DNA of 64,000 nt from assembly GCA_964565945.1 (NCBI GenBank), contig CAZMGY010000021.1, positions 44,300 to 108,299 on the forward strand, read 5' to 3'. Source of the stretch: an uncultured bacterium. GTDB taxonomy: Bacteria; GCA-001730085. The notes beneath the pieces are model-generated. The model was given only the letters and a program-made list of their open reading frames with translations, did no database searches and was not told where the DNA came from. Positions 1 to 64,000 of this stretch are shown here, piece by piece. A program made the position numbers and the translations under genes. Positions within the stretch are counted from its first letter, which is position 1, and each line of letters starts with the position of its first letter.

Positions 1-1
1 G

Positions 2-1309
<1,308 letters not shown>

Positions 1310-1360
1310 CGTAAGCTTAAGCTTAGTTCTGATGTGGCTTGGGGGGGGGGAGTGTAAAGG

Positions 1361-1684
1361 GTGCGACGACAACATTATCGTCAACATTGGGTAGAGAGAA
1401 TTTTTCTCGATAACAGGACTCTTGCCTGTGTTCTCGTTTTGGTAGGAATGGCTATGTTCCAGCTATTGTGGCCCATTGCACGTAAAAAACAAGAGTTACA
1501 GCAAGAAATCACTATTGTTAATCGCGATATTAATGAAGTGCGGCTCTGGCGGGATTACTTGGAACAGCAAATTGATATGCTCCAAAATGATCCAGAGCAT
1601 ATCGAACGTTTGGCTCGGGATAAGCTGGGCTTAGTACGTCAAGATGAGATCGTTTATCAAATCTTGGATTCAACTCCTCGCTAG
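1361..1684 (+). CDS. ftsB: septum formation initiator, FtsB/DivIC family
   Basis: 107-aa ORF directly downstream of eno (conserved eno-ftsB synteny); one N-terminal hydrophobic helix then a heptad-like coiled coil; apparent GTG start. Confidence 0.6.
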   Translation: MRRQHYRQHWVERIFLDNRTLACVLVLVGMAMFQLLWPIARKKQELQQEITIVNRDINEVRLWRDYLEQQIDMLQNDPEHIERLARDKLGLVRQDEIVYQILDSTPR

Positions 1685-3286
1685 TGTGGTTAATGGTTAG
1701 AAGCTTTGCTTACCTTTGGTGTTTTCACCCACTGGGTGAAAAGGTTTTTTTGTTGAAACCATTATACCAGTTGGGATTTCTGTGCTTTTTTGTTTTCTAT
1801 TTTTGGATGGGGGTTATAATAGAAAGGGTAGAGTGCGGAACTGTGAGGTCGCGCAGGGGGTCTTATGAGCTGGATAACCAAGCGGTCGCTCTAATGTTGA
1901 TATGCCCAACTTGAATGTGCAAAGAAATCAAGATTTTACAACCCAATTTACCCCTCATGAAACTTGGGAGGTGGATATTGCTTTTATTCTTCGCTTGCCC
2001 TGGGGTTTGTGAAAAGGGTGAATGCTTGTTTGTGCGTGAGTCTGCCATTTGGGCCGATAGTCAACTTTATAGGGGCCGAGAGGGTCTGTTGAGGGTGATT
2101 TTTAAGAAATTTTGGCTAATGCGGGTAGTGATTTCCTGGATCTTGAGCATTGTTTTTCGTTACAAAAATTATCCTTCTCGCCTCGAGGACTTGCAATGTC
2201 TGTATATGCCACAATCTTTGAAAGTGCCCAATAAATTGGTCAAACCTTTTTTGATTCCATTTACCTTGCCTACAAACTAGTATTTTCAAAGTTAACTGCT
2301 AGTATCTTTTTTAAATCTTCTTTCACAGTATTAGTGATATGTTCATTATCGTTTAAAGACTTGCATAAAATCTTAAGTTCTTTTTTTTGATCAGCATAAT
2401 CATCCGATATTGAAAATTTACTTATAGGGCTTCCTGTTTTTTGAGCTATTAAGCAATATAGTAACAATGAGGTTGTGTTATATCCACGAGCACTGCCAAA
2501 AACATCCCCTAGAGATATGAATCGAGATTCAAGCCCTGAAACATTTTGTGGATCAAAAGGCTTAGAATAAGCATTTTCAAAAATCTTTCTATAATTAACA
2601 TTTCACCGAATGGTTTTTGACCTATAAGAAAATCATAATATTCATCTTGAGTATATTTTTTAGGGGTTTCAATTTCATTAATCTTTTTACATTCTTCTAA
2701 AAAATCAAGTGGGCTTTCTTTATTTTCTAAAATAATTTTTAAGCCCTTTGCATAATCAAAATCTAAATCCAGATTTGTTTTAAAAATCTTAAAAGCTGAC
2801 TTTAATCTACCTTCTTTTAATTCTTTGTCTAATTTTTTTTGTAGCAAGTTTTTTGAATATTCCTGTGTGATTTTATTTATTCCTTTTTTAAATTTAAAAT
2901 ATAAGAATAATAATATCGCTAAAGATACAGCCCAAATTAAAAAGTCTAATGTTCGAATAAAACTTAGAATGCCATCAAAATCTTCATATATTAGAAAAAA
3001 ACTTGCTACAAAAAAAACGAAACAATAGAACTAACTATTCCTAGTTGAAGTCCCTGATTCCAATACAAATATTCTTTTTCTTGTTGCTTATTATTACTCA
3101 TACCCTAATATTTTCCTCACAAAATCAATATCAAAACCTTTGAAATTAGCATACAGTTATGATACAATCGTTTCGTTGAGCAGGGATGAAGGCAAGCAAA
3201 AAATAATCGTTTTCAGGAACGTATTTAAGAAAGACTTGATTTTTGTGCCCACTCTTCGATACAATGATCATTCTTTATGTTTTTGG

Positions 3287-3363
3287 CGCGGGGTGGAGCA
3301 GACTGGAAGCTCGTTGGGCTCATAACCCAAAGGTCGAGGGTTCGAATCCCTCCCCCGCTACCA
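3287..3363 (+). tRNA. tRNA-Met (CAT), initiator type
   Basis: 77-nt cloverleaf read by hand: acceptor CGCGGGG/CCCCGCU with a 1-72 mismatch, D-stem GAGC/GCTC, anticodon stem with three G-C pairs next to loop CTCATAA (anticodon CAT), T-arm GAGGG-TTCGAAT-CCCTC, encoded CCA. Near-identical in layout to E. coli tRNA-fMet. Confidence 0.85.
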
Positions 3364-4477
3364 ACTCTATAGACGGCTGGCTAGAATAATTGTCATTGGC
3401 AACTAATCTGGCGAGCCCTTTTTTTATGTCTGCGTTTTTCATAGGATTCTCCTGTGAGGCTATGCTTAAAATACCGGCCAAAGAGCCGTGAAGATCAATT
3501 GATAGATCATCCTGCCCAGCTTTTGGGGTGAGGGTGATTTTCTCGATCAGCCCCCTTAAAATCAGCGCAGCTTCCCCTCTGTTTTCTTCTTGGTCTAAAG
3601 ATGCGCGTAAATCACTGATTTGCCTGCGATAGCGCTCAGCCATGGCAGGGTGAAGCATAGGCGCGGATTTTGGCGTGGCTTCGAGCAAGGTTTCCAACTC
3701 TTTGAGGCGCTCTGAGGCTCTCTCCAGATCATCTTTTATCAAATCCACGGCTACACCGTCTTTGATGGCCTGGATGATGTTCTCGCGCTCCTTAGCGAGT
3801 TTAGCAGCCTCTGCGCGGTAGCCCTTTAAGCTCTGATCATGCTGGCTTTGCAGCTTATTAAAGTGCTTCGTATATTCCGCGCAAAACACCTTCAAGAGAT
3901 CATCTCTCATGAGATGGGTTTGTAAGGCTCCGAGCACCAGAGCCTCGATGCGCTCACGTTTGATGCTCTTTTTATTGGCGCACACGCTAGAGCCTTTATT
4001 GCGGGATTGTGAGCAGCCATAGCGCTCAGAATTGATCTTGGCATAGCCACCGCCGCATATTCCGCATTTTAGTAGCCCAGAGAGCAGATAATTGGGGCGG
4101 TTATTGCGGTGCAGCCCCTTAAGGCTGGTATCAAGGGTCTTTTGACGGGATTTGGCAGCATCCCAAAGCTCCTGATCAACAATCCGTAAATCAGGCACAT
4201 CTTGCCTGATCCAATCCGCCTCATCGTTTAGGCGGGTAACGCGCTTGCCCGTAGCTGGGTCTTTGATAAAATGCTGGCGGTTCCAGATTAATTCCCCAAT
4301 ATAAAGATGGTTATTTAAGATGCCGGTTCCGCGCCTGCGATTACCATTGATGGTCGATTGCCCCCAGGCCTTGCCTGAGGGGGCAGGGATGCCGTCTTTG
4401 TTCAGCGCATCGGCAATTGCCTTGGGAGATTTATTTTTAAGGGCGTATTCTTCGAATATGCGCTTAACGATTTTGGC
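3320..4477 (-). CDS. large serine recombinase, C-terminal recombinase/zinc-ribbon portion (downstream of an in-frame stop)
   Basis: Reading frame is open from 4477 to 3320 and continuous with the 4478..5011 ORF except for one TAA at 4478-4480. Translation includes 'WGQSTINGNRRRGTGILNNHLYIGELIWNRQ' (recombinase-domain signature) and a Cys-rich 'CGICGGGY...CSQSRNKGSSVC' zinc-ribbon. The 3' end overlaps the tRNA 3' end. Confidence 0.7.
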   Translation of the reverse strand, partial: AKIVKRIFEEYALKNKSPKAIADALNKDGIPAPSGKAWGQSTINGNRRRGTGILNNHLYIGELIWNRQHFIKDPATGKRVTRLNDEADWIRQDVPDLRIVDQELWDAAKSRQKTLDTSLKGLHRNNRPNYLLSGLLKCGICGGGYAKINSERYGCSQSRNKGSSVCANKKSIKRERIEALVLGALQTHLMRDDLLKVFCAEYTKHFNKLQSQHDQSLKGYRAEAAKLAKERENIIQAIKDGVAVDLIKDDLERASERLKELETLLEATPKSAPMLHPAMAERYRRQISDLRASLDQEENRGEAALILRGLIEKITLTPKAGQDDLSIDLHGSLAGILSIASQENPMKNADIKKGLARLVANDNYSSQPSIELVAGEGFEPSTFGL

Positions 4478-5011
4478 TTAGATTTCGTTGATCTCCCGAT
4501 CACCGCGTATGGCCTCGCCCTCAGAGTTAAATTGCTTCACGACTTTATAGCCGTAAGCAATGCCGCCTCCAGATTTCCCTTTTTCAACGCGCCCGCGAAG
4601 CCCGCGCCGCGTTTTATCTGCAAGGTCTTTCAGGCACATAGCGTTCATCGTGCCTTTAAGGCCGATATGCAATGTTGAGATTTCACCTTCGGACAGAGTG
4701 ATGATTTTAACGCCAGCAAATTCCATGCGCTTATAGATACCGGCAATATCTTCCTGATCACGGGACAGGCGATCCAGCGCCTCGCAGATTAGAATATCAA
4801 ACTCACCGTTCATGGCAGCCGTTAGTAGCGATTGAATACCAGGGCGCATAAGTGATGCGCCTGATATTCCTGCATCGCTATAGCAGTTTCCTAAATCCCA
4901 GCCTTCGGCTTTGGCTTTTTCTGACGCGAGGCGGATTTGATCTTCAATCGAAGCATCGCTTTGAAGATCAGAGCTATATCTGGCATAGATGCAGGCGCGT
5001 AATTTTTTCAT
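4478..5011 (-). CDS. large serine recombinase, N-terminal resolvase/invertase catalytic domain (ends at in-frame TAA)
   Basis: 177 aa; 'CIYARYSSDLQ' catalytic-serine motif, then 'DILICEALDRLSRD' and 'KRMEFAGVKIITL', typical of the serine recombinase catalytic domain. Confidence 0.75.
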   Translation of the reverse strand: MKKLRACIYARYSSDLQSDASIEDQIRLASEKAKAEGWDLGNCYSDAGISGASLMRPGIQSLLTAAMNGEFDILICEALDRLSRDQEDIAGIYKRMEFAGVKIITLSEGEISTLHIGLKGTMNAMCLKDLADKTRRGLRGRVEKGKSGGGIAYGYKVVKQFNSEGEAIRGDREINEI

Positions 5012-5202
5012 TATTCTTCACCTTCCAATTTCTGATTTGAGAGCTGATCAGCGCAAAGCTTGTAATCTTCTTCCGCACATGTGCGGGCTAAGAGCTTTAC
5101 GAGATTAATAAGGGCTAGGTCATGATTATGACTCTCTTCCTTATGACTCTTCAAGCGCGTCTGCTTGTTTTTCCGTGCAGACTTATTCATCTGATCCCCC
5201 AT
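5011..5202 (-). CDS. hypothetical small basic protein
   Basis: 63-aa ORF immediately upstream of the recombinase gene, same strand; no recognisable motif. A directionality-factor role is speculation only. Confidence 0.25.
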   Translation of the reverse strand: MGDQMNKSARKNKQTRLKSHKEESHNHDLALINLVKLLARTCAEEDYKLCADQLSNQKLEGEE

Positions 5203-5473
5203 ATAAGGGGCGAGAACAAGATAGACCTCGCCCCCGAGAGGGAATTGGCGCGAGCAGTGGGGCTGTAAGATGCAAAGACAGTGGGTGATAATGCGCTGGC
5301 TTTGCGTAAATTCGCGCCAAATAAAAAGGGGAACATATTGCCTTCACAAAATGTACCCCTAGACTTCATGCTAGGCAGCAAAAGCTTAATAAATCCTAAA
5401 GATGCACCGTCAAACATGGCTCTCACAGCCACATTCCAAGGAGTTATTAAGATATATTTAATGCTCATAGTGC

Positions 5474-7138
5474 TCATGCGTGCCCATTAAGGTATATGCG
5501 CACAGGCAAGTTTTTTGGATAATTATTTTTGTGATAAGGGCTTTTACCTGCTAATTTTCGCCATGGCTCTATCTGGAAGTAAGCTAATTTCTCAGCTCTA
5601 ATCAAAGCTTTTCCATCAATAGCGATAAGCTGGTGGCTCATATCCATGCGCCCGATCTCATCTATGCTCATCACGGATGCGGCGCGCTCGTTAATACTTA
5701 AACGCCATGGAGAAACCGGATTATTGGGATCACGGGTAAGAGAGCGGGCTTTCATGGTTTTATTACCAATGCGAGCGCTCCATGCTTTACGATCAAGTTC
5801 CCCGCGTATGCTCCAAGCCTGCATAAAGCTTGATTGCTCTTCGATCAGGCCTGCCATTTGCTGGCCATAAATCTCAATTGGTTGGCGGCGGCTTTGAAAC
5901 ACCATCCATAGGCGCACGCCCTTGCCAGGCAATAGTGATAGCGCTTTGGAAAGATTAGGTAGCTTGCCGATATTACCCATCTCTTCTAAAAGCATCATGA
6001 TTGGTGAAGGCTTTGGCGCGGCGGCAATGGTTTCTAGTAACAATGTAGCGATCAGGCCAAGGGCAGAGCCATGGGTTTCTAATTTTGCTTCTGGCAAAAT
6101 CACATAGAGCGTGGTTTTGCCATCCAGAATATCGGATAATTTAAAATCAGAGCTGCTCATTGCCGCGCCCATAGGTGAGTGCGCGTCATAAATCTCAAGA
6201 GCGTTCATGGCGTTATCTCTAAATGCGCCATAGGTCTTGATATATTCAGATCGCAACATCTCTGCTAAGCCATTGCCGTAATCTTGAAGTAATCCGTGCA
6301 GCCAATCGCTTGAGCGCATCTCAAAGGCAATGGCTTTTTGTTTATTGCTTCCAGCCCAGATAAGTTTGCGCAAAGTTGGCAGGGTGCATTGATCAGGCAT
6401 AAACACAGCCATATATAAAAGGAATGTAATGATTAGCCTGCGCCCACCATTACGGAAGAACATACCATCGCCCATATCATTAGGCCTTTCTGCAATGAGC
6501 TGGAAGGCAATAGAGCGCGCAAGATCATGCAAGTCCTTGCCTCCGTTCTTCATCACATCAACAACCAAGATGCGCAGTGGATTAAAATTCACGCCCTTAA
6601 TGCCAAGAACATTAAAGGGATTAAAGATCAAAACATTTTGACCTCGCGCTTTACGGTACTTGGCGGTGATAGCTGTTAGCTCGCCCTTAACATCGGTAAC
6701 AAACATCGAGCCTCCAAACCAGTGCAAAAGCGCAGGAATAATTACCGAGATTGTTTTACCGGTGCGTGAAGGCGCATAGGTCAGCATGTGACCATTGCCA
6801 GTTAGGTATGGATCGTAAAAGAGCGGGGCATCTGCCATGCTGCCAACATAAAAACCACTGCGGTTTTTAATTAGCTCTTTTATGAAGCTGTCTTGGATTT
6901 CGGCCAGTCTTGCATGACCATAGCTATCAGATAGCTTGCGACTTTCATGCAATAGATTGATCTGATGCGCGGTATGTAATGACAGGGAAAGAAACTCCAT
7001 TATCTTTTTGATAAAGATAAGCAGCGCCAAGCCCATCACTGCCACGCCCCAAACATAACCGCCATTCATAGCGGCCAGCCACAATCCTGCAAGAAGCAGG
7101 ATTAGTGGCATGAGCAGGAAAATGAGGGCGGTAAACAT
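5474..7138 (-). CDS. type IV secretion coupling protein (TraG/TraD/VirD4 family ATPase)
   Basis: 554 aa; two N-terminal TM helices; Walker A-like 'YAPSRTGKTISVIIPALL'; 'MMLLEEMGNIGKLP' matches the T4CP 'DEFxNLG' Walker B region. Confidence 0.75.
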   Translation of the reverse strand: MFTALIFLLMPLILLLAGLWLAAMNGGYVWGVAVMGLALLIFIKKIMEFLSLSLHTAHQINLLHESRKLSDSYGHARLAEIQDSFIKELIKNRSGFYVGSMADAPLFYDPYLTGNGHMLTYAPSRTGKTISVIIPALLHWFGGSMFVTDVKGELTAITAKYRKARGQNVLIFNPFNVLGIKGVNFNPLRILVVDVMKNGGKDLHDLARSIAFQLIAERPNDMGDGMFFRNGGRRLIITFLLYMAVFMPDQCTLPTLRKLIWAGSNKQKAIAFEMRSSDWLHGLLQDYGNGLAEMLRSEYIKTYGAFRDNAMNALEIYDAHSPMGAAMSSSDFKLSDILDGKTTLYVILPEAKLETHGSALGLIATLLLETIAAAPKPSPIMMLLEEMGNIGKLPNLSKALSLLPGKGVRLWMVFQSRRQPIEIYGQQMAGLIEEQSSFMQAWSIRGELDRKAWSARIGNKTMKARSLTRDPNNPVSPWRLSINERAASVMSIDEIGRMDMSHQLIAIDGKALIRAEKLAYFQIEPWRKLAGKSPYHKNNYPKNLPVRIYLNGHA

Positions 7139-7142
7139 GATT

Positions 7143-8177
7143 TTATTTACCTATATGCAGGACTTGTAGGCCGGATATAGAAACGCCTAAGCTCTGGAAG
7201 AAGTTTTGCAGATCAGCATCAAGGTTATTGGTAGAGACAATTTCAAGATCAGCCAGACCCTTTAAGTGACCAGTTTCGTAATTGCCCACCCAAAACACAA
7301 AGAGCTTGGAGTTTGTTTTTGCTTTGGTGGCATTAAGGCTTTCTAATGTTTGCCCGTAATTGGCGGTGTTTATACCGTCTGTTACAACAATCGTGATATT
7401 AGGAAGATCAGTAACAAAGCCCTGAATATCAGATTCAAAGCCAGTTTCTATGGCCTTGTAGAGCGCAGTAGCACCGCCAGCTTTGAGCGGTTTATTCAAA
7501 TGATAAATCATATAGGGGCAGCTTTTTAGATAACTCATACCATTATCCGAAAGCCGCACAACATCATTGCTAAAGGTAAATATCTGGCAGCGCGCAGAGC
7601 CTGGAAGTTTTTTCATAAAATCCCTTGTGGCGCTTACCACAGCGCCCAAATGCCAATCCATTGAGCCGCTAGTATCCAGCGCAATGGCAACAGGCATGTG
7701 CAATGAGCCAAGGGATTTCATTGGCGTGTAGTTAAAGCTCAGGGGCTTAAAATCTGCGTCAAACACAGCGATATCTTTAAGCTTTGGGCTGATGACTTTA
7801 TTGTTCGCACCATAAAACAGCACACCTGCATCGCGGCCTTTCTGCTTATCACTGACACTGGCAATGCTAAGGTGGGTTACATCGCCGCCAGCAATGATGA
7901 TTACCCCCGCTTTTTTATGAACGCCAAAGGCGGTAAAGCTTCTTCCATCTTTAAGCTTTAGATCAGAGCGACGAACTTTAAGAGCCAGCAAATCATCATG
8001 GGCAGCAGATAGATCAATCTGAAAGCTAACCGTGCCAAGCGTTTTTGTTAGCACATCAGGATCACTAATCTCGATAGAAGTTGTTTGTAACTCCTGCGGT
8101 TCGATAACTTCTATCGCAAAAGCTGGATTTACGAAGAAACAAAAAACTAAAACAAACAATCGTTTGAGCTTAATCAT
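7143..8177 (-). CDS. secreted von Willebrand factor A (vWA)-domain protein
   Basis: 344 aa with signal peptide; 'VAIALDTSGSMDW' fits the MIDAS DxSxS motif of vWA domains; overlaps the upstream gene stop (operon). Confidence 0.55.
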   Translation of the reverse strand: MIKLKRLFVLVFCFFVNPAFAIEVIEPQELQTTSIEISDPDVLTKTLGTVSFQIDLSAAHDDLLALKVRRSDLKLKDGRSFTAFGVHKKAGVIIIAGGDVTHLSIASVSDKQKGRDAGVLFYGANNKVISPKLKDIAVFDADFKPLSFNYTPMKSLGSLHMPVAIALDTSGSMDWHLGAVVSATRDFMKKLPGSARCQIFTFSNDVVRLSDNGMSYLKSCPYMIYHLNKPLKAGGATALYKAIETGFESDIQGFVTDLPNITIVVTDGINTANYGQTLESLNATKAKTNSKLFVFWVGNYETGHLKGLADLEIVSTNNLDADLQNFFQSLGVSISGLQVLHIGK

Positions 8178-8869
8178 TTTGAGACCTCCAATTTAAGTCC
8201 GCCCCGAAGAGCAAATTTACTGCGCTCAATATCCATCAAACTCATGGGAATGGAGCGCTGCGCCGCTGCATTAAAACTCGGTTCTAGGAATTCTTCCCAG
8301 ACGCGCTTTTGATGAGGTGATGCCCAGTAAAAAGCTATAGAGTGAATACTCTTGTATGTAGATAGAGCCTGATTGATATCTCCCTCCAATGGCGGAGGCT
8401 GGGGCAGGGTGATTTGCGTTGTATCACTGCACGGTATTGGCGTATGGATCAGCGAAGAAAATACAATCACATGAGCGCTGGTAAATCCCTGGCGCTCAAG
8501 CGCATTGATATTGCTGGCCAGTTCCATGAATGCCCCAGGCAGATTATTACAGTTCTCTGGATTGCTCTTAATCGCATTAACCAGCTCAAGTGCGCGTTCG
8601 GGCTTGCGCTTGAGATCACTGGGAACACCCGACCAGATGGTGCGGCCAATCGAAGTGCTAATCACATCGATATGCGCACGGGCAAACTCACGCTTACGGG
8701 TTAGCCCTTTTATATGCGAGAGCAAGACCAGCTTGTATTGATCAGCATCTATTGGATCAATCAGCACGCCGCTATCATCAATGATGAGCTGGATTGTGGT
8801 GTGCGTTCCTCTAGCCATTACTGGCATTGAGAAGCAAAGGATAATTAGTAATGCAATTTTGGTTTTCAT
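8174..8869 (-). CDS. hypothetical exported protein
   Basis: ORF with internal start 'MKTKIALLIILCFSMPVMA' (signal peptide); start overlaps the upstream gene stop, stop overlaps the downstream gene start. Confidence 0.45.
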   Translation of the reverse strand: MKTKIALLIILCFSMPVMARGTHTTIQLIIDDSGVLIDPIDADQYKLVLLSHIKGLTRKREFARAHIDVISTSIGRTIWSGVPSDLKRKPERALELVNAIKSNPENCNNLPGAFMELASNINALERQGFTSAHVIVFSSLIHTPIPCSDTTQITLPQPPPLEGDINQALSTYKSIHSIAFYWASPHQKRVWEEFLEPSFNAAAQRSIPMSLMDIERSKFALRGGLKLEVSK

Positions 8870-9504
8870 TGTTCTGATCCTCCTTTTAAGGCAAGTTTGG
8901 CGCTGGGAACCATATGCGCGGTTGCCAGACCCATGGCAGCATTGGTGATGATTAGTGCTACGCTCATAATCAGCATCGGCCAAAAACTCGCCTCACCACC
9001 TGAAAAGCCAGGAATGGGAGAAGGTGCGGTTTCTTCCTTGATGCGTATATATAATGTTGCGAACTCAGTGGAGATCACGAAGAAATAGAGCAGGGCAAAC
9101 ACAGCGGTGATTACAATATGCAGCCCGTCTTTAAAGAATTTACCGCCAGCTTCGAATATCTCGCCGTGGCGCTCTAATAACTGCCCGAATAAAAATACCG
9201 GCGTAGCAACAGCGGCCAAGCCGAGCACGCCATTGATCAGCGTGCCTACAGAGATGTTGGAAAGTGCGGAGATATCCGGCAGGCCAAGAACATCAAGCAC
9301 AAACAGGTCAGAGCCAACCGTATTGACCAATGCGTAGTTACTTGTATGTAACAGCCAGTTACCTGCTTCCGCCGAGAAGATCAGGGATAATTTGCCAAAT
9401 AGCCATAACTTGTCGCTTGGCTCCAAGGGGTGCTGGTTTGAGCCGTGTTCAGGCGGCTGCCAGCTCTCGAAATTGTCGTTACTATCACTCATAAAAGCCT
9501 CCAA
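8866..9504 (-). CDS. hypothetical integral membrane protein
   Basis: 212 aa with several hydrophobic helices; first gene of a four-gene minus-strand block ending in the T4CP. Confidence 0.45.
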   Translation of the reverse strand: MEAFMSDSNDNFESWQPPEHGSNQHPLEPSDKLWLFGKLSLIFSAEAGNWLLHTSNYALVNTVGSDLFVLDVLGLPDISALSNISVGTLINGVLGLAAVATPVFLFGQLLERHGEIFEAGGKFFKDGLHIVITAVFALLYFFVISTEFATLYIRIKEETAPSPIPGFSGGEASFWPMLIMSVALIITNAAMGLATAHMVPSAKLALKGGSEQ

Positions 9505-9696
9505 CCCCTTCTAGTAAGGGGAGTTGTTTGAAATAGAGGCTTTGCGCAAAGCTTGGGGAAACTTTAATTTATTGGTTTGATGGAAGCAAAGACAGGACAC
9601 AAGACTATATTTCACTGCTATTTGCATAACATTTTGATAAACAATGAAAAATACAGGTAGAATTGGAAATTCAAACAGCAGTATTTTGAGGTTTAA

Positions 9697-10644
9697 ATGG
9701 CTAATTTAAGGAAGAACTCAGCAAAATCTGAATTTTGGAAAAAGCATGTGCAGGAGTGGAAGAAGGGGAGGCTAATTCAATCTGAATATTGTATAAAAAA
9801 TAAAATATCAGAATCTGCATTTTCCAAATGGAAAACTAAATTATTCCCAAAACAAATTGGAACGCGGCGCTTAAAACAGCTTAAAAATAAATATTATAAA
9901 AACTCGAAATTGTCTAACCAGCAAATCGAAAATTTATTTGTAGGTTTTTTATGTGATGTGCCAGCGAAAGTTGCTGCTAAAGGGAGTGATATAAGTGAGG
10001 CTACTGCTTATAAATACTATAACAAAATACGATATGATTTAGTTAATGGAGCGCTAAATTATCCGCTTTTATTTTTTGGTTCAGGGATGCTTTTGATTTT
10101 AGGGGCACCACCAGATGTACATGAGTTAGCACGCAAATTTAAACCCATAAGCCCAAGTATAAAAGGCAGAGAAAAACATATATATTACGCGCTTTGTAAT
10201 GTTTTGATTTGTCATTCTTTTCGCAAATGGACAGTTTCCGAGATATATTATTTTTGGTTTCAGGGGTTACGGGCATATTTTTTAAAGCACTATGCTAAAA
10301 GTCATGGTCTAAATGAAAGTGATTGGAATATGGCTATGGCAGTTCAGATGCAAAATAAAATTTCAATTGCAAAAATGACAGTAACAATATGGCTGGATTG
10401 GATAAAAGAGGGAGGAAATACTACCCCTTTTTCTGAGGATGTATGGGAAGCTATTCGATATCAACATGACTATCATGCTGATGCTAAATCCTGGATAAAA
10501 CCTATGCTCCATGATTTAAAATGGGTCGTAGAGAGAAATAATAATTTAAAAAGAAGTACATACTGGGATTTCTTTAAACCTAGCAAGTCAGGTATTCTTG
10601 AAGTAAATAGAAGGATTCATGAATACCTAGAAAGAACAAACTAG
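9697..10644 (+). CDS. hypothetical protein with N-terminal transposase-OrfA-like HTH
   Basis: 315 aa, very AT-rich; N-terminus 'EFWKKHVQEWKKGRLIQSEYCIKNKISESAFSKWKTKL' resembles IS3/IS66 OrfA-type HTH; remainder unrecognised. Confidence 0.4.
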   Translation: MANLRKNSAKSEFWKKHVQEWKKGRLIQSEYCIKNKISESAFSKWKTKLFPKQIGTRRLKQLKNKYYKNSKLSNQQIENLFVGFLCDVPAKVAAKGSDISEATAYKYYNKIRYDLVNGALNYPLLFFGSGMLLILGAPPDVHELARKFKPISPSIKGREKHIYYALCNVLICHSFRKWTVSEIYYFWFQGLRAYFLKHYAKSHGLNESDWNMAMAVQMQNKISIAKMTVTIWLDWIKEGGNTTPFSEDVWEAIRYQHDYHADAKSWIKPMLHDLKWVVERNNNLKRSTYWDFFKPSKSGILEVNRRIHEYLERTN

Positions 10645-11933
10645 ATTCTGAGCGCTATCTTTTGCAGCCATTTATACTTCTGTTCAAGGCTAGGACCATC
10701 CCCATATCGGGGACGGTCATATCTATGTCCCATGAGTGCAGCCTGTACTTTGTCGGGCGGCTCTACTGCCGTCAGCCGATCCTCAAAACTGTGACGCAGA
10801 CTGTATAGGCTATGATCTTCACTTGGAAGTAAATTGTTATTACGCAGAAACTTATTCAGATTTCCTGATAGCTGATCAGGTTTGCGGTAATATCGCTCAA
10901 ATCCTTTTGGTAGATTTTGAAACGCATAGAGTGATGATCCCACCAATGGCATGTAGCGTTCACTGTAGGGTGTTTTAATTTCCTTGTCTTTTTCTGCATG
11001 AATATATATGTAGGGGATATCTGTATCCAGCCTAATATCTCCTGCCTTAAAATTCAGGCCAACTAGCTCAGAGGGGCGAGCACCTAAATCGGCCATAGCG
11101 AATAGAAATAACTGACACTCTCGTTCCAACCCTTTCAGGTTGTCCATGTTTAATAATACATCTCGAATATGGTTCACCTTAAAAGGTTGTCTTTTGCTCT
11201 TTATTTCTTTGAACCTTATACGGCTGAATAATTCATCGACGCTGATGTCTGCGCCGTGATTATCTTTTGCAAAGAACAGGAGTGTTCGTAGATGCGTAAA
11301 ATCCTTGTTTGGTGAATTGGGAGATAGGCTTTCTGATTCGACGCGTTCTTGCCACCATGACCGAAATGCTAATATATCGTTTCTGGTGATTTGCTCTACT
11401 GATAGGTCGCCACATATTTTAATAAAATTACTGACAGCTTTTACTTTAGGGTTTTTCCATTTTCTTAGTTGGGATTCATTTTTTCTTGTATGATTTGGTT
11501 TTTCAAACTCGATATATGAATCTAATGCTTCGCTTATAGGAAATTTAGGTTTTTCTTTTCCTCCTAGTAAGGCAGTAACGTTTTCATCGGTCTCGGGTAT
11601 ATCCGATTGTAGCGCATCTAAACGATCAATAATCTTGCTGACATCAGAACCTGCAAGCTCTGAAATAGATTTGTACGAGAAATTGAATGTTTGGGCTGTA
11701 TGAACGGCTTTGCTATATTCATAGTCCTTATCCATCGGTATATTTTTTACGATGTTATTCCAGTAATTATCTAATTCCTCTTTTAATACTGATGCACGCT
11801 GAATGGCAACAGATTCTGATGTCGTCTTCAAGCTTACCTGTATGATCTCCTGGCCATCATAATATTTCAGATACCGTTTTGGTATTCTGTGTTTAAAGTG
11901 GAACCAGCCTTTTATTTTTATAATATGGCGCAT
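10641..11933 (-). CDS. tyrosine-type site-specific integrase/recombinase
   Basis: 430 aa; C-terminal catalytic region with 'GARPSEL' (Arg), 'LYSLRHSFEDRL' (His-x-x-Arg) and 'MGHRYDRPRYG' (His/Tyr), typical of the phage integrase family. Confidence 0.8.
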   Translation of the reverse strand: MRHIIKIKGWFHFKHRIPKRYLKYYDGQEIIQVSLKTTSESVAIQRASVLKEELDNYWNNIVKNIPMDKDYEYSKAVHTAQTFNFSYKSISELAGSDVSKIIDRLDALQSDIPETDENVTALLGGKEKPKFPISEALDSYIEFEKPNHTRKNESQLRKWKNPKVKAVSNFIKICGDLSVEQITRNDILAFRSWWQERVESESLSPNSPNKDFTHLRTLLFFAKDNHGADISVDELFSRIRFKEIKSKRQPFKVNHIRDVLLNMDNLKGLERECQLFLFAMADLGARPSELVGLNFKAGDIRLDTDIPYIYIHAEKDKEIKTPYSERYMPLVGSSLYAFQNLPKGFERYYRKPDQLSGNLNKFLRNNNLLPSEDHSLYSLRHSFEDRLTAVEPPDKVQAALMGHRYDRPRYGDGPSLEQKYKWLQKIALRI

Positions 11934-12146
11934 GTGTGACGTTTTGTGTTAAAAATGTGTGATGTTTTACTGTAACCGAATTAAGTAAAAATTCAGTTTA
12001 CGTCAACAACTTATTCTGCAAGGTAAGCTCACAAAGCGTTTCAGAAGATAGCAATTGTTAATAAATAGAGGGGAAGTGGCGGAGACTGAGGGATTCGTTT
12101 GTTGTTTTTTTGCCCTGTAACATACTGTTATGAAACAATAAAAATA

Positions 12147-12506
12147 TTAGGGTAAATAATTTGTGTGTGAAACGTGTGAAAAAATGTGTGAAATATTTTC
12201 TATGTTTTTTCTGCTAGAAACTTCTGTTGATAAGTTTTTATGGCCTATGCTTTTAGCAATGTCCAGAAGCTCATGCTTCGATTTATATTCTGTTAGTTCA
12301 TTATGCAACCGTTCAAACAATGGAAGATATCTATCACCGTAAACAGCAATGATATTTGCAAGGTGGTTATAAGCTTCCTGTAATTCAGTAAACGTTATTT
12401 TTGAGCGTTTAATTCTAACTTTTGAAAAAACATTTGCCTTATTTGATGATAAGACGGGGCTGCATTGTTTCATGCACTTTTCAATATTCCAATCTAGTGT
12501 AGGCAT
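12147..12506 (-). CDS. hypothetical protein
   Basis: 119-aa ORF, adjacent to and on the same strand as the AlpA-like gene; its 3' end coincides with TGTGTGA repeats, so the C-terminus is uncertain. Confidence 0.3.
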   Translation of the reverse strand: MPTLDWNIEKCMKQCSPVLSSNKANVFSKVRIKRSKITFTELQEAYNHLANIIAVYGDRYLPLFERLHNELTEYKSKHELLDIAKSIGHKNLSTEVSSRKNIENISHIFSHVSHTNYLP

Positions 12507-12853
12507 CAGCTTGTTTCCTTGCCACTATCCTGGCGATACGTATGCGGGCTTTTGATCCATTCATGAATATCTTTGAGATAAAAAGCCTTACGCTTAGCTT
12601 TCTTGTGTGAAGATAGCATTCTTGGCCTGGGGAATGTACCGCGTGCAATGCGCCTTCTTATCTCTTGCCTTGATATACCACAGAGCCTGACTGCAAGCTT
12701 TATTGGGATTAAGGCATTAGATTGGATCATTAGCGCGGCAGTAACTTCTGCCTCGAATGTTTTCTTTAAGCTAAATGATTTAAGTAAAAGCGTTTTCATA
12801 GGTGATTCCTTTCTACGATGTGCAGCTATTGCCACATATCTGCGTTTACTCAC
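12506..12853 (-). CDS. AlpA-like HTH DNA-binding protein (possible excisionase/regulator)
   Basis: 'IKLAVRLCGISRQEIRRRIARGTFPRPRML...AFYLKDIHEWI' resembles the prophage AlpA family (MerR-like HTH); true start may be an internal Met. Confidence 0.4.
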   Translation of the reverse strand: MSKRRYVAIAAHRRKESPMKTLLLKSFSLKKTFEAEVTAALMIQSNALIPIKLAVRLCGISRQEIRRRIARGTFPRPRMLSSHKKAKRKAFYLKDIHEWIKSPHTYRQDSGKETS

Positions 12854-13035
12854 CCATCCTTAATGATTGTGACGATGCCAGAAGCCCTCACAGTCTGATC
12901 TGCCTGTGACAGAACATATCGCCATATATCCATTACACACCATAATTACTTAATATTTTATTAACAACTCCCTTAAAAGCTACAGTGACAGCCATCTTTG
13001 TTTGCTGCAAAGCCGCATTGATCTGTGCGGCGGCA

Positions 13036-13563
13036 CTAATATAAATAACAGCTACTCTCCCCATCAATGACAATGCTCATGGGCTTGGCTGTCATAGAGA
13101 TAAAATCATCTATTAGATGCCATTTAGCGCTTGTCTTCCATTCGTTAGAATTTAGCCTAAGGGAAGCTTCTTGAAAGTAATTTTGCACTGCGGCAACATT
13201 TTTGTAGCCAATCGCAAATTCCAGCAGCGTATCGCTTTTGATCTTCTCAAAATGCAAATAAAGCGCACCGTCGCGATATTGTGCATATTCGTATGGAGTG
13301 GCAAAACTATTATTGATTTTAAGGCCACAATCTAATGTTTCTGGAGCGGCGGCTTTGACTGCCTCTATCGATACATTGATCCTGATCCAAACATCTGAGA
13401 TATCGGCTAAGGGAGATCGGACGCTGTAGGATATCCATGTATGAGTTTTATTGCCTGTTTTGCTGATGCGCGCTTTGCCAATCAACTCCCCCGCCCAGGC
13501 TCCAGAGCACAGGATTAAAGCCAGGACAAAGATGATGGTATTTTTCATGGGATTTGGCCTCAT
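13036..13563 (-). CDS. hypothetical secreted protein
   Basis: 175 aa with N-terminal signal peptide 'IIFVLALILCSGAWA'. Confidence 0.45.
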   Translation of the reverse strand: MRPNPMKNTIIFVLALILCSGAWAGELIGKARISKTGNKTHTWISYSVRSPLADISDVWIRINVSIEAVKAAAPETLDCGLKINNSFATPYEYAQYRDGALYLHFEKIKSDTLLEFAIGYKNVAAVQNYFQEASLRLNSNEWKTSAKWHLIDDFISMTAKPMSIVIDGESSCYLY

Positions 13564-13800
13564 TTAGGGATCGCCATTTAATTGGGCAATATCGCCCTTG
13601 AATAATTGCCATATTTGAAGCCCGAGGGCTTTGGCAATCTTTTCAACGGTGCCAATCTCAGGGCTGACTTCTCCGTGTTCAATCGCCCCGATATGGGTGC
13701 GGTGAAGGCCAGCACTCAAAGCCAGAGCTTCCTGCAACCATCTGCGCATCGCCCGAGCCAGCCGGATTTGATCTCCAAGGGTCTGCCGATATGTTTGCAC
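13564..13800 (-). CDS. XRE-family HTH transcriptional regulator
   Basis: 78 aa; 'LSAGLHRTHIGAIEHGEVSPEIGTVEKIAKALG' is a Cro/cI-type HTH. Confidence 0.55.
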   Translation of the reverse strand: MQTYRQTLGDQIRLARAMRRWLQEALALSAGLHRTHIGAIEHGEVSPEIGTVEKIAKALGLQIWQLFKGDIAQLNGDP

Positions 13801-13818
13801 GTGGCCGCCAGCCTGCTA

Positions 13819-13879
13819 TGATTCACATATGAATCATTATTGTAACGTAAAAATACTCCATTGAGTCACATATGGGTCA
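13819..13879. promoter_or_regulatory. paired operator-like palindromes between divergent XRE regulator genes
   Basis: Site 1 TGATTCA-CATA-TGAATCA (13819-13836, perfect 7-bp arms); site 2 TGAGTCA-CATA-TGGGTCA (13862-13879). Both lie in the 85-bp gap between divergently transcribed HTH genes. Confidence 0.5.
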
Positions 13880-13885
13880 AATAAT

Positions 13886-14086
13886 ATGAGCGTTATTATT
13901 CAGCGTTTAGCCATGAATATTCGGCGAAGGAGGGGTGATATATCGCAGCGTGCCTTTGCCAGCAAGCTAGGTATATCTCAATCCACTTTGGCGCGCATAG
14001 AAAACGCTGGCCAGAACACAACGCTCTCGACATTAGAGCAGCTCATGAAATCACTGAAATGCGATATAGGCGGGTTGTTCAAATGA
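13886..14086 (+). CDS. XRE-family HTH transcriptional regulator
   Basis: 66 aa; 'ISQRAFASKLGISQSTLARIENAGQNTTLSTLEQLMKSL' is a canonical XRE HTH. Confidence 0.55.
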   Translation: MSVIIQRLAMNIRRRRGDISQRAFASKLGISQSTLARIENAGQNTTLSTLEQLMKSLKCDIGGLFK

Positions 14087-14430
14087 GGTGTATATATAGT
14101 GAAGTACGGGAGCAGTAGGCAAGGCCGGTAGTTCCCGTCATCGCTTGCCAGCCGGTAAGGTTGCACTCAGGGCATTGTGAGCAACAGCACAATAGTTCCG
14201 CTATTGGTAAGTGCTTACGATGGGCGCAAGAAGTCGGTTGTATTACAAATTTCTGCGAATTTGCCCTCCAACCGCTATCTTGAGAAGGACGTTTCCCCGT
14301 CCGTTCTATCCTCAGGAGGCGCGCTAAGCTATCGAATTATTATTCGAGAGCAAGGGCTTATATGGTGCATTACCGGCATTGAGCCGAGTGCTGCACCAGC
14401 GAACGTGTGGCCGTTCTAATCACCACTTAT

Positions 14431-14545
14431 GGGAGCCTTCAAGCTGCCCCCAAAACCCCCATGATCAGGGGAGACTTCGCTCTCCCCTAAAGCCCCATCG
14501 AGTCAGGAGCCTTCGTGCCCCTAACAACCCAGACCAACCGTACGC
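14431..14545. repeat. degenerate tandem repeat, ~35-bp unit, ~3 copies
   Basis: Adjacent units CCCCCAAAACCCCCATGATCAGGGGAGACTTCG / CCCCTAAAGCCCCATCGAGTCAGGAGCCTTCG / CCCCTAACAACCCAGACCAACCG inside a ~650-bp GC-rich ORF-poor segment. Confidence 0.45.
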
Positions 14546-14733
14546 CGTTTGGATGCCGTGAACATTTCGGTGTTCAATGCCTACCACTGTTTCGTCAGTG
14601 GAAAACGATCAACGAGCGCCCTTGGATGCAACTGAGTTATGAAACGTCATCGCCAATGATGCAATATTCGCTATTGACATAGAGTTCGTTTTCGATTCTA
14701 ATAATCTGCATCATCGTTAATGAAGGAATTATT

Positions 14734-15330
14734 TTGAAGCTCACTGATCTTGCAATTATATCCGCTGGACACCCATTCAGAGGGAAAATACTGGAAAAAT
14801 CCGGTAGCGGTATCCGTGCCGTGCAGATGAAAGACATCTCTATTGATCAGGGTGTTTGTTGGGAGAGCGTTATCGAAACGGAGCTTTCTGGCAAAAAAAA
14901 ACCTGCTTGGCTGATGAATGGGGATATCCTTTTCGCAGCCAGAGGCGCACGTAATTATGCCGTACTGGTAGATCATATTGTAGGGAAAGTCGTTAGTGCT
15001 CCTCATTTCTATATTCTCCGTGTGAACGAGCAATCGCTTTTGCCGGAATTTCTGGTCTGGCAGCTCAATCAAAAACCCCTGCAAAACTATTTCGACAGGG
15101 CAGCGCAAGGGTCGTTTACCAAGAGCATTAAACGCTCAATTTTAGAATGTGCTGAAATCACAGTACCGCCACTAGATAACCAAAAGCAAATCGTAGGCTT
15201 GCACATGACATTGATGCAAGAAAGAAAGCTCTATTCTGAATTGACCAGAAATGCGGATAAGTTAATGAATTCTATTGCCAGCAAACTTGCGGCAGGTAAA
15301 ACTCTACAGTTAAAAGGAATAAAAATATGA
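14734..15330 (+). CDS. hsdS: type I restriction-modification specificity subunit, single-TRD (half-size HsdS)
   Basis: 198 aa; one target-recognition-like region followed by an S-subunit-type conserved helix ('QKQIVGLHMTLMQERKLYSELTRNADKLMNSIA'); stop overlaps the hsdM start (ATGA). Confidence 0.55.
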   Translation: MKLTDLAIISAGHPFRGKILEKSGSGIRAVQMKDISIDQGVCWESVIETELSGKKKPAWLMNGDILFAARGARNYAVLVDHIVGKVVSAPHFYILRVNEQSLLPEFLVWQLNQKPLQNYFDRAAQGSFTKSIKRSILECAEITVPPLDNQKQIVGLHMTLMQERKLYSELTRNADKLMNSIASKLAAGKTLQLKGIKI

Positions 15331-16850
15331 ACACACCAATAAGCCAAGATGCTATCAACAAAGCCTTATGGGGGGCATGCGATACATTCCGTGGCACGGT
15401 CAGCGCTGACACATACAAAGACTTTATCCTAACCATGTTGTTCCTGAAATACATCTCTGATGTTTGGCAGGATCACTATGACAAATACAAAGAAGAGCAT
15501 GGTGACGAGCCAGAGCTTATTCATGAAATGATGAAGAATGAGCGCTTTGTTCTTCCCGATGGATCAAGCTTTTATACCCTTTATGAAAAACGCCATGAAC
15601 CCGGCAATGGTGAGCGTATCGACCAAGCTCTTCACGCATTGGAAGAGGCTAACGGCACTAAGCTTCGTGATGCATCAAAATCCGTGTTTCAGGATATCAG
15701 TTTTAACACTGATAAGCTCGGTGAAGAAAAACAAAAAAACACCATTCTTCGCCACTTGCTGGAAGATTTTGCCAAAGATGAATTAAACCTTCGCCCCAGT
15801 CGTGTTGGATCACTCGATGTGATCGGTAACGCCTACGAATATCTGATTAAGCACTTTGCCGCAGGTGGTGGGCAAAAAGCAGGAGAATTCTATACCCCGC
15901 CCGAAGTATCTGACCTGATTGCAGAATTGCTAGACCCACAAGAAGACGACACAATTTCTGATCCGGCTTGTGGTTCTGGTTCCTTGCTCATGAAATGTGG
16001 TCGTAAAATTAAAAAGCGTTTTAACAGCAAAAAATACGCACTCTACGGGCAAGAAGCTATTGGCTCTACTTGGTCTCTGGCGAAAATGAATATGTTCCTG
16101 CATGGCGAAGACAATCACAAAATAGAGTGGGGAGATACAATCAGAAACCCTAAGCTACTGAATAAGCATGGCGGCTTGATGCATTTTGATATTGTGACGG
16201 CTAATCCTCCATTCAGTCTCGATAAATGGGGGCATGATGAAGCTGATCATGATCCGTTTGGACGTTTTCGTCGTGGTATTCCTCCAAAGACCAAAGGTGA
16301 TTATGCCTTTATTTCGCATATGATCGAAACTATGGAGCCGACTACAGGGCGTATGGGCGTTGTTGTTCCGCATGGTGTTTTGTTTCGTGGTAGCTCAGAA
16401 GGAAAAATCCGCAAACAATTGATAGAAGAAAATTTGCTTGATACGGTGATAGGACTTCCTGAAAAGCTCTTTTACGGTACAGGGATACCGGCGGCGATTC
16501 TGATCTTTAAGAAAAATAAGGCGGATAGCAATGTCCTGTTCATTGATGCCAGCCGTGAATGTAAGACGGGTAAAAACCAAAACCTACTCACGCTTGATAA
16601 TATTAAAAAAATAGTCAAGACATATAAGGTGCGTAAAAGCTTTGATAAATATTCGTATTTGGCCAATTTTGAGGAGATTGAGGAAAACGACTTTAACCTT
16701 AATATCCCGCGTTATGTCGATACTTTTGAAGAGGAAGAAGAAATTGACCTATTGGCAGTGCGTAAAGAGCGTGAAGAACTAAAAACTCAACTCGTCGAAC
16801 TGGAAACGGAAATGGATGGTTATCTCAAGGAGCTGGGTTATGGTTCCTGA
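15327..16850 (+). CDS. hsdM: type I restriction-modification DNA methyltransferase subunit M
   Basis: 507 aa; 'YTPPEVSDLIAELL', 'DPACGSGSLL' (AdoMet motif I) and 'IVTANPPFS' (NPPF motif IV) of N6-adenine MTases. Confidence 0.92.
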   Translation: MNTPISQDAINKALWGACDTFRGTVSADTYKDFILTMLFLKYISDVWQDHYDKYKEEHGDEPELIHEMMKNERFVLPDGSSFYTLYEKRHEPGNGERIDQALHALEEANGTKLRDASKSVFQDISFNTDKLGEEKQKNTILRHLLEDFAKDELNLRPSRVGSLDVIGNAYEYLIKHFAAGGGQKAGEFYTPPEVSDLIAELLDPQEDDTISDPACGSGSLLMKCGRKIKKRFNSKKYALYGQEAIGSTWSLAKMNMFLHGEDNHKIEWGDTIRNPKLLNKHGGLMHFDIVTANPPFSLDKWGHDEADHDPFGRFRRGIPPKTKGDYAFISHMIETMEPTTGRMGVVVPHGVLFRGSSEGKIRKQLIEENLLDTVIGLPEKLFYGTGIPAAILIFKKNKADSNVLFIDASRECKTGKNQNLLTLDNIKKIVKTYKVRKSFDKYSYLANFEEIEENDFNLNIPRYVDTFEEEEEIDLLAVRKEREELKTQLVELETEMDGYLKELGYGS

Positions 16851-18075
16851 TGGGTGGAAAGAAGAAAATCTTGGAACTCTTTTTGAGTTTAAAAATGGCG
16901 CTAATACTGAGGCAGCCAATTACGGTTCTGGAATTAAGTTTGTTAATGTGATGGACGTGTTTGGTAATCACTTTATTACTAGCGAGAAAATTCGTGAAAG
17001 AGTTAATCTGCCTGAAAAAAAGATTAATTTATATTTGTTAAAAATGGGCGACGTATTATTTAATAGAACGTCAGAGGTTTTCGACGAAATTGCTCTAACT
17101 GCTGTTTATATGGATACTTCACCAGCAATATTTGGTGGCTTCGTTATTAGGGGGCGACCTAAGGCTAACGAACTTGACTTTAAATTTTGTATTTATTGTT
17201 TTTCATCTTATAGAGTCCGTAAGGAATCTATAAGAAGAGGGCAAGGGGTAATACGATCGAACATTGGTCAAAAAGACCTACAGTATGTTCCGTTGTTAGT
17301 TCCTCCTATTATAGAACAAAAGAAAATAGCCAAAATATTATTGACTTGGGATCGAGCGATTGAGGTAACAGAAAAACTAATCAGCAATAGTCAGCAACAA
17401 AAAAAGTCCCTCATGCAACAACTCATCACTGGCAAAAAACGCCTTCTGGGATTTAGTGATGAATGGGAAAAGATTCGATTAAAGCCTCTTTTAGAGGAGG
17501 GAAAGGCTAGAAATAAAGATAGTTCAATACAACGAGTATTAAGTGTTACTAATCATAGCGGTTTTGTATTACCAGAAGATCAATTTTCAAAACGTGTGGC
17601 GAGCAGTAATGTCAGTAACTATAAAATAGTTAAACGTGGAGAATTTGCATATAACCCATCTCGTATAAACGTTGGTTCATTTGCGCGTCTTGATGATTAT
17701 GATGAGGGTATTCTTAGCCCAATGTATGTTGTTTTCAGTGTTAAGAAAGATTCGCTATTTAGTGACTTTTTCTTTCAGTGGATGTCATCACATCACGCAA
17801 AACAACGTATTCTTTCAAGTACGCAGGGATCGGTAAGAGATTCAGTCAGTTTTCAAGCACTTTGTGCGTTCCCGTTTTTGCTTCCATCACTAAAAGAACA
17901 ACGAAAAATTGCGTCAGTTCTTTTATCTGCGGATAAAGAAATTGAAACTCTTCAACAAAAACTCGAATACCTCAGCCAAGAAAAAAAGGCGCTGATGCAA
18001 CAACTCCTCACTGGCAAACGCCGTGTGAAAATTGATGAAGATGGTATTTCTCAGAAGGAGGTTGTGCGTGCCTGA
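16840..18075 (+). CDS. hsdS: type I restriction-modification specificity subunit S (two TRDs)
   Basis: Two variable regions, each followed by a conserved repeat ('QKKSLMQQLITGKKRLLGF' and 'EKKALMQQLLTGKRRV'); start overlaps the hsdM 3' end. Confidence 0.85.
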   Translation: MVPDGWKEENLGTLFEFKNGANTEAANYGSGIKFVNVMDVFGNHFITSEKIRERVNLPEKKINLYLLKMGDVLFNRTSEVFDEIALTAVYMDTSPAIFGGFVIRGRPKANELDFKFCIYCFSSYRVRKESIRRGQGVIRSNIGQKDLQYVPLLVPPIIEQKKIAKILLTWDRAIEVTEKLISNSQQQKKSLMQQLITGKKRLLGFSDEWEKIRLKPLLEEGKARNKDSSIQRVLSVTNHSGFVLPEDQFSKRVASSNVSNYKIVKRGEFAYNPSRINVGSFARLDDYDEGILSPMYVVFSVKKDSLFSDFFFQWMSSHHAKQRILSSTQGSVRDSVSFQALCAFPFLLPSLKEQRKIASVLLSADKEIETLQQKLEYLSQEKKALMQQLLTGKRRVKIDEDGISQKEVVRA

Positions 18076-19144
18076 TATTATTTCATTTGAAGCCGCTATT
18101 GCGGAGTCAGAACAATATAAAAAACGTCATTTATTGCTAGGCAATGGTTTTAGTATTGGCTGTCGAGCTGACATATTTCATTATGAGTCTCTTTTTGGGG
18201 AAGCTGATTTTTCGGCAATTCCTGAGGCTAAACAGGTTTTTGAATCTTTACAGACACAGGATTTTGAAGTTGCAATTCGCGCACTTGAGAATGGTTCAAA
18301 AATTCTACCTATCTATGTGCCCAATGATGACGCAAGCGTTCAGGCAATGAGTAATCATGCTATTGCGCTTAAAGATTTGTTAGTTGCCACAATTGCTGGC
18401 AACCATCCTCCTAATCCTAATGCAATAGATGATCCAGAGTTTTGGGCTTGCCGACAGTTTTTAAGTTATTTCCTCGCTTCGGATAAGGGAGGACATGTCT
18501 TCACTCTAAACTATGACTTATTACTGTATTGGGCATTGATGCATGATGACAATCCATTTGATGAGGAAGTGGTGGAGCTGAACAAGAATGATGGGTTCGG
18601 AAATGATGAAGATGATCCAGAAGCGGATTATGTTCTCTGGCAAGGTGAGACCTCCGCGCATAGTGCAAATATACTTTTTCTGCACGGTGCACTTCATCTA
18701 TTTGACTCGGGTGCAGAGCTACAGAAATATACTTGGGTTCGTAAGGGTGAACCATTGGTGGATCAAGCGCGCACTGCAATAGCTGCGAATAAATTCCCTC
18801 TTTTTGTCGCGGAAGGAACAAGTACACAAAAGAAAAACAAAATTCGCCATAACGCATATCTTTACCAGTGTTTTAAGGTTCTGACAGCCAACGCACAGAC
18901 TGGCACGCACTGTTTTTTCATATTTGGACATTCGTTAGCTGATAGTGATGACCACATCCTAAAACGTCTTGGTAAAGGCCGTTTTAAGAAATTATATGTA
19001 GGTATTTTTGGTGATGCGGATACGCCAGAAAATAGGAATGTGATTGCACGCGCAAATGCTATCGCAGCACTTAGACATGATAGGTATCCTCTTGAGGTGG
19101 TGTTTTTCGATTCCTCATCCGCTAATGTTTGGGGGAATGATTAA
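18068..19144 (+). CDS. DUF4917 / SIR2-like domain protein embedded in the type I R-M operon
   Basis: Gly-rich 'LLLGNGFSIG', 'LFLHGALHLFD' and 'IFGHSLADSDDHIL' resemble the SIR2-like/DUF4917 arrangement (from memory, not searched). AGGAGG RBS and GTG at 18068; the track ORF starts at 18032. Overlaps hsdS and hsdR stops/starts. Confidence 0.6.
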   Translation: MPDIISFEAAIAESEQYKKRHLLLGNGFSIGCRADIFHYESLFGEADFSAIPEAKQVFESLQTQDFEVAIRALENGSKILPIYVPNDDASVQAMSNHAIALKDLLVATIAGNHPPNPNAIDDPEFWACRQFLSYFLASDKGGHVFTLNYDLLLYWALMHDDNPFDEEVVELNKNDGFGNDEDDPEADYVLWQGETSAHSANILFLHGALHLFDSGAELQKYTWVRKGEPLVDQARTAIAANKFPLFVAEGTSTQKKNKIRHNAYLYQCFKVLTANAQTGTHCFFIFGHSLADSDDHILKRLGKGRFKKLYVGIFGDADTPENRNVIARANAIAALRHDRYPLEVVFFDSSSANVWGND

Positions 19145-22100
19145 TGGCTTTGATTCCCAAATTCCAAGAAGAATACAGCGCGAAAATTCCAGCATTAACG
19201 CTGCTTCATAATCTTGGTTGGACGTTCTTATCACCCGAGCAAGCTTTATCCGCTCGCAATGGCAAAACCAGTGAGGTGGTTTTACGTGAAGTGTTGAGAG
19301 AAGAACTTCGAAAACGCCGTTTTACTTTTGCAGGGAAAGAACGCGTTTTTTCTGAAAATGCTATTGATAATGTTATTGCGGAACTATGCGCGCCAGCTTT
19401 GAACGAAGGCTTAGGTGTTGCTAATGAAAGAATATATAACCATTTGCTTTATGGTATATCGGTAAAAGAGTTTATTGACGGTAAGAAAGTAAATCCAACA
19501 ATCCAAATTATTGACTGGGACAATGTTGATAATAATAGTTTTCTTTTTACCGAAGAATTTAGTGTTTTAAGAACGGGTGAAGTTGAATCCCGTAGACCAG
19601 ATATTGTTTGTTTTGTGAATGGATTGCCATTTGCAGTGATCGAAGCAAAACGTCCTGATGGTCATACCAATAAGGGATTGACCATTGATGAAGGTATTTC
19701 CCAGAATATCCGCAATCAACGCAATGATGAAATCCCTCATTTATTTGCATACTCCCAACTTCTTTTTTCAATCAATGGGGCTGATGGTCGTTATGGCACG
19801 CAAGGTACATCAAAACCGTTTTGGGCACCTTGGCGCGAAGAAGATATTTCTGAAGGAGAATTTTATATCCTGAAAAATAAAGCATTGAGTTCTGATGCAA
19901 AAGATACACTGTTTTCGCATAGACCAAAGCAGGATCGTAAGTGGTATGAAGAGCTTATAGTTGGTGGCGAACTTGCCGTTACTGAACAAGACAAAATGCT
20001 CATAAGTCTTCTTTCTCCATCACGGTTGATTGAAATGACAAGATATTTTGTATTGTTCGATAAAAAAATAGGGAAAGTGGCAGCACGATATCAGCAAGTA
20101 TTTGGTATTAAGCGTCTGATCGAGAGAATTAATACAAAAGATAATAAGGGCGTGCGTCAGGGTGGTGTTATATGGCACACCACTGGCTCTGGTAAATCTT
20201 TTACCATGGTCTTCTTGTCGAAAGCTCTTATCTTGCATGGCTCATTGAAGCAGTGCCGTATCGTGGTCGTAACTGATCGTGTTGATTTGGAAAGCCAGTT
20301 AAGTACGACCTTTAGTACAGGCGGAGAACTTGCCAGCAAGAAGGATAAAGCAGCCGCTATTGCAACATCTGGAAGAATGTTAGCAGAACAGATTTCTAAA
20401 GGTAATGAGCGAATAATGTTTTCTATTATTAACAAATTTGCTGTCGCCGCCAAAATGCAAGAGTGTCATAACCTAAGCTCTGACATTATCGTTCTTATTG
20501 ATGAAGGACATCGTTCGCAAGGCGGTGAAAACTTTATCCGTATGCGCAATGCTCTGCCTAATGCAGCTTTTATTGCATTTACAGGAACGCCGTTGTTAAA
20601 AGATGATAAAACGGAAAATAAATTCGGCTCGATTGTTCATGCCTATACGATGCAAAGAGCAGTTGAAGACAAAGCTGTTACACCTCTGCTATATGAAGAA
20701 CGTATCCCTGATCTTGATGTAAATGAACGAGCGATTGATAGTTGGTTTGATCGGATTACAGAGGGTCTCACAGATGAGCAGAAGACGGATTTAAAAAAGA
20801 AATTTGCCAAGAAAGGACACCTTTATCAATCCGAAGATCGTATTCGTTTGATTGCTTATGATATAGCTAATCATTTTGTGAAGAATATTGATGATGGACT
20901 TAAGGGGCAGATTGCTTGTGATAGTAAATTATCAGCCATTAAATATAAGCAATTCATGGATGAGCTTGGTCTGTTTAAATCTGCGGTTGTAATGTCTGCG
21001 CCAGATACCAGAGAGGGCAACACAGATGTTGATGAAGCTACTATCCATGAGGTGGCTAAGTGGTGGAAGGAAAATGTAGGATCACAGGATGAGAAAAGTT
21101 ACACAAAAAATATTGTTAAGCGATTTGAGGAAGATAATGACCTTAAAATTATAATCGTAGTTGATAAGTTACTTACTGGATTTGATGAACCGAGAAATAC
21201 AGTTCTTTACATTGATAAGCCCCTCAAAGAGCACAGCCTGATTCAAGCTATAGCGCGAGTTAATCGTTTGCATGAGAAAAAGAAATTCGGTTTGCTTATT
21301 GATTATCGCGGTATTCTGGCAGAGCTTGATACCACAATAGCTAAATATCAGGATTTGGCTAGCCGTACTCAAGGTAGATTTGATATTGAAGACCTTGAAG
21401 GTCTCTATCAACAAATGAGCACCGAATATAAAAAACTACCGCGTTTGTATAAAGATTTATTAGCAATATTCAAGAATGTTAAAAATAAAGGCGATATTGA
21501 ACAGCTTCGTCAGGTTATAGTTCCAAAAGTACAAGAACAACATGGTGAAATGGTAGATATTAATTTAAAAGCACGTGAAGACTTCTATGATCGATTAAGT
21601 GAGTTTGCTAATTGTTTGAAAGTTGCTTTGCAATCAGCTAGTTTTTATGAAGATAAAAGCTTCACAGAACAGGACAGAAAGCACTACAAAGAAACTGTTA
21701 AACAATATTCATCATTGCGTCAACTTGCCAAGGCTGATGCGGGTGAGACAGTCGATTACGACGAATATGCCGAGCAAGTAAAGAAGCTGATGGATAAGCA
21801 TGTTGTCGGTGTGGAGGTTAAAGAACCTGATGGTGTTTATGAAGTAGGTAAGATGGGTAAATCTGATCCAAAAGACTGGTCAGAAGATAAAACTCGAAAC
21901 GAAACCGATATTATAAAAACTCGTATTACTCGCATGATAGAGCAAAGCTTGCGTGATGATCCTTATGCGCAAGAAGTTTTTTCTAAGCTACTTAAGCAGG
22001 TAATAGAGGAAGCAGAAACCTTGTTTGACCATCCGTTGAAGCAATACATGCTGTTTAAAGAATTTGAAGAAAAAGTCGAAAAACGTGAAGTCGATAGTTT

Positions 22101-22419
22101 GCCTGATAAGTTTGCAGATAATAAGCACGCACAAGCCTACTATGGTGTTTTGAAAATGTATGTTGGCGAAAACCTTTCTACCATAGATGAAGAACTATCT
22201 GACCGATGGGTGGGGCTTTCTTTCAATGTAGATGAGATTATTACGAATGCTATAGCCGAGCACTCAATAAATCCCCAAAACATTGAATCCGAAATTCGAA
22301 ACAAGCTACTTCCTATGATCTTTAGTGAGTGTAAGAAAGTAGGTTCAGGAATAGATCAGACTAAGGCAATAACTGAAAGAATTGTTCAGATTGTACGCGT
22401 AGGACTAAATCACTCATGA
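19144..22419 (+). CDS. hsdR: type I restriction enzyme R subunit (endonuclease/helicase)
   Basis: 1091 aa; helicase Walker A 'TTGSGKSFTM' and DEAD-box-like 'VLIDEGHRSQ'; start overlaps the upstream stop (TAATG). Confidence 0.92.
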   Translation: MALIPKFQEEYSAKIPALTLLHNLGWTFLSPEQALSARNGKTSEVVLREVLREELRKRRFTFAGKERVFSENAIDNVIAELCAPALNEGLGVANERIYNHLLYGISVKEFIDGKKVNPTIQIIDWDNVDNNSFLFTEEFSVLRTGEVESRRPDIVCFVNGLPFAVIEAKRPDGHTNKGLTIDEGISQNIRNQRNDEIPHLFAYSQLLFSINGADGRYGTQGTSKPFWAPWREEDISEGEFYILKNKALSSDAKDTLFSHRPKQDRKWYEELIVGGELAVTEQDKMLISLLSPSRLIEMTRYFVLFDKKIGKVAARYQQVFGIKRLIERINTKDNKGVRQGGVIWHTTGSGKSFTMVFLSKALILHGSLKQCRIVVVTDRVDLESQLSTTFSTGGELASKKDKAAAIATSGRMLAEQISKGNERIMFSIINKFAVAAKMQECHNLSSDIIVLIDEGHRSQGGENFIRMRNALPNAAFIAFTGTPLLKDDKTENKFGSIVHAYTMQRAVEDKAVTPLLYEERIPDLDVNERAIDSWFDRITEGLTDEQKTDLKKKFAKKGHLYQSEDRIRLIAYDIANHFVKNIDDGLKGQIACDSKLSAIKYKQFMDELGLFKSAVVMSAPDTREGNTDVDEATIHEVAKWWKENVGSQDEKSYTKNIVKRFEEDNDLKIIIVVDKLLTGFDEPRNTVLYIDKPLKEHSLIQAIARVNRLHEKKKFGLLIDYRGILAELDTTIAKYQDLASRTQGRFDIEDLEGLYQQMSTEYKKLPRLYKDLLAIFKNVKNKGDIEQLRQVIVPKVQEQHGEMVDINLKAREDFYDRLSEFANCLKVALQSASFYEDKSFTEQDRKHYKETVKQYSSLRQLAKADAGETVDYDEYAEQVKKLMDKHVVGVEVKEPDGVYEVGKMGKSDPKDWSEDKTRNETDIIKTRITRMIEQSLRDDPYAQEVFSKLLKQVIEEAETLFDHPLKQYMLFKEFEEKVEKREVDSLPDKFADNKHAQAYYGVLKMYVGENLSTIDEELSDRWVGLSFNVDEIITNAIAEHSINPQNIESEIRNKLLPMIFSECKKVGSGIDQTKAITERIVQIVRVGLNHS

Positions 22420-23165
22420 GGAATTTAGCTACACACAGGAATGGTTCAATTCAATATGGAGATACAGCCATTAATTTTTCTATTGAACCCAGAGCAACAG
22501 ATGCACCAAAAGTTTTAATAAAAGTACATCCAGATTGCCGCGTTGTAGCACTTGCACCACCGATGGCATCTCATGATGAAATTATGCAGGCGGTAAAGAA
22601 ACGAGCACGATGGGTTTGTAAACAAATGCGGTACTTTGATAAACAACGCGAAAATATTCTCCCGCGTCACTATGTTAGTGGCGAAAGTCATTTCTATCTT
22701 GGGCGTAGGCATCTATTAAAGGTTCAAGAAAATGCTCAAGATACTCCCAAGGTGAAGTTGCTACGGGGTGTTTTGGAAGTTCAAGTACGCAAAGTAAGCC
22801 CAGAAAAAATAAAAGCAATGCTTTTTGATTGGTATAGAGTTCGTGCTAAAGAAGTATTTGATCGTAGGCTAGAAGAAGTTGTTTCTAAAACATTGTGGGT
22901 AAATGATAAGCCATCTATTCACCTTCTTTCTATGCAGACGCAATGGGGGAGTTGCTCGCCGAAAGGTCAGTTGACAATTAATCCTCATTTGGTGAAAGCA
23001 CCAAGAGATTGTATTGATTATGTGCTACTTCATGAGCTTTGCCATATTGCAGAACATAATCATAGTGAACGGTTCTATCGGCTAATGAAGCAAGTTATGC
23101 CTCATTGGGAAAAAGTAAAAGAAAGACTCGATGGTATGGCTTACTTTTATTTGAACGATACTTAA
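22416..23165 (+). CDS. M48-family zinc metallopeptidase (DUF45/YgjP-like), R-M associated
   Basis: 249 aa; HExxH zinc motif in 'YVLLHELCHIAEHNHSERF'; ATGA overlap with the hsdR stop. Confidence 0.8.
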   Translation: MRNLATHRNGSIQYGDTAINFSIEPRATDAPKVLIKVHPDCRVVALAPPMASHDEIMQAVKKRARWVCKQMRYFDKQRENILPRHYVSGESHFYLGRRHLLKVQENAQDTPKVKLLRGVLEVQVRKVSPEKIKAMLFDWYRVRAKEVFDRRLEEVVSKTLWVNDKPSIHLLSMQTQWGSCSPKGQLTINPHLVKAPRDCIDYVLLHELCHIAEHNHSERFYRLMKQVMPHWEKVKERLDGMAYFYLNDT

Positions 23166-23283
23166 GGGTTTTCATTGATTACGCATTACTGGGAACTAAC
23201 GATTGCTTGATAAATGGCTATTCGCATAGTTTTTGTTAAAAATTGAGTGCTAACCAATAGCGGACATAAGCAAAGGAGATATC

Positions 23284-26200
23284 TTGGGGAAAAAAGAAGC
23301 AAGGCGCACTAAGTCAAAGTCAACACCGCGTCAAACAGGTGGGGCAGGATACGACTTCGAAGATTTGATTGCAGCCTGGATGATGGTGAAGATGCTGCGT
23401 GAGATTAGGTTGCCAGGTGTTGAGGAGTTTGGTACAGCGATTCAATGGCAAGCGGAAGTGTTAGGTTGGGAACAGATCGATGACCTTCTGGTTACATGTG
23501 TGGTTGAAGAAGAAAAGAAAAAGCAGCTAGCCATCTCTTGTAAAAGCAACATGCAAGTTAGTGGGTCTGGGCTTCCATTTGATTTTCTCAAAAATGCTTG
23601 GTCACTATGGATAAAAGGCGAGCCTTTTAATAAGGAAAATGATTGCATGATGTTGGTTCAGAAAGGCAGCAATCAAAATTTTTTTACTGCTTGGGCAGAC
23701 CTAAAATATTGGTGTTCTGAGGGCGATGTAGAAACGGCTCTAGCACGAATTACAGCTTCTCAGAAACATAGTAAAATATACAATGGCGTTAAGGCTCCTG
23801 ATAAAAGCAGTAATTATACAAACGAAGATACTATTGCGCTTATACGCAGTTTAGAAGTTATTCCTGCAGATTTTCATTTAGCTAGTTCGGAATACGAAGA
23901 CACTTCATTATCCCATTGTCGTGATCTTTTGCAGGATGGCTCTGAAGAGACTGCAAAAAAGCTATGGGACTGGCTTCTCAAGAAAGCTAAAGTCAAACGT
24001 ATCTCAGGTGGAACATTACAGCTATCAGAGTTGTGGCAAGAATTGGTTCCAGCATTTGATTTAAAAGACCATCCAAACTTTCTTTCATCATGGAAGTCTC
24101 TTAAAGCTATATCCGAAGAATATAAGAGATCAATCGAAATTGAATTGCCTAATGGTCATAGTGTCATAAGGCCTGCCGAAGAAGACCTGATAGAGCATCT
24201 TAGAGATGGTCCAATATGTATTGTATATGGTAGCTCTGGAAGGGGTAAATCGGCGGTTGTTAAATCTACTTTAGATAAGAAGCTATCTGATTGGAATCAG
24301 GTTTGGTTTTCTCCGGAAAACCTAGACTTAGCTTCAAGTGAAAGGACTCGCTCAGAAGTGGGATTGCTTAGACCTTTGCAGGATGTACTTGCTCACTCAT
24401 CGGAAGAAAAAAATGTCCTAATTATAGATTCTGCTGAGAGGATTAACCCCGATAGCAGAAAAATTGTAAAGTCGCTTATTTCCAACCTATTGATACACAA
24501 TGGCGAACAGAAGAGTCGTTTGAACTGGCGAGTTATCATTGTTGGGCAAACCGAGGCTTGGGCATCTGGCAATTTTCATGAAATTTCAGGACTCTCTTCT
24601 ATTCAGCCTATAGAAATTTCTTCCCTTGACCCTTCGGATGTCAGAGCAGCTTTGCATTCAAGCAATCACTTATCTTGGCTTGCTTCGGATAACGAAGCGC
24701 TTATAGCCTTAGGTAACTTGAAAACTTTGGCTTGGGTAATGCGAGCTGGAACCATTTTTCCAAAAGGGGGAATGAATAGCATATCGTTGCCTGCAATCGC
24801 TGATCGTTTATGGTCGTATTGGACAAAAGATAAAATAAAACTTCAGAATCTTCTGATGCAACTTGCTGAACGTGAAGCTCAATTTGAACGTAGCTTTCCT
24901 ATCAGTGGGTTTGGTATTGATGTAAGCCAAGCTCTTGATGAAGGTTTGGAATGCTTGCCACTACGAAAAAGAAAAGAGACTAATTCAATCGAGTTTGAGC
25001 ATGACCTGGGTGCTGATTGGGCAAGGTTTCAGCGTTTAAAAGAAATAAAAAATGACATAAGCTCTTGGGCACCATTTGCTAGCAACCCTCTCTGGCATAA
25101 TGCTTTGCGCATGATGGGGCAACTCCTATTACGAGAAAAAACTGAACAAGGAACACTATGGGATGTTGTTTATGATGAAGCAGAAAAAACAAAAGTTGAA
25201 AATCCTTTAGCAGCAGATATTCTCTTAGATTCTTTGTGCCTTGATCCATTTGCTGCGCATTATCTTAATGAGCGGTCGGATATACTTTTTGCAGATAACG
25301 GGGCTCGTTTAAACCGCTTATTAAAACGTTTTCATCATATAGCGACCGTTTCAAATGTCTCTAGCGAGTCCTTGGACATTGATCCCTCGCTAAAATTGTA
25401 TTTAGAAGACATGCAAAGGTTGCCAATCTATGGTCGTTGGCCACAAATTGCACAATTTCTTTCAGATCACAAAGAACAAGTTTCCAGCCTAATCTCACCA
25501 ACTATTTCAAAACTATGTGAGACTTGGCTTACAACAACACCTCTCTATCTTGATCCTGAGGCAAATACGCCGATGCCCTATAGAAAGGTATTTGCAGAGC
25601 TTGCTTTAAGCACGGTAAGGACTTTACAACTTGAGCAAAAGAAAGGGCACTTGTGGCTCACAGATGACAGCGAAAAGCCTCTTTATGGGGCAGCATTTGC
25701 GGCTGTAAACGATCTTCCTGACGAAGTCTGCGAATGGGCTTTAGAAATGGCCTGTAGAAGACCTTGCAAAAAAGAAATACCTGAAGCGCTTGCAGCCTAT
25801 CGAGAAGAAAGAAGAAAAGAACATAGAGAAAAATTGCGCACTGATAAGGCTTATCCTGAAAGGCACGAGCGTTTACGTTCAATGCCTTCCGGTATTTCAA
25901 GCCATAGAGATTTACCTCCATGGCCATTAGGGCCACAAGGTAGTGTAGATAATACTTTTCGAGATTATTGCTTGAACTCAAACTCCATGGCTAGGCTGAT
26001 GTATCTAAGGCCAGAAGTTGCAAGCGAGTGCCTTCTTGCAATGCTAATAGATTATTCGCGTAGCCCTCTCCGAGATGATTTAGGTCTAGTGTATAGTCAC
26101 ACAGGATACCCTACGGCATATTGGAAAAGTCCATTTTTCCAGTTTTTACAGTTGAATAGCACTATAGCCATGGATTCCCTTATTTCGCTCGTTAATTTTT

Positions 26201-28536
26201 GTACAGATCGATGGGCAGATGATTTTGAGAGCGATTATAGTCTAGAGGTAAGTCTACGAGATGGTCAAAAACAAAGTTTGAAAGGAAACGGACATGTTTT
26301 CTCCTGGTCTCAAGAAAGCTCCACATCTAACGGACAGCTCTACTGTGCGTTAGCAGCACTAGAAAAATGGATTTATATTGAAATTGATAAGGACGCAGAT
26401 GTAGAGCCTGCGCTCAAGAGACTTATCGAAAACTCAAATTCTGTTGCAATAATAGGCGTGCTCCTAAATGTCGGTAAATACAAACCAAGCTTATTTACAA
26501 GCGCATTACAACCTTTTTTAGGGGTATATGAATTCTATCAAGCCGATGACAACCGCCTTCTAGATGCCGGGCATTGGTATGATGCTGGGGCATGGCCGTG
26601 TGAGGGTGAAAAAATATTTGAAATGGCCAAAGAGTGGCACTTTGCTCCGCACCGGAAAATTCCGTTGCGGCAATTAGCTGTTCAACTTGCTCTCAGTGAT
26701 AAAGAGACAGCCTCTTTTATTAAGGAAGCTTCTGAAAGTTGGGAAACACATTCAGTCGAGGAAAAATATGATTTAGAGGTAAGGATATTAAAAGCTGAAC
26801 TTGATCCTGAAAATTATAAGCCAGAAAAAGACCAACAATCTGGGCAGACATTATTGAGGTGTTATTACCCAGACAAGCTACAGAAGGACATAGAAGATTT
26901 TCAGAAAAGAAAAAGTCCGAGATGGCATGCTGTTACTATACCTATTCAATGTGAAGAATTATTGGCTTCGTCTCATAACATTACTGATGAAGAGGCTGAG
27001 AGATTAGCTTCTGCACTCAATGTTGTTCCTATAGAAGAAGATGAAGAGAGCATCCTCGCGACAGAAGCGGCGATCGCAGCTACGTTGTTAATAAAGGCAC
27101 CTAGCTGGCTAGACAAAAACCCTGATCTTAAAAAGAAAACAAATGAAATTATTCAAAATATAATTTCTAGTATTGGAGACACCTTAGAATCTTTGAGAGC
27201 TACCGGACATCTTATGAGTGATAGGTCGCTTGCCTTTGCCACTCATGTTGTTGTTGAAGAATTTATAAACAACCCGTCCCATGATAGGGACGTAGATGCT
27301 TCTGTATTAAGAATTTTAACCAGTGGTGACAACCAGGCTGTCTTCATTTTGATGAATGCGGCTTATCAAAATAGAGATAAGCTAGGTGATCGCTGGTGGC
27401 GTCTCATACAAATATCAATCTTTTGTGCTGGACTTAATAGCCTTAGTCCGGGCTTTAGAGAAGATGAAGATAAATCGATTGAATTACGTTGGGCGCGTTG
27501 GTTGATATGGTTGCGCACCCGTGATTTAAACGTTTCAGTAAATGCAGAAGCTATTGACCCAATCGGATTAGCGGTTCGTGTGGATCGTTTAAAAATGGCT
27601 CGTATTAAACGGCTATTTGGAAAAGATACAGACGGACGTTTGCGTTACTATCATCGAGGGTTTTTTGGCCTTGAGACCTACACGTTGGATAAAATGTTTT
27701 CATGGATGCTGAGTGATCATGGGCAAGGGGCTGACAATAGTTCGGATGTGCGTCTCTTAACTCAAAAACTTTGGGTGTTCGAAGCTTGGAGAAAGCAAAA
27801 AAGCGAAGAAGCCAACGATGAAGATAATGACCGTGATAGCCTTCCAAGCGATTTAGGTTACTCGCTTCTTCAAAAGCTATCAAAGCTTATGCTGACTGCA
27901 CAAAAAGATGAAGCGTCTAAGATTTGGAAGCCGATACTTTCTATGGGCGTAGATGGTCATCATTCTATTGAGCATTTCATTGATGGGTGGCTGCTAGGAG
28001 TGGTTCAAACCAAAAATACAAACTCCCTTTCTCAGTTTTGGAGAGAATTAATTGAGTTTGCGCTCTTATCTCCCAACTGGTCTCCCAATAAATATTGGTA
28101 TAAAGGAGAAGAGTTATTTCGACATCTTTTAGGATTTGGCTTGATTAATCTTGCGGAGTTTGAAGGTGCTCAAAACATTATTTTCGAAATAAAGGATCTG
28201 TATAAACGTTGGGCTGATACACACCTTTCTCAGGAAGAGGAAAATATAGCAGGCTTTGCATATTTTCTTTCCTCTAAAGTGGGGGCACCTATTCGGTATG
28301 ATGGTCTGCTGTGGATCAGAGACTCCTTGCGACCTCCCAATCCTGCATATTGGCGTCGAATGGAAACCGGACGCTCTCTTGTTGATCTTTTGGATGTTAT
28401 CATTACCGAAGAAACTAAACAAATATCTTCAGATTCTGAGTTTCGCGATGCGTTATTGAGGGTTGCAGCACATTTGGCTGATAGGCAAGTTCCTATTGCA
28501 TTATTGTTGCAAGAGAAGATTCGCCAGGTGCATTAG
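23284..28536 (+). CDS. very large (1750 aa) P-loop NTPase of unknown function; candidate defense protein
   Basis: Single uninterrupted ORF, AAGGAG RBS and apparent TTG start; Walker A 'YGSSGRGKSAVVKS' near residue ~320 and Walker B-like 'VLIIDSAERI' ~60 aa later; long helical C-terminus; no family recognised by eye. Confidence 0.8.
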   Translation: MGKKEARRTKSKSTPRQTGGAGYDFEDLIAAWMMVKMLREIRLPGVEEFGTAIQWQAEVLGWEQIDDLLVTCVVEEEKKKQLAISCKSNMQVSGSGLPFDFLKNAWSLWIKGEPFNKENDCMMLVQKGSNQNFFTAWADLKYWCSEGDVETALARITASQKHSKIYNGVKAPDKSSNYTNEDTIALIRSLEVIPADFHLASSEYEDTSLSHCRDLLQDGSEETAKKLWDWLLKKAKVKRISGGTLQLSELWQELVPAFDLKDHPNFLSSWKSLKAISEEYKRSIEIELPNGHSVIRPAEEDLIEHLRDGPICIVYGSSGRGKSAVVKSTLDKKLSDWNQVWFSPENLDLASSERTRSEVGLLRPLQDVLAHSSEEKNVLIIDSAERINPDSRKIVKSLISNLLIHNGEQKSRLNWRVIIVGQTEAWASGNFHEISGLSSIQPIEISSLDPSDVRAALHSSNHLSWLASDNEALIALGNLKTLAWVMRAGTIFPKGGMNSISLPAIADRLWSYWTKDKIKLQNLLMQLAEREAQFERSFPISGFGIDVSQALDEGLECLPLRKRKETNSIEFEHDLGADWARFQRLKEIKNDISSWAPFASNPLWHNALRMMGQLLLREKTEQGTLWDVVYDEAEKTKVENPLAADILLDSLCLDPFAAHYLNERSDILFADNGARLNRLLKRFHHIATVSNVSSESLDIDPSLKLYLEDMQRLPIYGRWPQIAQFLSDHKEQVSSLISPTISKLCETWLTTTPLYLDPEANTPMPYRKVFAELALSTVRTLQLEQKKGHLWLTDDSEKPLYGAAFAAVNDLPDEVCEWALEMACRRPCKKEIPEALAAYREERRKEHREKLRTDKAYPERHERLRSMPSGISSHRDLPPWPLGPQGSVDNTFRDYCLNSNSMARLMYLRPEVASECLLAMLIDYSRSPLRDDLGLVYSHTGYPTAYWKSPFFQFLQLNSTIAMDSLISLVNFCTDRWADDFESDYSLEVSLRDGQKQSLKGNGHVFSWSQESSTSNGQLYCALAALEKWIYIEIDKDADVEPALKRLIENSNSVAIIGVLLNVGKYKPSLFTSALQPFLGVYEFYQADDNRLLDAGHWYDAGAWPCEGEKIFEMAKEWHFAPHRKIPLRQLAVQLALSDKETASFIKEASESWETHSVEEKYDLEVRILKAELDPENYKPEKDQQSGQTLLRCYYPDKLQKDIEDFQKRKSPRWHAVTIPIQCEELLASSHNITDEEAERLASALNVVPIEEDEESILATEAAIAATLLIKAPSWLDKNPDLKKKTNEIIQNIISSIGDTLESLRATGHLMSDRSLAFATHVVVEEFINNPSHDRDVDASVLRILTSGDNQAVFILMNAAYQNRDKLGDRWWRLIQISIFCAGLNSLSPGFREDEDKSIELRWARWLIWLRTRDLNVSVNAEAIDPIGLAVRVDRLKMARIKRLFGKDTDGRLRYYHRGFFGLETYTLDKMFSWMLSDHGQGADNSSDVRLLTQKLWVFEAWRKQKSEEANDEDNDRDSLPSDLGYSLLQKLSKLMLTAQKDEASKIWKPILSMGVDGHHSIEHFIDGWLLGVVQTKNTNSLSQFWRELIEFALLSPNWSPNKYWYKGEELFRHLLGFGLINLAEFEGAQNIIFEIKDLYKRWADTHLSQEEENIAGFAYFLSSKVGAPIRYDGLLWIRDSLRPPNPAYWRRMETGRSLVDLLDVIITEETKQISSDSEFRDALLRVAAHLADRQVPIALLLQEKIRQVH

Positions 28537-28597
28537 AAGTTTTATTGAATTATCAAACCAAACAATAACAATTTACGTTCACTTTGCACTTTAGTGA

Positions 28598-28810
28598 TTA
28601 CAGGTTACTTTGTGCGTAGTAATCGAGGTAAACCTCTTCAACCTTGTTTCCATTTGGTACTTTGACATCATGATGACCAGTGTCTAATTTTCCCTTTTCA
28701 ATTTGATCTGCAAGTGATCGTAATACCCAAGCCACGGCTTTGCCATTGCTGCAATCAATCTCTATATCGCATTTTAACCGTTCTTCGAAGTCTGGATCAC
28801 CATCGAGCAT
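28598..28810 (-). CDS. hypothetical small protein
   Basis: 70-aa ORF with AAGGAG RBS 9 nt upstream of ATG; convergent with the large NTPase gene. Confidence 0.4.
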   Translation of the reverse strand: MLDGDPDFEERLKCDIEIDCSNGKAVAWVLRSLADQIEKGKLDTGHHDVKVPNGNKVEEVYLDYYAQSNL

Positions 28811-28920
28811 GTTTTAAACTCCTTTGCTGAGCTTTTTTTATATTTGTAGGGCTTCGCTATAGAGCATGATGTGAAAACATTAATGACGAGGTCAGTTTCA
28901 GCTTTTTGACAGAAAAAGCT

Positions 28921-29100
28921 TCAAGGGCATGGTGGCATATAAGTCAATTCACTTTGAATATTTTCAATAGATGCTAAAGCATTTCTTCTTTGATGCGTAT
29001 GAGGTTCACTCATCGCAAGTTCGTTAAAAGCATTTCTTAAATATCCATGTAGCTCACTTTCGTTTTTTGCTGCCAATTCAAATCTTGTTACCAGTCTCAT
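28921..29100 (-). CDS. hypothetical small protein
   Basis: 59 aa from internal Met 'MRLVTRFELAAKNESELHGYLRNAF...' with AGGAGG RBS 6 nt upstream. Confidence 0.4.
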   Translation of the reverse strand: MRLVTRFELAAKNESELHGYLRNAFNELAMSEPHTHQRRNALASIENIQSELTYMPPCP

Positions 29101-29558
29101 TTTTACCTCCTGTTTGTGGAGGTCGCGTTTATTCACGACCTTTGTTAAAGCCGCTTGTGCGCTGGAAAAATGGACTGCACCTTTGGTCGAAATATATGGA
29201 GAAGCGTGGCAAATCTCATGCTTGCAGTTCTAATGATCTCAAGTGCTTAAATAGGTTTTATAAAAGTCTGATAAAAACGCCCCTCATACAAAAGAGTAAG
29301 AGAGGCTGAATAACTAAATTGTTGGCTCACTTGAAAAAAATAAGAGAGCCAGTTGGTTTAATAGAAAAGATGAAGGACGCTGCGCCCCCTCAAATTCAAG
29401 AATAATGACGGTTTCCATTTGGGTAAGTCTCAAATAGACCCTCCGCAATTTTTCTGGATTTTTTCACCCCCGCCTAGTCGCCCTAGTCGGCAGAAGTTCA
29501 GGCGCGAGGCAAAAACGCTTCGCTAAGAACTTCAAAACCGAATTTAGGAGATAATAAA

Positions 29559-30071
29559 ATGAGTGCAGAAATTAGAATTTATGTGGCATGTTTGGCAGCG
29601 TATAACGGCGGTAGATTGCATGGCGTTTGGATTGACGCAACCGATGAGCTGGACGATATTCAAGAGCAAGTAAATATGATGCTAAAAGAAAGCCCAGAGC
29701 CAGACGCAGAAGAATGGGCGATACATGATTACGAGGGTTTTGGTGGTTATAGCGTTAGCGAATATTCAGGGTTTGAAGAGCTTCACGATGTTGCGTCTTT
29801 TATTGAAGAATATCCAGAAATTGGTGGGGAGCTTTTAGATCATTGCTCAGACCTTGAAGAAGCCAGGAAAGCCATAGAAGAAAGCTATGCAGGATGCCAT
29901 AAATCACTTGCAGATTTTGCCGAGGAAACAACCGAGGAAACAACCGAAATTCCTGAGCATTTACGGTATTACATTGATTATGAAAAAATGGGGCGTGATA
30001 TGGAAATGAGCGGAGACGTTTACACAATTGAAACAGGTTATGAGGAAGTGCATATATTTTGGAATCATTAA
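29559..30071 (+). CDS. ardA: antirestriction protein ArdA
   Basis: 170 aa, acidic; 'IYVACLAAYNGGRLHGVWIDATD', 'EEWAIHDYEGFGG' and 'LRYYIDYEKMGRDMEMSGDVYTIE' parallel the conserved ArdA blocks (e.g. Tn916 ArdA). Confidence 0.85.
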   Translation: MSAEIRIYVACLAAYNGGRLHGVWIDATDELDDIQEQVNMMLKESPEPDAEEWAIHDYEGFGGYSVSEYSGFEELHDVASFIEEYPEIGGELLDHCSDLEEARKAIEESYAGCHKSLADFAEETTEETTEIPEHLRYYIDYEKMGRDMEMSGDVYTIETGYEEVHIFWNH

Positions 30072-30095
30072 AATAAATAATTATCCAAACATTTA

Positions 30096-30119
30096 AGGGC
30101 TCTTCGGAGCCTTTTTTTT
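30096..30119 (+). terminator. rho-independent terminator downstream of ardA
   Basis: GGGCTC-TTCG-GAGCCT hairpin (UUCG tetraloop) followed by a T8 run. Confidence 0.6.
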
Positions 30120-30349
30120 AGTGCTTAAAAAAATCGCCACCGAAAGATGGTACTTTTCGGCGGTTGGTGAGCGTTTCGTCGCTCAATCTCGACCACTGTT
30201 TTGCCAGTGGATTACGACAAGGGTAATATTTATTGTTTGGTAGTTATATGTTTATAGGTGTAACCACTTCTATAATTTGGTGCATTAAGATAGTCTAGTT
30301 ATGTGAGGGGTTAGATATGAAGATAATTGAAGTATCAGGAATATAGAAA

Positions 30350-31393
30350 ATGAAAACTGGTCGAAATGATCCTTGTCCTTGTGGTAGTGGAAAAAAATAT
30401 AAGCATTGTTGCCTATCTGTAGCGCGCGCAGTAAATGATGAATTAAGTGATTTGTTGTCAGAACAAGAATTTGACTCAATAGAAGAGATGCAGGCAGCAG
30501 CAGATACCCTTGTGGCAAAACAAAACCTGAAAGCACAAGATTATTTTCTTGGGCTGTCTTCTGAACAAGTTTATCGAATGCTTAATTTTGCCTATGACAC
30601 ACCTGAGCTTTTTCAATTTTCTGATCAACTATCCGTAGAGCCTGACGCACCCATCTTGATGTTAATGAATGGTATTGTTTCAGCTATTGATGACAAGGGA
30701 TTAACGGCAACAAAAGCCAGGGGTGGTCTGCCTCAAAAACTCTGTAGAGAAATATGGGATGATTACAGCAAATTATATGCTGATGATACTTTCGCTTCCT
30801 TTCACAAGGTCAATAAAGAAGATGATTTTTTTGAATTACATGTAACGCGCGTTATTCTTGAGTTGGCAGGATTTCTTCGCAAAACCAAGGGGCGCTTCTA
30901 TTTAACCAAAAAATATCAAAAGCTCGCCAGCAAGTCAGGGTTAAAAGGTCTTTATCCCATTATTTTTAAAACTTATTGTAGTGAGTTTAATTGGGGCTAC
31001 TGGGATCATTACAATGATGTTCTCTTTATACAGCAATCGTTTTTATTTACTCTGTATTTGTTAAAGCAACATGGCGAGAAGATGACTTTTACTTCGGTCT
31101 ATGAGGATGATTTTCTGCGAGCCGTCCCTATGGTGGTTGATAAAATGGAAGGGTCGTCTTATTCCACCCCAGAAGAAGACTTGCGCCGTTGTTATTCCTC
31201 TAGGGCGATTAAGCGCTTTTTAGTGTTTTTAGGGTTAGCAGAGCTAGAAGTCATTAAGAACAATAAACATTATGACTATCATTATAAGATCAAAAAAACA
31301 CCGCTTTTTGATGCTGTGGTACATTTCAATTTTTTAGGCTCAAAAATCGGTAAGACAATTCATTCAAGTGTTCACAGCGATCATTTGCATTGA
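30350..31393 (+). CDS. SEC-C motif domain protein
   Basis: 347 aa; N-terminal 'DPCPCGSGKKYKHCC' SEC-C metal-binding motif; remainder unrecognised. Confidence 0.55.
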   Translation: MKTGRNDPCPCGSGKKYKHCCLSVARAVNDELSDLLSEQEFDSIEEMQAAADTLVAKQNLKAQDYFLGLSSEQVYRMLNFAYDTPELFQFSDQLSVEPDAPILMLMNGIVSAIDDKGLTATKARGGLPQKLCREIWDDYSKLYADDTFASFHKVNKEDDFFELHVTRVILELAGFLRKTKGRFYLTKKYQKLASKSGLKGLYPIIFKTYCSEFNWGYWDHYNDVLFIQQSFLFTLYLLKQHGEKMTFTSVYEDDFLRAVPMVVDKMEGSSYSTPEEDLRRCYSSRAIKRFLVFLGLAELEVIKNNKHYDYHYKIKKTPLFDAVVHFNFLGSKIGKTIHSSVHSDHLH

Positions 31394-31625
31394 GCGGGGA
31401 AAATAGATCAATAAGTTTGAAACTAGCTGCATATGCACACTTAGAGTGTGCAAAAGCGCAGATATTTAAACTTACCTGGTGCCTGTTGGTTAGAAACCAT
31501 TTTAAAAAAACATAATAAAAACAAGGGAAAATGGTTCTGGCCCCTAATAACGTCATGTTAATAGAAGTAAAAACTTGACGATATTGGTGGTATAGAGTAC
31601 GCTATTAAGGTAAGGAGAAATAGCC

Positions 31626-32351
31626 ATGAGTATTGCACAAGCCATTGAAAATTCGGTTAAATCCATGCCTTCTGGCCAGATTTTTGGCTATCAGGAGTTG
31701 CCTAGCTACGCTAAATCACCAGGGGCTGTGATTAAGGCGATTAGCCGTCTGGTGGCTGATAAGAGGTTGGAACGGTTTTCTAAGGGCAAGTTTTACGTAC
31801 CCAAAAAAGGCATGTTAGGTGCTAGAAAACCCTCAGATAGTGAGTTGATCCGTTCAATGTTGTACAAGGACGGGCGTTTGCGTGGTTATGTGACTGGCCT
31901 ATCTCTCTATAATCAACTGGGTCTTACAACGCAGGTGCCGCGCACAATTACGGTTGCCTATAACGGTGGTCGTCAGAAAAAAGAATATGGAACAATTCGT
32001 ATTAAGACGGTCGTTACACGTGTTCCGATTAAGGAAAAGGACGTTAAGCTTCTTCAATATTTGGACGCGCTTAAAGACATAAAAAAAATTCTAGATTCTG
32101 ATGTAAATCTTTCTCTTAAGATTATTCGCGGCTATATATCTAAGTTATCTGATCGTGAGCGTAGTCGTTTGGTGGAACTGGCGCTAAATTACTATAACCC
32201 TCAAGTCAGAGCATTGGTTGGCTTATTGTTCACAGATTTAAAACTCTCGGTTCCAAGCTCTTTGGCTCACTCACTTAACCCAACAACGACCTATAAGCTT
32301 AAGCTGGATCGCTCAATGTGGCCAATGGCCAAAGAATGGAATATCCAATAA
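31626..32351 (+). CDS. AbiEi-like antitoxin / regulator (partner of the AbiEii nucleotidyltransferase)
   Basis: 241-aa gene with GGAG RBS; stop overlaps the AbiEii start (TAATG). Assignment is mainly by operon partner; the sequence may equally be a DUF6088-type partner. Confidence 0.5.
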   Translation: MSIAQAIENSVKSMPSGQIFGYQELPSYAKSPGAVIKAISRLVADKRLERFSKGKFYVPKKGMLGARKPSDSELIRSMLYKDGRLRGYVTGLSLYNQLGLTTQVPRTITVAYNGGRQKKEYGTIRIKTVVTRVPIKEKDVKLLQYLDALKDIKKILDSDVNLSLKIIRGYISKLSDRERSRLVELALNYYNPQVRALVGLLFTDLKLSVPSSLAHSLNPTTTYKLKLDRSMWPMAKEWNIQ

Positions 32352-33151
32352 TGAATTTACATGAGGATGATGAAGCATTTGCAGAATTAGTCGCTGTAAC
32401 CGCTGAAACAATAGGCTTGCCGCAGGTCTATGTTGAAAAAGATTATTGGGTTACAAAAGCGCTTAAGAATTTATCAGAATCCAAGCATGTAGGTGAAGTG
32501 GTCTTTAAGGGTGGTACATCTTTATCCAAGGCCTATAGGTTAATTGATCGTTTTTCAGAAGATATTGATTTGGCTGTACTTGCAGGCGGCAAAGGTGATT
32601 CTGCACGTAAGAAACTACTTAAGAGCGTAGAGACTACTGCCAGCGAAGGCCTGATATGTGTGAAAGATGATGCACGGGAATCCAAAGGCTCAAAATTTCG
32701 TAAAACAGTTTATCAATATCCGCGAAGTATAGAAGGTGGTGACTTTGGGCAAGCATCTCCTGAATTATTGATCGAGGTTAATACATTTACCAATCCTGAG
32801 CCTTTTGAAACGCGGGAGCTGCAAACATTTATTGCCGAAGTTCTTACTGAAAAAGGCGAAACAGATTTAATAGCACAATATGTGCTTGAAGGTTTTCCTG
32901 TAAATGTATTGTCGGTCAGGCGTACCCTTGTTGAGAAAATGCTTGGTGTAATTAAAGATAGTTATCATGAAGACCCCGTTGCAAGGATGTCTGTTCGAAT
33001 TCGACACATATATGATGTTTGTCTGATATTAAAGAATGATGAATATCGCGACTTTATTGCTAGCGATGAATTTATGTCGCTATGTAATATTTGTATTGAG
33101 GATGAAAAGGCAGGGTTTTTGCCCCCTCTGATTGTTTCGATACACCATTAG
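32351..33151 (+). CDS. nucleotidyltransferase AbiEii/AbiGii toxin family protein (DUF1814), apparently frameshifted near the 3' end
   Basis: 'VVFKGGTSLSKAYRLIDRFSEDIDL' is the DUF1814/AbiEii hallmark; a second frame (33106-33303) continues protein-like after a T5C5 tract. Confidence 0.7.
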   Translation: MNLHEDDEAFAELVAVTAETIGLPQVYVEKDYWVTKALKNLSESKHVGEVVFKGGTSLSKAYRLIDRFSEDIDLAVLAGGKGDSARKKLLKSVETTASEGLICVKDDARESKGSKFRKTVYQYPRSIEGGDFGQASPELLIEVNTFTNPEPFETRELQTFIAEVLTEKGETDLIAQYVLEGFPVNVLSVRRTLVEKMLGVIKDSYHEDPVARMSVRIRHIYDVCLILKNDEYRDFIASDEFMSLCNICIEDEKAGFLPPLIVSIHH

Positions 33152-33306
33152 TAGATGCGCCATTATTTTTCAGATTTAAGGATTGGAGTTCCTCTCTTAA
33201 TAATATATATACCGGCGCATTTTCAGATTTGGTGTATGGTGATCTACCAGCAATGGACGAGATTGAAGAAACGTTTAATTTTATCAAAGAGAATTTGAAG
33301 TAATTA

Positions 33307-33627
33307 CTAAAAAATCCTTGATATTGGGAATTCACTATCTAATAAATTTAAAATATCTTGTGGCAGATATTCCATTGGATCGTCATAGCCAATTCGATAT
33401 TGAGGATTATCAACTGGCATATATTCAATTCCATCTTTGCAAACTGAGTAGATGATTGTGTTATGCGGAGACCACCGCGAATATTTCACGGCGTAACCGG
33501 CATCTTCTAGAACCTGCGCAATGATCGGTGTTTTAACGTCGCCATCGCCATCATCAAAACCAAACTTAGAAAAAGCCTCGCTCCAGTGATAAGAATTGCC
33601 GCAGGATTTACATTTCAAATCGTTCAT
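33307..33627 (-). CDS. hypothetical protein
   Basis: 106-aa ORF with a 'CKSCGN' Cys pair; no recognised family. Confidence 0.35.
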   Translation of the reverse strand: MNDLKCKSCGNSYHWSEAFSKFGFDDGDGDVKTPIIAQVLEDAGYAVKYSRWSPHNTIIYSVCKDGIEYMPVDNPQYRIGYDDPMEYLPQDILNLLDSEFPISRIF

Positions 33628-33641
33628 ATTCTTTCCTTTCC

Positions 33642-34160
33642 TTAAATCTCCGGCTCAAAATCGATATCTTGAGCAGGGGTATCAAAGCCCATGCCTTGCT
33701 CCTGGCTTTTGCCGTGGGATTTACTGCGCTCTGCAACGCGGGCTTTCTTCTTCTCATGGGATTTTAGGTGCGATAAATCGCGGATTAACTTGGCACGCTC
33801 TTCCTCATGTTTTTTATGTAGCGAGTTAAACTGTATTTGTAGTTTCTGGCGCATTTCTAATTGCTTATGGATCAGCTCTTCACGCTCTGCTTGGTCGCGC
33901 TTATGCGCCTGCCAGGTTTCACCGTCATTAGCTTTGCGCTGCTTCCAATAGGAGCCATTTAGCTTGTCCCATAGACCTTTAAAACCTTTGCGTATCTGCG
34001 ATACCCTAAGGGCTTCTTCCTTTTGCCAGCGGGATTCCTGATAGGCGTTTTGCGCGGCTCGGTCTTTTCGGTGCTGCAATGTCATAGCGGCCTTGGTTTT
34101 AAGTAGAGGCACTAATTCTTTATTGTGATCTTTATCCAGCTCGCCGATGAATTTCTTCAA
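33642..34160 (-). CDS. mobilization relaxase, C-terminal charged portion (split gene)
   Basis: Highly charged K/R/E/Q-rich coiled-coil-like sequence; its frame stays open upstream to ~34278 and overlaps the end of the N-terminal relaxase ORF in a +1 frame. Confidence 0.5.
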   Translation of the reverse strand: MKKFIGELDKDHNKELVPLLKTKAAMTLQHRKDRAAQNAYQESRWQKEEALRVSQIRKGFKGLWDKLNGSYWKQRKANDGETWQAHKRDQAEREELIHKQLEMRQKLQIQFNSLHKKHEEERAKLIRDLSHLKSHEKKKARVAERSKSHGKSQEQGMGFDTPAQDIDFEPEI

Positions 34161-34272
34161 TAGGGTTGATGTTTTTCCACTGATCTTATTCTTAACTGTT
34201 TCAACGCTCGGCAGGTCTTCTGCTTTGCCAAGACGTTTTTCTATTTTTTTTTCTTCGCTGTGAGCTGGCGGG

Positions 34273-34962
34273 TTAGAGAATAAACCTCACCGTGTATATA
34301 TCTATAGCTACAAAGCCGCGCTTATCTCCTTTGGCCAGCCAGTAGCCAGATTCCAGGAGCGCTTGCTCAAAGCTTTTCTTATCATCCGACCTTGCCCAGC
34401 ATTGCTGTAAGTTGGCCTTGATGGTCTTGGGGTTTTGATTTGTGCGCGCCGCTTGCTGCCACTCAGCCCTTGTGAAGTTGAGCGGGTTTTTCTGGCTCTT
34501 ATCAATAAAGCCTTTGGGCAGTTGCCAACCATGATCTAAATAAAGCTGTTTTGATATATCTTTGAGCTTATTTTTAAAAAAGGGCTGATCAATTGCCTTC
34601 ATTTCTTTGGCATCAATGCGGCTCCAAACACAATGCGCATGACGGCGGCCATGTTTTTCATGAAAGACAATGACGCGGGGCTGATTTTCAAGCCCCAGCT
34701 TTTTCTCTATTTTTGTTAGTGCATCCTCAAATGCAGCTACCAGCACTTTTTCATTTTGTGGTGGTGATAGCGATAGGGAGAACATGAAACGTGAACATCT
34801 TGTACCTTTGCTAATCGCATGGATTTCATTAAGTGCGCCGCCTATTGTTTCACTGGCAAAACCCGATACTTCATGCACCCGCACATGCTCATTTTGCTCA
34901 CCATTCATGAGGTGCTTTGCCATTTGGCGTGCGCCGCCGCGTTTACTCGCCTTGATGATCAT
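34273..34962 (-). CDS. mobilization relaxase N-terminal nuclease domain (MobA/MobL-like)
   Basis: Start 'MIIKASKRGGARQMAKHLMNGEQ...' and three-His motif 'VIVFHEKHGRRHAHCVWSRID' typical of MOB relaxases. Confidence 0.65.
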   Translation of the reverse strand: MIIKASKRGGARQMAKHLMNGEQNEHVRVHEVSGFASETIGGALNEIHAISKGTRCSRFMFSLSLSPPQNEKVLVAAFEDALTKIEKKLGLENQPRVIVFHEKHGRRHAHCVWSRIDAKEMKAIDQPFFKNKLKDISKQLYLDHGWQLPKGFIDKSQKNPLNFTRAEWQQAARTNQNPKTIKANLQQCWARSDDKKSFEQALLESGYWLAKGDKRGFVAIDIYTVRFIL

Positions 34963-35353
34963 CTTCTTTTTCCTGCAAACCCAGAGCGCGGGTGAGGGTA
35001 TTTCTAATCCAGTGAACCGAGCGGCTGGCCTCATTTAAGGCCTTTAGCACATCTATATTCACAGGCAGGGAACCTGAATTTGCAGCCCTAGCAAGCTGAT
35101 TGATATTGTTAGCTATACGAGATTGCCCAAAGGCAGCTAGCAGTCTGGCTAATTCTTTTTGGTCTTTGACGGGCTTCTTGCCCCGTGTTCTATTTTTGGG
35201 GATTTCATCACCAAAGAGAAGAAAGCGAATATAGGCAGATAGCGGGCGATCACCTGCGGCCAGCTCTAATGTCTTTCTTTCATCCTCAGTGAAGCGAATA
35301 CAATATGGGGAGGGGTATGTATATTTTTGATCCGTAGGGGTTTTTTTAGACAT
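34943..35353 (-). CDS. mobC: mobilization protein MobC-like
   Basis: 'LARLLAAFGQSRIANNINQLARAANSG' resembles the MobC signature; sits immediately upstream of, and overlaps, the relaxase gene. Confidence 0.55.
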   Translation of the reverse strand: MSKKTPTDQKYTYPSPYCIRFTEDERKTLELAAGDRPLSAYIRFLLFGDEIPKNRTRGKKPVKDQKELARLLAAFGQSRIANNINQLARAANSGSLPVNIDVLKALNEASRSVHWIRNTLTRALGLQEKEDDHQGE

Positions 35354-35783
35354 TTTTCTGTCCCCCTGTTGCCGGAAGGGCAGAGTTACTGGTAGAATAC
35401 GCATCCTTTGAAGAGCGGACTCCCTCTATTGCAGATAGTAGCGCCTCTTCTTGTAGCGGATCAGCAGCAATATCATAGCAGTTACCAGCGGTAGATAGCG
35501 TTGGCAACCAGCCCCCGCTACCAAATATAATCTATACCACAGTAGCCTTTAAGCTTATTGTGGTTTTTTTGTTTATGCTCAAATTCGGTTTGGGCTAACA
35601 CTGTGCTAACAAAATATTTTTACTCTTCTTTATTGTTATCTCACCCACTCTTTAATTTTTAACCTTTTTGTAACTTCAATTTATTAAATTCCTTATTACA
35701 AAAAAACTTTTAAATAAAAAGTCCCCCTGAGTAGATATGATATAATCACTTAAATTATGCACTGTTATAAGGATTAAACTTTA

Positions 35784-36038
35784 ATGAACATAGAAACTTT
35801 AAATCTATTAATTAAAGATGGCGAAGGCATTCGTGTCAAATTTAAGGAGAAATATTCTTCTAAAATAGCCCGTGATATAGTCGCATTTTCACATACTAAA
35901 GGCGGATATATTTTGCTTGGGGTTACGGAAAAGCTTATTGAAAGAAAATATCCCTTTTTTTTTCAACAGAACCCCCTAAATCCCCCTTATCAGAGGGTAT
36001 CTTATGTTTGTTTAAGAACTAAGTCAGCACCAAGTTAA
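35784..36038 (+). pseudogene. truncated AlbA_2/Schlafen-like (divergent AAA) domain gene fragment
   Basis: 84 aa; 'EGIRVKFKEKYSSKIARDIVAFSHTKGGYILLGVTE' resembles the N-terminus of AlbA_2-domain proteins, but the ORF stops after ~80 aa; flanked by 22-bp direct repeats. Confidence 0.35.
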
Positions 36039-36119
36039 AAATCTCGGCTAACACCATGCTAACAAAACACCCCAAACCATCAAAAAGCAACATCAACCAA
36101 GACAAAAATAAAAAGCCCC

Positions 36120-36161
36120 TAACCCAAAGGCCGAGGGTTCGAATCCCTCCCCCCGCTACCA
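36120..36161 (+). repeat. attR-like direct repeat of the tRNA-Met 3' end
   Basis: TAACCCAAAGGCCGAGGGTTCGAATCCCTCCCCCCGCTACCA matches tRNA positions 3323-3363 with one substitution and one extra C. Confidence 0.8.
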
Positions 36162-36187
36162 AAAATTCATTTTTAAAGGAGACAGCT

Positions 36188-37291
36188 ATGTGGAATCGTC
36201 ATAATCAGGATGGTTTAGCTCGCACTGGTTCACTTCATTTATCTCATGGTGATGTGCCCACTCCAGCCTTTATGCCTGTAGGGACACAAGCTAGCGTCAA
36301 AACAGTTACCCCCGATGAGCTTAAAGCCATCGGGTATCAGCTTATTTTAGGCAATACGTATCATTTGAATTTGCGCCCAGGAATAGCCCTAATTCAAGAG
36401 TTCGGTGGGTTACACCGTTTTATGAATTGGGACCGAGGAATATTGACCGACAGCGGGGGCTTTCAGGTGTTTAGTTTGGCGCCTTTACGCAAAATCACCT
36501 CTGAAGGGGTAATTTTTCAGTCGCATATCGATGGCTCGACTCACCTTTTAACTCCAGAAAACGTGATTGATAAACAGCTCGCGATGGGAGTGGATATTGC
36601 TATGGTTTTGGATGAATGTCCACCTTTTCCTGCGGAGCGCTCTTATGTAGAAACATCGATGCAGGTCACCCTCGATTGGGCCAAACGCAGCCGGACTTAT
36701 CATCCTAAGGGAAGCTCTGGACCTAAACTTTTTGGCATTGTGCAAGGAGGCATGCATGCCGATTTACGTAAGCAATGTGTGGAGCAACTAATCGATTTGG
36801 ATTTTGAGGGCTATGCAATGGGGGGGCTTAGCGTTGGGGAAAATAAAGCGCTTATGTATGAGATGTTTAGTTTAGTGGCGGATATCCTTCCCCAAGATTC
36901 TCCTCGCTATCTGATGGGTATTGGAACACCCGAAGACCTTCTTGAAGGAGTGGCTTGTGGTGTTGACATGTTTGATTGTGTTTTGCCGTCACGCAATGCG
37001 CGCAATGGGACTCTTTTCACGTGGCAAGGTAAGGTAATAATTAAAAATCAGCGTTGGGAAAAAGTGCAAGATCCGATTGACCCAACATGTACTTGTTACA
37101 CGTGCAAAAATTTCAGTGCGGGTTATTTGCGTCATTTATTTCGCTCTAGAGAAATCTTATCGTTGCGCTTGAATACCTTGCATAATTTGCACTTTTTTTA
37201 TCAACTCATGCATCAAGCGAGACAAGCGATTAGCGAACAAAGGTTTGGGCTATTTAAGGAAAAGTGTTTGGAGGCCTGGTCCCAAACTTAA
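36188..37291 (+). CDS. tgt: queuine tRNA-ribosyltransferase
   Basis: 'GGFQVFSL', 'MGIGTPEDLLEGVACGVDMFDCVLPSRNARNG' and zinc site 'CTCYTCKNFSAGYLRHL'; AGGAG RBS upstream of ATG at 36188 (track ORF starts earlier at 36056, across the att repeat). Confidence 0.9.
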   Translation: MWNRHNQDGLARTGSLHLSHGDVPTPAFMPVGTQASVKTVTPDELKAIGYQLILGNTYHLNLRPGIALIQEFGGLHRFMNWDRGILTDSGGFQVFSLAPLRKITSEGVIFQSHIDGSTHLLTPENVIDKQLAMGVDIAMVLDECPPFPAERSYVETSMQVTLDWAKRSRTYHPKGSSGPKLFGIVQGGMHADLRKQCVEQLIDLDFEGYAMGGLSVGENKALMYEMFSLVADILPQDSPRYLMGIGTPEDLLEGVACGVDMFDCVLPSRNARNGTLFTWQGKVIIKNQRWEKVQDPIDPTCTCYTCKNFSAGYLRHLFRSREILSLRLNTLHNLHFFYQLMHQARQAISEQRFGLFKEKCLEAWSQT

Positions 37292-37327
37292 TTAAAATAA
37301 ACGACTAATAAAGATCAACAAGAGGCG

Positions 37328-38003
37328 CTACCAAATAAAGAATACTTTGTTAGCTGGGTTTTTATATGTATCGAATGTTGAATAGGCCTTATCTCTGCCG
37401 TTGTCTTTGAATGCCCCAGTGCTCCCCATCAAGTTTTGGTGACTAAATTTAGAGAAACTGCTTTGCCTCCAAGGCTTGCCCGAGGCGGTAATAATACCCT
37501 CTTTGTTTAGTTCAGCCACTATCGCTTTTGGGGATTTATTTTTATAGGCGTAATCTTCAAATATGTGCCAACTGATACTGGCTTGCTCCCCGATGATTTC
37601 ACAATCACCTCGAATAGCCTCACCTTCGGAATTCTGTTTTTTCATCACCTTATAACCATAAGTTAAACCACCGCTGGATTTTCTTTTTTCAACACGTTCT
37701 CGTAATCCACGGCCTGTTTTATCGGCAAGGTTTTTGAGGAAACAGGGCATTCATCGTTCTTTTTAGCCTAATATGAAGTGCTAAGATTTTACCTTTGCTG
37801 AGCGTAAAAATTTAAACTCCTGCAAATTCCATGCGTTTAAACAGACCCGCAATATTTTCCTGATCACGAAAAAGATAATTGAACGCCTCGGCTACCAAGA
37901 TATCAAATTCATCATTCATGGCAGCCGCCATAAGGGCTTGAATACCTGGACACAAAAGGGAGAGGCCCCCAGATATTCCAGCATCGATGTATGACATACC
38001 CAT
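37328..38003 (-). pseudogene. degraded large serine recombinase (remnant paralog of the island recombinase)
   Basis: Two short ORFs (37812-38003, 37328-37750) align to residues ~45-320 of the 3320-5011 recombinase ('DILVAEAFNYLFRDQENIAGLFKRMEFAGV' vs 'DILICEALDRLSRDQEDIAGIYKRMEFAGV'); catalytic N-terminus missing, frame broken. Confidence 0.6.
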
Positions 38004-38585
38004 GTTCCACCCTTGGCGTTGTGCTTTTTCGTTGCAAAGTCTGATTTGATCTTCGCAAGCCTAAAAAAGAACTGGTACAGTAGTAGCATTATCAGACTCG
38101 TAGTGAAACTTAACAGGATATTTTAAATTACATAGTGATATTTTATAATGGCCTGCGTTTGCATTCTCATTTGGGTTATATCAGCCCCAATGACTACGAA
38201 GCAGTAACATGGCCAAACTGAGTAAAGTTGCTTAACTGGCCTGTACACATCCATTAGACCATTCCATTTAGAAGATGATGTGCTAAACCATAGCAGCCGT
38301 TCTCACTTTAGGACTTACATGACCCAATACAATGGATGTGACCAATTAGCAAAAATCGTTATATTTTAGAAAAATGTAATGCTTGAGAGTGTATGGGTAG
38401 ATTTTAGTTTATTTTGCAAATACAGCTACAATCATATATACTCGTCAAGGATTATTTATACTTGGAGATACGTTGTGGACATGTCTAAGTTCTCTGAGCT
38501 TTGATTCACAGCAAAGCTTCAAATAAAAAGTTAAGGAACTTTCAAAGAAAATAGCTTTTATCATCAAAAACAGAAGGATGTCATT

Positions 38586-39701
38586 GTGAGACTCGTTGTA
38601 TTGTTTAGTGGATTATTATTGTTAGGGCTAGGGATCTCACAAGTCTCTGATCTCGGATCTTACATGCCCTTTTTAACCAACATAACACTAATATGTTTAG
38701 CCTATATTATGATTGAAGTGGGCTTAGAATTTAAAATTCGTAAAGATAAGCTAGCAGAATATGGGAAAGATTATCTGATCGCAGCAACAGCCGCCAGCTT
38801 CCCGTGGATTCTCTGTGCCTTATACTTTATTTTCGTTCTTAATGTTCCTTATAAAGAAGCTTGGCTCGTTAGCCGATTTTCGGCGCCGACATCAGCAGGA
38901 TTACTATTTGCAATGCTTCTAGCAGCAGGATTAGGGTCCACTTGGGTTTTTAAAAAAGTTGAGGTTTTGGCGATCTTCGACGACTTAGATACCATTCTTC
39001 TGCTGATTCCTTTACAGTTTATACTCGTAGGCTTTAAGCCAGAACTCCTCATCGCCATCATTGTCATTGCTGCGCTCTTGAGCGTCGCTTATAAACTTCT
39101 TCATCAGGTCAATTTTCCGTATACCAAAGGCTGGATGATTTTTTATTCGGTCGCCATTGTTTCTATATGTAAAGGATTGGAACATATAGCACACATCCAC
39201 ATTGAAGTGCTTATCCCTGCTTTCTGCTTTGGTTGCGTGATAAAACACAACGTCTCCCAAGCCAAAGCAACCAAAGAACAATCCAGTCCGTTTGATATTG
39301 CCTTAAAGTCTCTTTTTATGTTTTTGGTCGGTACCTCCTTGCCCAAAATTGACTTTACGGCCTTAGATTGGCAAACAACGGCTCTTCATGTCATCATCAT
39401 TACGATCATTTCCAACATCGGCAAATGCTTTCCGATTTTGTGCTACAAAAACCAAGCAACACTCAAAGAGAGAATTGCCGTTGGCATTAGTCTCTTCCCT
39501 CGAGGAGAAGTTGGTGCAGCCGTTCTTCTTATAGCTATTGGTTATAAATTTACTGGCATCGCCACGACACTTGCAGGGCTTAGCCTTGCGCTTAACCTGA
39601 TTCTGACTGGTTTATTTATTATGATTGTAATTTCACTGGTTAAACCAAAAACAGACGATAAAAAGAACGACAACAACGCTTATGCCTCTTCGAGAAACTG
39701 A
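38586..39701 (+). CDS. cation:proton antiporter-like integral membrane protein
   Basis: 371 aa, ~10-12 predicted TM helices; 'EVGLEF' and 'FPRGEVGAAVLLIAIG' resemble Na+/H+ exchanger family motifs. Confidence 0.5.
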   Translation: MRLVVLFSGLLLLGLGISQVSDLGSYMPFLTNITLICLAYIMIEVGLEFKIRKDKLAEYGKDYLIAATAASFPWILCALYFIFVLNVPYKEAWLVSRFSAPTSAGLLFAMLLAAGLGSTWVFKKVEVLAIFDDLDTILLLIPLQFILVGFKPELLIAIIVIAALLSVAYKLLHQVNFPYTKGWMIFYSVAIVSICKGLEHIAHIHIEVLIPAFCFGCVIKHNVSQAKATKEQSSPFDIALKSLFMFLVGTSLPKIDFTALDWQTTALHVIIITIISNIGKCFPILCYKNQATLKERIAVGISLFPRGEVGAAVLLIAIGYKFTGIATTLAGLSLALNLILTGLFIMIVISLVKPKTDDKKNDNNAYASSRN

Positions 39702-40741
39702 GTATCCTTAATCCATAAAGCTAAGTAGGGCTCCGTTTCTCCCTGGTGTCGCATTAAACACAAAAAGGGTTTATCAACGATATATCGACGGTCCGACACA
39801 AAATCCAAATGGTTCATGTGAATATTTTGCGTCATAAAAGGGATGTCTTTCACTTGCCAGTACTCCCCATCGGCACGAACTTCAAAGCGATAATCTTGAA
39901 CAACCTTGGATAAAAACCAACTCTTTTTTGTTTTATTTTGCACACCATTATCTTGAAGGTCGGGAACAAGTGAATGGCTATCAACGGCTATTTGAGGAAT
40001 ATGAAGTTGATCTCCTGGCATAAAAAACATTTGCTGCCCGCCATCAACAATTCTCTTAAGAACATATTTAACCGTATCTTGAAAGGTCGCCAAAGGCGCA
40101 ACCTTAGCAATGTACATCTCATCGTTATAATCCTGCAACGTTAAACCAACAATAAAATCATCAGGGTTGTTATACTCAATCACATTTACTTTTTGCATAG
40201 GATCTTCTCCTAAGTTACCCTGATAGTCCAACAACATTCCTTTCACAGGGGTATGTTTATCTCCTACCGAAAACAATAAAGGCTGTCCCGTAGAAAATAA
40301 AGTTTGAGGCAAAGATACATGCCGACCCAATCCGATATAACCGAGGACATCCAAAAGCCCTAGCCCTCCCTCAAAATCTGGCATTTCAACACCTATAGAA
40401 CTTTCTCTTTTTTGTTTAAATGTTTCTGCAATATCTTTCAATAAGTATCCATAAAATACATCAGTCATGGCAACCTTTTCGGGAAAAAGTGTTTTAGAAA
40501 TTTTAGACTGATTCATGCGATCTTGATAAGACACATTCCTAAAAAACTGCACATCTTCTTTAACAATATCTTCTTGCATAATCTTCCAAAACTGGATCAT
40601 TAACGGAGAATAAAGAATATTTTGGGTTGTCAGTAAATCATCCAGCCACCACACCGTCGAAGAAGATTTGCTTGTTTCAGCAGCAAAACTTATGGCCGTT
40701 CCACACAGTAAAATTAACGCAATCAAATATTTTCCAATCAT
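39680..40741 (-). CDS. hypothetical exported protein
   Basis: ORF with signal-peptide-like start 'MIGKYLIALILLCGTAISFA'; no confident family assignment. Confidence 0.45.
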   Translation of the reverse strand: MIGKYLIALILLCGTAISFAAETSKSSSTVWWLDDLLTTQNILYSPLMIQFWKIMQEDIVKEDVQFFRNVSYQDRMNQSKISKTLFPEKVAMTDVFYGYLLKDIAETFKQKRESSIGVEMPDFEGGLGLLDVLGYIGLGRHVSLPQTLFSTGQPLLFSVGDKHTPVKGMLLDYQGNLGEDPMQKVNVIEYNNPDDFIVGLTLQDYNDEMYIAKVAPLATFQDTVKYVLKRIVDGGQQMFFMPGDQLHIPQIAVDSHSLVPDLQDNGVQNKTKKSWFLSKVVQDYRFEVRADGEYWQVKDIPFMTQNIHMNHLDFVSDRRYIVDKPFLCLMRHQGETEPYLALWIKDTQFLEEA

Positions 40742-40994
40742 AACCACAGCTTCCTTTTTTTTGCCACCCATTGCTATTCGACTCCACGATCCACCCATAA
40801 GTATTCTTGAATATTGCGTTCATAAGAGCATTGAAAAGCCCTCCACAAAACACACGCCACTTTGGGAACATTGTCAGATAAAGTCACCGAGGAAAGCTCC
40901 CAACGATTACGAGACAAATAAATATCTTTGCACGGTAAAACACCCCCCAAGAGCTGCCCTTCAGGAGTTAAAGAGTCTCACAATGTGTCTGTTG

Positions 40995-41324
40995 TCATAA
41001 AACAGACACATTGTCCTTTAGCCATTGTTCATACGCAGGATTAAGAATATTCATCGACCCTTCCAAAATGCAGGGACATTGATAGGGGTGCTGTTCAAGA
41101 ATTTTATCAATCATACTTTGTTTGAATTTATCTAAGGTCTTAAATATAACCACAACTTCTTGAGTTTCTTCCAACTGCCCATCCCAAGCATAAAAACACT
41201 CAACTCCAGGCAAAATCTGAACACAGGCCACTTTACGCTCAACAACAAGCTGGCGCGACACACTACGTGCGCTTTCAATATCGGGGAACGTCACATACAA
41301 AATAGCGAGCCTGGCCATGATCAC
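40995..41324 (-). CDS. cutA: divalent-cation tolerance protein CutA
   Basis: 109 aa; 'VACVQILPGVECFYAWDG' and 'HPYQCPCI' match conserved CutA1 blocks. Confidence 0.7.
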   Translation of the reverse strand: MIMARLAILYVTFPDIESARSVSRQLVVERKVACVQILPGVECFYAWDGQLEETQEVVVIFKTLDKFKQSMIDKILEQHPYQCPCILEGSMNILNPAYEQWLKDNVSVL

Positions 41325-41342
41325 ACTTTCTTCATTTATAAT

Positions 41343-42383
41343 TTAAACAAACTCTGTCATCAAATCTAAGGAGGTTTTCTGCCTCCAAGAATCTATATTA
41401 TAGCCCAACTCTTTTGCCTGATCAAAACCTTGTTGACTCTGGTTAGTTTGTCCCAATACAGCATACGCTGCCGCTCGAGCAGCCAAAGCTGACGCAAATT
41501 GAGGATCGATCTCAATGGCTCGCGATAAATCTTGAATGGCTGTAGATATATTACCTAGTTTTAAATAATTCAAAGCACGATGATAGTAAGCATCCTCACG
41601 ACGAGGAGACTCCTCTAATAAGAGATCCCAATCTAACACTGTTAGGCGAATCGTTTTATACCTTTCTAAAAAATTCCCTCCACCATACCTGGGAAGTAAC
41701 AAATTAAACACAGGTTCCTTATCAAACAAATGTTCCTCAATCACAACCTCACCATCAATGAAAAAACGGTTTGATTTGTGAAGTCCCTGCTCTGTATAAA
41801 TTTTGGCCACCCCCTGTTTTTGACCATGAACATAGTTGATTTCAAAAGCCAAAATACCCTTAGCGAAAAACTCTTTCATGACCCCTTGTAATTTCCCTTG
41901 AACAAACAACATTTCTCGTCGTAAGGTCCCTTGCTCATCATACTCACGCACTTCTCCATCCCATAACCCATTTTTGAAATAATACTCCGCTAATGTCGTA
42001 CCATCCAGGTAGTATTCAATATACTTTCCATGTTTTTGACCTTGTTTATGTTGTACAAAAACCTGTAACTGTCCATTTTCGTAATACTGATAGCTATCAC
42101 CATCTAGAATATCATTTTGATAGCGATAGGAATAATGAACTTGCCCATTCGGATAAAATTCCTGTGCAACACCCTGCTTTTTGCCTTTTTCAAAGTGAAC
42201 AATCTGCATGAGCGATCCATCTTCAAAATAAACACGGCTCTCTCCTTGCTCAAGGCTATTCTCCAAAGTTTGTTCAAAACGCAAAGCCCCGCTAGGATAA
42301 TACTCTTGAATAGCTTCTGCGCACAAATCACCTGCATAGAAGTTTATGAACCACAAGATAGACAACGCTGCAATGTATTTCAT
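41343..42383 (-). CDS. MORN/YwqK-like repeat protein with C-terminal TPR-like region
   Basis: Signal peptide, then repeated ~23-aa 'YxxNGQ...G..xxYYENG' units and a C-terminal TPR-like 'AYYHRALNYLKLGNISTAIQDLSRAIEIDP'. Confidence 0.55.
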   Translation of the reverse strand: MKYIAALSILWFINFYAGDLCAEAIQEYYPSGALRFEQTLENSLEQGESRVYFEDGSLMQIVHFEKGKKQGVAQEFYPNGQVHYSYRYQNDILDGDSYQYYENGQLQVFVQHKQGQKHGKYIEYYLDGTTLAEYYFKNGLWDGEVREYDEQGTLRREMLFVQGKLQGVMKEFFAKGILAFEINYVHGQKQGVAKIYTEQGLHKSNRFFIDGEVVIEEHLFDKEPVFNLLLPRYGGGNFLERYKTIRLTVLDWDLLLEESPRREDAYYHRALNYLKLGNISTAIQDLSRAIEIDPQFASALAARAAAYAVLGQTNQSQQGFDQAKELGYNIDSWRQKTSLDLMTEFV

Positions 42384-42504
42384 ACCTCTCCGTCTGCTAT
42401 CTAGAGGCTTCATTTCCTTGCATCATATCTTAAGATATAAAAACGAGCAGGGCTGTACCCCTGCTCGTTTTTAACTCGCAACCCTCGACCCAAGAGGCCC
42501 CACA

Positions 42505-42831
42505 TTATCTAAAAACAATGTTTTCAGGCTCAATAATAGGCTCATATGCATCTGGAATAGGTAAAGGAAACGTCACAACTTCATAAGCACCTACAAGGCC
42601 TCTTGCAACAGTCATTCCAATTCCTCGAGCTAATCCTAAAGTAATTCCCATAATAGGATTAGACTCTTTGGTCTCCTCCATCACCTGATAAGGAACTTCG
42701 ACCCAACCAGTTACGATGTTACCTACCCCACGAACAAGTTTATTTCCAGCATGATCTGCATGCCCAGAACCAGCCCCAACAGACAGACCTACAACCAATA
42801 CAAATGCTACTAGTACGCAAGCCTTATTCAT
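42505..42831 (-). CDS. small exported hypothetical protein
   Basis: 108 aa with signal peptide and Gly-rich 'VRGVGNIVTGWVEVP' segment. Confidence 0.45.
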   Translation of the reverse strand: MNKACVLVAFVLVVGLSVGAGSGHADHAGNKLVRGVGNIVTGWVEVPYQVMEETKESNPIMGITLGLARGIGMTVARGLVGAYEVVTFPLPIPDAYEPIIEPENIVFR

Positions 42832-42933
42832 CTGGTTTCTCCTTTATGTTTATTACTAAACGTAAGCATAGCACAAAATGTTTCAACGAAACAAGTTTCA
42901 TTATATAAAATGCAATAAGAATTATTAATTCCC

Positions 42934-44340
42934 TTATAACCGATAAATTCGATAACCTTTCGCCACCATAATTTCCTCGCAAGTATCCAAAATATGGTTC
43001 AAAAAATCTTTGTGATGCCCATAGTTTTCCACTTCTGTCATCACAAAATACCGCGCCCCTTGCGCACGATAAGCCTCAAACTCTGTAATCAAATGCTTCG
43101 TATCCAAGCCCTTAAAGAGATTAATGGTCCAACCTTGGCGGTGACAATAATACAAGCGACGGGTCGCAATCACCAAATCATCTTTTTCAGCATAGTTTTG
43201 CAAATCTTCACCAGCCTCTTGCGTATATCGATAATGCTCGGACAAGGAATAGGCCCTCGACAACTGCATCACCACGGAAATAATCAAAATAACATTTACC
43301 GTAGTCTTGATCCACTTGGCCACTTCTTTGGAAAAACCCATTTCCCCCTTACCCAGCTCAGCACCGATATAAATCGAAGCCATCGCCAAAAAAGGAAGCA
43401 AATAAAACTTCTCTCGAACCCCCGTTTGATCCGTCATCAACAAAAGATAAATACCAAAACTCCCCATCCATATCGGCACAACACCTAAGTCCTCTTTCCG
43501 ATTTTTCCATAACGCCCAGAAAAAAAAGAAAAACCCTAATGGTGTTAATGTTTTCCCCGCCAAAAAGCCAAACATTTTTTCCCAATACCGCCCTGAAATT
43601 AAAAGATCCAAGGAAAAAAAGCGCCACAAGTCTCCTCCTAATAAAGCATGCCCTTGTCCAGTATCCCCCTGGGTTAAGTACTGCCAAATGCCCACAAGGA
43701 AAAAGGGAACAAAACACAAAACCCAAATCTGTTTTTGCCACAAAAATTCGCGCCTATTTTTTCGATAAAGCTGATACACCAAAGGAACCATTAAATAACA
43801 AGAAGACGGCCTGAGCAGCATTGCACAAGCACACAACAATGTCGACCAAAGCCATTCCCAGCGTCCTCCATGAGATGTCCAGCAATGCATGTAATACAAA
43901 GCACCTAGGGAACAACAGACAATCGCTGATTCAGGCAAATAAACCCGGGTGTACAAAATGCTCAAAGGCGATAACCAATAGACCAAACAGGCCCATATTG
44001 CTTCTTTACGTCCCAACATCATTTTAGTCCACAAAAAGAGGAAACGTAAACTTGCTAAACCAAACATAATCGCCAATAAACGTCCCCCCCATTCATGTAC
44101 ATTCCCCGTCAAAATATAGGTGAGGCCTAAAAGATAGGGATAAACCGTGCTGTGAGCAAAATCATAGAACAGCACAGATCGATGAAAGTGCCCTAAATAC
44201 AAATCCCTGGCTAACCAAGCCATTTGTGTTTGCGCCAGGGGCTCAACTTCCAATAAAGGTAATGTTATATAGGTAAGTCTTAAAATAAGCCCTCCAATAA
44301 CGCCCCATAGTAAACGGCGACTATACGTTTCCAACATCAC
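42934..44340 (-). CDS. polytopic membrane glycosyltransferase (GT39/ArnT-PMT-like)
   Basis: 468 aa, many TM helices; N-terminal region resembles ArnT/PMT-type GT-C transferases. Confidence 0.5.
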   Translation of the reverse strand: MMLETYSRRLLWGVIGGLILRLTYITLPLLEVEPLAQTQMAWLARDLYLGHFHRSVLFYDFAHSTVYPYLLGLTYILTGNVHEWGGRLLAIMFGLASLRFLFLWTKMMLGRKEAIWACLVYWLSPLSILYTRVYLPESAIVCCSLGALYYMHCWTSHGGRWEWLWSTLLCACAMLLRPSSCYLMVPLVYQLYRKNRREFLWQKQIWVLCFVPFFLVGIWQYLTQGDTGQGHALLGGDLWRFFSLDLLISGRYWEKMFGFLAGKTLTPLGFFFFFWALWKNRKEDLGVVPIWMGSFGIYLLLMTDQTGVREKFYLLPFLAMASIYIGAELGKGEMGFSKEVAKWIKTTVNVILIISVVMQLSRAYSLSEHYRYTQEAGEDLQNYAEKDDLVIATRRLYYCHRQGWTINLFKGLDTKHLITEFEAYRAQGARYFVMTEVENYGHHKDFLNHILDTCEEIMVAKGYRIYRL

Positions 44341-45260
44341 GAGTCAAAGCCTCCACAAGAGAATTTCTAACACATATCATCCCACTTAAATTGCGATCTT
44401 CAGGATAAAGTTACGTCGAATCAGAAGAAAAACAACCACCCTTCAAATAAAGATGCACATCAACAATAGGCTTATGCTTTAAAGCAAAAGAATAAAACAA
44501 CATCAACAAACCGTAGCTTAGCCAAGTCAATGCAAAAAAGGCTTCCCCAAAAAACCCCCCAAAGTTAACGAAAGCACCCCAAGAGATGGAGCAATCATAG
44601 CCACTTGCTTAATCAAGATAAGTCTCGAAGCAAAATGATTGGGATCAACAATATCATTGATCATATATATAATGGAAGACAATAGGCAAAAAGGATTAAA
44701 TTCTTGATCCACTGCTGAACCCTCATCAGACAAATAATAACCACAATTCAACTCCCGTCTTCGCTTCTTTGGATCCGTATATTATCCCATACTACTGGTT
44801 ATTTTTAAACTTCTGACGCAATGCCCGAAGAGGCTATCGTTTAATTTGCTTTAAAGCATCAATAAATGGCGTTTAGATCACTTTAAAATAGTCATTCTAG
44901 GGTTCACTTCGAAATTGTCACATGCCAGTTAAAGCTTTTAACTGCTCACAGTGGTAAGCCTTGGGCCATTTGAATGCCATCACGATCCACAGACATCGGT
45001 TTCCCCAAAAAACAACCCACAAGCCTAAGAAGCCCAACAAGCCTCCAAACTTTTCTGGCTATCGCCGTGTTAACACATTATTCTCAGCATCAGCCACAAG
45101 ATCACCCTATTTATTCTGAGAGTTCTCACCCCAGATCAAAAGTGGAATATTCATTTGCACCGCAATCCGCACAGGAATCGTAAAAATGATCAAATGTTCT
45201 GGCTAAGCGATTAACTCGTGAGCACACATGTTGAAGACTCTTATATCGTGACCCAAAATC

Positions 45261-46019
45261 TCAGTAAATACAGCCTGTTCGATGTAAAACTCTCTTGCGC
45301 CGTACTTTGATCCGCCACTTGTGCCACTTGCGCCAAGGATAGCGCCTCCACCACTTGCGCCAAAACACGCGCCGATTGGCCTTTTCGAAGTTATAGTTTA
45401 ATTGTTCTTTAACAGCGTCCACCGTTTTGCTCCCATAATGATGAATACAAACATCCGTTGTCACTGCCGTTTTTAAACCACAAGACTGCATCCTTAAAAA
45501 AAAGTCTTCATCCTCATATTTGCCCCAGCGAAAATTTTCATCAAAAAGACCCACCTCATCAAAAAGCGTCTTTCTTGCAAACAAAGCAACCCCACGAAAT
45601 TCATCTTCGAACACAGTGCCCTCAAATACTTTACGATAACGCTTATTTTCTTGCTCCAAGTCGTAATCCATGGAACCTTCTTTTATCGCTGGAGAAACCA
45701 ACGCATAGGCATGCGATTGATAAAAGTGCTTAAGGCGCAGCAACCAATCACAAGGCACGTCAATATCATTGTTCACAATGCACACAAACTCACCACGTGC
45801 CGCACGCACACCTTGATTCCATGCTGCCGCACAACCTTGGTTCTTTTCGTTACGAATAAGTATTGCCTCAACACCTTCTAAATAATGTTGCGTTTCCTCC
45901 TGAGAGCCATTATCAATTAAAATCAACTCCAAGGACTCAAGAGGCGTCTTGAGGATCGAAACGATGCTTTGCTCTGTCCATTCCAAGTTATCTTTAACCG
46001 CCATAACCACCGATATCAT
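45261..46019 (-). CDS. glycosyltransferase family 2
   Basis: 'ILIDNGSQEETQ' and 'VCIVNNDIDV' fit GT2 DxD-type motifs; start overlaps the upstream gene stop. Confidence 0.65.
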   Translation of the reverse strand: MISVVMAVKDNLEWTEQSIVSILKTPLESLELILIDNGSQEETQHYLEGVEAILIRNEKNQGCAAAWNQGVRAARGEFVCIVNNDIDVPCDWLLRLKHFYQSHAYALVSPAIKEGSMDYDLEQENKRYRKVFEGTVFEDEFRGVALFARKTLFDEVGLFDENFRWGKYEDEDFFLRMQSCGLKTAVTTDVCIHHYGSKTVDAVKEQLNYNFEKANRRVFWRKWWRRYPWRKWHKWRIKVRRKRVLHRTGCIY

Positions 46020-48532
46020 AACGCCAACTCCACATCCTGATCCACATAACCTGCATCGAGCAAGAGTGCTTGTTTTTGGGCATATAAATAATTTCGGTGC
46101 GTCAAAATATGCTGCGCATAGATGGGACATTTTTTTTGATAGGCTTTGAAAAAGGCTATCTCATGAAGAAGCAATAAACCTTCGGGAAAAGCACCCCACA
46201 TTTGTGAAATATTCTTTAACAACTGTCGTTGCGTCAAAGCACCGTTCAAGCGAACATGCCCATGATCTATTAAGTAAAACGTCCATTTGTGCTCGAAACT
46301 TTTAAGCACCAAGATATTGTCAGGCGTAAGATCATTGTGAAAAACATCCTTAGCATGCAAATCCCCAATAAAATCCCCAAGGTGACTCATAAACTGCAGT
46401 CTTTCTTTTTCGGTTTTGAGTGAACTGTAAAAAAATTTATCCGCATTTTGACTATCTGCCAAATAACGCATCACCAAGATACGCTTACGATAAAGATAAG
46501 CAATAGGCTTAGGAACTCGAACGCCAGCAAAAAAAAGGTTCACCGAATGTTGCCACTCGCGATGCATTTGCCCAATTTTCTTTAAAGACATACCCTTAAT
46601 TTGTTTGCAACACAGGTGTCCCGTCAGGCTTAACTCGTGAAACACACGATAGGAGTGACTTTGTTTCAAAATATGCTCAGCACCAACATAGTCGGCTGAA
46701 CGAACAAGATTGGGAAGTTGAGCAAAAACACGTTTATAGCGAGGCATCCACTCGCCAATCATATTTCTTTGAACTTGAGCAATCTTGAGTGGGTACACGC
46801 GCAAAAAAGGTTTTTGATTGGCACATATTTTTTGAGAGATTCTATCAATATTTTCAAAGTACTTGCGCCAATGATGTGGAAAAAAGTTACGTTCCTTTTG
46901 GTATTGATTTAAAAAATAAAATTTTTCCGCCAAGGACAAAGCATCGCCAATAGAGCTATAAAGATAAACAAAGTTCATGACGACATTGTTAAGCGATATG
47001 TGTTCTACAAAATGAACCCGATGCAAATCGATAACATAAAACCATCTTTGCCCTTTGTCGTCATCCACTAATATGTTCGCGACATCTAAGTCCCGATGAT
47101 AAAAACCGTGATTATGCATATGCGCCATAAAATCTGCAAACTGCTTAATGATAGCACGCCGTTCTAAAACAGTTTTTTTCTTAAAGGTCTCACGATACTC
47201 CAAACCATCTTTCATAGGCATCATATCTTCAACAATAAAAATACTTTCTTGAACGACTCCAAACCTTCTTCGTTCTGCATACAAAATAGGGGTAGGTGTC
47301 AATATCCTTCTATGCTTTAATTGCCAAGAGGTCTTCCACTCGGTAAATCCTTTGGCTTTTTGTTTAAAAGTTTTAAGTTTATCTTTAAACCGTTTGAACA
47401 AATACACCTTAACAACTAATGGGTACGTCACTCCTTTGTATTCGTAAGAGCGCCTAAGCACCTGGTGATAATCCGATTGACGTATAGATTCGCCCACACA
47501 AATCGTTTGATCCATCACATCTCGTTCAATCATATGCAGCAGGTTGGGGGGGTAACCTTCGTTACCTATAAAGTTCCATCCATGTTTATTTTCGCACACA
47601 TGAGGCAATATATCATTCAAATGAGACAAGCCTTCGTGAAGAGGACAGCCACGCAAATGCCAGTAGATCAACCGCCAATAGGTTTGAGACTTAGACGAAA
47701 CCACGCCATGAAACACAGCATTCACAGCATAACGAAAGAAAAGCCATTGTTTAATAAAACGTAAAGTCCCCGCTTTAAAACCGCGCCGCCTCAAAAAAAG
47801 GTAAAGACTTTTGTGGTACTCTATCCGCGAAGCTAAGGGATACTTTTTCGCACTCTGTCCAGAATGATGAACAACCGTGACCTGAGGCAAAAACATAACC
47901 CGATAACCTTGCCGATTCAAACGCCAACACAAGTCGGTTTCTTCCATATAAAAAAAGTAACCTTCGTCATAACCTTGCATAGTATGAAAGATCTCTTTAC
48001 GAATACAAAAACAAGCCCCGACAAGACTCTCAACTTTTATAGGTTGAGAGTAAGTTTTTCGTTTATGAGGAAATTTTTTGGGGTGCAAAAATCTTAAAAT
48101 ATTTTTGTTGAGCAATAAAGATGCTATCGACGGATAATTGTCCACACTATTTCTCTTACGACCTTGAGCATCAACAAAGGCGGGCCCACAAGCGCCCACA
48201 TCGGGGTTGTCTTTTAAAAACCGAATCATCAATTCAATACTTTTCGGCAAAACCCTGGTATCGACATTCAGAAAAATGAGATATTCCCCTTTGGCCTTAC
48301 GAGCGGCCTTATTGCAAGCTTTAGCAAACCCATAGTTGGTTGTATTTTGAATCCAGAGGATCTTCTCACTCTCTTTAAGTGCAACATAGGGATCATCGTT
48401 AGAAGCATTGTCGATCACAATTACTTCATAAGACAACTCAGTCTGTGCTGATCGAATCGCTTGCAAGCATTCTTTCAGCAGCAGTGCAGAATTAAAGTTA
48501 ACAATAATAATAGAAATATCACATTTCTTCAT
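46016..48532 (-). CDS. fusion protein: N-terminal GT2 glycosyltransferase + C-terminal lipopolysaccharide-kinase-like domain(s)
   Basis: 838 aa; N-terminus 'ISIIIVNFNSALLLKECLQ...VIVIDNASND' is GT2; C-terminal part has two kinase-like catalytic loops, 'FYHRDLDVANILVDD' and 'VFHNDLTPDNILVL'. Confidence 0.65.
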   Translation of the reverse strand: MKKCDISIIIVNFNSALLLKECLQAIRSAQTELSYEVIVIDNASNDDPYVALKESEKILWIQNTTNYGFAKACNKAARKAKGEYLIFLNVDTRVLPKSIELMIRFLKDNPDVGACGPAFVDAQGRKRNSVDNYPSIASLLLNKNILRFLHPKKFPHKRKTYSQPIKVESLVGACFCIRKEIFHTMQGYDEGYFFYMEETDLCWRLNRQGYRVMFLPQVTVVHHSGQSAKKYPLASRIEYHKSLYLFLRRRGFKAGTLRFIKQWLFFRYAVNAVFHGVVSSKSQTYWRLIYWHLRGCPLHEGLSHLNDILPHVCENKHGWNFIGNEGYPPNLLHMIERDVMDQTICVGESIRQSDYHQVLRRSYEYKGVTYPLVVKVYLFKRFKDKLKTFKQKAKGFTEWKTSWQLKHRRILTPTPILYAERRRFGVVQESIFIVEDMMPMKDGLEYRETFKKKTVLERRAIIKQFADFMAHMHNHGFYHRDLDVANILVDDDKGQRWFYVIDLHRVHFVEHISLNNVVMNFVYLYSSIGDALSLAEKFYFLNQYQKERNFFPHHWRKYFENIDRISQKICANQKPFLRVYPLKIAQVQRNMIGEWMPRYKRVFAQLPNLVRSADYVGAEHILKQSHSYRVFHELSLTGHLCCKQIKGMSLKKIGQMHREWQHSVNLFFAGVRVPKPIAYLYRKRILVMRYLADSQNADKFFYSSLKTEKERLQFMSHLGDFIGDLHAKDVFHNDLTPDNILVLKSFEHKWTFYLIDHGHVRLNGALTQRQLLKNISQMWGAFPEGLLLLHEIAFFKAYQKKCPIYAQHILTHRNYLYAQKQALLLDAGYVDQDVELAL

Positions 48533-49388
48533 AAGAAGACCTCTCCTTTACCTGTGCCTCCCACAACTTTGCATATTTATAAAAGTCATGCGCCGCACTT
48601 AGACCAGAAAAAATCAATCCACTGACTCCATCCAAAAAGCCCCTTTTTAGCAGATAAAGCTTAAAAAAACGTACATGCCAAATAAATAGCAAGCGAATAA
48701 AGTTCATTCGTTTACCACGCCCTAGCTCTTTCTGCACATAAAGGTCACCATAGGTTTTAAACTTACTTAAATAATGACTTAAATTTTGATAAGGGTAATG
48801 TTCGATTACAACTTCAGACATAGGAAGCACCAGACCTTTAATATCCAAAGACTCATGCACAGGTGTTTGTTCAAAGCGGTGCTCAGATTGATTGCGAAAT
48901 AGCCTAACAATAAGTTCACGCCCCAAACAATGATCCAACCATCGTCCTAAAAAAAAGGTGCGACGACGAAGCAGTACCCCCGCAGCGGACTTCTTATGTT
49001 CAAGAACCTGCTTCAGATCAAACCCCTCCTTAACTTTAAGAATCTCGTCCGAGTCCATCCACAAAACCCAATCTGAGGATACCTGGTTGAGAGCGATATT
49101 TTTTTGCTCGGCATAGCCCAACCATTCTTGCTCAATCACCTTGGCGCCCAAAGATTTGGCATATGTCACCGTCTCATCGCTGCTTCCCGAATCAACCACA
49201 ATAAGCTCATCCGCCCAGGGCTTAACACTATCCAAGCACTTCTTTAAGGCTTCGGCACAATTCAACGTTATAACAATGACACTTAAATGAATCAACTTAA
49301 AACCACTTTCTTCATTAGAGGAGCTACCGTCTTTAACACTTGCTCGACACGAATATCTTTCATACACGCCATTGTTCCCAAAGGACAT
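48519..49388 (-). CDS. glycosyltransferase family 2
   Basis: 'LSVIVITLNCAEALKKCLDSV...LIVVDSGSSDETV' GT2 motif; 5' end overlaps the heptosyltransferase gene, so the true start is probably internal. Confidence 0.6.
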   Translation of the reverse strand: MSFGNNGVYERYSCRASVKDGSSSNEESGFKLIHLSVIVITLNCAEALKKCLDSVKPWADELIVVDSGSSDETVTYAKSLGAKVIEQEWLGYAEQKNIALNQVSSDWVLWMDSDEILKVKEGFDLKQVLEHKKSAAGVLLRRRTFFLGRWLDHCLGRELIVRLFRNQSEHRFEQTPVHESLDIKGLVLPMSEVVIEHYPYQNLSHYLSKFKTYGDLYVQKELGRGKRMNFIRLLFIWHVRFFKLYLLKRGFLDGVSGLIFSGLSAAHDFYKYAKLWEAQVKERSSYEEM

Positions 49389-50335
49389 GTTCGCTTAAAA
49401 CAAGGCGAACAATCGAGCTTAGAATACACCACATTAACCGTGCTGCCTAGGGGCTGTGTGAATTCTGGCAACGTCGACCCAAAAATCACAACGGTTTCTA
49501 CATCAAGGGCAGCTGAAACATGCGCCAGTCCAGAATCATTGCCAATAAAAATCCGACATAAAGCCAACAATATTTGCACTTCTTTTAAATCTGTTTGCCC
49601 ACAAAGGTTAATAAAAACGTGTTCCGATCCTCTCATCACAAACCTAGCCTTGTCGGCATCTTTCGCCATTCCTAGCAACAAAATTTTAGCATTATACTTT
49701 TTGTGAAGCTCCAAACCCAAATAGCGATATCGCTCAGGGGACCAATCCTTAGCGGGCCCATAGGCTGAACTAATACCCAAAGCCATCAGGGGTTGATCTA
49801 CCCATTGATAAATTTTTTTCAATTGAGCTTTCTTTTTTTGCTTTTCCAAACTAGGCACAGTCAACGAAAGGGATATTTTTGGAGGCTCTTTCTTGGTCCA
49901 TAAAGGAAAAGCAAGAGCCATAAAGTGACGGCTTTGGTGTTTTTGACGCTGATCTTTGGGAAAGGGCAAAGCTTTGTTCAATAAAAACCCTCGCCCTTCT
50001 TTTTGGTAACCGATACGGTAGCTTATGCTGGCACAAGCAATTAATAAGGCCGAAAAAAAAGAGTTGGGGCACAGGATAGCAAGATCAATTTTATCTTTCC
50101 TAAGCATGCGAGCCGTTAACAACAATGCTTTCAAGCGATATTTTTTATCCCATACAACAACACGATCCGCTTGGTCTTGAAACAAATAGATATCCTTCAA
50201 ATGCTTAGGCGTTAAAACAATAAGCTCCGCTTGAGGGTACATATCTCTCAGCAATCCTAAAAGAGGCCTGGCCATCACAGCATCACCCAGCCAATTAGGC
50301 ATCATTAATAAAATACGTTCTACTTTTTCCATCAC
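49292..50335 (-). CDS. ADP-heptose:LPS heptosyltransferase (GT9)
   Basis: 'LLMMPNWLGDAVMARPLL' and 'FIGNDSGLAHVSAALDVETVVIFGST' are typical of the WaaC/WaaF family. Confidence 0.75.
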   Translation of the reverse strand: MMEKVERILLMMPNWLGDAVMARPLLGLLRDMYPQAELIVLTPKHLKDIYLFQDQADRVVVWDKKYRLKALLLTARMLRKDKIDLAILCPNSFFSALLIACASISYRIGYQKEGRGFLLNKALPFPKDQRQKHQSRHFMALAFPLWTKKEPPKISLSLTVPSLEKQKKKAQLKKIYQWVDQPLMALGISSAYGPAKDWSPERYRYLGLELHKKYNAKILLLGMAKDADKARFVMRGSEHVFINLCGQTDLKEVQILLALCRIFIGNDSGLAHVSAALDVETVVIFGSTLPEFTQPLGSTVNVVYSKLDCSPCFKRTCPLGTMACMKDIRVEQVLKTVAPLMKKVVLS

Positions 50336-50499
50336 TTATGTAACCAAAACCACCTCTCTGCATCCTTTTCTCCAACGAGACGCTAAACACCTTTGTGTTA
50401 GATGCTCAATAGCCTCATCCCACTCATAGCCTTCCTGATAATCTAGAGACTCAATCTCCAGATCAAATTAAAACACATGCTGACCATACTTTATCTCGT

Positions 50500-50862
50500 T
50501 CATTGTAGAACATCACAAGAGAGACGCCCAACTTTACCGCCAAAGTTGCATGTGTCGTAAACGTTTGTGCTTTTCGCCAAAAAAAAAGTCCTCGCATCTC
50601 CATGATCTCCAGTATTTTGATCCACCACTTCTCTCACCTGAGCCACCTCTTGCACCTCATACATTACGTAACGCTTCCAAGTTGTTTGAAACTTAGCAGA
50701 ACAGCGAATCTCCCCTACAGTGATCATAAATTCTTGAAACACCGCTTGCACGGTTCGATCAATATCATGCGGATTTGGCCCCACAGGAAGATTAGATTGT
50801 CTTAAATCATTCTCCACTACCTTTTGCTCGTGAAGATAATAAACGTGACAGTATAGTCCCAA
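50500..50862 (-). CDS. hypothetical protein
   Basis: 120-aa ORF between the heptosyltransferase and waaA genes; no recognised motif. Confidence 0.25.
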   Translation of the reverse strand: MGLYCHVYYLHEQKVVENDLRQSNLPVGPNPHDIDRTVQAVFQEFMITVGEIRCSAKFQTTWKRYVMYEVQEVAQVREVVDQNTGDHGDARTFFLAKSTNVYDTCNFGGKVGRLSCDVLQ

Positions 50863-50999
50863 GACCTCTCCCTAGGATCCTCATCCACGTATAGGGCAAA
50901 CAGAAACAAACCGCTTGAACTCCCCTCAAACCAAGGTAACCTAAATAGTCAAGACAACGCATACCCCATTATAATATAAAAAAGACTGCGCTTACAGGC

Positions 51000-52289
51000 C
51001 TAATGAGGCAAGGTGCGCCTAATCACGTCGAGCGCTTGATCAATCACATGTTTATCGCGACTCACGCACGCCCAAGCGTTTTGTCCCAAAGTTTCTCTCG
51101 TTAACTCATTTTGGGCCAAGCGAAGAACAGCACCCTTAAGATCTTCACGAGAAGCAAGCTGCTCCACAGCATGGTGACGCAATAGATCTTCGACAATATC
51201 TGTGAAATTAAACATATACGGCCCACAAATGATCGCTCGACTCCAAACGGCAGCCTCCAAAGGATTTTGTCCACCATGCTTGACCCAACTCCCCCCCATC
51301 ACAACCATATCGGCCAAAGCATACAAATCAAATAAGTCTCCAATCGTATCCACCAAGCAAACATCCTTGCTCCATATCTCGGCACCACTCTGTTGACAAT
51401 CTGACAAATACGCCCAAGACAAAGACGTTTGAGCAAGCAAATATTCCACCTCAGGACATCGTTCAGGGTGACGTGGCGCCAAAATAAGCCTCCACTTTGC
51501 ATCCATCTGGTTATTTAGGTTTTCAAAAGCTGCTAGCATCACCTCATCTTCTCCAGCGTGAGTGCTTGCTGCAAGCAAAATTCGCACAGACGCCTCCTCT
51601 TTATTTTTGACCGAATACACGGGCTTTTGCTGCTCTTTGCGAGCTAGGGCCGCTTCATACTTAAAATGCCCTAAAGCAAGAACTTGCTCAGCGCAAACTC
51701 CTAAAGCCTCAAAACGCTCCTTGTCGCGAGACGTTTGCACCAAAATTATCGTCAACTTCTTGAGGAACGGACGTAAAAACCATCGACCTTTACGATAGTT
51801 TTGAAATGACCCGTCCGACAAGCGCGCGTTCATTAGAATCACGGGACAAGGCGATAAATGTAAAAGACTAGGCCAAATCTCTGTTTCCATAATCAACGTG
51901 AGTCTTGGGCTGACAATTTGATAAAATGACCTAAGAGCGAAAGGAAAATCAAGAGGAACATAAAGAACCTGTGCAATGTCTTTCAATCGCTTTTGAGCCA
52001 AGTTCTGGCCAGTTCGTGTGGTTGTAGTCACAACGAGCTGAAAAGGTGGCCAATCGGCCTTAAGACGACGAATAAGTGGCTCGGCTGCAAGGAACTCTCC
52101 CACTGAAACACAATGCACCCACAGGTTCGCTTGCCGAACAAGCTGTTGCTTAAGCGGTTCACTATACAGCCCCAAGCGCTGCTTTAAACCCGCACGATGC
52201 TTTGGACTCCTCCACAAATGAAGTGCGATCAAGGGCAAGCCCAACAAACTGATTAATTGTAAAGCAAACGAATAAACAAAAAAGACCAT
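51000..52289 (-). CDS. waaA: 3-deoxy-D-manno-octulosonic acid (Kdo) transferase
   Basis: 'LWVHCVSVGEFLAAEPLIRRL' matches the WaaA/KdtA 'HxxSxGE' N-terminal signature. Confidence 0.8.
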   Translation of the reverse strand: MVFFVYSFALQLISLLGLPLIALHLWRSPKHRAGLKQRLGLYSEPLKQQLVRQANLWVHCVSVGEFLAAEPLIRRLKADWPPFQLVVTTTTRTGQNLAQKRLKDIAQVLYVPLDFPFALRSFYQIVSPRLTLIMETEIWPSLLHLSPCPVILMNARLSDGSFQNYRKGRWFLRPFLKKLTIILVQTSRDKERFEALGVCAEQVLALGHFKYEAALARKEQQKPVYSVKNKEEASVRILLAASTHAGEDEVMLAAFENLNNQMDAKWRLILAPRHPERCPEVEYLLAQTSLSWAYLSDCQQSGAEIWSKDVCLVDTIGDLFDLYALADMVVMGGSWVKHGGQNPLEAAVWSRAIICGPYMFNFTDIVEDLLRHHAVEQLASREDLKGAVLRLAQNELTRETLGQNAWACVSRDKHVIDQALDVIRRTLPH

Positions 52290-52331
52290 ACATTACCCTC
52301 TCACAAGGTGAGCCTAATATACCAGGTTCAG

Positions 52332-52371
52332 AAAAAAAGCAACCCCAGCTTTGCAAGAAAACCAGGGTTGC
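52332..52371 (-). terminator. rho-independent terminator downstream of the outer-membrane protein gene
   Basis: On the minus-strand transcript, GCAACCCUGG...CUGGGGUUGC forms a ~10-bp stem followed by U7. Confidence 0.55.
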
Positions 52372-52404
52372 TTTAATATGTAAAGACTTTGTATTAAGTA
52401 AGTC

Positions 52405-53766
52405 TTAGAATTCAACAGTTACGCTGCTAACCAATTCGTAAGCGTCGTCAGAGTGAGCATCTGTGAACCCATTACCTGAATTAAGGAAAGATCCTTGGAA
52501 AGAGAACATTACATCTTCTGTGTAATCATAAGTCACAGAACCAATAAGTTCAACACCCAAGTTTTTTCCAGGACCATCATGGATTTTTTCATCGAAATGA
52601 GCATACACCAAGCTTACACCAGCTTCGATATCTTCGAAAGGTACGAAAGAAACAGAAGCAGTCACACCATGAATGTTTCCAGATCCACCTCTTAGATTAT
52701 CATCGATCACAGCATCTGTACGATTAGCCAATTGATCAATGAGGTTTCCAATTCCACGAACATAGTGAGTCGCAGACCAAGCTTTGTTCTTACCATCGCC
52801 AAGGTCACCATCACCAGAACGATAATCATAGTACAAGCTTACTTTTGGCTCATACTCATTGTGAAATACGTAAGAACCACCAATGATCGCAGCCCAAGCT
52901 TTGCGGTCTTCATGCACCCTGAAGATATCCTCTCCCTGATTAAAAGCCACGATTTCATTCCCAAATTGGTAAGCCAATTCAGCTTCCATATGAAGGCTTT
53001 CGTCTATCGAGACCACTGGCCCCTCAATACGAGCACCAATCGTGTGGATACCATCATCCTGAAGGTTAGATGTGCTACCTTCTTGAGTTATACGATCTTC
53101 AGCATGTTGAAAAACCCAGTATCCAGAAGCCATAACTTCGGAAGGGAATATATAGTCAACGTTGATACCGTAAAGAGTTGTGTCAGCCTCATCGGACATA
53201 CTCCCTGCACCAGTAGCAGCTTCAAAACTTTCATCGATACGAGCGATGAAGAAATCAAGCATTACCAGATCCAAGTCCAATTGAGCACGGATCGCATCGA
53301 ATCCAGACTCAAGACCATACCAAGCGTTATCCAAGCCAGAGTTAATATTAACGTTAGGAATACCATCAGCGATAACCAATCCAGATCCCCATACAATCTC
53401 TTGACGACCAATGGTCAATGTCAAAGGAGAGTATAAGAACTCAGACAATTGTACGTAAGCCAAGTCAATATCAATATCATCTTCACTAACATTGCTACCG
53501 ATGTTATCCGCACCGTCCCATTCGCGTTGATTCAAGAAACGAACGTAAGTTTTTACGTTATCTGTCAAATCAGCTTCAAAGTAAACGCGAGTTTGAGAGA
53601 AAAAAGAGTTGCCAGAAACTTTCTCCTTATCGCTCAAAGTCATCGTACTGTTTTTCAAATAAGTCGCGGTGAAATCCCCACCCACTTTAATCGACTGCGT
53701 TTCCGCAAACGCAGGCGTTGCAACGGCAAAAGCCAAAGCAACGGCACTTAGTAACATTCTTTTCAT
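52405..53766 (-). CDS. outer-membrane beta-barrel protein (porin-like)
   Basis: 453 aa; signal peptide 'LLSAVALAFAVATPAFA'; alternating-polarity strands; C-terminal '...SVTVEF' ending in Phe. Confidence 0.65.
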   Translation of the reverse strand: MKRMLLSAVALAFAVATPAFAETQSIKVGGDFTATYLKNSTMTLSDKEKVSGNSFFSQTRVYFEADLTDNVKTYVRFLNQREWDGADNIGSNVSEDDIDIDLAYVQLSEFLYSPLTLTIGRQEIVWGSGLVIADGIPNVNINSGLDNAWYGLESGFDAIRAQLDLDLVMLDFFIARIDESFEAATGAGSMSDEADTTLYGINVDYIFPSEVMASGYWVFQHAEDRITQEGSTSNLQDDGIHTIGARIEGPVVSIDESLHMEAELAYQFGNEIVAFNQGEDIFRVHEDRKAWAAIIGGSYVFHNEYEPKVSLYYDYRSGDGDLGDGKNKAWSATHYVRGIGNLIDQLANRTDAVIDDNLRGGSGNIHGVTASVSFVPFEDIEAGVSLVYAHFDEKIHDGPGKNLGVELIGSVTYDYTEDVMFSFQGSFLNSGNGFTDAHSDDAYELVSSVTVEF

Positions 53767-54091
53767 TGTCTTTACTCCTTAAAAGTAACCTCCGAACCTC
53801 CCAGTTCAAAGTATCTATCCTTAACAATCAACACCATTGCTGATTGAATATTTCAAGCACCAGGTAAAGCATTCGGCGACAAAGCGAAACTGCCTCCACC
53901 TCCCTTCTTGTCTTTTTTCGACTACTCTACGATGTTATAAGCATTTTACAAAGATCATAAGCACACATTCCTACAAGAGAAAATGTAACACGCACAACAA
54001 TTTGTGTCAACTCTTTTTTCTTTTAACTTGACAACTATTTTGGCTTCGTATTATTCTACATGCGACCTAAGCGAAAAATAGGATAAGGCTT

Positions 54092-54817
54092 ATGATCTAT
54101 TTTCTTATACCAATATACAATGATGCCAACAATATACTTAATATCATTAAGGAGTACAAACAGTTCTTTAAAAAAAAAGACAGTAGTTATCTATTGCTAT
54201 TTATCAATGACTGTAGCAGCGATAATATCAAAGATATTTTTTCCACCATTAATTCACCAAAGGTGAAATGTATCCACTTTGATCACAATCGTGGCCCAGG
54301 AGCTGTTATCAAAGACGCTATTCACTTAATTGCCCCCAAACTCAAAGACGACGATATTGTGATTGTTCGCGAAGCCGACCAAGCCAATAATGGCTCACAA
54401 ACACTGCACATGATGCTCAACAAAATGCACGAAGGCTATGATGTTGTCACTGCGTCTATCTTTGCACCTGGAGGACGTATGGTCGGAGTTCCTTTCCACC
54501 GTTTCTTAATGACACAAGTTTGCAACGCCCTCTATCGCATCTTTTTTTACGTGCGTGGCGTTAAACTTTTCACGATTTTTTTTCGAGCTTACCGCGGTCA
54601 AGTCCTCAGACAACTAGTCAAGCAAGAACCCGAAACATTTATTAGCTCCAACGGTTTTGGGTTTTCCTCGGAGTTGCTCGTTAAATGCATCCAAAATCAT
54701 TATCTGATTTGTGAAGTCCCTATCGTCCTTCGTTTGGATTTAAACCAGAAAAAAAGTACTCTCAAAATCAAAAGAACCCTTCAAGAGCATATTCGCATCA
54801 TACGGAACAACTTATGA
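54092..54817 (+). CDS. glycosyltransferase family 2 (polyprenyl-phosphate sugar transferase-like)
   Basis: 241 aa; N-terminal 'IYFLIPIYND...LLLFINDCSSDN' GT2-type fold signature; stop overlaps the next gene start. Confidence 0.5.
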   Translation: MIYFLIPIYNDANNILNIIKEYKQFFKKKDSSYLLLFINDCSSDNIKDIFSTINSPKVKCIHFDHNRGPGAVIKDAIHLIAPKLKDDDIVIVREADQANNGSQTLHMMLNKMHEGYDVVTASIFAPGGRMVGVPFHRFLMTQVCNALYRIFFYVRGVKLFTIFFRAYRGQVLRQLVKQEPETFISSNGFGFSSELLVKCIQNHYLICEVPIVLRLDLNQKKSTLKIKRTLQEHIRIIRNNL

Positions 54818-56076
54818 TTCGCTTCATATCCCTCGCCCTTATTATTCGAATAGTTCTGATCCCCATCACATTTCATGGCGATCTAATCTGGGTGCAAACA
54901 TGGCCAAGCCTCTGGGCTTTCTTTGGACACTTTGATGGGTACGGCTACATGGTTGAAAACTATGCCGAACTTTTGCAAACTTATGGCGTTTTTTATTATG
55001 GACCTTTCACCTACCTTACCATAGGTCTCTGGCAACATATCGCCCAACTGTTTGCTCCCGACATGGGCATGTGGCTCATCGATGTGCTCAATCAAACCCA
55101 GGACACACTCACATCTCAAACCCTTCTTACCACACCAACAGCCTCAATCAAATCTTTTCTGACATGGTTTAAAATCCCCTATCTTCTGGCCGATCTCACG
55201 TGCGGAGCACTCCTTTGGATCTTAGCCCCTTCGCAACGCAAAACCTCTCTCCTGCTGTGGGGACTAAATCCCGCTCTCATTTATGCCACCTACATGTTTG
55301 GTCAGCTTGATATTTTTATCGCTCTTAGTCTTCTCGGTTTTTTCTATTCTTATAAAAGAAATCGCCTCCACTTGGCCTTTATTTGCTTAGGTATCGGCTT
55401 TGCTTATAAGAATGCCACCTTGTTTGTTATCGCTCCAGCTCTTATTTTGTGTAACACCAATTTGCGAAGTTTTATTCGCTATTCGCTATGTTTTGCCATA
55501 CCGATTGTGCTAAGCACGGGTCTGTTTTGGATTCATTCACCATCTATTTTAGGCTGGCTACTGCCAGGTGTTATTCAGGACAAGCTCGTAGGTCACAACG
55601 AAGTGGAATGGGGCAAAATTATCAAGCTAGGCCTTCTGGCTTTTAACTACGGCCTTTTACTTATCCATTGTTTCCGTATTAAACTTCGCGCACCCCACGT
55701 AGATATCTATCAACAACTGATTTATACGTTCACAGCATCGTTTCTACTCGTCTATTGTTTTTTATCCGTCACGGTTCACTATTTTGTTTGGAGCTTACCT
55801 TGCCTTATCCTTTTAGCTCTCAACGAACCCAAATACACCAAATACATTTGGATTTTGACTGGATGCATGATGCTTTACAAAATCAAAAAAGCATCTATGT
55901 GCTTAGGCTTGTTTGCTCCCCTCAATCCCGAATTTTTTTATGCACTTCCAGGACTTCAAGACATCCCTGGCCCCATTACGTGGAAAAACCTCGTCAAAAT
56001 CTTTCGCGTCGGTTTTATTGTGACCAGTTTTTTTATTATGTATGAGTGCTTCAAGCCCGCACAAGCTAAGAAATAG
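54814..56076 (+). CDS. polytopic integral membrane protein (possible GT-C-type transferase)
   Basis: 420 aa, ~10 hydrophobic helices; translationally coupled to the preceding GT2 gene. Confidence 0.45.
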   Translation: MIRFISLALIIRIVLIPITFHGDLIWVQTWPSLWAFFGHFDGYGYMVENYAELLQTYGVFYYGPFTYLTIGLWQHIAQLFAPDMGMWLIDVLNQTQDTLTSQTLLTTPTASIKSFLTWFKIPYLLADLTCGALLWILAPSQRKTSLLLWGLNPALIYATYMFGQLDIFIALSLLGFFYSYKRNRLHLAFICLGIGFAYKNATLFVIAPALILCNTNLRSFIRYSLCFAIPIVLSTGLFWIHSPSILGWLLPGVIQDKLVGHNEVEWGKIIKLGLLAFNYGLLLIHCFRIKLRAPHVDIYQQLIYTFTASFLLVYCFLSVTVHYFVWSLPCLILLALNEPKYTKYIWILTGCMMLYKIKKASMCLGLFAPLNPEFFYALPGLQDIPGPITWKNLVKIFRVGFIVTSFFIMYECFKPAQAKK

Positions 56077-56683
56077 CCTCTAATTTTTGCATCAGCTCTT
56101 GCGCCGACATTTTTTTGCTGGCATCTAGCGGTTCCCCTAAAGTAATCATCACCGTAGAAAAAGGCTTAGGGATATAATGCCGATCCCATGATGAATTCAA
56201 ACGCCAGTATGACGTCAATTGGCACGACAGGGGGTAAATAGGACGCTGGAGCGCTTTGGCAAGAAAAAGCGCTCCAGGTTTTACCTGATGCGCGGGCCCG
56301 CTAGGACCATCCACCGCAATTACATAACAGGGATTATGGGCCTCTTGCTTAAGCATGTACAGCAGGGCTTTAGCACCGCCGCGAGTACTGGAACCATGAA
56401 TCGCCCTATAGCCCAAATAGTTACTGATCTTGGCAACCAGTCGCCCCTCGGGGCTTCCGCTCACAAGAGCGCCTATATCATAAAAACAGAAGGGTCCCAC
56501 CATAGAAAGGATCCGGTCATGCCATATAATAAAAACGGCCTTCGACAAAGGTCTGTTGTCCAAAAACGTTTGAGCCTCTTCACTACTCCAACGAATACGT
56601 AGCGTTCGACTCCACAACCACACAAGGAACGCTACATAAGGGGCTAATAGATGAAGGAAACATTTAAGATGAGAGTTTTTCAT
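56066..56683 (-). CDS. lysophospholipid acyltransferase-family protein (DUF374-like)
   Basis: 'VFIIWHDRIL', 'GYRAIHGSSTRGGAKAL' and 'VIAVDGPSGPAHQVKPG' resemble the DUF374 acyltransferase family often linked to lipid A genes. Confidence 0.6.
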   Translation of the reverse strand: MKNSHLKCFLHLLAPYVAFLVWLWSRTLRIRWSSEEAQTFLDNRPLSKAVFIIWHDRILSMVGPFCFYDIGALVSGSPEGRLVAKISNYLGYRAIHGSSTRGGAKALLYMLKQEAHNPCYVIAVDGPSGPAHQVKPGALFLAKALQRPIYPLSCQLTSYWRLNSSWDRHYIPKPFSTVMITLGEPLDASKKMSAQELMQKLEAIS

Positions 56684-58529
56684 GACTAACCTGCATTTGA
56701 TACATTTTTTTGTAGACCCCGTTTCGCTCGATAAGTTCTTGATGCGTTCCCCTTTCGACGACATGATGATTATCGAACACCAAAATATAGTCAGCATGTT
56801 GCACCGTCGCTAAACGATGCGCCACGACAAAAACTGTTCGTCCTTCCATCAGTAGATCAATAGCTTCTTGAACCATCCGTTCGGTCTGTATATCCAACGC
56901 CGATGTCGCTTCGTCCAAGATAAGAATCTGCGGGTTCTGATACAAGGCGCGTGCAATCGCTAATCGTTGTCGTTCTCCTCCTGAAAGTCTTATACCTCGA
57001 TCACCAATAATGGTGTAATACCCTTTATCCATCTTTTCAATGAACGAGGACGCCTTGGCTAACGCAGCCACCGATTGAACCTTTTGCTCATCCACATCAT
57101 CAGAACCATAGGCAATGTTTGCCATCACTGTATCGTGAAACATCATAACGTCTTGAGAAACTATTCCCATCAAAGAACGCAAATCTTGCAACCAGTAATC
57201 TTTGATATTATAGCCATCAATCAAAATACGTCCTTCGGCAGGGTCATAGAAACGAGGCAACAAGTTCAACAAAGAGGTTTTACCCGAACCACTCGGTCCA
57301 ACCAAGGCGATCACCTGTCCTTTGTTGACCTTAAAGTCAATATCGTGCACCACATAATCGCCTTCTTGGTAGGCCACAGCGATATTTTCAAACACAATAT
57401 CGGACTGAAACACAACGATGGGCTGAGGTTTAGCCACCTCTCGAATACGCGGTTGTTCCTTAAAAATTTCAAAAACACGATCGGCCGAAGCCAAAGCCTG
57501 TTGAATCATGCCGTAGGCTTTCCCAATTCTTTTAAAAGGCTGCAACAAGGATCCCACCACGACAATAAATAAAAAGAATTCTCCTGTCGTTAACCCTCCC
57601 GACAAAACTTCCCGCCCCCCAACAATCAAAAAGAAGACTATACTGACCCCAACCATCACTTCCATCAAAGGAGAAATCACCGCATGCCGCTTGACAATCT
57701 TCAGAGTCATGCGATAAAAACGCTTCGTTTCGTCGGTAAATTTTTGCACTTCACGCTTCTCACTGCAAAAAGCCTTCACCTCCTTCACTCCTGTTAAACC
57801 TTCTTGCAAAATACTTGTCATGCGACCTAGCTTCTCTTGACTTTGATCGCTCATACGACGAATCCTAGAACCAATGCGTATAATGGGCCAAACAAACAAG
57901 GGAAAAAGAATCAAAGCAAAAATCGCCAACCTCCAATTAAGCCACAAAGCCATCGCAGCATACATAAATACATTGAACGTATGAAACAAGATCATCGCCC
58001 ACCCCTCAGCCACCGCATGATGCACTTGAGCTGTATCGTTAGTCACACGGGTCATCAAGTGCCCCACATGCTGTTTATGAAAATAATCTAAAGATAGGCA
58101 ATGTAAATGCGCATAAACATCATCTCGAATATCTTTTACCACTTGATGACTAATGCTCTCCATGAGGTATTCTTTAAAAAACATGAATGCCCCTTTCAAA
58201 AAAAGCATCGTCATTAAAAGTATCGCTATCCAGAGCAACAACTCTTTGCAAGACTTTTGAGCCACAAAATGATCGACTCTTTGCTTAAAACTTTTTTCCA
58301 CATGTTCCAAATAAGTCCCTTTTAGAACAGCTTCGTCTTTTTCTAAATCAAAAACAACCCCATCAAAACTTTGATTCACAAACACACGATCCATCAAAGG
58401 CACCACTAAACTAATAGAACTTCCACTCATAATCGTGGTTCCTAAAATGGCAAAAATGGCCACGATTAATTTCGTCCAATGGTGACCAATATAAGTATAA
58501 ATTGGATGAATAGATCCCTTAAAATTCAT
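56664..58529 (-). CDS. msbA: lipid A export ABC transporter ATP-binding/permease protein
   Basis: N-terminal six-helix permease domain plus ABC ATPase with 'GPSGSGKT' and signature 'LSGGERQRLAIARAL...LILDEATSALD'. Confidence 0.85.
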   Translation of the reverse strand: MNFKGSIHPIYTYIGHHWTKLIVAIFAILGTTIMSGSSISLVVPLMDRVFVNQSFDGVVFDLEKDEAVLKGTYLEHVEKSFKQRVDHFVAQKSCKELLLWIAILLMTMLFLKGAFMFFKEYLMESISHQVVKDIRDDVYAHLHCLSLDYFHKQHVGHLMTRVTNDTAQVHHAVAEGWAMILFHTFNVFMYAAMALWLNWRLAIFALILFPLFVWPIIRIGSRIRRMSDQSQEKLGRMTSILQEGLTGVKEVKAFCSEKREVQKFTDETKRFYRMTLKIVKRHAVISPLMEVMVGVSIVFFLIVGGREVLSGGLTTGEFFLFIVVVGSLLQPFKRIGKAYGMIQQALASADRVFEIFKEQPRIREVAKPQPIVVFQSDIVFENIAVAYQEGDYVVHDIDFKVNKGQVIALVGPSGSGKTSLLNLLPRFYDPAEGRILIDGYNIKDYWLQDLRSLMGIVSQDVMMFHDTVMANIAYGSDDVDEQKVQSVAALAKASSFIEKMDKGYYTIIGDRGIRLSGGERQRLAIARALYQNPQILILDEATSALDIQTERMVQEAIDLLMEGRTVFVVAHRLATVQHADYILVFDNHHVVERGTHQELIERNGVYKKMYQMQVSHEKLSS

Positions 58530-59631
58530 ACAACACTTCCCTTGCCGCTCGCACATTTGCGCCTGGGGGGCCCAGTTGTTTTTTCACATCATTCATATCG
58601 GCAATCATCCGTTCGTATGTATCGCGATCTTGCACAATAGCTAAAACGTTATGAGCCATATCTTCGGCTTTTGCACGCCCCTGGATCATTTCGGGAACAA
58701 TTATCTTTTTGGCAAGGATATTCACAATGCCAATATGTTTAATTTTAAGCAAGAATTTACTCATGGCCCACGTTATCCACGTGGTTGTGTAGACAATCAC
58801 CATAGGAACGCCCAAACAAGCACATTCCAACACCGCCGTTCCCGCAGCCACAATAACCGCCGCACTTTGCTTCATCACATCATAGGCGGACGTTACAACT
58901 TTAACATGAATGCCCTCTTGGTTCATCACATTCTCAATTTCTAGTTGGCATGAGTCATTGACCGCAGGAATTACAAAAGAAAATTCTTTAGGGAAAAACC
59001 GTGTTGACTTAAGCATTTCTGGAAGATTTTTTTGAATTTCTTTCACACGACTCCCTGGCAACAAACCAATCTGCTTAGAATACGCTGGGAAGCTTCGCAA
59101 AGGTACATCTTGAAACTCTTTGCGGTCTAACAAAGGATGTCCAACAAAAACCGCTCTGTCATAGCCCCTCGTCCGATAGAACTCTTCTTCGAAGGGCAAA
59201 ATCACCAAAACTTTATCCATAAACTGCTTAATTTGTATCAAACGACTTTCGCGCCACGCCCAAATTTGAGGAGAAATATAATAGACCATCCTAATCTTCA
59301 TCAATTTTGCAATTTTGGCCACTCGCATATTAAATCCCGGGTAATCGATAAAAATAAGCGTATCGGGATTGTATTCCTTAAGCCACTTCACCGTTTGCCC
59401 CAGCAAGTGACGAAACACAACATAATGGCGCAACACTTCAACAAAACCAACAACGGCCAACGGCATCATATTGTACAGAAGTTCGCACCCAGCTTCCTTC
59501 ATTTTAGCACCACCCAAACCGACAATCCGAATATTTGGATCCTTATCTTTGAGCGAACGAATCAACGCGGCACCATGCATATCCCCAGAAGGTTCACCTG
59601 CAATGATAAAAAGGGTTTTAGAGTCACTCAC
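58519..59631 (-). CDS. lpxB: lipid-A-disaccharide synthase
   Basis: 'LFIIAGEPSGDMHGAALIRSL' N-terminal LpxB signature; start uncertain (GTG near 59631 or upstream ATG at 59679). Confidence 0.8.
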   Translation of the reverse strand: MSDSKTLFIIAGEPSGDMHGAALIRSLKDKDPNIRIVGLGGAKMKEAGCELLYNMMPLAVVGFVEVLRHYVVFRHLLGQTVKWLKEYNPDTLIFIDYPGFNMRVAKIAKLMKIRMVYYISPQIWAWRESRLIQIKQFMDKVLVILPFEEEFYRTRGYDRAVFVGHPLLDRKEFQDVPLRSFPAYSKQIGLLPGSRVKEIQKNLPEMLKSTRFFPKEFSFVIPAVNDSCQLEIENVMNQEGIHVKVVTSAYDVMKQSAAVIVAAGTAVLECACLGVPMVIVYTTTWITWAMSKFLLKIKHIGIVNILAKKIIVPEMIQGRAKAEDMAHNVLAIVQDRDTYERMIADMNDVKKQLGPPGANVRAAREVLYEF

Positions 59632-60446
59632 AATATTTTTCCTTCCGTATACCCATAAAGAAGAATACCTTTGCCACATGCCGTCTGAATAACCAGGTCT
59701 TTGTCCGCCAAAATGGTTTTCTGAGCCTCAACAGCCAAAACAGCACCCCCCGCTTGCTCCATGGTAATCAATGTATCGCAACCAATCGTCGGAACATCAA
59801 AGCGCATATCCTGATCTGGCTTACTAACTTTAATCACGACAAAACCTCGCCCCACAAGATGTCCCGCCCGTACAATGGCTTGATCCGTTCCCTCCAGGGC
59901 CTCCACCGCTATAACATTTTTTTGCTTAACAACCAAAGCCTGCCCAATATCTAAACCCGCCACTTGCTTGGCCAAAGAAAATCCAAACAGAATATCTTCA
60001 CGTTGCTCATCGGTCAAAGATAAATCAGTCATCCTTCCCCGACAAGCCATATGATCTTTAAGAAAGTGCGTTGAGTCCATAATGGAAAATCCATAAGTCT
60101 CAATTGTTCGAACAACACTTAAAAGAAGTGTATCATCCTGAAAAGAAGACGCATTTTGCAATATATTCTCTACATCTTCGTCGTGAGGAACATTATTATA
60201 AATATGAGTTTTGTGAATTTTTCCCACTAAAGTTATATGCTTCACCTGATTGAGCTTAAAAAAAAGCATGGCTTTTTTAAGCTCACCAACACTTAACCAC
60301 GTGACTTTGTCAGCAAAAGCTTCAATTTCTTCGGAAGCTTCTTCCTTAATAGCAACAACATAAACCTTAACACCTCGCATTTTAGCACTTTGCATAACAA
60401 GACGCGGCACAATACCATAGCCTGCAATCAAACCAATTTTTTTCAT
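59628..60446 (-). CDS. lpxI: UDP-2,3-diacylglucosamine hydrolase, LpxI family (DUF1009)
   Basis: 272 aa; 'IGLIAGYGIVP' N-terminus and 'DMRFDVPTIG' C-terminal block; located between lpxA and lpxB as in lpxI-containing clusters. Confidence 0.6.
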   Translation of the reverse strand: MKKIGLIAGYGIVPRLVMQSAKMRGVKVYVVAIKEEASEEIEAFADKVTWLSVGELKKAMLFFKLNQVKHITLVGKIHKTHIYNNVPHDEDVENILQNASSFQDDTLLLSVVRTIETYGFSIMDSTHFLKDHMACRGRMTDLSLTDEQREDILFGFSLAKQVAGLDIGQALVVKQKNVIAVEALEGTDQAIVRAGHLVGRGFVVIKVSKPDQDMRFDVPTIGCDTLITMEQAGGAVLAVEAQKTILADKDLVIQTACGKGILLYGYTEGKIL

Positions 60447-61225
60447 CGAGTGTATCCTCTTTGTGAACGCCCCTCCCCTAAAAAGTCTAGAATAACCTGA
60501 ATTACAGGCCCTGAAGCATATTTTTGATGTATTTTAGATATGGCATCTGCTACGGTTAACGTACTACGAAAAATCCATTTATGCGCCTGCTTGATAGCCA
60601 TAATATCATCTTCACTAAACCCACGTCTTTTCAAACCCACAATATTAACACTGCTCATTTTGGAAGGGTTCCCCCCCACAAGCCCATAAGGAACAACATC
60701 CTGCAGAATAGGGCTCATTCCTCCAATCATGGCATGAGCGCCAATCCGAACAAACTGATGAATTCCTGAAAGCCCACCAATCATGGCATAATCATCAACA
60801 GTCACATAGCCCCCCAGAGTTGCGAGATTAGCCAAAGTCACATTATTTTTAATCTTACAATTATGTGCCACATGAGAAAAGGCCATCAGAAAACAATCCC
60901 TCCCCACCGAAGTAACCTCTCCCTCAGAAGCTCCAGGATTAATCGTTACACTCTCACGAACGGTGGTGCGCTCACCAATAGTTAAATAACTTTCACATGG
61001 CTTATATCTTAAATCTTGCGGTGCCGAACCAATGCTGGCATGCGGATAAATAAGACTCTCTTTGCCAATGGTCGTATAGCCCTCCACCACAACGTGACTC
61101 ATAATCTTAGCCCTTGCATGGATTTTGACATGAGGACCAATGACAGCATAGGAACCAACAGTCACATCACTATCAAGCTGAGCTTGCGGATCAATAATAG
61201 CTGTGGGGTGAATTTGCGACGGCAT
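60443..61225 (-). CDS. lpxA: acyl-ACP:UDP-N-acetylglucosamine O-acyltransferase
   Basis: 260 aa; hexapeptide-repeat left-handed beta-helix; 'IHPTAIIDPQAQL' start typical of LpxA. Confidence 0.9.
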   Translation of the reverse strand: MPSQIHPTAIIDPQAQLDSDVTVGSYAVIGPHVKIHARAKIMSHVVVEGYTTIGKESLIYPHASIGSAPQDLRYKPCESYLTIGERTTVRESVTINPGASEGEVTSVGRDCFLMAFSHVAHNCKIKNNVTLANLATLGGYVTVDDYAMIGGLSGIHQFVRIGAHAMIGGMSPILQDVVPYGLVGGNPSKMSSVNIVGLKRRGFSEDDIMAIKQAHKWIFRSTLTVADAISKIHQKYASGPVIQVILDFLGEGRSQRGYTR

Positions 61226-62556
61226 TATTGAATCTCGTCAACAAATGCAAACTTAAACTGTCCTTCTGCAACTACTTCATCATTCACAAAGGCCTGCCCT
61301 TCGATAGCTTTTATCTTGTTGCGCATCCGAACTATCTCTACTTTAAGAAGTAAGGTATCTCCAGGGCGAACCGGGCGACGAAATTTAACCTGATCCAAAC
61401 TCATGAAATAAGCTATTTTCCCATCATTCCCACTTTTCTCTGTCATCAAACAAGCTGCCGTCTGGGCCAAAGCTTCTAAAATAAGAACGCCCGGCATAAC
61501 AGGGTGTCCTGGGAAGTGTCCTTGAAAAAAGGACTCATTAATCGACACATTTTTTAAACCCGTCGCTTTCGTGTGGCCATCAGTTTCAATAATGCGATCA
61601 ATCAATAAAAAAGGATATCGATGAGGAATAATTTTTTTAATTTGGTTAATATCTAAAGGCTCCCCAGACTTAATTAAGCTCTCTTCTCCACTCGTACCTT
61701 CTCCTGTCTGAGTTATTTTGTGCTTCTTTAAAGCTTTGACTAATTCTACATTCAAGCTGTGCCCCGACTTATGTGCAATCACATGAGCCTTAACTCTTTG
61801 CCCTAGCAAAGTCAGGTCTCCTATTATATCTAAAATTTTGTGCCGCACAAACTCATCCTCGAAACGAATACTTTCGTTAAGCACTCCCGTCTCGGTCACA
61901 ACCACCGCATTATCTAAACTACCACCTTTAATTAAGTCGGCTTTACGCAAAAAATCAATCTCAAAGTCAAAACAAAAGGTCCGTGCCGAAGAAATCTCTT
62001 CCAAAAAGCTTTCTTCCGAATAATTATACGATTTGGCCTGTTGTGCCAAATAGGAATGGTCATACTCGATGGTGAAAGAAATTCGAAGCCCATCATAAGG
62101 CAAAGCCACCATAAACATATCCTTCGTCTCGATCGTCACAGGCTCCTTCAAGTTCAAATAAGACCTTGGCTTGGTTTGTTCAACAAGTCCCACTTCGAGA
62201 AAGGCTCGACAAAAGTCTACGCTGCTACCATCTAAAGCAGGAATCTCATCACTAGTTAATTCTAAAATAGCATTATCCATCCCAATCCCAGTTAAAGCCG
62301 ACATCAAGTGCTCTATCGTATGAACCACTGCACCATCCTTGGCAACCGTTGTTCCTCGGGATGTATTAACAACATAATCAACTTCCACAGGAATTTCGGG
62401 GCAACCATCCAAGTCCGTGCGAACAAAAACAAAGCCCTTATCTTCAGGAGCAGGCTTTACCACTAAAGACACTTCGTGTCCCGTATGCAAACCTATTCCC
62501 TTAAACAAAACACACGAAGCAAGGGTGTGCTGCATTGGTGTATTAGTGAGAGTCAC
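61225..62556 (-). CDS. lpxC/fabZ: bifunctional UDP-3-O-acyl-GlcNAc deacetylase / 3-hydroxyacyl-ACP dehydratase (LpxC-FabZ fusion)
   Basis: 443 aa; N-terminal '[16 protein letters not shown]...[11 protein letters not shown]' (LpxC) and C-terminal '[11 protein letters not shown]...[23 protein letters not shown]' (FabZ hotdog). Confidence 0.9.
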
Positions 62557-63607
62557 GCAACTTCTCCTCTAGTTGCTCAATTTGTAATTGCAAGGCCTTT
62601 AACGTTTGGTACATTTCTGGAAGTTTACTTCTTAAGACCATTCTCTTTTTTTCCTCATTATGCTTAATCGCGGGAAACCCGAAATAATGGCCTTTGCTTT
62701 TAAGCGTCTTTGTTACACAGCTCCTAGCCGCCAAGGTAATATGTGAAGCAACCTTCAAATGACCGAGCACAAGCGATCTTGCAGCCATAGTCACATAATT
62801 TCCTATCGACACGCTCCCGGCAATCCCCGACTGCGCCACAATAATACAACCCCAACCAATTTTAACATTGTGAGCAATTTGAACCTGATTATCAATTTTG
62901 GTTCCTACTCCAACCACCGTCGCATCAAAACGGGCCCGATCAATGGTCACATTGGCACCTATTTCAACATCATCTTCAATACGCACAATGCCCAACTGAG
63001 GGATCTTAACAACCTGCTTCTGTATCGTCACGTATCCAAAACCATCACTGCCAAGCACAGACCCACTGTGAATAATAACACGATCACCTAGCCAAGATCC
63101 TTCTCGAATAACAACCGAAGGATAAATATAACAGTCAACTCCCAGTCTTGAACGTGCACCCACAAAAGAACCCGCTTCTATAACAGTCCCCGCACCAACC
63201 TCAACCCCAGCTTCAATAACAACGTAAGGTCCAATGCTCACGTCCTTAGCCACAACGGCAGATGCATCAATTTCAGCCTTATCCGAAATTCCAGTCGGCA
63301 ATGACCGCAAAGGTTCTAAATATTTTTCCGCGATTTTGGCAAACGACCAGGAAGCATTTTGGGTCACAATGCAGGTCTTGCCTTCAAGGAGACTTTCGCT
63401 CTCAACAACAAACACCGACGCTTGACTTTGTTGGGCAAAAAAGCGATACCTCTGATCCGAAAAAAAAGTAATATCTCCTGGTTGTGCATCTTCAATTCTG
63501 CCTAAACGCTGGACAACCAAATTGGCATCACCCACAACCCGACCATTGACCCATGCGGCCAAATCCGCAACTGTCGGACATGGGGATACAAAAGACTTAG
63601 ACTCCAT
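62543..63607 (-). CDS. lpxD: UDP-3-O-acylglucosamine N-acyltransferase
   Basis: N-terminal '[14 protein letters not shown]' region and long hexapeptide-repeat beta-helix; position between skp and lpxC. Confidence 0.85.
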
Positions 63608-64000
63608 AAGATGACGCCAGCTCTTGCAACACTTCATCGGTTATATCTAGTCCTTTTTTCGAAAACAAAACAAAGGCTTCACTATTGTTTAAAATTAGGT
63701 CATAACCTTTATTATCGCCCACAGAGGTGACGACTTTTTTAACATCATTAATCACTTTTTCTCTTAGACGCATATCTAAGGTTTTAAGCTCTTTATTAAT
63801 ATTAATGACGTATTCTTGAAGCTTTTTGATTTTGGTATCAATCTCTTCGCTTTTCTTCTCTTTTTCGGAGTCACTCAAAATTACCGATTTGTTTTCGTAA
63901 TCTTCGCGCAACTTAGCCACTTCTTGCTTTTGAGCATCAATTTCGGCTTGATGTTCCGACGTCTCCTTTTTGAGCTGTTCAACCACATCTCTCATTCCTT
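63597..64000 (-). CDS. skp: OmpH/Skp-family periplasmic chaperone (5' end beyond window)
   Basis: Coiled-coil K/E-rich sequence upstream of lpxD in the conserved skp-lpxD arrangement; the ORF runs off the window edge. Confidence 0.55.

Follow-up and report, generated by a model that had tools for sequence, protein, structure and literature searches.

A large serine integrase gene interrupted by a nonsense codon at one end of a 32-kb island in an initiator tRNA gene

The window, which is the whole 64,000-nucleotide stretch of DNA analyzed here, contains an initiator tRNA gene, a large serine recombinase (integrase) gene, int, whose 3' end overlaps that tRNA gene, and an island that carries mobilization and defence genes. 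The features on which the analysis draws, with the evidence for each, are as follows.

3287..3363, plus strand: initiator tRNA-fMet gene (anticodon CAT), the island's target (ARAGORN; Rfam tRNA, 60.7 bits)
3320..5011, minus strand: large serine recombinase (integrase) pseudogene of 563 codons (one in-frame stop, Pfam, tblastn)
3323..3351, minus strand: host-derived part of the integrase ORF, E554-L563, antisense of the tRNA T arm and anticodon stem (attL versus attP; homologue tails)
3352..3364, plus strand: attL copy of the 13-bp core CCCCCGCTACCAA (exact copy; overlap in empty-site contigs)
3365..35511, no strand: island body (empty-site contigs L094-L099; gene content)
4478..4480, minus strand: TAA nonsense codon, codon 178 of the integrase gene, ancestrally CAA (Gln) (homologues, nearest relative, six run assemblies)
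4634..4636, minus strand: second integrase lesion, F126C (TGC) (SNP at 4635, protein alleles P0122 versus P0123, conservation)
5011..5202, minus strand: small ORF of 63 aa that overlaps the int start codon (conserved upstream of int across the family)
5474..7138, minus strand: intact VirD4/TraG-type coupling protein gene (Pfam T4SS-DNA_transf, E 7e-54, and TraG-D_C)
33693..34962, minus strand: MOB relaxase pseudogene with two frameshifts (tblastn with an intact relative)
34943..35404, minus strand: MobC-type relaxosome accessory gene (Pfam MobC)
35485..35524, plus strand: attR, made up of the P arm (35485-35511) and the 13-bp core (35512-35524) (match to the L091 junction and the P0110 tail)
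35525..36162, plus strand: remnant of an older tandem element (present in island-free strains)
36115..36162, plus strand: near-perfect copy of the tRNA-fMet 3' half (92% over 39 nt; the longest direct repeat)
36150..36162, plus strand: third copy of the core, within the older remnant
37451..38060, minus strand: recombinase relic paralogue limited to residues 20-221 and damaged by one stop and one frameshift (tblastn)

The integrase gene consists of a 177-codon ORF (4478-5011) that ends in TAA and a further 385 codons (3320-4477) in the same frame of the minus strand. Pfam domains were found on both sides of the stop, with Resolvase (PF00239, E 1.6e-25, residues 7-146) upstream and Recombinase (PF07508, E 3e-22) followed by Zn_ribbon_recom (PF13408, E 1.4e-10) downstream; the Recombinase domain begins at the first codon past the TAA, which thus falls at the boundary between the catalytic domain and alphaE region and the recombinase domain. 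A full-length homologue aligned by tblastn as a single segment that ran across the stop in one frame (residues 2-562, 75.6% identity), which indicates that this is one gene with one stop, as had been proposed in a preliminary description of this DNA, rather than a chance arrangement. The catalytic residue is Ser-13, as the YARYS13 motif aligned with YTRVS12 of the TP901-1 integrase in a PDB sequence search whose matches were to the catalytic domain only, and the four zinc-ribbon cysteines (C316, C319, C333, and C344) do not vary across the family alignment. A charged, heptad-like stretch is visible at approximately residues 375-445 and is a candidate coiled coil. The integrase gene is a pseudogene, in which a continuous polypeptide with catalytic and DNA-binding parts is interrupted by TAA at codon 178.

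Gln is found at the stop column in 116 of 120 homologues, and codon 178 is CAA in the nearest relative (L092/L093, 89% nucleotide identity), in support of the CAA-to-TAA nonsense mutation that the preliminary description had suggested on the basis of Gln at the equivalent place of the relic; the relic does read GEQASI there. The integrase departs from its family at only 4 of the 212 columns with conservation of 95% or more, compared to a family mean of 2.5, which points to recent decay. The second lesion, F126C, changes a nearly invariant residue of the family; it is confined to the window strain and L001, while the other island-bearing strains have TTC (Phe) at this codon. From these comparisons we infer that the integrase has lost its function and that it became a pseudogene recently. 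The 63-aa ORF at the 5' end of int had tblastn matches in 22 of 80 GTDB loci and, directly 5' of int, in L092; it had no Pfam family in a Pfam scan and is a candidate regulator or directionality factor.

The tRNA at 3287-3363 has, on reading of its sequence, a C1/U72 mismatch, an A11:U24 pair, and GGG/CCC in the anticodon stem, which are hallmarks of bacterial initiator tRNAs. The last 14 codons and the TGA of the integrase ORF (3320-3363) are the reverse complement of this tRNA, so that the two genes overlap by 44 nt and the TGA falls inside the anticodon loop. That the gene ends on the complement of the tRNA 3' end had been noted before, and this part of the earlier account stands, but it does not hold as an oddity of a single copy. 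The attP site lies inside int, the antisense of tRNA-Met(CAT) contains the int stop in 48 of 80 GTDB loci, and the C-termini of 97 of 120 homologues are tRNA-fMet antisense in one of two frames. Judging from these loci, the overlap is a trait of the family and no peculiarity of the window copy.

The island measures 32,160 bp from core to core and ends at the 13-bp copies at 3352-3364 and 35512-35524. Empty-site contigs from six runs (L094-L099) join 3364 to 35512/35525 and share exactly the 13-bp core, and the flanks of these island-free chromosomes are 99.98 to 100% identical to those of the window. Approximately the last 11 nt of the tRNA-fMet gene come from the island or the shared core. 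At the other end, the reverse complement of attR reads LVAGAGCQRYL, which matches the attP-form tail of the homologue P0110, and attR is identical to the junction in L091 over 33 nt. The attP site that we reconstructed from the two ends agrees with this L091 junction; in both L091 and L092, int, attP, mobC, and the relaxase gene form one contiguous stretch, and in the circular form mobC is directly downstream of int and attP. The attP site has dyad symmetry (16/24) centred on the CC at 3352-3353, and the same dinucleotide is the best dyad centre in 8 further attP-type loci of the family, which makes this CC the probable crossover dinucleotide. Since the attP crossover lies within the 3' end of int, its final 10 codons consist of host tRNA sequence in antisense and would be altered on excision; E554-L563 belongs to the integrase ORF in the integrated state only.

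The island contains int, the T4 coupling protein gene, a tyrosine-recombinase-like gene, a type I restriction-modification (R-M) system, an Avs4-like STAND protein gene, ArdA, AbiE, the relaxase gene, and MobC. The defence cargo (type I R-M, Avs4-like, AbiE, and ArdA) remains intact. In contrast, the relaxase is broken, as the preliminary description had stated. When we aligned an intact 430-aa relaxase from a Sphingobium baderi plasmid by tblastn, residues 1-222 matched in frame -2, residues 238-425 matched in frame -3, and a short middle piece matched in the third frame; one frameshift lies in a (TA)3 repeat (about 34294-34300) and the other in an A9 run (about 34245-34253). The 253-aa relaxase ORF matched nothing as called, but with its start at 34962 the truncated 229-aa product was found in SRR19984992 as well. 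No T4SS ATPase (VirB4-type) or pore family was found among the scanned island ORFs of at least 120 aa. The island thus has the traits of an integrative mobilizable element, namely, a relaxase (frameshifted), MobC, and a VirD4-type coupling protein with no pore genes in these scanned ORFs, together with defined ends and an empty site. Its single Resolvase-domain gene is int, and it has no second small serine recombinase.

The recombinase relic at 37451-38060, which lacks the catalytic Ser region, had been counted as a second damaged recombinase of the island. This assignment was not upheld, since the relic is part of the chromosomal backbone and also occurs in empty-site contigs from island-free strains (L094-L097). 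A core-like 9-mer at the relic 3' junction (approximately 37326-37338) is not significant, with about 0.5 chance matches expected, and no copy of the 13-mer core was found at this junction at up to 3 mismatches. Enolase, used as a marker of the host, had its nearest named match, at 76%, in a 'PVC group bacterium ex Bugula neritina', with Paenibacillus next, and the LPS-core genes close by indicate no more than a Gram-negative host.

We consider it very likely that int encoded the integrase of the 32.16-kb element, an integrative mobilizable defence island in the tRNA-fMet gene, that a C-to-T stop mutation killed this integrase, and that the island is decaying in place. The stop and its ancestry, the island boundaries, the anatomy of the att sites, and the relaxase damage were observed directly. 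In the proposed course of events, an intact integrase would have recombined attP, which lies within the 3' end of int itself, with attB, situated where the T stem of the tRNA meets the acceptor stem. The island would have provided the last ~11 nt, leaving the tRNA intact, and the int frame would then have continued into the host tRNA antisense to terminate in the anticodon loop. A single C-to-T transition would have converted the Gln-178 codon from CAA to TAA, leaving as product a 177-residue catalytic fragment without the recombinase domain, zinc ribbon, and coiled coil. Afterwards, the window strain would have gained F126C. The relaxase gene carries two frameshifts. With integrase and relaxase both dead, the island would neither excise nor be mobilized by its own proteins while keeping its defence cargo, and it is probably fixed unless helped in trans.

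The preliminary description had suggested that the island is immobilized. The damage to integrase and relaxase agrees with this, but immobility itself is something we infer, as the att sites are intact and near-identical island-free chromosomes exist. The island could still move if another element, elsewhere in the genome or in the community, provided an integrase, with or without a relaxase, in trans. This would fit with the intact cores and arms of attL and attR, including a P arm that is the same as that of the attP-form relative over 33 nt, with the intact coupling protein, and with the existence of chromosomes that lack the island and are otherwise near-identical. In three runs, the island contigs also end exactly 30 nt into the flanks, a pattern that, in a k=31 assembly graph, suggests that empty and occupied sites co-occur in the same samples. 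Such co-occurrence is compatible with ongoing excision and also with a strain mixture, and a mixture in which the empty site is ancestral explains the presence and absence of the island equally well. The portion of the genome examined was 64 kb, and a second, intact paralogue may exist elsewhere; the sole other family member in the window is the badly degraded relic. In addition, the same TAA is present in every island copy observed, as would be expected from clonal descent more than from repeated transfer. On balance, we regard movement with help in trans as unlikely.

A second alternative is that the stop is programmed, with either read-through or recoding to Gln, or that the gene normally encodes two polypeptides, one catalytic and one a separate DNA-binding protein. 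The TAA lies exactly at a domain boundary, and the integrase gene of the nearest relative has a break close by as well, at codon ~203. However, the break in the relative is a +2 CT duplication, and a different lesion at a different site indicates independent inactivations and not a conserved architecture. Comparison with homologues gave the same answer, as 0 of 120 have a stop at codon 178. For a separate downstream protein, there is no in-frame ATG, GTG, or TTG between the stop and a GTG at 4198, the first canonical start, and initiation there would skip most of the Recombinase domain. The stop has the context TAA-G, which is an efficient terminator context, and TAA is the commonest terminator in the window (14 of 34 long ORFs), which rules out reassignment of this codon and argues against its recoding at codon 178. 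The gene has also accumulated the further damaging change F126C. A programmed stop is thus very improbable.

We also considered whether the island begins at the tRNA and reaches as far as the 48-bp tRNA repeat (36115-36162), as in a classical tRNA island with long repeats, with the relic and tgt adjoining its end. This repeat is the longest direct copy of the tRNA 3' half, but the empty-site contigs that join 3364 to 35512/35525 keep 35525-36162, and the attP form in L091 puts the island end immediately upstream of mobC. The copy at 36115 therefore belongs to the older remnant, and these two lines of evidence refute the longer island, to which we attach hardly any credence. Finally, an error of sequencing or assembly in an intact gene, which a single-base difference in an otherwise almost undamaged gene might suggest, has a negligible chance of being correct and was ruled out by independent assemblies, as the TAA and an identical 177-aa product were found in Logan assemblies of six runs (SRR12008128, SRR12008134, SRR12008135, SRR19984992, SRR23257858, and SRR30621489), the exact 41-nt context of the stop recurs in independent-run assemblies that differ from the window by 2 to 5 SNPs elsewhere, and a 90%-identity cluster contained two truncated integrase alleles in 1 and 7 contigs.

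Known phage and ICE large serine integrases mostly target protein-coding genes. The integrase of the window shares with those of TP901-1, phiC31, Bxb1, A118, and SPbeta the order Resolvase, Recombinase, zinc ribbon, as well as short att sites with dyad arms around a central dinucleotide, and its catalytic domain aligns with that of the TP901-1 integrase (3bvp, E 3e-13), in which Ser-12 is opposite Ser-13. Unlike them, it targets and restores a tRNA gene and has attP inside its coding sequence. A phage origin of the integrase was rejected, as the best match in INPHARED is only 36% identical and no phage integrase there exceeds this value.

A close analogue, by description, is known from Dehalococcoides genomic islands, whose large serine recombinase DsiB is specific for ssrA (McMurdie et al. 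2011, PMC3146451). DsiB likewise serves an integrative mobilizable island directed at the 3' end of a tRNA-like gene, its gene is at the attL end and always overlaps both attL and the target RNA gene with its 3' end, and its islands have a short direct repeat and form tandem arrays downstream of the target. However, the DsiB target is tmRNA rather than tRNA-fMet, with crossover in the T loop and a 20-bp repeat; DsiB has a partner small serine recombinase, DsiA, for which the window's island has no counterpart; and the C-terminal overlap of DsiB is divergent, whereas the tRNA-encoded tail described here is stereotyped. The island is thus an analogue, and not a member, of the DsiA/DsiB ssrA islands. 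A serine recombinase of Paracoccus phage vB_PamS_Pami6 has been reported to integrate in a tRNA-Met gene (PMC6536676) and, compared by description, resembles the window integrase in recombinase type, target, and proteobacterial setting. It belongs to a prophage, in contrast to the mobilizable island seen here, and no close phage homologue of the window integrase was found in INPHARED.

Integrative mobilizable elements of the Tn4451/TnpX type (reviewed in PMC5704250) also combine a serine recombinase with mobilization genes, lack mating-pore genes, and have very short flanking repeats. They are found in Firmicutes and either disrupt dispensable genes or have low site specificity, whereas the island described here belongs to a family found mainly in Proteobacteria and keeps an essential tRNA intact. 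Islands with tyrosine integrases (Islander, PMC4383910) similarly target tRNA 3' ends, restore the gene, place the integrase next to the tRNA, and leave tandem remnants, but the recombinase here is of the serine family, and according to the Islander authors, writing in 2014, no serine integrase was known to use a tRNA gene as its target (PMC4383910).

The clade to which the window integrase belongs is present in hundreds of species-level genomes, mostly Proteobacteria, with at least 585 genomic loci. Our search of the literature on a tRNA-fMet-specific serine integrase family returned only the Dehalococcoides ssrA case, the one Paracoccus phage, and rare large serine recombinases in tycheposons, so the preference of this clade for the initiator tRNA appears to be little described. 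In the integrated state, the integrase would end in ~10 residues encoded by the host tRNA, and in the excised state it would end in 28 to ~55 residues encoded by the element, toward mobC/oriT. The attL-form protein would be 563 aa long and the attP-form protein 581 aa. One might suppose that the clade is dedicated to the initiator tRNA and that the exchange of C-termini, brought about by an attP site inside the coding sequence, lets the protein sense whether the element is integrated and thereby biases directionality or expression, instead of being a neutral by-product; we consider this unlikely.

A nonsense-mutated integrase in a decaying island is ordinary, while the tRNA-fMet-specific integrase clade is moderately interesting. 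For annotation, this DNA contains a 32,160-bp element with a pseudogenized integrase and relaxase, the true ends of which are the 13-bp core copies and not the obvious 48-bp tRNA repeat. More broadly, targeting and restoration of the initiator tRNA gene are documented here for a widespread clade of serine integrases, and a precise candidate attP/attB pair and crossover are now available for it. Members of this clade may be usable as new orthogonal integrases, with a target that all bacteria possess in a fairly conserved form.

The int gene of the island, a large serine recombinase pseudogene of 563 codons on the minus strand (3320-5011), is open from an ATG at 5011 for 177 codons to a TAA at 4480-4478 and then for 385 further codons in the same frame to a TGA at 3322-3320. 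A Pfam search placed a Resolvase catalytic domain before the TAA and Recombinase and zinc-ribbon domains after it, with the Recombinase domain starting at the first post-stop codon, and a full-length homologue aligned to the gene in a single one-frame segment spanning the TAA (residues 2 to 562, 75.6% identity). These results confirm the preliminary description, in which int was split by one in-frame stop and all coordinates were correct. We sought relatives in a collection of 5.8 billion proteins, found thousands of full-length ones, and compared the best 120, in which the column of the TAA is occupied by Gln in 116 and by a stop in none. At 90% identity, the N-terminal fragment falls in a cluster that contains two 177-residue alleles, in 1 and 7 contigs, together with a closer relative from two ENA metagenomes (89% nucleotide identity) that has CAA at codon 178; one C-to-T transition therefore accounts for the TAA, as had been proposed. 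Logan assemblies from six separate sequencing runs contain the exact 177-aa product; across the shared region they show 2 to 5 SNPs relative to the window. This rules out an assembly error at 4478-4480 and shows that the TAA is fixed in the island-bearing lineage. Recoding or a leaky context was also rejected, since TAA is an ordinary terminator here, ending 14 of the 34 long ORFs in the window, and its context in int is TAA-G. No canonical in-frame start follows the TAA before a GTG at 4198, and a start there would omit most of the Recombinase domain. From the established mechanism of serine integrases, we infer that the truncated product cannot synapse att sites, because every DNA-binding domain is missing.

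Of 212 columns with conservation of 95% or more, int departs from the family at 4, compared to a family mean of 2.5. One of these departures, F126C, is specific to the window strain, the nearly invariant Phe being kept in the other island-bearing strains. Because the rest of the gene is almost pristine, its inactivation appears to be recent, with decay only just begun. Overlapping the int start (ATGA) is a 63-aa ORF (5011-5202, minus strand) that has no Pfam family. Of 80 related GTDB loci, 22 conserve this ORF directly upstream of int, as does L092, a contig carrying the closest relative of int; it may encode a directionality factor or regulator.

Features of the island and its surroundings (window coordinates; L numbers are compared contigs)
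3287-3363, plus strand: tRNA-Met(CAT) gene (ARAGORN and Rfam)
3352-3364, 35512-35524, and 36150-36162: three copies of the 13-bp core CCCCCGCTACCAA
3335 and 35541: contig ends 30 nt past the island junctions (L001, L102, and L104 at 3335; L101 at 35541)
10641-11933, minus strand: 430-aa tyrosine-recombinase-like protein inside the island, with DUF6538 and a phage-integrase SAM-like domain
23284-28536, plus strand: 1750-aa STAND NTPase with a partial Avs4 match (PADLOC E value, 2.9e-16)
35525-36162: 638-bp stretch whose two boundaries are marked by exact copies of the 13-bp core
37451-38060, minus strand: degraded recombinase paralogue (residues 20 to 221) with one stop and one frameshift

The tRNA 3' half is conspicuously repeated in a 48-nt region at 36115-36162. 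Contigs with an empty site, which we found through the neighboring tgt gene, ruled out this repeat as the island end. In contigs of six other runs, window positions 2740-3364 are joined straight to 35512 onward at 99.9 to 100% identity, and the overlap at the join is exactly the 13-bp core. These contigs are empty attachment sites, so the island is 32,160 bp long and strain-variable; its coupling protein was found in 5 contigs, versus 23 for tgt. The second core copy and its left flank, read in reverse complement, encode LVAGAGCQRYL, the C-terminal tail of the int homologue P0110. The P0110 contig carries int, the junction, mobC, and an intact 439-aa relaxase gene in that order on one strand, as expected of the circular form of the window island, and joining the int side of attL to the mobC side of attR in silico gave the P0110 junction. 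Because the 638-bp stretch and the degraded paralogue both occur in island-free strains, we assigned them to the backbone. The 638-bp stretch contains a truncated ORF (35784-36038) and ends with the near-perfect copy of the tRNA-fMet 3' half, which has one extra C; it resembles what would be left of an older element inserted in tandem at the same tRNA. The degraded paralogue, in which DRLSRD has become NYLFRD, lies just beyond tgt and is oriented towards it, tgt separating it from the tRNA fragment. On the other side of the island, the enolase/DivIC genes are separated from the tRNA by an AT-rich stretch (GC, ~0.38; ~1700-3280) with short ORFs only, and all enolase-carrying contigs examined from other runs stop near 1743.

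The relaxase gene is also broken, as had been described. Compared to an intact 430-aa relative encoded on a Sphingobium plasmid, residues 1 to 222 align in frame -2, residues 238 to 425 in frame -3, and a short segment between them in the remaining frame, with the frameshifts in a (TA)3 repeat and an A9 run (34245-34300, minus strand). The truncated 229-aa product is also present in another run. In homopolymers of the A9 type, transcriptional slippage can partly rescue frameshifts. The closest relative of int (L092, 1292-3123, and L093; ENA ERZ23495365 and ERZ23495063) is in the attP configuration, int then mobC, and is broken at about codon 203 by a CT duplication that causes a +2 frameshift. 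This lesion arose independently and is the second inactivation within this small set of elements, which suggests that mobility loss is common among them. The proposed immobilization of the island is supported by the truncated int and the frameshifted relaxase, but the recombinase relic lies outside the island and the att sites are intact. In three runs, island contigs end exactly 30 nt into the flanks; in a k=31 assembly graph, as presumably used for Logan, this suggests that empty attB sites co-occur in those samples, which could reflect a strain mixture or excision in trans.

Judged by Pfam and PADLOC domain matches, the coupling protein and cargo look intact. As cargo, the island carries a type I R-M system, in which a PDC-S21 gene is embedded, as well as the Avs4-like STAND protein, ArdA, and AbiEi/Eii. 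Only residues 932 to 1141 of the STAND protein match Avs4, and most of the protein is without a family assignment. An extra hsdS fragment (14734-15330) lies upstream of the type I R-M operon, ~3 kb from the tyrosine-recombinase-like gene, and the two are a possible hsdS-switching arrangement.

The final 14 codons and stop of int are the reverse complement of tRNA-Met(CAT), in agreement with the overlap noted earlier, and the tRNA shows the features typical of an initiator (a mismatch at 1:72, A11:U24, and three G:C pairs adjoining the anticodon loop). Large serine integrases (phiC31, Bxb1, and A118) use sites with two dyad arms flanking a 2-bp staggered cut. In the reconstructed attP, 16 of 24 arm positions are complementary around one dinucleotide, compared to at most 9 for other candidate centers. 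This center is the GG ending TTGGTAGCGGGGG on the int strand (CC at 3352-3353), and eight other attP-type loci in the family have the same best center; the predicted dyad fits the standard design. The cut would fall at the junction of the T stem and acceptor stem, so that the island would provide the last ~11 nt and the tRNA would remain whole. Since attP lies within the 3' end of int, where the element encodes residues through G553, the C terminus depends on the state: when integrated, the frame runs through 10 codons of host tRNA antisense to the TGA in the anticodon loop, and when excised, it would run 28 codons towards mobC.

Two C-terminal endings predominate in the best 120 homologues, ..GxGFEPxxFGL in 69 and ..GSGGxI in 28, both being the tRNA-fMet 3' region antisense in two different frames, and ~13 have long tails through attP towards mobC. 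A family scan using one genome per species gave at least 585 loci, mostly in Gamma- and Alphaproteobacteria. In 48 of the best 80, an antisense tRNA-Met(CAT) encloses the int stop codon, and in several others int ends in a tRNA 3' half only. In L038, L055, and other alphaproteobacterial loci with ..FEPxTFRL, int ends in a tRNA 3' half beginning at the anticodon loop; these loci have non-tRNA sequence ahead of this half and no complete tRNA, and may be attP forms with the full tRNA half as a P arm or tandem junctions. The overlap is a trait of the family and reflects a widespread clade of integrases whose attP lies within int.

Among described systems, the nearest analogue is DsiB, the large serine recombinase of ssrA islands in Dehalococcoides. 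The 3' end of its gene invariably overlaps both attL and the tmRNA gene (PMC3146451), and an overlap of int 3' end, attL, and target RNA is common to both systems. The Dehalococcoides system differs from the window island in its target and in having a second recombinase, so the window element is analogous to it without being a member. A serine recombinase in a tRNA-Met gene has been recorded for a Paracoccus phage (PMC6536676), and a few tycheposons have large serine recombinases. According to the Islander authors in 2014, no serine integrase was known to target a tRNA gene (PMC4383910), and a 2017 review treated IMEs with serine recombinases as elements of Firmicutes that disrupt the genes they target (PMC5704250). 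We found no description of a tRNA-fMet-specific serine integrase clade in the searchable, incomplete literature, a silence that is weak evidence of novelty.

The preliminary observation and its main interpretation hold. An island in decay whose integrase carries a nonsense mutation is, in itself, an ordinary finding. This analysis defines the island ends and att sites precisely, gives direct population evidence for a variable island with a fixed stop, and recognizes the tRNA overlap as the mark of a widespread integrase clade that carries attP in its own gene.

Follow-up and report, generated by a model that had tools for sequence, protein, structure and literature searches.

A 32-kb putative mobilizable island beside an older insertion scar at an initiator tRNA gene, with a serine recombinase gene that reads across its own attachment site

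The window analyzed here is a 64,000-nt stretch of DNA from a bacterium placed in the PVC group through a relative whose tgt gene is 66% identical. ARAGORN detected a single tRNA gene in it, a tRNA-Met(CAT) at positions 3287-3363 of the plus strand, in which one can read a 5' end CGCGGGG, a mismatch C1·U72 and an anticodon stem closed by three G:C pairs. We take these traits to be the marks of an initiator tRNA, and the gene is referred to as tRNA-fMet. Its native downstream neighbour, tgt (36188-37291, plus strand; the start is at 36188, not 36189), lies on the other side of a large island for which tRNA-fMet is the integration target.

The 3' end of the tRNA gene recurs further to the right. 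The earlier note on this DNA had reported that its last 41 nt (3323-3363) reappear as a 42-nt repeat at 36120-36161, and this was confirmed, the copy differing by a single substitution (T3334 vs C36131) and by an additional C in the C-run. It had also listed a 12-nt repeat at 35512-35523, which is real but is actually 13 nt long, CCCCCGCTACCAA, at 3352-3364 and 35512-35524, and at this length improbable by chance (0.0005 copies per strand expected in 64 kb from base composition). A third copy is found at 36150-36162, within the 42-nt tRNA fragment, and beyond the 13 nt a weaker likeness continues leftward (25/33).

Exact-protein look-ups in the Logan assemblies yielded contigs of the same species from seven other samples, 99.9-100% identical to the window, in which positions 2740-3364 are joined straight to 35512 onward with a 13-nt overlap. 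These contigs provide the empty site that the earlier note had proposed to seek in related genomes, and bear out its claim of a genomic island at tRNA-fMet. The mobile unit is about 32,160 bp long and is bounded by the 13-nt repeat at 3352-3364 and 35512-35524; such a discrete, att-bounded unit, missing from an otherwise identical empty site, is what is expected of an integrative mobilizable element (IME). On the other hand, the span originally proposed, 3323-36161, lumped two events together, with the 42-nt repeat as the island attR and the 35512 repeat as an older remnant. These roles are reversed and the true right border is 35524, as the segment 35525-36161, comprising the 42-nt copy and a 0.6-kb AlbA_2 relic, is unchanged in island-free strains. 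A single island running from the tRNA to 36161, inserted by a tyrosine integrase and retaining the 35512 repeat as an older internal att remnant, would make use of the longest tRNA-derived repeat and of the tyrosine recombinase gene present within the island. It is nevertheless highly improbable, being contradicted by that retained segment, by island contigs that branch at 35511/35512 and not at 36120, and by the sequence left of 35512, which in unintegrated relatives is contiguous with the end of a large serine recombinase (LSR) gene.

Island contigs from other samples stop exactly at 3335 and 35541, 30 nt beyond each junction, as expected of a k=31 graph in which the two alleles occur together. 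Every independent island contig thus ends only 30 nt into the flanks, as would also be seen if the island had been wrongly joined to the tRNA locus during assembly, an explanation to which we give almost no weight: the right 30 nt are locus-specific, with 17 nt of unique relic flank after the 13-nt core, the ends are identical in five independent samples, and the junctions coincide exactly with the prediction made from the attP of relatives. The island persists as an insertion polymorphism within the population. This polymorphism might also reflect loss, the island being ancestral in the species and removed from some lineages by site-specific excision or through a deletion bounded by the 13-nt repeats; samples contain the two alleles side by side, and excision would recreate precisely the empty site observed. 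We consider loss a possible but rather unlikely course, given that the LSR carries a nonsense mutation in all copies seen, that no attP junction was found in any public contig, and that a relative with a 77% identical tgt has no island, which fits gain; loss would in any case not challenge the identity or mechanism of the element. Among GTDB species representatives the best tgt match was 59% identical, and no empty site was obtained there. To the left of the empty-site match, no tandem repeat accounting for the unassembled stretch 1744-2739 was found, and an exact look-up of ORF 1915-2277 gave no match.

The island is a mosaic of modules. GC content was rejected as a marker of the whole island (0.418 vs 0.42-0.435 in the flanks), only individual modules deviating, from 0.47 to 0.37. 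On the minus strand, beyond the LSR gene, are a type IV coupling protein of the TraG/VirD4 family (5474-7138; T4CP, 184 bits), a VWA-domain protein followed by two conserved backbone ORFs of 231 and 208 aa (7143-9492; 62-83% identical to their counterparts in the relative L110), a tyrosine recombinase with an N-terminal DUF6538 domain (10641-11933), and a small AlpA/HTH_17-like protein (12506-12853), whose similarity is weak, under the Pfam cutoffs, and which is 63% identical to its counterpart in the relative L104. The plus strand carries a type I restriction-modification (R-M) cluster (14734-23165) encoding a half-HsdS, HsdM, HsdS, a PDC-S21/DUF4917 protein, HsdR and a YgjP-like metallopeptidase, followed by a 1750-aa STAND NTPase with weak Avs4-like similarity (23284-28536), the antirestriction protein ArdA (29559-30071) and an AbiEi/AbiEii toxin-antitoxin (abortive infection) pair (31626-33151). 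At the right end, on the minus strand (34273-35404), are genes for MobC (PF05713; 34943-35404) and a MobA/VirD2-type relaxase (PF03432, 58.7 bits; 34273-35034 as an ORF, 229 aa at 34273-34962 in sister contigs). Pfam searches of the 30 larger island ORFs detected no type IV secretion system families, about eight having no family and none of these being VirB4-sized. Transfer would therefore need a helper conjugative system, as MobC, relaxase and coupling protein are present in a set that lacks mating-pore genes. No inverted repeat or convincing promoter that could mark an oriT was seen between attR and mobC. On this gene content the island can be classed as a putative IME, a known kind of element.

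The DUF6538 protein shows the motifs R…K…LRH…H…Y, an intact catalytic signature, and gave no PDB sequence match and no Pfam catalytic-domain match; we classify it as a putative tyrosine recombinase from these motifs and from a 38% identical homologue annotated with PF00589. Its module was considered as a nested element and rejected, since in relatives too this backbone position is occupied by a tyrosine integrase. Of the nested or tandem insertion suggested by the earlier note, the tandem part holds, with scars of more than one integration at the locus, and the nested part does not.

The LSR gene lies at the tRNA-proximal edge of the island (3320-5011, minus strand) and comprises 563 codons in one frame, interrupted by a single TAA at codon 178 (4480-4478), with its last 14 codons and TGA inside the tRNA gene. 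The interruption corresponds to a single CAA→TAA change at a position occupied by Gln in 110 of 114 relatives. All island copies seen share this stop, and the island is therefore probably immobile at present. PF00239 and PF13408 match the two halves of the protein, a YARYSS motif with the catalytic Ser is found, and all three domains that serine integrases combine in one protein (Resolvase catalytic, Recombinase and zinc-ribbon) are precomputed for relatives with 63-79% identity. A basic 59-aa ORF (5011-5190, minus strand), whose stop overlaps the LSR start and which keeps the same position in L104, L105 and L110, may be a candidate directionality factor or regulator.

The association between this LSR and tRNA-fMet is family-wide. 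Among the 120 closest relatives, 96 finish in …VAGxGFEPxTFGL* or …G[SC]GG[RW]I*, and both motifs are reverse-complement translations of tRNA-fMet. In the LSR relatives L104 and L105 the gene runs with its 3' end into a tRNA-Met that has the same core, and the P' arm is conserved; the named relatives in the clade are mostly Gammaproteobacteria. Comparison by tblastn with PLSDB plasmids was uninformative, yielding only ~50% identical matches, mostly on alphaproteobacterial replicons.

The attachment sites point in the same direction. The attL core is CCCCCGCTACCAA (3352-3364, plus strand), and its predicted crossover dinucleotide is CC at 3352-3353. The island right end (35486-35524, plus strand) consists of a P arm and the attR core (35512-35524), and in it ATAGCGTTGG (35495-35504) mirrors CCAACTCTAT (3361-3370). 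In the unintegrated relatives L109, L110 and L112, LSR, MobC and relaxase genes are contiguous, exposing a natural attP that fits the one rebuilt from the right and left ends of the island (35/40 for L109; about 30 nt identical for L110). The rebuilt attP contains a dyad of 14/22 matches centred on CC, a score reached by 93 of 20,000 shuffles and 188 of 20,000 random 93-mers of the window, and the attP of L109 has a perfect 10-nt inverted repeat with the same centre. A compact attP with an imperfect dyad about a non-palindromic central dinucleotide is characteristic of serine integrases. The identity between attL and attR, 13 nt instead of a 2-bp core only, is unusual for such enzymes; the extra 11 nt would be explained if attP copies the tRNA end and so restores the tRNA.

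We weighed the same 13-nt borders with the DUF6538 tyrosine recombinase as the integrating enzyme and the 13 nt as overlap plus core region. Tyrosine integrases typically show identities of this length at the 3' ends of tRNA genes, the gene is intact with its signature while the LSR is broken, and an AlpA-like gene is next door. However, L105 and L110 share the att core and arms and show no detectable DUF6538 homologue in the sequence available for both, across the whole clade the LSR ORF contains the att core, and the inverted arms are 16 bp apart, compared with the 6-8 bp expected of a tyrosine-recombinase core. In addition, L109 and L112 carry tyrosine integrases and yet their LSR attP is unrecombined, which indicates that the two enzymes use different sites. 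With the gene also 7 kb from attL, unlike that of a tyrosine-integrase tRNA island, integration by the DUF6538 protein is improbable. The tyrosine-integrase model implicit in the earlier note, with its long tRNA-derived direct repeat, does not fit the current island, and the LSR at the tRNA-proximal end is most likely the enzyme that integrated it.

The position of attP inside the integrase gene has consequences for its product. Unintegrated elements encode an integrase of ~605-620 aa with a conserved C-terminal extension of ~55 residues (…A.DIA.KP…ALLS…EGV[HR]…GADY…). Two sub-clades read through the att core in different frames, and compensating indels preserve the frame of the extension in them. 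Upon integration into tRNA-fMet, the ~55-codon extension is swapped for ~12 residues encoded by the antisense strand of the tRNA, with the stop in the anticodon loop or T-loop. In the circular form of the present island, the LSR frame would be one nucleotide out of register with the conserved extension, suggesting that its integration module is chimeric or already decaying. We tentatively propose, while holding it to be doubtful as a whole, that the swap is a built-in sensor of the integration state that alters integrase activity, stability or directionality, in a widespread, cross-phylum, tRNA-fMet-specific clade with an alternative tyrosine-integrase system on the same element.

To the right of the island lie older scars. 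The segment 35525-36119 appears as an AT-rich relic (GC 0.31) of an older element, flanked, as in a CIME-like remnant, on one side by the 13-nt core and on the other by the 42-nt tRNA fragment. Its sole ORF (35784-36038) is that reported earlier as an AlbA_2 fragment; the ORF is present, but the assignment is marginal (24.4 bits vs a cutoff of 25.3). The 42-nt fragment (36120-36161, plus strand) extends from the anticodon loop to CCA. In the nearest relative, L106 (tgt 77% identical), an intact tRNA-fMet is located 190 nt upstream of tgt with no island between them, and it shares with the fragment the GGCCG variant and the ACCAAAAA flank. The fragment thus fits the original 3' part of the host tRNA, displaced by an earlier insertion of which it would be the attR, as judged from one diagnostic base and a short flank. 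The functional tRNA-fMet appears, in turn, to be a mosaic, with a 5' half from the host, a middle from the older element (the T3334 variant) and the last ~11 nt from the island. Beyond tgt, the decayed serine recombinase announced by the earlier note is real: tblastn aligned residues 21-222 of the island LSR to 38060-37451 (minus strand) at 64-66% amino-acid identity, the relic being broken by a single in-frame stop and a single frameshift, and a 220-nt stretch is shared between the two genes at 72% DNA identity. A fourth att-like fragment, CGCTACCAAATA (37326-37337, plus strand), is found ~115 nt past the last aligned residue of this truncated paralogue. Like the 42-nt copy and the AlbA_2 relic, the decayed recombinase is also present in empty-site strains, so all three are older and fixed.

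These data are best accommodated by tandem accretion at the 3' end of the initiator tRNA gene, an older insertion being followed by the LSR-driven arrival of the 32,160-bp IME, a reading to which we assign a probability of about 0.85. In the ancestral order tRNA-fMet would have been directly upstream of tgt. An older element would have integrated with a crossover near the anticodon loop, supplying a new 3' part of the tRNA and pushing the original 42 nt to a position immediately before tgt, and would then have decayed to about 0.6 kb. Later the IME would have entered between the tRNA and this relic, the LSR at its tRNA-proximal edge recombining an attP of ~50 bp with the junction of T-stem and acceptor stem. 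Because this attP, dyad-symmetric about CC, would copy in its inner right half the last 11 nt of the tRNA, the tRNA would be restored after integration and a 13-nt direct repeat left, in place of the long repeat associated with tyrosine integrases. The cargo of the IME consists of anti-phage defence genes (type I R-M including PDC-S21, AbiE and an Avs-like STAND protein) together with ArdA, and the element would rely on a helper conjugative system for transfer; with the single nonsense mutation in its LSR, the island is now probably immobile. IMEs that accrete in tandem with a decayed element have been described (PMC5704250).

For annotation, this case indicates that an active element need not end at the longest tRNA-derived repeat; with population data the border shifted here by 637 bp, and of two scars the one taken for the younger proved to be the older. 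The evidence also points to a large clade of initiator-tRNA-specific serine integrases, with marine Proteobacteria and, in the present case, a PVC-group bacterium among its hosts, using a site conserved across phyla and driving mobilizable islands that carry defence systems. We found no description of such a clade, nor anything specific in the literature on serine integrases at initiator tRNA genes or on DUF6538, and a large LSR survey makes no mention of tRNA targets (PMC10083194); a tRNA-targeting LSR clade with attP inside the integrase ORF thus looks undescribed. Its short attB, nearly universal in bacteria, and its compact, well-defined attP could suit broad-host integration tools, and the integration-dependent C-terminus offers a testable idea on the control of serine-integrase directionality.

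In comparison with known systems, the element resembles the serine-recombinase IMEs covered by a review in having its own serine recombinase at the edge, a relaxase module, no mating-pore genes, short end repeats and site-specific integration. According to that review, the examples described come for the most part from Firmicutes and as a rule interrupt protein-coding genes that are dispensable, whereas this element targets and restores a tRNA gene, occurs in Proteobacteria and a PVC-group host, and has its own coupling protein and a second (tyrosine) recombinase. From the target gene outward, a new element, an att site, a decayed old element and a further att site follow each other as in tandem accretion of the CIME/ICESt1 family (PMC5704250), with the same succession of events, but in our case the old element has no recognisable recombination or transfer gene and the two generations cross at different positions of the tRNA (the anticodon loop and the T-stem/acceptor-stem junction), which suggests different recombinases. 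Paracoccus phage vB_PamS_Pami6 likewise ties a serine recombinase to integration at tRNA-Met(CAT), the likeness being one of target and recombinase type, since it is a siphovirus prophage and not an IME (PMC6536676). With P4-like tyrosine-integrase islands the locus shares a tRNA site and a replacement tRNA 3' end brought by the element, a pattern that the older 42-nt scar fits, while the current repeat of 13 nt, the arms spaced as in a serine-integrase site and the LSR at the tRNA edge set the present island apart. An attP located inside a gene, so that integration alters the product, is known from the SSV1-type archaeal integrase partition and from the integration-dependent immunity of mycobacteriophages. 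As in those systems, the attP lies in an ORF and the C-termini of the integrated and unintegrated forms differ; unlike them, the ORF is that of a bacterial large serine recombinase, and just its last ~55 codons are exchanged for ~12 encoded by the tRNA. Tandem accretion is a known phenomenon; the unusual feature is an integrase gene whose reading frame runs through its own attachment site.

The sole tRNA gene detected by ARAGORN in the window is a tRNA-Met(CAT) at 3287-3363, whose sequence carries a 5' CGCGGGG, a C1·U72 mismatch and three G:C pairs at the base of the anticodon stem, marks that we take to be hallmarks of an initiator tRNA. Its segment 3323-3363 is copied at 36120-36161 with one substitution (T3334 versus C36131) and one additional C, as the earlier note had described for this 41-nt 3' end. 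A shorter direct repeat, CCCCCGCTACCAA, occurs at 3352-3364 and 35512-35524; it had been recorded as a 12-nt recurrence of the tRNA terminus at 35512, and its existence and improbability (about 0.0005 chance copies per strand per 64 kb) hold, its length being corrected to 13 nt.

The genomic island claimed at this tRNA-fMet had been given a right border at the 42-nt repeat (36161), with the repeat at 35512 regarded as an older remnant. Comparison with genomes lacking the island, which the earlier note had proposed, was carried out on contigs of the same species from other sequencing runs, found by exact-protein look-ups with the window's tgt, and it defined the empty site in seven contigs. In these, window positions 2740-3364 join 35512 onward directly with a 13-nt overlap and 99.9-100% identity, base-level alignment showing the tRNA and then the sequence that follows 35524. 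The island-free strains retain the decayed recombinase beyond tgt as well as the 42-nt tRNA copy and the AlbA_2 fragment; the island at tRNA-fMet is thus borne out, and both the border at 36161 and the proposed age order of the two repeats are wrong. Island contigs, found by means of the coupling protein and MobC, stop exactly at 3335 and 35541, 30 nt past each junction. Such overhangs arise in a k=31 assembly graph, the setting used for these public contigs, if both the filled and the empty allele are present in one sample. Because the empty sites join at the 13-nt core and island contigs end at both junctions, the variable unit is 32,160 bp, made up of one core copy plus 3365-35511. No circle junction was present in any contig found. 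One island contig of 32,192 nt is 15 nt shorter than the window's island plus overlaps, and L102, a same-species contig from another sample, is 99.7% identical to window 24928-35541 with one 15-nt indel, so that the right third of the island holds in-frame length variation somewhere.

Scans with Pfam, NCBIfam and PADLOC revealed, in order from the tRNA, a large serine recombinase (LSR), two small ORFs, a TraG/VirD4 coupling protein, a VWA protein with two conserved ORFs, a DUF6538 tyrosine recombinase adjacent to an AlpA-like gene, an XRE-type regulator and a type I restriction-modification cluster, into which a PDC-S21/DUF4917 gene is inserted and which also includes a YgjP-like peptidase. 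These are followed by a 1750-aa Avs-like STAND NTPase, ArdA, a SEC-C protein, AbiEi/AbiEii and, at the right end, a MobA/VirD2-type relaxase with MobC. The same scans detected no mating-pore genes in the island, and its assignment as an integrative mobilizable element (IME) with defence cargo is well supported. Within the restriction-modification region (14734-19144), hsdM stands between a half-size HsdS gene upstream and a full hsdS downstream, the latter with a 42-nt internal repeat (17395-17436 and 17977-18018, 88%), and the PDC-S21/DUF4917 (SIR2-like) gene lies between hsdS and hsdR.

The relatives fetched with a longer LSR ORF (loci L109, L110 and L112) have LSR, MobC and relaxase contiguous in that order, an arrangement that reads as the two ends of the island joined in an unrecombined attP. 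An attP rebuilt from the window (35511 leftward, the core, and 3365 rightward) agrees with L109 at 35 of the 40 positions spanning the junction and is identical to L110 over about 30 nt on the right-end side. It contains inverted arms ATAGCGTTGG / CCAACTCTAT spaced 16 bp apart, and a dyad with 14 of 22 matches around the CC at 3352-3353 / 35512-35513, a score reached in 93 of 20,000 shuffles; L109 has a perfect 10-nt inverted repeat about the same CC centre. This anatomy is that of a serine-integrase attP, and we infer that the LSR is the integrase of the island. The 13-nt repeat would then comprise the central dinucleotide plus 11 nt where attP copies the tRNA end, restoring the gene. The likeness of 35497-35511 to the T-arm, picked up by the repeat finder, is explained as a left half-site resembling the left half-site of attB.

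The LSR gene runs in one frame from 5011 to 3320, interrupted by a single TAA at codon 178 in every island copy seen. As this codon is Gln in 110 of 114 LSR relatives, the lesion is a CAA→TAA mutation. Upstream of the gene lies a conserved 59-aa ORF, a candidate directionality factor. The final 14 codons and the stop of the gene are contained in the tRNA gene. The 120 relatives nearest in sequence are 63-79% identical, and those with names are for the most part marine Gammaproteobacteria, along with some Alphaproteobacteria. Of these 120, 68 end in …VAGxGFEPxTFGL and 28 in …G[SC]GG[RW]I, each followed directly by the stop. Read on its reverse complement, tRNA-fMet encodes both endings; the stop falls in the anticodon loop for the first and in the T-loop for the second. 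In two relatives viewed at the DNA level, the LSR 3' end overlaps tRNA-Met with the 13-nt core and the adjacent arm kept. An LSR 3' end inside the tRNA gene is thus a family property. About one sixth of the relatives have a longer ORF instead. Two near-identical long-tail LSRs (P0114 and P0115) lie on the 1.2-Mb alphaproteobacterial contig of L109 (GCA_023384135.1, JAHDXS010000001.1), and one genome can therefore hold more than one such element.

The extra ~55 codons in the LSRs of unintegrated relatives are conserved as protein (…A.DIA.KP…ALLS…EGV[HR]…GADY…), indels in this stretch are multiples of three, and the two sub-clades that cross the core in different frames differ by a 2-nt indel that compensates for this immediately ahead of the conserved block. 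These features argue for the tail as a real coding extension that would be swapped at integration for tRNA-encoded residues; a functional role for it is speculation. The conserved tail is open for ~60 codons in the window's island, but one nucleotide out of register with the island's own LSR, either as a further lesion or as a consequence of LSR exchange.

The tyrosine-recombinase signature is present in the DUF6538 protein, which also has a homologue in L112 annotated with PF00589. The possibility that it represents a nested insertion was rejected, since three loci with relatives of the island LSR (L104, L109 and L112) carry a tyrosine integrase at the same backbone position, which places the gene within the element type. 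The LSR attP of both L109 and L112 is intact though the elements sit in chromosomal contigs, which suggests that the LSR and the tyrosine recombinase are alternative integration routes. The coupling protein, VWA protein, two conserved ORFs, MobC, relaxase and ArdA share 62-83% identity with their L110 counterparts; the island LSR is 65% identical to that of L110 and 76-79% to another subgroup, and the nearest match of the DUF6538/AlpA module is in L104. These module identities show exchange and make the island a mosaic. L110 (GCA_033851915.1, a 25.7-kb contig) is the closest backbone relative and has the unintegrated arrangement; its cargo differs, consisting of HipA and a GAP1-N1/DO-GTPase/GASH conflict system, and cargo has therefore been swapped on a constant backbone. 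The LSR-T4CP-VWA segment of the backbone (3365-9504; T4CP, the coupling protein) has a GC content of 0.47 versus ~0.42 in the host. Its named relatives come from Proteobacteria, the host tgt instead grouping with a PVC-group bacterium, and these differences suggest transfer across phyla.

No close genome was found among GTDB representatives, where the best tgt identity was 59%; a large protein collection yielded tgt relatives at 77% (L106) and 66% ('PVC group bacterium (ex Bugula neritina AB1)'). L106 has an intact tRNA-fMet 190 nt upstream of tgt, followed by ACCAAAAA, and contains GGCCG where the window's functional tRNA has GGTCG. The 42-nt fragment agrees with L106 in both GGCCG and the ACCAAAAA flank, which fits its being the original tRNA 3' part, left at the far junction after an older element gave a new one. 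Integration into tRNA genes usually ends in this way, with the element supplying a new 3' part and the original moving to the far junction. The 42-nt identity block starts in the anticodon loop, a classic position for tyrosine integrases; no recombinase of the older element survives in its AT-rich relic (35525-36119, GC 0.31). A 22-nt motif, GGCTAACACYRTGCTAACAAAA, has exactly two copies in 64 kb (35593-35614 and 36046-36067, 453 nt apart; chance expectation none), both inside this relic on either side of the AlbA_2 fragment. A public contig (L008) begins at 35592, a hint of another structural variant there.

The decayed serine recombinase claimed beyond tgt is present at 38060-37451, ~65% identical to island LSR residues 21-222. 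This truncated paralogue contains one stop and one frameshift. Some 115 nt beyond its final aligned residue, downstream of tgt, CGCTACCAAATA at 37326-37337 repeats the att core a fourth time, together with three bases of flank. As the element-borne arm itself contains CCCGCTACCAA, CGCTACCAAATA could mark the left junction of a former LSR element at a secondary site past tgt, later internally deleted. A 10-nt direct repeat, CGCTACCAAA, brackets tgt, lying in the 42-nt fragment on one side and in 37326-37337 on the other. The general idea of repeated integration at the tRNA-fMet locus holds.

On the other side of the locus, ~1 kb upstream of the tRNA (1744-2739) is never assembled in public same-species contigs: ten contigs from the left stop at ~1712-1743, and those from the right mostly start at 2740 or 2767, with two at 2916 and 3164. 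The stretch 1744-3286 is AT-rich (GC 0.33); no record was found for the product of the ORF at 1915-2280, nor any tandem repeat accounting for the 1744-2739 gap. GC skew is +0.22 in the left flank and -0.17 to -0.28 in the right, switching at ~33-39 kb; flank genes converge on the locus and the cumulative skew peaks near the tRNA-tgt region, as it might at a replication terminus.

Described serine-recombinase IMEs come mostly from Firmicutes; their repeats are very short, and the gene they disrupt is usually a protein-coding one (PMC5704250). Serine recombinases also occur on a few Mesorhizobium IMEs (PMC8627217), a serine-integrase prophage is reported at tRNA-Met in Paracoccus (PMC6536676), and a large computational LSR survey groups targets by protein-coding genes, with tRNA unmentioned (PMC10083194). 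A literature search of incomplete coverage, and thus weak evidence, returned nothing on this LSR clade or DUF6538. The interest of the island lies in a serine-integrase clade that is specific for tRNA-fMet and extends across phyla to a PVC-group host, in the presence of two recombinases and in an attP embedded in the integrase ORF. The element itself is, with good support, a known type of IME, and its tandem arrangement is likewise familiar: a three-step process in which an IME accretes beside a decayed element keeping its att sites has been described (PMC5704250), and the resulting anatomy is the same as that of the locus here.

Follow-up and report, generated by a model that had tools for sequence, protein, structure and literature searches.

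The control region analyzed here belongs to an element that spans tRNA-Met (3287-3363) to tgt (36056) within a 64-kb window, by which we mean the whole stretch of DNA under analysis. This element encodes a split serine recombinase, a TraG/VirD4-type (T4) coupling protein, a tyrosine integrase with a DUF6538 N-terminal domain, an AlpA-like excisionase, a Type I restriction-modification (R-M) system, a YgjP-like peptidase, an Avs4-like STAND NTPase, ArdA, AbiE, and a MobA/VirD2-type relaxase. No phage structural genes were seen among the scanned ORFs, and phage and viral collections returned no match; the host, which encodes both a relaxase and a coupling protein, is an integrative mobilizable element (IME) and no prophage. 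PIMEs, whose core set is int, alpA, replicase, trbJ, and trbL (10.64898/2026.01.12.698999), were tried as the element family and rejected: an integrase and an AlpA-like gene are present, but trbJ/trbL, repA, and luxR were sought among the scanned ORFs of the element and none was found, and the regulator pair is XRE/XRE. A literature search for DUF6538 found nothing directly relevant. The serine recombinase is split on the minus strand into a Resolvase N-terminal domain (4478-5011) and a zinc-ribbon recombinase domain (3320-4198), and the latter, 3' ORF overlaps the tRNA-Met gene; the split recombinase may be a decayed second integration module or part of a tandem element.

The first-pass annotation had described two related palindromes, 43 bp apart and sharing a consensus, in an 85-bp gap between oppositely oriented small HTH genes. 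Each of these points proved correct: the gap separates the genes of HTH78 and HTH66, both of which match Pfam HTH_3, and the sequences and coordinates of the palindromes, which we call O_L and O_R, are exact (Table 1). HTH78 is the first gene of a leftward operon, has homologs in 6 clusters among 5.8 billion, and matches the PADLOC Control_protein model (E 4e-12). Only four PDB entries matched it, including NHTF (3vk0), C.AhdI (1y7y), and C.BclI (2b5a), and HTH78 falls in the C-protein-like branch of XRE proteins. The next gene of the operon, p170, is placed by gene callers at a start of MKNTII (~13548) and has an N-terminal signal-like sequence and only 13 homolog clusters in a large database; it found no match in Pfam, PADLOC, PHROG, or NCBIfam, and its AlphaFold model is all-beta with a mean pLDDT of 50, which is low confidence. 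HTH66, on the opposite strand, has homologs in 9 clusters among 5.8 billion and matches Control_protein weakly (3e-6). The closest solved relatives of its family are HipB antitoxins, and HTH66 itself scores 36.5 bits against the NCBIfam HipB model, whose cut-off is 79. This small gene is easily overlooked by automated annotation: in the near-identical contigs L002, L004, L005, and L006, the HTH66 ORF is identical and intact, yet no gene is called there.

To the right of the regulators lies a defense cluster, composed of a Type I R-M system in which a DUF4917/PDC-S21 gene is embedded, the YgjP-like peptidase, and the Avs4-like STAND NTPase. The palindromes had been placed just upstream of this cluster; the direction is right, but the first cargo gene after HTH66 starts 647 bp further on, with no called gene between, and the interval holds a conserved leader. 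Within the Type I R-M locus (14734-22419), an extra half-size specificity-like ORF (198 aa, TTG start) precedes hsdM, and the DUF4917 gene (PADLOC PDC-S21) sits between hsdS and hsdR.

Table 1. Features of the control region and leader, in window coordinates; promoters are consensus predictions
Feature	Coordinates	Strand	Description
p170	13036-13563	-	Secreted-looking protein, 170-175 aa; always directly downstream of HTH78
HTH78	13564-13800	-	78-aa single-domain XRE regulator, GTG start; Pfam HTH_3, E 2e-10
P_R (predicted)	13794-13822	+	-35 TTTGCA, 17-nt spacer, extended -10 TGcTATGAT
P_L (alternative candidate)	13846 to 13818	-	GTTACA-N17-AATCAT, from the relaxed scan
O_L	13819-13836		TGATTCACATATGAATCA, by halves TGATTCACA and TATGAATCA; 18-bp palindrome, probable operator
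P_L -10 (candidate)	13839-13844	-	TACAAT, no recognizable -35; inferred start ~13832, inside O_L
O_R	13862-13879		TGAGTCACATATGGGTCA, by halves TGAGTCACA and TATGGGTCA; imperfect palindrome, probable operator
HTH66	13886-14086	+	66-aa single-domain XRE regulator; Pfam HTH_3, E 3.6e-12
Leader	14087-14650	+	Conserved noncoding region, ~550-650 nt, between HTH66 and the variable cargo
Twin hairpin, copy 1	14555-14612	+	UUCG-like loops, at the leader 3' end; covariance model R1, 79.8 bits
Twin hairpin, copy 2	30164-30221	+	After ArdA with its terminator, before the next operon; 76.9 bits

The palindromes and the predicted promoters

The arms of O_L, when extended to 8 nt, are perfect (ATGATTCA/TGAATCAT) and flank a 4-nt center; written as two 9-nt halves, O_L matches itself at 8/9 positions. 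O_R is less regular, its arms TGAGTCA/TGGGTCA agreeing at 5/7 positions, and it ends 6 nt before the HTH66 start codon; the spacing of 43 bp is measured start to start. When the 64-kb window was searched with the shared consensus TGANTCACATATGNNTCA, allowing <=2 mismatches, the only two matches were O_L and O_R, against a mean of 0.19 in shuffled sequence, and 0/100 shuffles equaled the observed count. The next-best matches to O_L elsewhere in the window carry 5 mismatches. A further operator-like site, as a possible separate site for HTH78, was sought across the window and none was found.

P_R was the only plus-strand sigma-70-like site that a consensus scan of 13400-14900 returned, and a relaxed scan found it again. 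Its -10 merges with the left arm of O_L, and its inferred start, at ~13829, falls inside O_L, with O_R at ~+33 to +50 relative to that start. In eight close loci, the P_R -35 (13794-13799) and the -10 TATGAT are invariant, and all eight retain the TG of the extended -10, with a changed base between TG and -10 in one. A second plus-strand candidate (13861-13890) was discarded on the ground that its -10 runs into the start codon. On the minus strand, the best candidate for the -10 of P_L reads TACAAT or TAGAAT in the close loci and TATACT in locus L021, despite divergence of the spacer, and the center of O_R lies near -38 of the TACAAT candidate. With either P_L candidate, O_R is upstream of the promoter core, and the robust point is that O_L would sit on the core of both divergent promoters, as these are predicted from consensus, whichever candidate is taken. 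As the center-to-center distance of 42-43 bp is about four helical turns, O_L and O_R should lie on the same face of the DNA.

For comparison of the control region we used eight distinct versions, taken from contigs in which HTH78 is 83-95% and HTH66 80-94% identical; all related sequences are metagenomic and rare, and the phylogenetic depth of this close family is limited. In an alignment of these eight loci, the mean pairwise identity is 0.989 for O_L with the adjoining extended -10 and 0.972 for O_R, compared with 0.605 for the 14 bp to the left of this block, 0.757 for the spacer between O_L and O_R, and 0.87-0.89 for the flanking coding DNA. The palindromes thus surpass the genes on either side in conservation, which amounts to a clear phylogenetic footprint. 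O_L is invariant in 8/8 loci, and O_R varies only by single substitutions, in L012/L032 and L031. The differences that set O_R apart from O_L (G at position 4 and GG at positions 14-15) are conserved as well, as would be expected for sites of graded affinity. No other conserved block was found when the 85-bp gap was searched by alignment of the close loci. The divergent arrangement of HTH78 and HTH66 is kept in all close loci, and the spacing of 42-43 bp is found in every locus that carries HTH78. A DNA similarity search with 13000-14800 against E. coli genomes, plasmids, and phages gave no match.

The palindromes might be something other than operators: repeats arisen by chance, hairpins or terminators in RNA, or integrase or excisionase sites. 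Each of them could indeed form a short hairpin, and both contain CATATG. The shuffles and the footprint exclude chance, however; the predicted start of P_R lies inside O_L, so that only part of the hairpin would be transcribed, and there is no U-tract after it; and the motif stands upstream of HTH66 homologs in loci that have no integrase nearby. We regard this explanation as almost certainly wrong. The earlier proposal that the palindromes serve as operators thus gains a strong footprint and divergent predicted promoters at O_L, and O_L and O_R very probably do act as operators in a local control circuit on a mobilizable island. An operator pair between divergent regulators is a well-known arrangement, a control region in the textbook style.

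Assignment of the sites to a regulator

An 18-bp palindrome with the core CACA·T(A/G)TG (the dot separates the halves) stands directly upstream of HTH66 relatives in every subgroup examined, down to ~50% identity, and in distant loci the equivalent proximal sites lie 6-23 nt upstream of the homolog. At L021, where the protein is 76% identical to HTH66, two sites, CGATACACATGTGAATCA and TGAGTCACATATGCATCA, lie 42 bp apart, and the divergent partner is a 90-aa HTH protein related to HTH78. Loci L015-L018 have a single site, TGAGTCACATGTGAATCG, 9-10 nt before the ATG, with an ETF operon upstream and no HTH partner, and L019/L020 have a single degenerate site together with the decayed remnant of an HTH78 gene. 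In ~15 metagenomic loci at 54-62% identity, the site reads TTATTCACA·TGTGAATAa and lies 22-23 nt before the ATG; in the two loci of this subfamily that were examined (L042 and L035), the divergent neighbor is a CsrA-HTH fusion and not a relative of HTH78. Microbulbifer and related genomes (48-58%) have two sites, TTACCCACA·TGTGGGTTA and TAACCCACA·TATGGGTAA, 30 bp apart, and there the neighbors of the HTH66 relative lack an HTH domain.

A divergent partner of some kind, often an HTH protein, accompanies most HTH66 relatives. We infer from co-occurrence that the sites belong to HTH66, because the type of partner changes or disappears while the design of the site stays; the assignment also rests on the minority of loci that have no HTH partner. 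The recognition-helix region of HTH66, ISQSTLARIEN, takes the form ISQ(S/A)TLAR(I/L)E in the family and is invariant or nearly so. Overall, O_L and O_R are most likely operators of HTH66, which would repress itself, and what the comparison adds is a well-supported operator prediction for a rare XRE family.

Two observations were made in passing among these relatives. The CsrA-HTH fusions (L042 3430-3867 and L035 1630-2109, both on the minus strand) join an N-terminal CsrA domain (Pfam CsrA, E 5e-8 and 6e-7) to a C-terminal XRE HTH, an unusual union of an RNA-binding with a DNA-binding domain. In L024, L026, and L027, which are from Microbulbifer and relatives, the proximal palindrome shares bases with the probable start codon of the HTH66-like gene; in L027 the ATG is at the center of TAACCCACATATGGTTAG, so that occupancy of the operator would cover the translation start region.

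We consider it reasonably probable that HTH66 acts as an autorepressor and that O_L gates the leftward promoter too. The circuit would be located at the boundary between the maintenance and transfer backbone of an integrative mobilizable element and its cargo. An HTH66 dimer would bind each 18-bp site, through half-sites of the form xGAtTCAyA with the core CACA·TrTG; P_R would make HTH66, and P_L would make HTH78 and p170. Lying across the predicted -10 and start of P_R and also across the predicted P_L core, O_L when occupied would repress HTH66 and shut off, or compete with, leftward transcription. O_R would be the weaker site, ~40 bp downstream of the P_R start and upstream of P_L, and, lying about four helical turns from O_L, could be an auxiliary site that serves cooperative binding or looping, forms a roadblock, or modulates P_L. 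HTH78 would be a second regulator that may compete for both sites; because the gap holds no second conserved motif, HTH78, if it acts there, must use O_L and O_R. The sequences show that the two sites exist, that their conservation far exceeds that of their surroundings, that they go with the HTH66 family, and that they overlap predicted promoters; the identity of the binder, the sign of regulation, cooperativity, and any bistability are matters of inference.

The autorepressor model has a counterpart in XRE antitoxins of the HipB type, which are small dimeric autorepressors acting on palindromes upstream of their own operon and, as noted above, are the closest solved relatives of HTH66. Unlike HipB modules, the present locus has no toxin gene after HTH66 and has a noncoding leader and variable defense cargo instead.

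Rival circuits

The first-pass annotation had read the locus as a cI/Cro-like bistable switch. In such a switch, HTH78 and HTH66 would bind both sites with opposite preference and repress each other, one state leaving the element quiescent and the other switching on either the rightward module or the leftward one, which comprises HTH78, p170, and possibly the AlpA-like excisionase and integrase. The locus resembles the cI/Cro immunity regions of lambdoid phages (and of 434 and P22) in several respects: small divergent HTH regulators are encoded around related, slightly different operators of 17-18 bp in a shared promoter region, one of the sites would overlap the promoter cores, and its occupancy would decide the direction of transcription. 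That the two operators differ consistently and lie in overlapping predicted promoters favors a switch, as does the want of any other conserved motif in the gap that HTH78 could use. At long range, in L021 and L050, an HTH66-type gene is again paired with a C-like HTH gene, and the leftward side faces the excisionase-like gene and the integrase. The divergent layout of an XRE pair is confirmed, and several features speak against a cI/Cro switch. Lambdoid switches typically have three operators, compared with two here, and the predicted promoters overlap at O_L and are not back to back. Both proteins are single-domain and lack the C-terminal domain and RecA-sensitive cleavage module of cI; searches of Pfam, PHROGs, and NCBIfam for an S24-like peptidase, an oligomerization domain, or a sensor domain in HTH66 and HTH78 found the HTH domain only. 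Neither protein reached the cut-off of a curated cI, Cro, or RstR family, the matches in PHROGs and NCBIfam being generic XRE matches below cut-off, and the host is an IME, not a phage. The term repressor/antirepressor, which had also been used, is wrong for a cI/Cro pair.

Other observations weigh against a switch as well. The recognition helices of HTH78 and HTH66 differ (RTHIGAIEHG and SQSTLARIENA, respectively), the palindrome persists where HTH78 has been replaced or is absent, and comparison ties the sites to the HTH66 family alone. Further, the HTH78-p170 operon does not directly adjoin the AlpA-like gene and the integrase: gaps lie between them, and in other loci genes are inserted there. 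We hold a bistable switch to be a live alternative, but a rather unlikely one. Divergent regulator pairs are also known from other islands. SaPIs have the Stl/Str pair in this layout. PIME1, a mobilizable island with immune cargo, has a divergent alpA/luxR pair (preprint 10.64898/2026.01.12.698999). The present locus resembles both in that a divergent regulator pair stands between an integration/excision module and the rest of the island, but the protein families differ, the pair here being XRE/XRE.

HTH78 could itself bind the sites, in the manner of the autoregulating controller (C) proteins of R-M systems. According to this logic, HTH78 at O_R would activate its own operon and at higher concentration would bind O_L to repress it, and the role left to HTH66 would be that of a competitor or of a regulator in its own right. 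In addition to the Control_protein match and the relation to C.AhdI and C.BclI described above, the resemblance to C proteins (C.AhdI, C.PvuII, and C.Esp1396I) extends to a place on mobile DNA next to an R-M system and to an autoregulatory logic built on two palindromic sites, one stronger than the other. The absence of a -35 beside a good -10 in the best P_L candidate recalls C-dependent promoters (PMC2632904), and O_R, at about -38 of this candidate, is at the position of a class II activator. C-family operators with a single palindrome and a weaker second copy have been described, as have C-family genes in close pairs and others without linkage to R-M systems (PMC2632904). However, the perfect and presumably stronger site is here the proximal, repressing one, which is the reverse of C systems. 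The C-box consists of two palindromic boxes that adjoin each other within ~35 bp immediately before the C gene (PMC2632904), compared with sites that lie 43 bp apart, with a variable spacer and without the GTG spacer of such boxes. HTH78 is transcribed away from the R-M genes, is followed by p170 and not co-transcribed with a restriction gene, and is kept with cargo that is not R-M; the design of the sites tracks the HTH66 family and not HTH78. Experimentally characterized C-boxes differ in sequence from O_L and O_R. Taking both sides together, we judge C-protein logic to be improbable at this locus.

A conserved candidate leader ahead of variable cargo

Between loci that differ in cargo, the interval from HTH66 to the first cargo gene is still 83-90% identical in nucleotide sequence. 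The possibility of a missed gene in 14087-14440 was rejected, as no ORF is preserved across seven copies, which carry 1-nt indels. The plus strand of the leader folds at -133 kcal/mol (z -3.9 compared with shuffles) into multiple hairpins, and the minus strand at -118 kcal/mol (z -3.1). Among the 7-8 distinct sequences compared, whose mean identity is 81%, one helix appears as CGGTTG...CAACCG or GTGCGTG...CACGCAC and another as CAAATT...AATTTG or CAAAATG...CATTTTG. These compensatory changes are suggestive and, coming from 7-8 similar sequences, not statistically secure. One of the sequences compared (L031) is interrupted after ~170 nt of leader by an insertion of the IS110 family, the transposase gene of which is at 4359-5420. 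Over 12800-15000, Rfam gave no match at E<=1, a scan of viral contigs with three invariant leader blocks was likewise negative, and a literature search for comparable conserved leaders found nothing directly relevant. The region is a candidate for a new structured leader RNA.

At its 3' end the leader carries a twin hairpin that occurs a second time farther right. The two copies bracket the block of Type I R-M, Avs4-like, and ArdA genes, each ~130 nt upstream of an operon start, and their stems differ by compensatory changes. With a covariance model of the twin hairpin, each related locus gave a single copy and unrelated loci gave none. The plus strand of 14087-14734 showed no terminator-like site, so read-through from P_R into the cargo is possible. 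The cargo may also have a promoter of its own, a candidate for which lies in cargo-specific DNA at 14674-14702 (TTGACA-N17-TCTAAT, without the -11 A).

The same regulators precede different genes in other loci: the HTH78-p170/HTH66 module stands before an AAA_13 ATPase in L010, L014, and L034 and before a set of SNF2 helicase, DUF4391, and methylase genes in L011. When the cargo of the present element (14734-30071) was compared with these four loci, homology broke at ~14536-14650, and the region behind the regulator-leader module looks like a hotspot for the exchange of defense cargo. We tentatively propose, as a possibility, that the operator pair, HTH66, and the leader form one conserved expression platform in which the leader is a new RNA element. 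Such a platform would characterize a rare family of marine gammaproteobacterial mobilizable islands, into which unrelated defense systems (Type I R-M, an AAA_13 ATPase, or a SNF2 helicase with a methylase) would be swapped. P_R, gated by O_L and O_R, would transcribe through the leader into whichever cargo is docked, and the leader, with its recurring twin hairpin, would control expression of the cargo or mark the junction of cargo exchange.

The leader and the swappable cargo are less ordinary than the operator pair. The defined pair of operator and protein, an 18-bp site and a 66-aa protein, is quickly testable. As a module of regulator, operator, and leader standing before different defense systems, the region is a candidate for the site at which cargo is exchanged and also for the control of potentially toxic immune cargo upon entry into a new host.

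Follow-up and report, generated by a model that had tools for sequence, protein, structure and literature searches.

A conserved chain of hairpins at the head of exchangeable defence genes is a probable origin-of-transfer region of mobilisable islands

The window, by which we mean the whole 64,000-nucleotide stretch of DNA analysed here, contains a segment at 14087–14733 that is flanked by a gene for a 66-aa XRE-type HTH protein (13886–14086, + strand) and by a gene for a 198-aa half-HsdS protein (14734–15330, + strand), the latter being the first gene of a type I restriction-modification (RM) operon. The segment lies within an island of approximately 33 kb, an integrative mobilisable element inserted at tRNA-Met and delimited by direct repeats of the tRNA-Met 3′ end. 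Between these repeats we see a split serine recombinase, a TraG/VirD4 (type IV) coupling protein and a tyrosine integrase, followed by the conserved element that is the subject of this work. After the element come the RM operon, a 1750-aa STAND NTPase, ArdA, a partial second copy of the element's 3′ domain, SEC-C and AbiE genes, a relaxase, and MobC. No mating-pair genes were found in the island. The two ORFs of the split relaxase match residues 1–229 and 269–442 of one 442-aa homologue. The features of the island that matter for what follows are these:

3335–36162: integrative element, with tRNA-Met 3′-end direct repeats at 3335–3364 and 36132–36162.
30130–30225: partial second copy of the 3′ domain of the element (nhmmer, E=1.5e-14).
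34273–35034 and 33642–34160 (− strand): relaxase, split in two ORFs (Pfam Relaxase, PF03432).
34943–35404 (− strand): MobC-like gene, a 153-aa ORF with similarity to MobC.

The segment had been described as GC-rich and poor in ORFs, and both descriptions are accurate. The GC content is 0.52–0.54 at 14200–14650, compared to 0.31–0.45 in the surrounding genes (about 40% around the segment), the longest internal ORF is only 80 aa, and there is no conserved ORF in 14105–14630. None of the six ORFs inside the segment (0/6) has a Pfam match, and the 80-aa ORF gave just two weak matches among 5.8 billion proteins. As these translated-similarity checks against Pfam and the 5.8 billion proteins returned no family, the suggestion that the segment is a decayed gene or degraded coding sequence was rejected. 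When folded as RNA, the segment is more stable than shuffled sequences, with z = −6.25 for the + strand and −4.03 for the − strand. Folded as DNA it gives z = −3.77 (+) and −4.56 (−), with 0/100 shuffles folding as well.

Genomic loci with related sequence were reached via an alignment of the half-HsdS family, because exact-protein look-ups gave only identical copies. The 136 aligned relatives led to 52 fetched loci, and nhmmer detected homologues of window positions ~14176–14602 in six of these, from Nitrosomonas, Burkholderiales, Kordiimonadaceae and a gammaproteobacterium. The element is directly upstream of half-hsdS in some loci, while a 483-aa gene intervenes in others. The invariant-base pattern ATCACCANTNNNGGGAGCNTNCNNGC was then used as a scan, which returned 110 metagenome contigs, nearly all of them true homologues, and 0 matches in viral contigs. 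In total, nhmmer found 97 homologous loci in MAGs and metagenomes, a sample biased towards copies that keep the pattern ATCACCANTNNNGGGAGCNTNCNNGC. The family is carried by environmental Proteobacteria (Nitrosomonas, Kangiella, Rhodobacterales and others); E. coli genomes lack it. Searches by blastn with the window element gave no match in E. coli genomes, PLSDB plasmids or phages, and a second representative (L087) gave none in plasmids; only the L024 representative was positive against plasmids.

Alignment of the flanks places the borders of the element at ~14105 and ~14630, with near-identical copies diverging completely right after ...TTGGATGCG. The block that follows, at 14645–14733, is separately conserved and lies outside the element. 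It was matched alone by nhmmer in four loci (L008, L009, L013 and L017), all of which are without the element core. Within its borders the element is a chain of approximately 20 short hairpins with helices 5–10 bp long, the stems of which vary in sequence yet keep pairing. The layout in the window is as follows:

14105–14143: 5′ boundary, a variable-sequence hairpin and then the conserved CCGTCATC (flank alignment).
14137–14143: 5′ strand of helix P1, GTCATCG; 12–18 pair with 110–119 in alignment A6, with one pair seen as CG:12/GC:10.
14144–14224: variable 5′ subdomain closed by P1, including the hairpin ATAGTTCCGCTAT (14191–14203).
14218–14222: 3′ strand of P1, CGATG (RNAalifold, A6).
14226–14282: P2 region, with CAAGA (14227–14231) pairing with TCTTG (14278–14282).
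14235–14240 with 14269–14274: P2a, enclosed by P2, CGGTTG with CAACCG; swapped variants occur.
14283–14314: core, comprising the P3 inverted repeat and then ATCC (14308–14311); putative relaxase recognition/nick region.
14283–14291 and 14298–14307: arms of P3, AGAAGGACG, then a loop, then CGTCC-G-TTCT; covariation in P3.
14321–14357: P4, GCGCT (14321–14325) with AGGGC (14353–14357), enclosing a TCGAAT/ATTCGA hairpin (14332–14347).
14363–14369 with 14392–14398: P5, TGGTGCA with TGCACCA, with an inner P5a; A6 pairs 311–346, AU/GC swaps.
14401–14405 with 14412–14416: P6 hairpin, GAACG with CGTTC; A6 pairs 350–365, AU/GC swaps.
14418–14425: invariant AATCACCA (invariant alignment columns).
14426–14533: tandem array of three ~35-nt modules, each a hairpin and a C-rich linker.
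14534–14552, 14560–14575, 14584–14601 and 14610–14625: 3′ domain hairpins H1, H2, H3 and H4 (A5 covariation).
14534–14630: 3′ domain to its end, closing in TTGGATGCA; close relatives fully diverge just beyond (junction alignment).
14645–14733 (+ strand): promoter/leader of half-hsdS, outside the element, with TTGACA at 14676–14681.

Covariation across homologues, a check that the first-pass annotation had named, supports helices both in the 3′ domain and in the 5′ and central part. In the 3′ domain (alignment A5), 94.5% of cells are paired and 12 of the 24 pairs show changes on both sides; 0/500 shuffles reach these values, and sliding the partners by 1–3 columns leaves pairing in only 21–45% of cells. 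The 5′ and central part (RNAalifold, alignment A6) comprises 42 pairs, 15 of them with compensatory changes. Here P1 is a long-range helix that closes the variable subdomain. By reading the alignments we see P2a in the forms GTGCGTG/CACGCAC, GCGTTG/CAACGC and CGGTTG/CAACCG, and invariant columns of alignment A3 show a nearly invariant TGTAnTACAAA enclosed within P2. P4, as read from A6, occurs as GCTCT/AGAGC, GCGCT/AGCGC and GCACT/AGTGC; a lambda boxA-like CGCTCTAA was rejected as a candidate, since that segment covaries as helix P4.

Two earlier structural observations look different in the light of these helices. The complementarity GGCAAG...CTTGCC does exist in the sequence, but the pairing is neither predicted nor conserved. 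The bases that had been likened to group II intron domain V are split between two hairpins, P5/P5a (14363–14398) and P6 (14401–14416), both of which are supported by covariation. A domain V (a 34-nt hairpin with an AGC triad, a 2-nt bulge and a GNRA loop) was rejected on this account and for want of an Rfam intron match.

The proposal of about three degenerate tandem copies of a C-rich ~35-bp unit was borne out by a repeat search, which located CCCCWAAANCCCCA three times, at 14448, 14484 and 14518, with spacings of 36 and 34 nt. By reading, the module hairpins lie at 14431–14449, 14467–14488 and 14502–14525 and carry the loops CTTCAA, CTTCGC and CTTCGT. Tandem Repeats Finder reported nothing for the segment because the copies are too degenerate. 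The array varies in size between homologues, from 0 to 4 modules between AATCACCA and the 3′ domain, compared to 3 in the window. A ToxI-like type III antitoxin array was rejected, given the blank Tandem Repeats Finder result, the half-HsdS gene downstream, and the lack of a ToxN/AbiQ toxin among downstream families. A CsrB-like protein sponge was dropped by eye, as the hairpin loops are without GGA. The partial second copy at 30130–30225, located between ardA and the SEC-C/AbiE genes, has only an H1-like hairpin, H2 and H3, and is a different sequence variant. It was also considered as an att-site duplicate of the element's 3′ end, and this was rejected because the copy is a different, truncated variant and not a target duplication.

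The most conserved part of the element is the core, in which the inverted repeat P3 is followed by GTTGC-ATCC. Of 82 distinct elements, 74 have this motif, as do the plasmids, and P3 keeps its pairing via compensatory changes. The box after the inverted repeat reads ATCC(T/C) on the + strand, and TATCCTG in the two loci L156 and L137. The flank after GTTGC is a mirror image of the inverted repeat's pyrimidine 3′ arm and is therefore tied to the purine 5′ arm by a rule of ‘parallel complement’. Among the 222 positions of 37 distinct arm/flank combinations, 160 conform to this rule, compared to 124.7 ± 4.8 in shuffles (maximum 141 in 2000). One mirror-repeat position is G:C in 26 cases and A:T in 10, with one exception. 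As a code, the mirror repeat matches the pattern predicted for a pyrimidine-motif triplex on the + strand, or for a purine-motif triplex on the − strand.

A structured non-coding RNA had been among the first suggestions for this segment, and part of that idea stands: the element is non-coding, structured and conserved, and it shows compensatory changes. A DNA-level origin of transfer (oriT) is nevertheless the better reading, because of positional homology to the regions upstream of mobC that are described below. The Rfam check, performed on both strands of 9000–20000, gave no covariance-model match at E≤1 to any family, including group II intron domains, tmRNA, RNase P and ROOL/GOLLD/HEARO. 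ARAGORN found only the tRNA-Met at 3287–3363 and no tmRNA; with both programs negative, a tmRNA- or tRNA-like gene acting as integration target was rejected. No sigma-70-like promoter or terminator was found in a scan of 14105–14630.

We see no conserved protein neighbour on either side of the element, after clustering of 506 neighbour ORFs and Pfam and PADLOC scans. The upstream side is a mobile-element backbone, with HipBA, AlpA-like and XRE regulators, tyrosine and serine recombinases, coupling protein, ArdC, RadC and IS elements. The downstream side is mostly anti-phage defence, comprising type I, II, IIG and III RM systems, Lamassu, MADS, AbiE and helicase/nuclease genes. Near-identical elements have upstream genes in common and differ in their downstream genes, so the element marks the border between backbone and exchangeable cargo. 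This pattern does not fit the idea of a regulatory or recombination region dedicated to the adjacent half-hsdS, as the same element heads unrelated cargoes (other RM types, Lamassu, AbiE, a RES-like protein, nucleases) and precedes mobC-relaxase in plasmids, and a conserved promoter block belonging to the hsd operon itself follows the element.

A clue to function comes from a link to mobilisation genes. The L024 copy matched four PLSDB records by blastn, none of them IncP or IncQ. Frigidibacter pcai42B (19 kb) and Desulfosarcina Do28_2 (16 kb) carry P3 and its flanks, CTTGGCAAGGGAG..CTCCCGTTGCATCC, directly upstream of mobC-relaxase, and in pcai42B at least ten ~33-nt hairpins lie between the core and mobC. 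Further members of the relaxase family were found by tblastn with the window relaxase; the family has 4161 members at E≤1e-20. The core is directly 5′ of mobC in L171 and L172, and a diverged form is found there in L176–L178: just 5′ of mobC, pTF4.1, pSREG01 and a pSymB island show P2, an inverted repeat, an A(T/C)CCCC box and tandem hairpins. All five of these plasmid and island records have the core and a variable number of ~33-nt tandem hairpins directly 5′ of mobC-relaxase. MOB-suite types the pTF4.1/pcai42B-type relaxases as MOBP or MOBQ. The window relaxase belongs to the same family (32% identity of its fragment to the pcai42B relaxase, E=1e-35), so that in the window a relaxase of this family, albeit split, and a MobC share one mobile element with the oriT candidate.

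Elsewhere the two can lie further apart. The element is 14 kb from the relaxase in Tritonibacter p2 and 20 kb from mobC-relaxase in the window, convergent in both cases, and contig WBZN01000391.1 also carries both element and relaxase. MobC or relaxase was found for 0 of the 506 ORFs within 5 kb of metagenomic copies, and no element was found within 10–20 kb of the checked relaxase homologues (plasmid records L174 and L175, island contigs L181 and L182). In L181 and L182, the closest island-type relaxase loci, mobC adjoins a tRNA att site and has no element upstream.

The standard place of an oriT is upstream of the accessory and relaxase genes, and its form is an inverted repeat beside a conserved box. 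Both position and form are also covered in PMC12375680. Because the element matches the region just upstream of mobC-relaxase in small plasmids, we see it as most likely the island's oriT rather than a regulator of the restriction genes. Judging from sequence comparison, the segment is probably the oriT region of a MobC/relaxase mobilisation module of the pTF4.1/pcai42B type, carried on the ~33-kb integrative mobilisable element and detached from its mob genes. Position and architecture are what this assignment rests on, and they make it probable rather than firm. We found no experimentally mapped oriT for this MobC/relaxase family in the literature searched. A caveat concerns size, as ~500 bp and ~20 conserved hairpins are far above the need of a minimal oriT.

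If the segment is an oriT, a relaxase, possibly supplied in trans, would bind the inverted repeat and nick beside it, rendering the island mobilisable. In islands, the mob genes would have been replaced by exchangeable defence cargo at the 3′ junction (...TTGGATGCG). The hairpin array would act in single-stranded DNA during transfer, where it may contribute relaxosome or termination architecture or prime the complementary strand.

Which strand is the active one was considered from several cues. The G-rich minus strand, folded as RNA, is the more stable one in 46/46 elements, and plasmid copies have the same composition bias. Interior G.U pairs number 281 on the − strand and 95 on the + strand, and A.C 1x1 mismatches 12 and 65, respectively; counting only A.C mismatches with Watson-Crick pairs on either side, there are 48 sequence contexts for + and 12 for −. 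By wobble tolerance, the − strand is the favoured one. By reading, the minus-strand loops GCGAAA, GCGAAG and GGGCAA have G first and A last. These observations, along with the extensive covariation, would also be expected of a large structured minus-strand ncRNA, antisense to the hsd operon (and to mobC in plasmids), serving as a regulatory or protein-binding RNA of mobile elements. We regard such an RNA as unlikely, if worth keeping in mind. There is no Rfam match on either strand and no conserved promoter or terminator at either border, where the flanks diverge at once, and the neighbours follow no orientation rule. Moreover, in the consensus helices of A5 and A6 alone the wobble counts are nearly balanced and do not favour the − strand (44 G.T, 17 of them in a single column pair, versus 23 A.C). 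G.T is the best-tolerated mismatch in DNA hairpins, and the wobble asymmetry therefore fits minus-strand single-stranded DNA equally well as RNA.

The opposite strand has its own RNA reading, in which a long plus-strand 5′ leader controls the following operon (mobC-relaxase in plasmids, defence in islands), the C-rich linkers acting as Rho-loading sites by one possible mechanism. The linkers are indeed C-rich, and the genes downstream are co-directional with the plus orientation in most loci, as is mobC in all five plasmid-type records. However, a convergent gene immediately follows the element at a considerable minority of loci, the conserved promoter block of the hsd operon lies beyond the element, the 5′ border shows no conserved promoter, and an RNA would not tolerate the many A.C mismatches of the plus-strand helices. 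A plus-strand leader is improbable on this evidence.

Returning to the oriT reading, the remaining cues for the transferred strand conflict. On the + strand, the ATCC(T/C) box follows the inverted repeat on its 3′ side, and in both sequence and placement it is similar to the nick box of RP4/R64. In plasmid copies, the rule that mob genes enter last (as defined in bioRxiv 10.64898/2026.01.13.699239) would make the − strand the transferred one. The orientation of mobC-relaxase relative to the element is inverted in islands compared to plasmids, which leaves the ‘relaxase enters last’ rule unable to identify the transferred strand. For the island's ardA, hsdM and toxin-antitoxin genes the template is the minus strand, which is how leading-region genes read from the T-strand are reported to be oriented (PMC11541004). 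As the cues from relaxase orientation, ardA orientation, nick-box similarity and wobble disagree, we commit only to the view that the hairpins most likely work while the DNA is single-stranded in transfer.

As to what the array does there, one proposal compatible with an oriT is a single-stranded DNA signal of the Frpo/ssi or sso kind, recruiting RNA polymerase or primase in the recipient to transcribe adjacent genes or prime the complementary strand. In its favour, folding as ssDNA is significant for both strands, the asymmetry in wobble pairs singles out one of them, the ardA, hsdM and toxin-antitoxin genes have the template orientation just mentioned (PMC11541004), and the partial second copy stands upstream of the next cargo operon. 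Set against this are the lack of a sigma-70-like site within the element, its build as a string of 6–10-bp hairpins, unlike Frpo, and the lack of blastn similarity to E. coli genomes and plasmids, which include F-type Frpo. We hold this role to be possible but doubtful. A bolder and equally tentative idea is that the element represents a new class of structured single-stranded nucleic acid in mobilisable islands and plasmids. Its oriT inverted repeat might form an intramolecular triple helix with the covarying mirror-repeat flank, alongside an expandable hairpin array; the array, in the transferred strand or as a long RNA, might then establish the element in the recipient by priming, by ssDNA transcription or by protection of strand ends. 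Such a role in establishment would, if true, explain the defence cargo attached to the element.

It could also be argued that the element has no current function, being an inert relic of a plasmid mob region or a conserved boundary at which cargo is swapped by recombination. The window relaxase is split, mob genes are absent near most copies, the junction after TTGGATGCG is sharp, and the second copy is truncated. However, the helices are kept by compensatory changes across hosts from Alpha-, Beta- and Gammaproteobacteria and Desulfobacterota, and these changes, taken with the presence of the core in 74/82 elements, amount to purifying selection and not decay. An inert relic is thus very improbable.

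Overall, the element is not about hsdS; the best reading is that of an oriT region which belongs to a large, uncharacterised mobilisation family and which heads defence cargo in islands. Should this reading hold, the element identifies how widespread defence-carrying islands in environmental Proteobacteria (~100 copies found) are transferred, and extends the recent ‘oriT-only island’ concept beyond clinical species. The core motif and hairpin array would then also serve as a sequence handle for islands in genomes without an annotated relaxase. The variable-copy array, the strand-biased wobble and the stem/flank mirror-repeat covariation are absent from textbook oriTs and may point to an undescribed step of ssDNA processing in transfer. 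While oriT is known as a kind, the family and its unusual architecture appear undescribed, within the literature searched.

Comparison with known systems places the element as follows. Integron attC sites are likewise ssDNA hairpins conserved in structure over sequence and situated at the borders of exchangeable cargo, but the element has tandem ~33-nt hairpins and lacks R′/R″ core sites, an integron integrase and the one-site-per-cassette pattern. The ToxI repeats of type III toxin-antitoxin systems are also tandem ~36-nt units upstream of a gene; in the element, by contrast, the units are degenerate, their stems vary with compensatory changes, and no ToxN/AbiQ-like toxin follows. Frpo/ssi single-strand DNA promoters and the sso origins of rolling-circle plasmids, which span 150–350 nt and act in single-stranded form by a nick site, share with our element the character of strongly folded, orientation-specific non-coding DNA in mobile elements. 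Frpo elements are long imperfect hairpins with −35 and −10 boxes (PMC11541004), whereas here we see many short hairpins, no −35/−10 boxes in a long stem and no sequence similarity; given the absence of sigma-70-like boxes, the element is not Frpo-like.

A closer parallel is with islands and plasmids that carry only an oriT (iOriT/pOriT), as described by Ares-Arroyo et al. (bioRxiv 10.64898/2026.01.13.699239; NAR 2023, PMC10123127). Many islands are of this kind, and defence systems cluster beside the oriTs of integrative elements (bioRxiv 10.64898/2026.01.13.699239). In our family, too, an oriT-like sequence in integrative elements has no adjacent relaxase or mating-pair genes and has RM and Lamassu concentrated beside it. 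Their work concerned six nosocomial species and the present family is one of environmental Proteobacteria; in addition, the window island still has MobC and a split relaxase and is not strictly oriT-only.

Finally, we compare the element with MOBP/MOBQ oriTs. It differs from these in its length of ~530 bp with ~20 hairpins and a variable-copy tandem array, in the covarying mirror repeat of stem and 3′ flank, and in its island copies, which lie apart from the mob genes and in inverted orientation with respect to these. An oriT of the RP4/R64 type has an inverted repeat and then the nick box YATCCTG, and one of the RSF1010 type has an inverted repeat and TAAGTGCGCC. The RP4 and RSF1010 oriT sequences have exact matches in IncP and IncQ plasmids. 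The element has the same arrangement, with an inverted repeat and, within a few bases, the nearly invariant box GTTGC-ATCC(T/C), in some copies TATCCTG. Its plasmid copies are immediately upstream of an accessory gene and a relaxase, and these relaxases carry PF03432.

The integrative element that holds the putative oriT region is limited by repeats of the 3' end of the tRNA-Met gene, which lie about 33 kb apart.

3335-3364 and 36132-36162: 3' end of tRNA-Met and its downstream repeat (22 + 13 nt exact, with a 1-nt indel)
3320-5011, minus strand: large serine recombinase adjoining tRNA-Met (zinc-ribbon recombinase ORF 3320-4198, resolvase-domain ORF 4478-5011)
33642-35034, minus strand: relaxase gene, split (ORFs 34273-35034 and 33642-34160)

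A 13-nt piece of the tRNA-Met 3' end is present again at 35512-35524, and together these repeats hint at tandem or nested insertions. An ORF is called from a TGT at 36056, but its true start is probably located beyond 36162. The serine recombinase appears to be split in two ORFs. The relaxase is split as well: against a 442-aa homolog, ORF 34273-35034 covers residues 1-229 and ORF 33642-34160 covers residues 269-442. The island may need a relaxase supplied in trans from elsewhere.

The sequence ahead of mobC is also conserved among island-type loci.

35405-35520, minus strand in the window (9420-9589 in L181, an island contig with a relaxase homolog): conserved ~100 nt 5' of mobC

The shared pattern reads ..TACTATC..GAGGGAGT.C.C.CTTCAA.GG.., and the block in the window includes AAGGATGCG, which is similar to the 3' terminal TTGGATGCG of the hairpin-rich element. 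Two candidate roles for this block are that of an additional site for the relaxase and that of promoter for mobC.

Within the element itself, the pyrimidine arm of the core inverted repeat and the flank that follows GTTGC form a covarying mirror repeat (window 14283-14320 and homologs), which obeys a triplex code at 160 of 222 positions, versus 124.7 +/- 4.8 in shuffles. In the copy of the element from a Nitrosomonas MAG (L024), a long (GAT)n-type microsatellite lies upstream (935-1396) and yields poly-(Asp-Gly) and poly-(Ile-Thr) ORFs.

Further features lie elsewhere in the island.

13564-14086: two small XRE-family HTH genes in divergent orientation (minus strand, 78 aa; plus strand, 66 aa)
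14734-23165: type I RM operon (half-hsdS, hsdM, full hsdS, DUF4917 (SIR2-like) gene, hsdR, YgjP-like metallopeptidase gene)
29559-30071: ardA
30130-30225: another, truncated copy of the 3' domain of the element (hairpins H1-like, H2 and H3)

Two 18-nt direct repeats, TGAKTCACATATGRRTCA (13819 and 13862), lie between the HTH genes, an arrangement that looks like the operator pair of a switch. The RM operon has an unusual layout: it is headed by a conserved stand-alone half-HsdS (198 aa, 136 relatives), with the DUF4917 gene interposed 5' of hsdR and the metallopeptidase gene 3' of it. The second 3'-domain copy is a sequence variant distinct from that of the main element, and is found directly past the ardA terminator (30097-30120), ~125 nt ahead of a SEC-C-motif gene; it may have been left behind when cargo was exchanged in the past, or may be a functional module in its own right. 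In the islands with this relaxase family (L179-L182 and the window), ardA and the relaxase gene are always a few kb apart and on different strands, with ardA in the orientation of the defence cargo.
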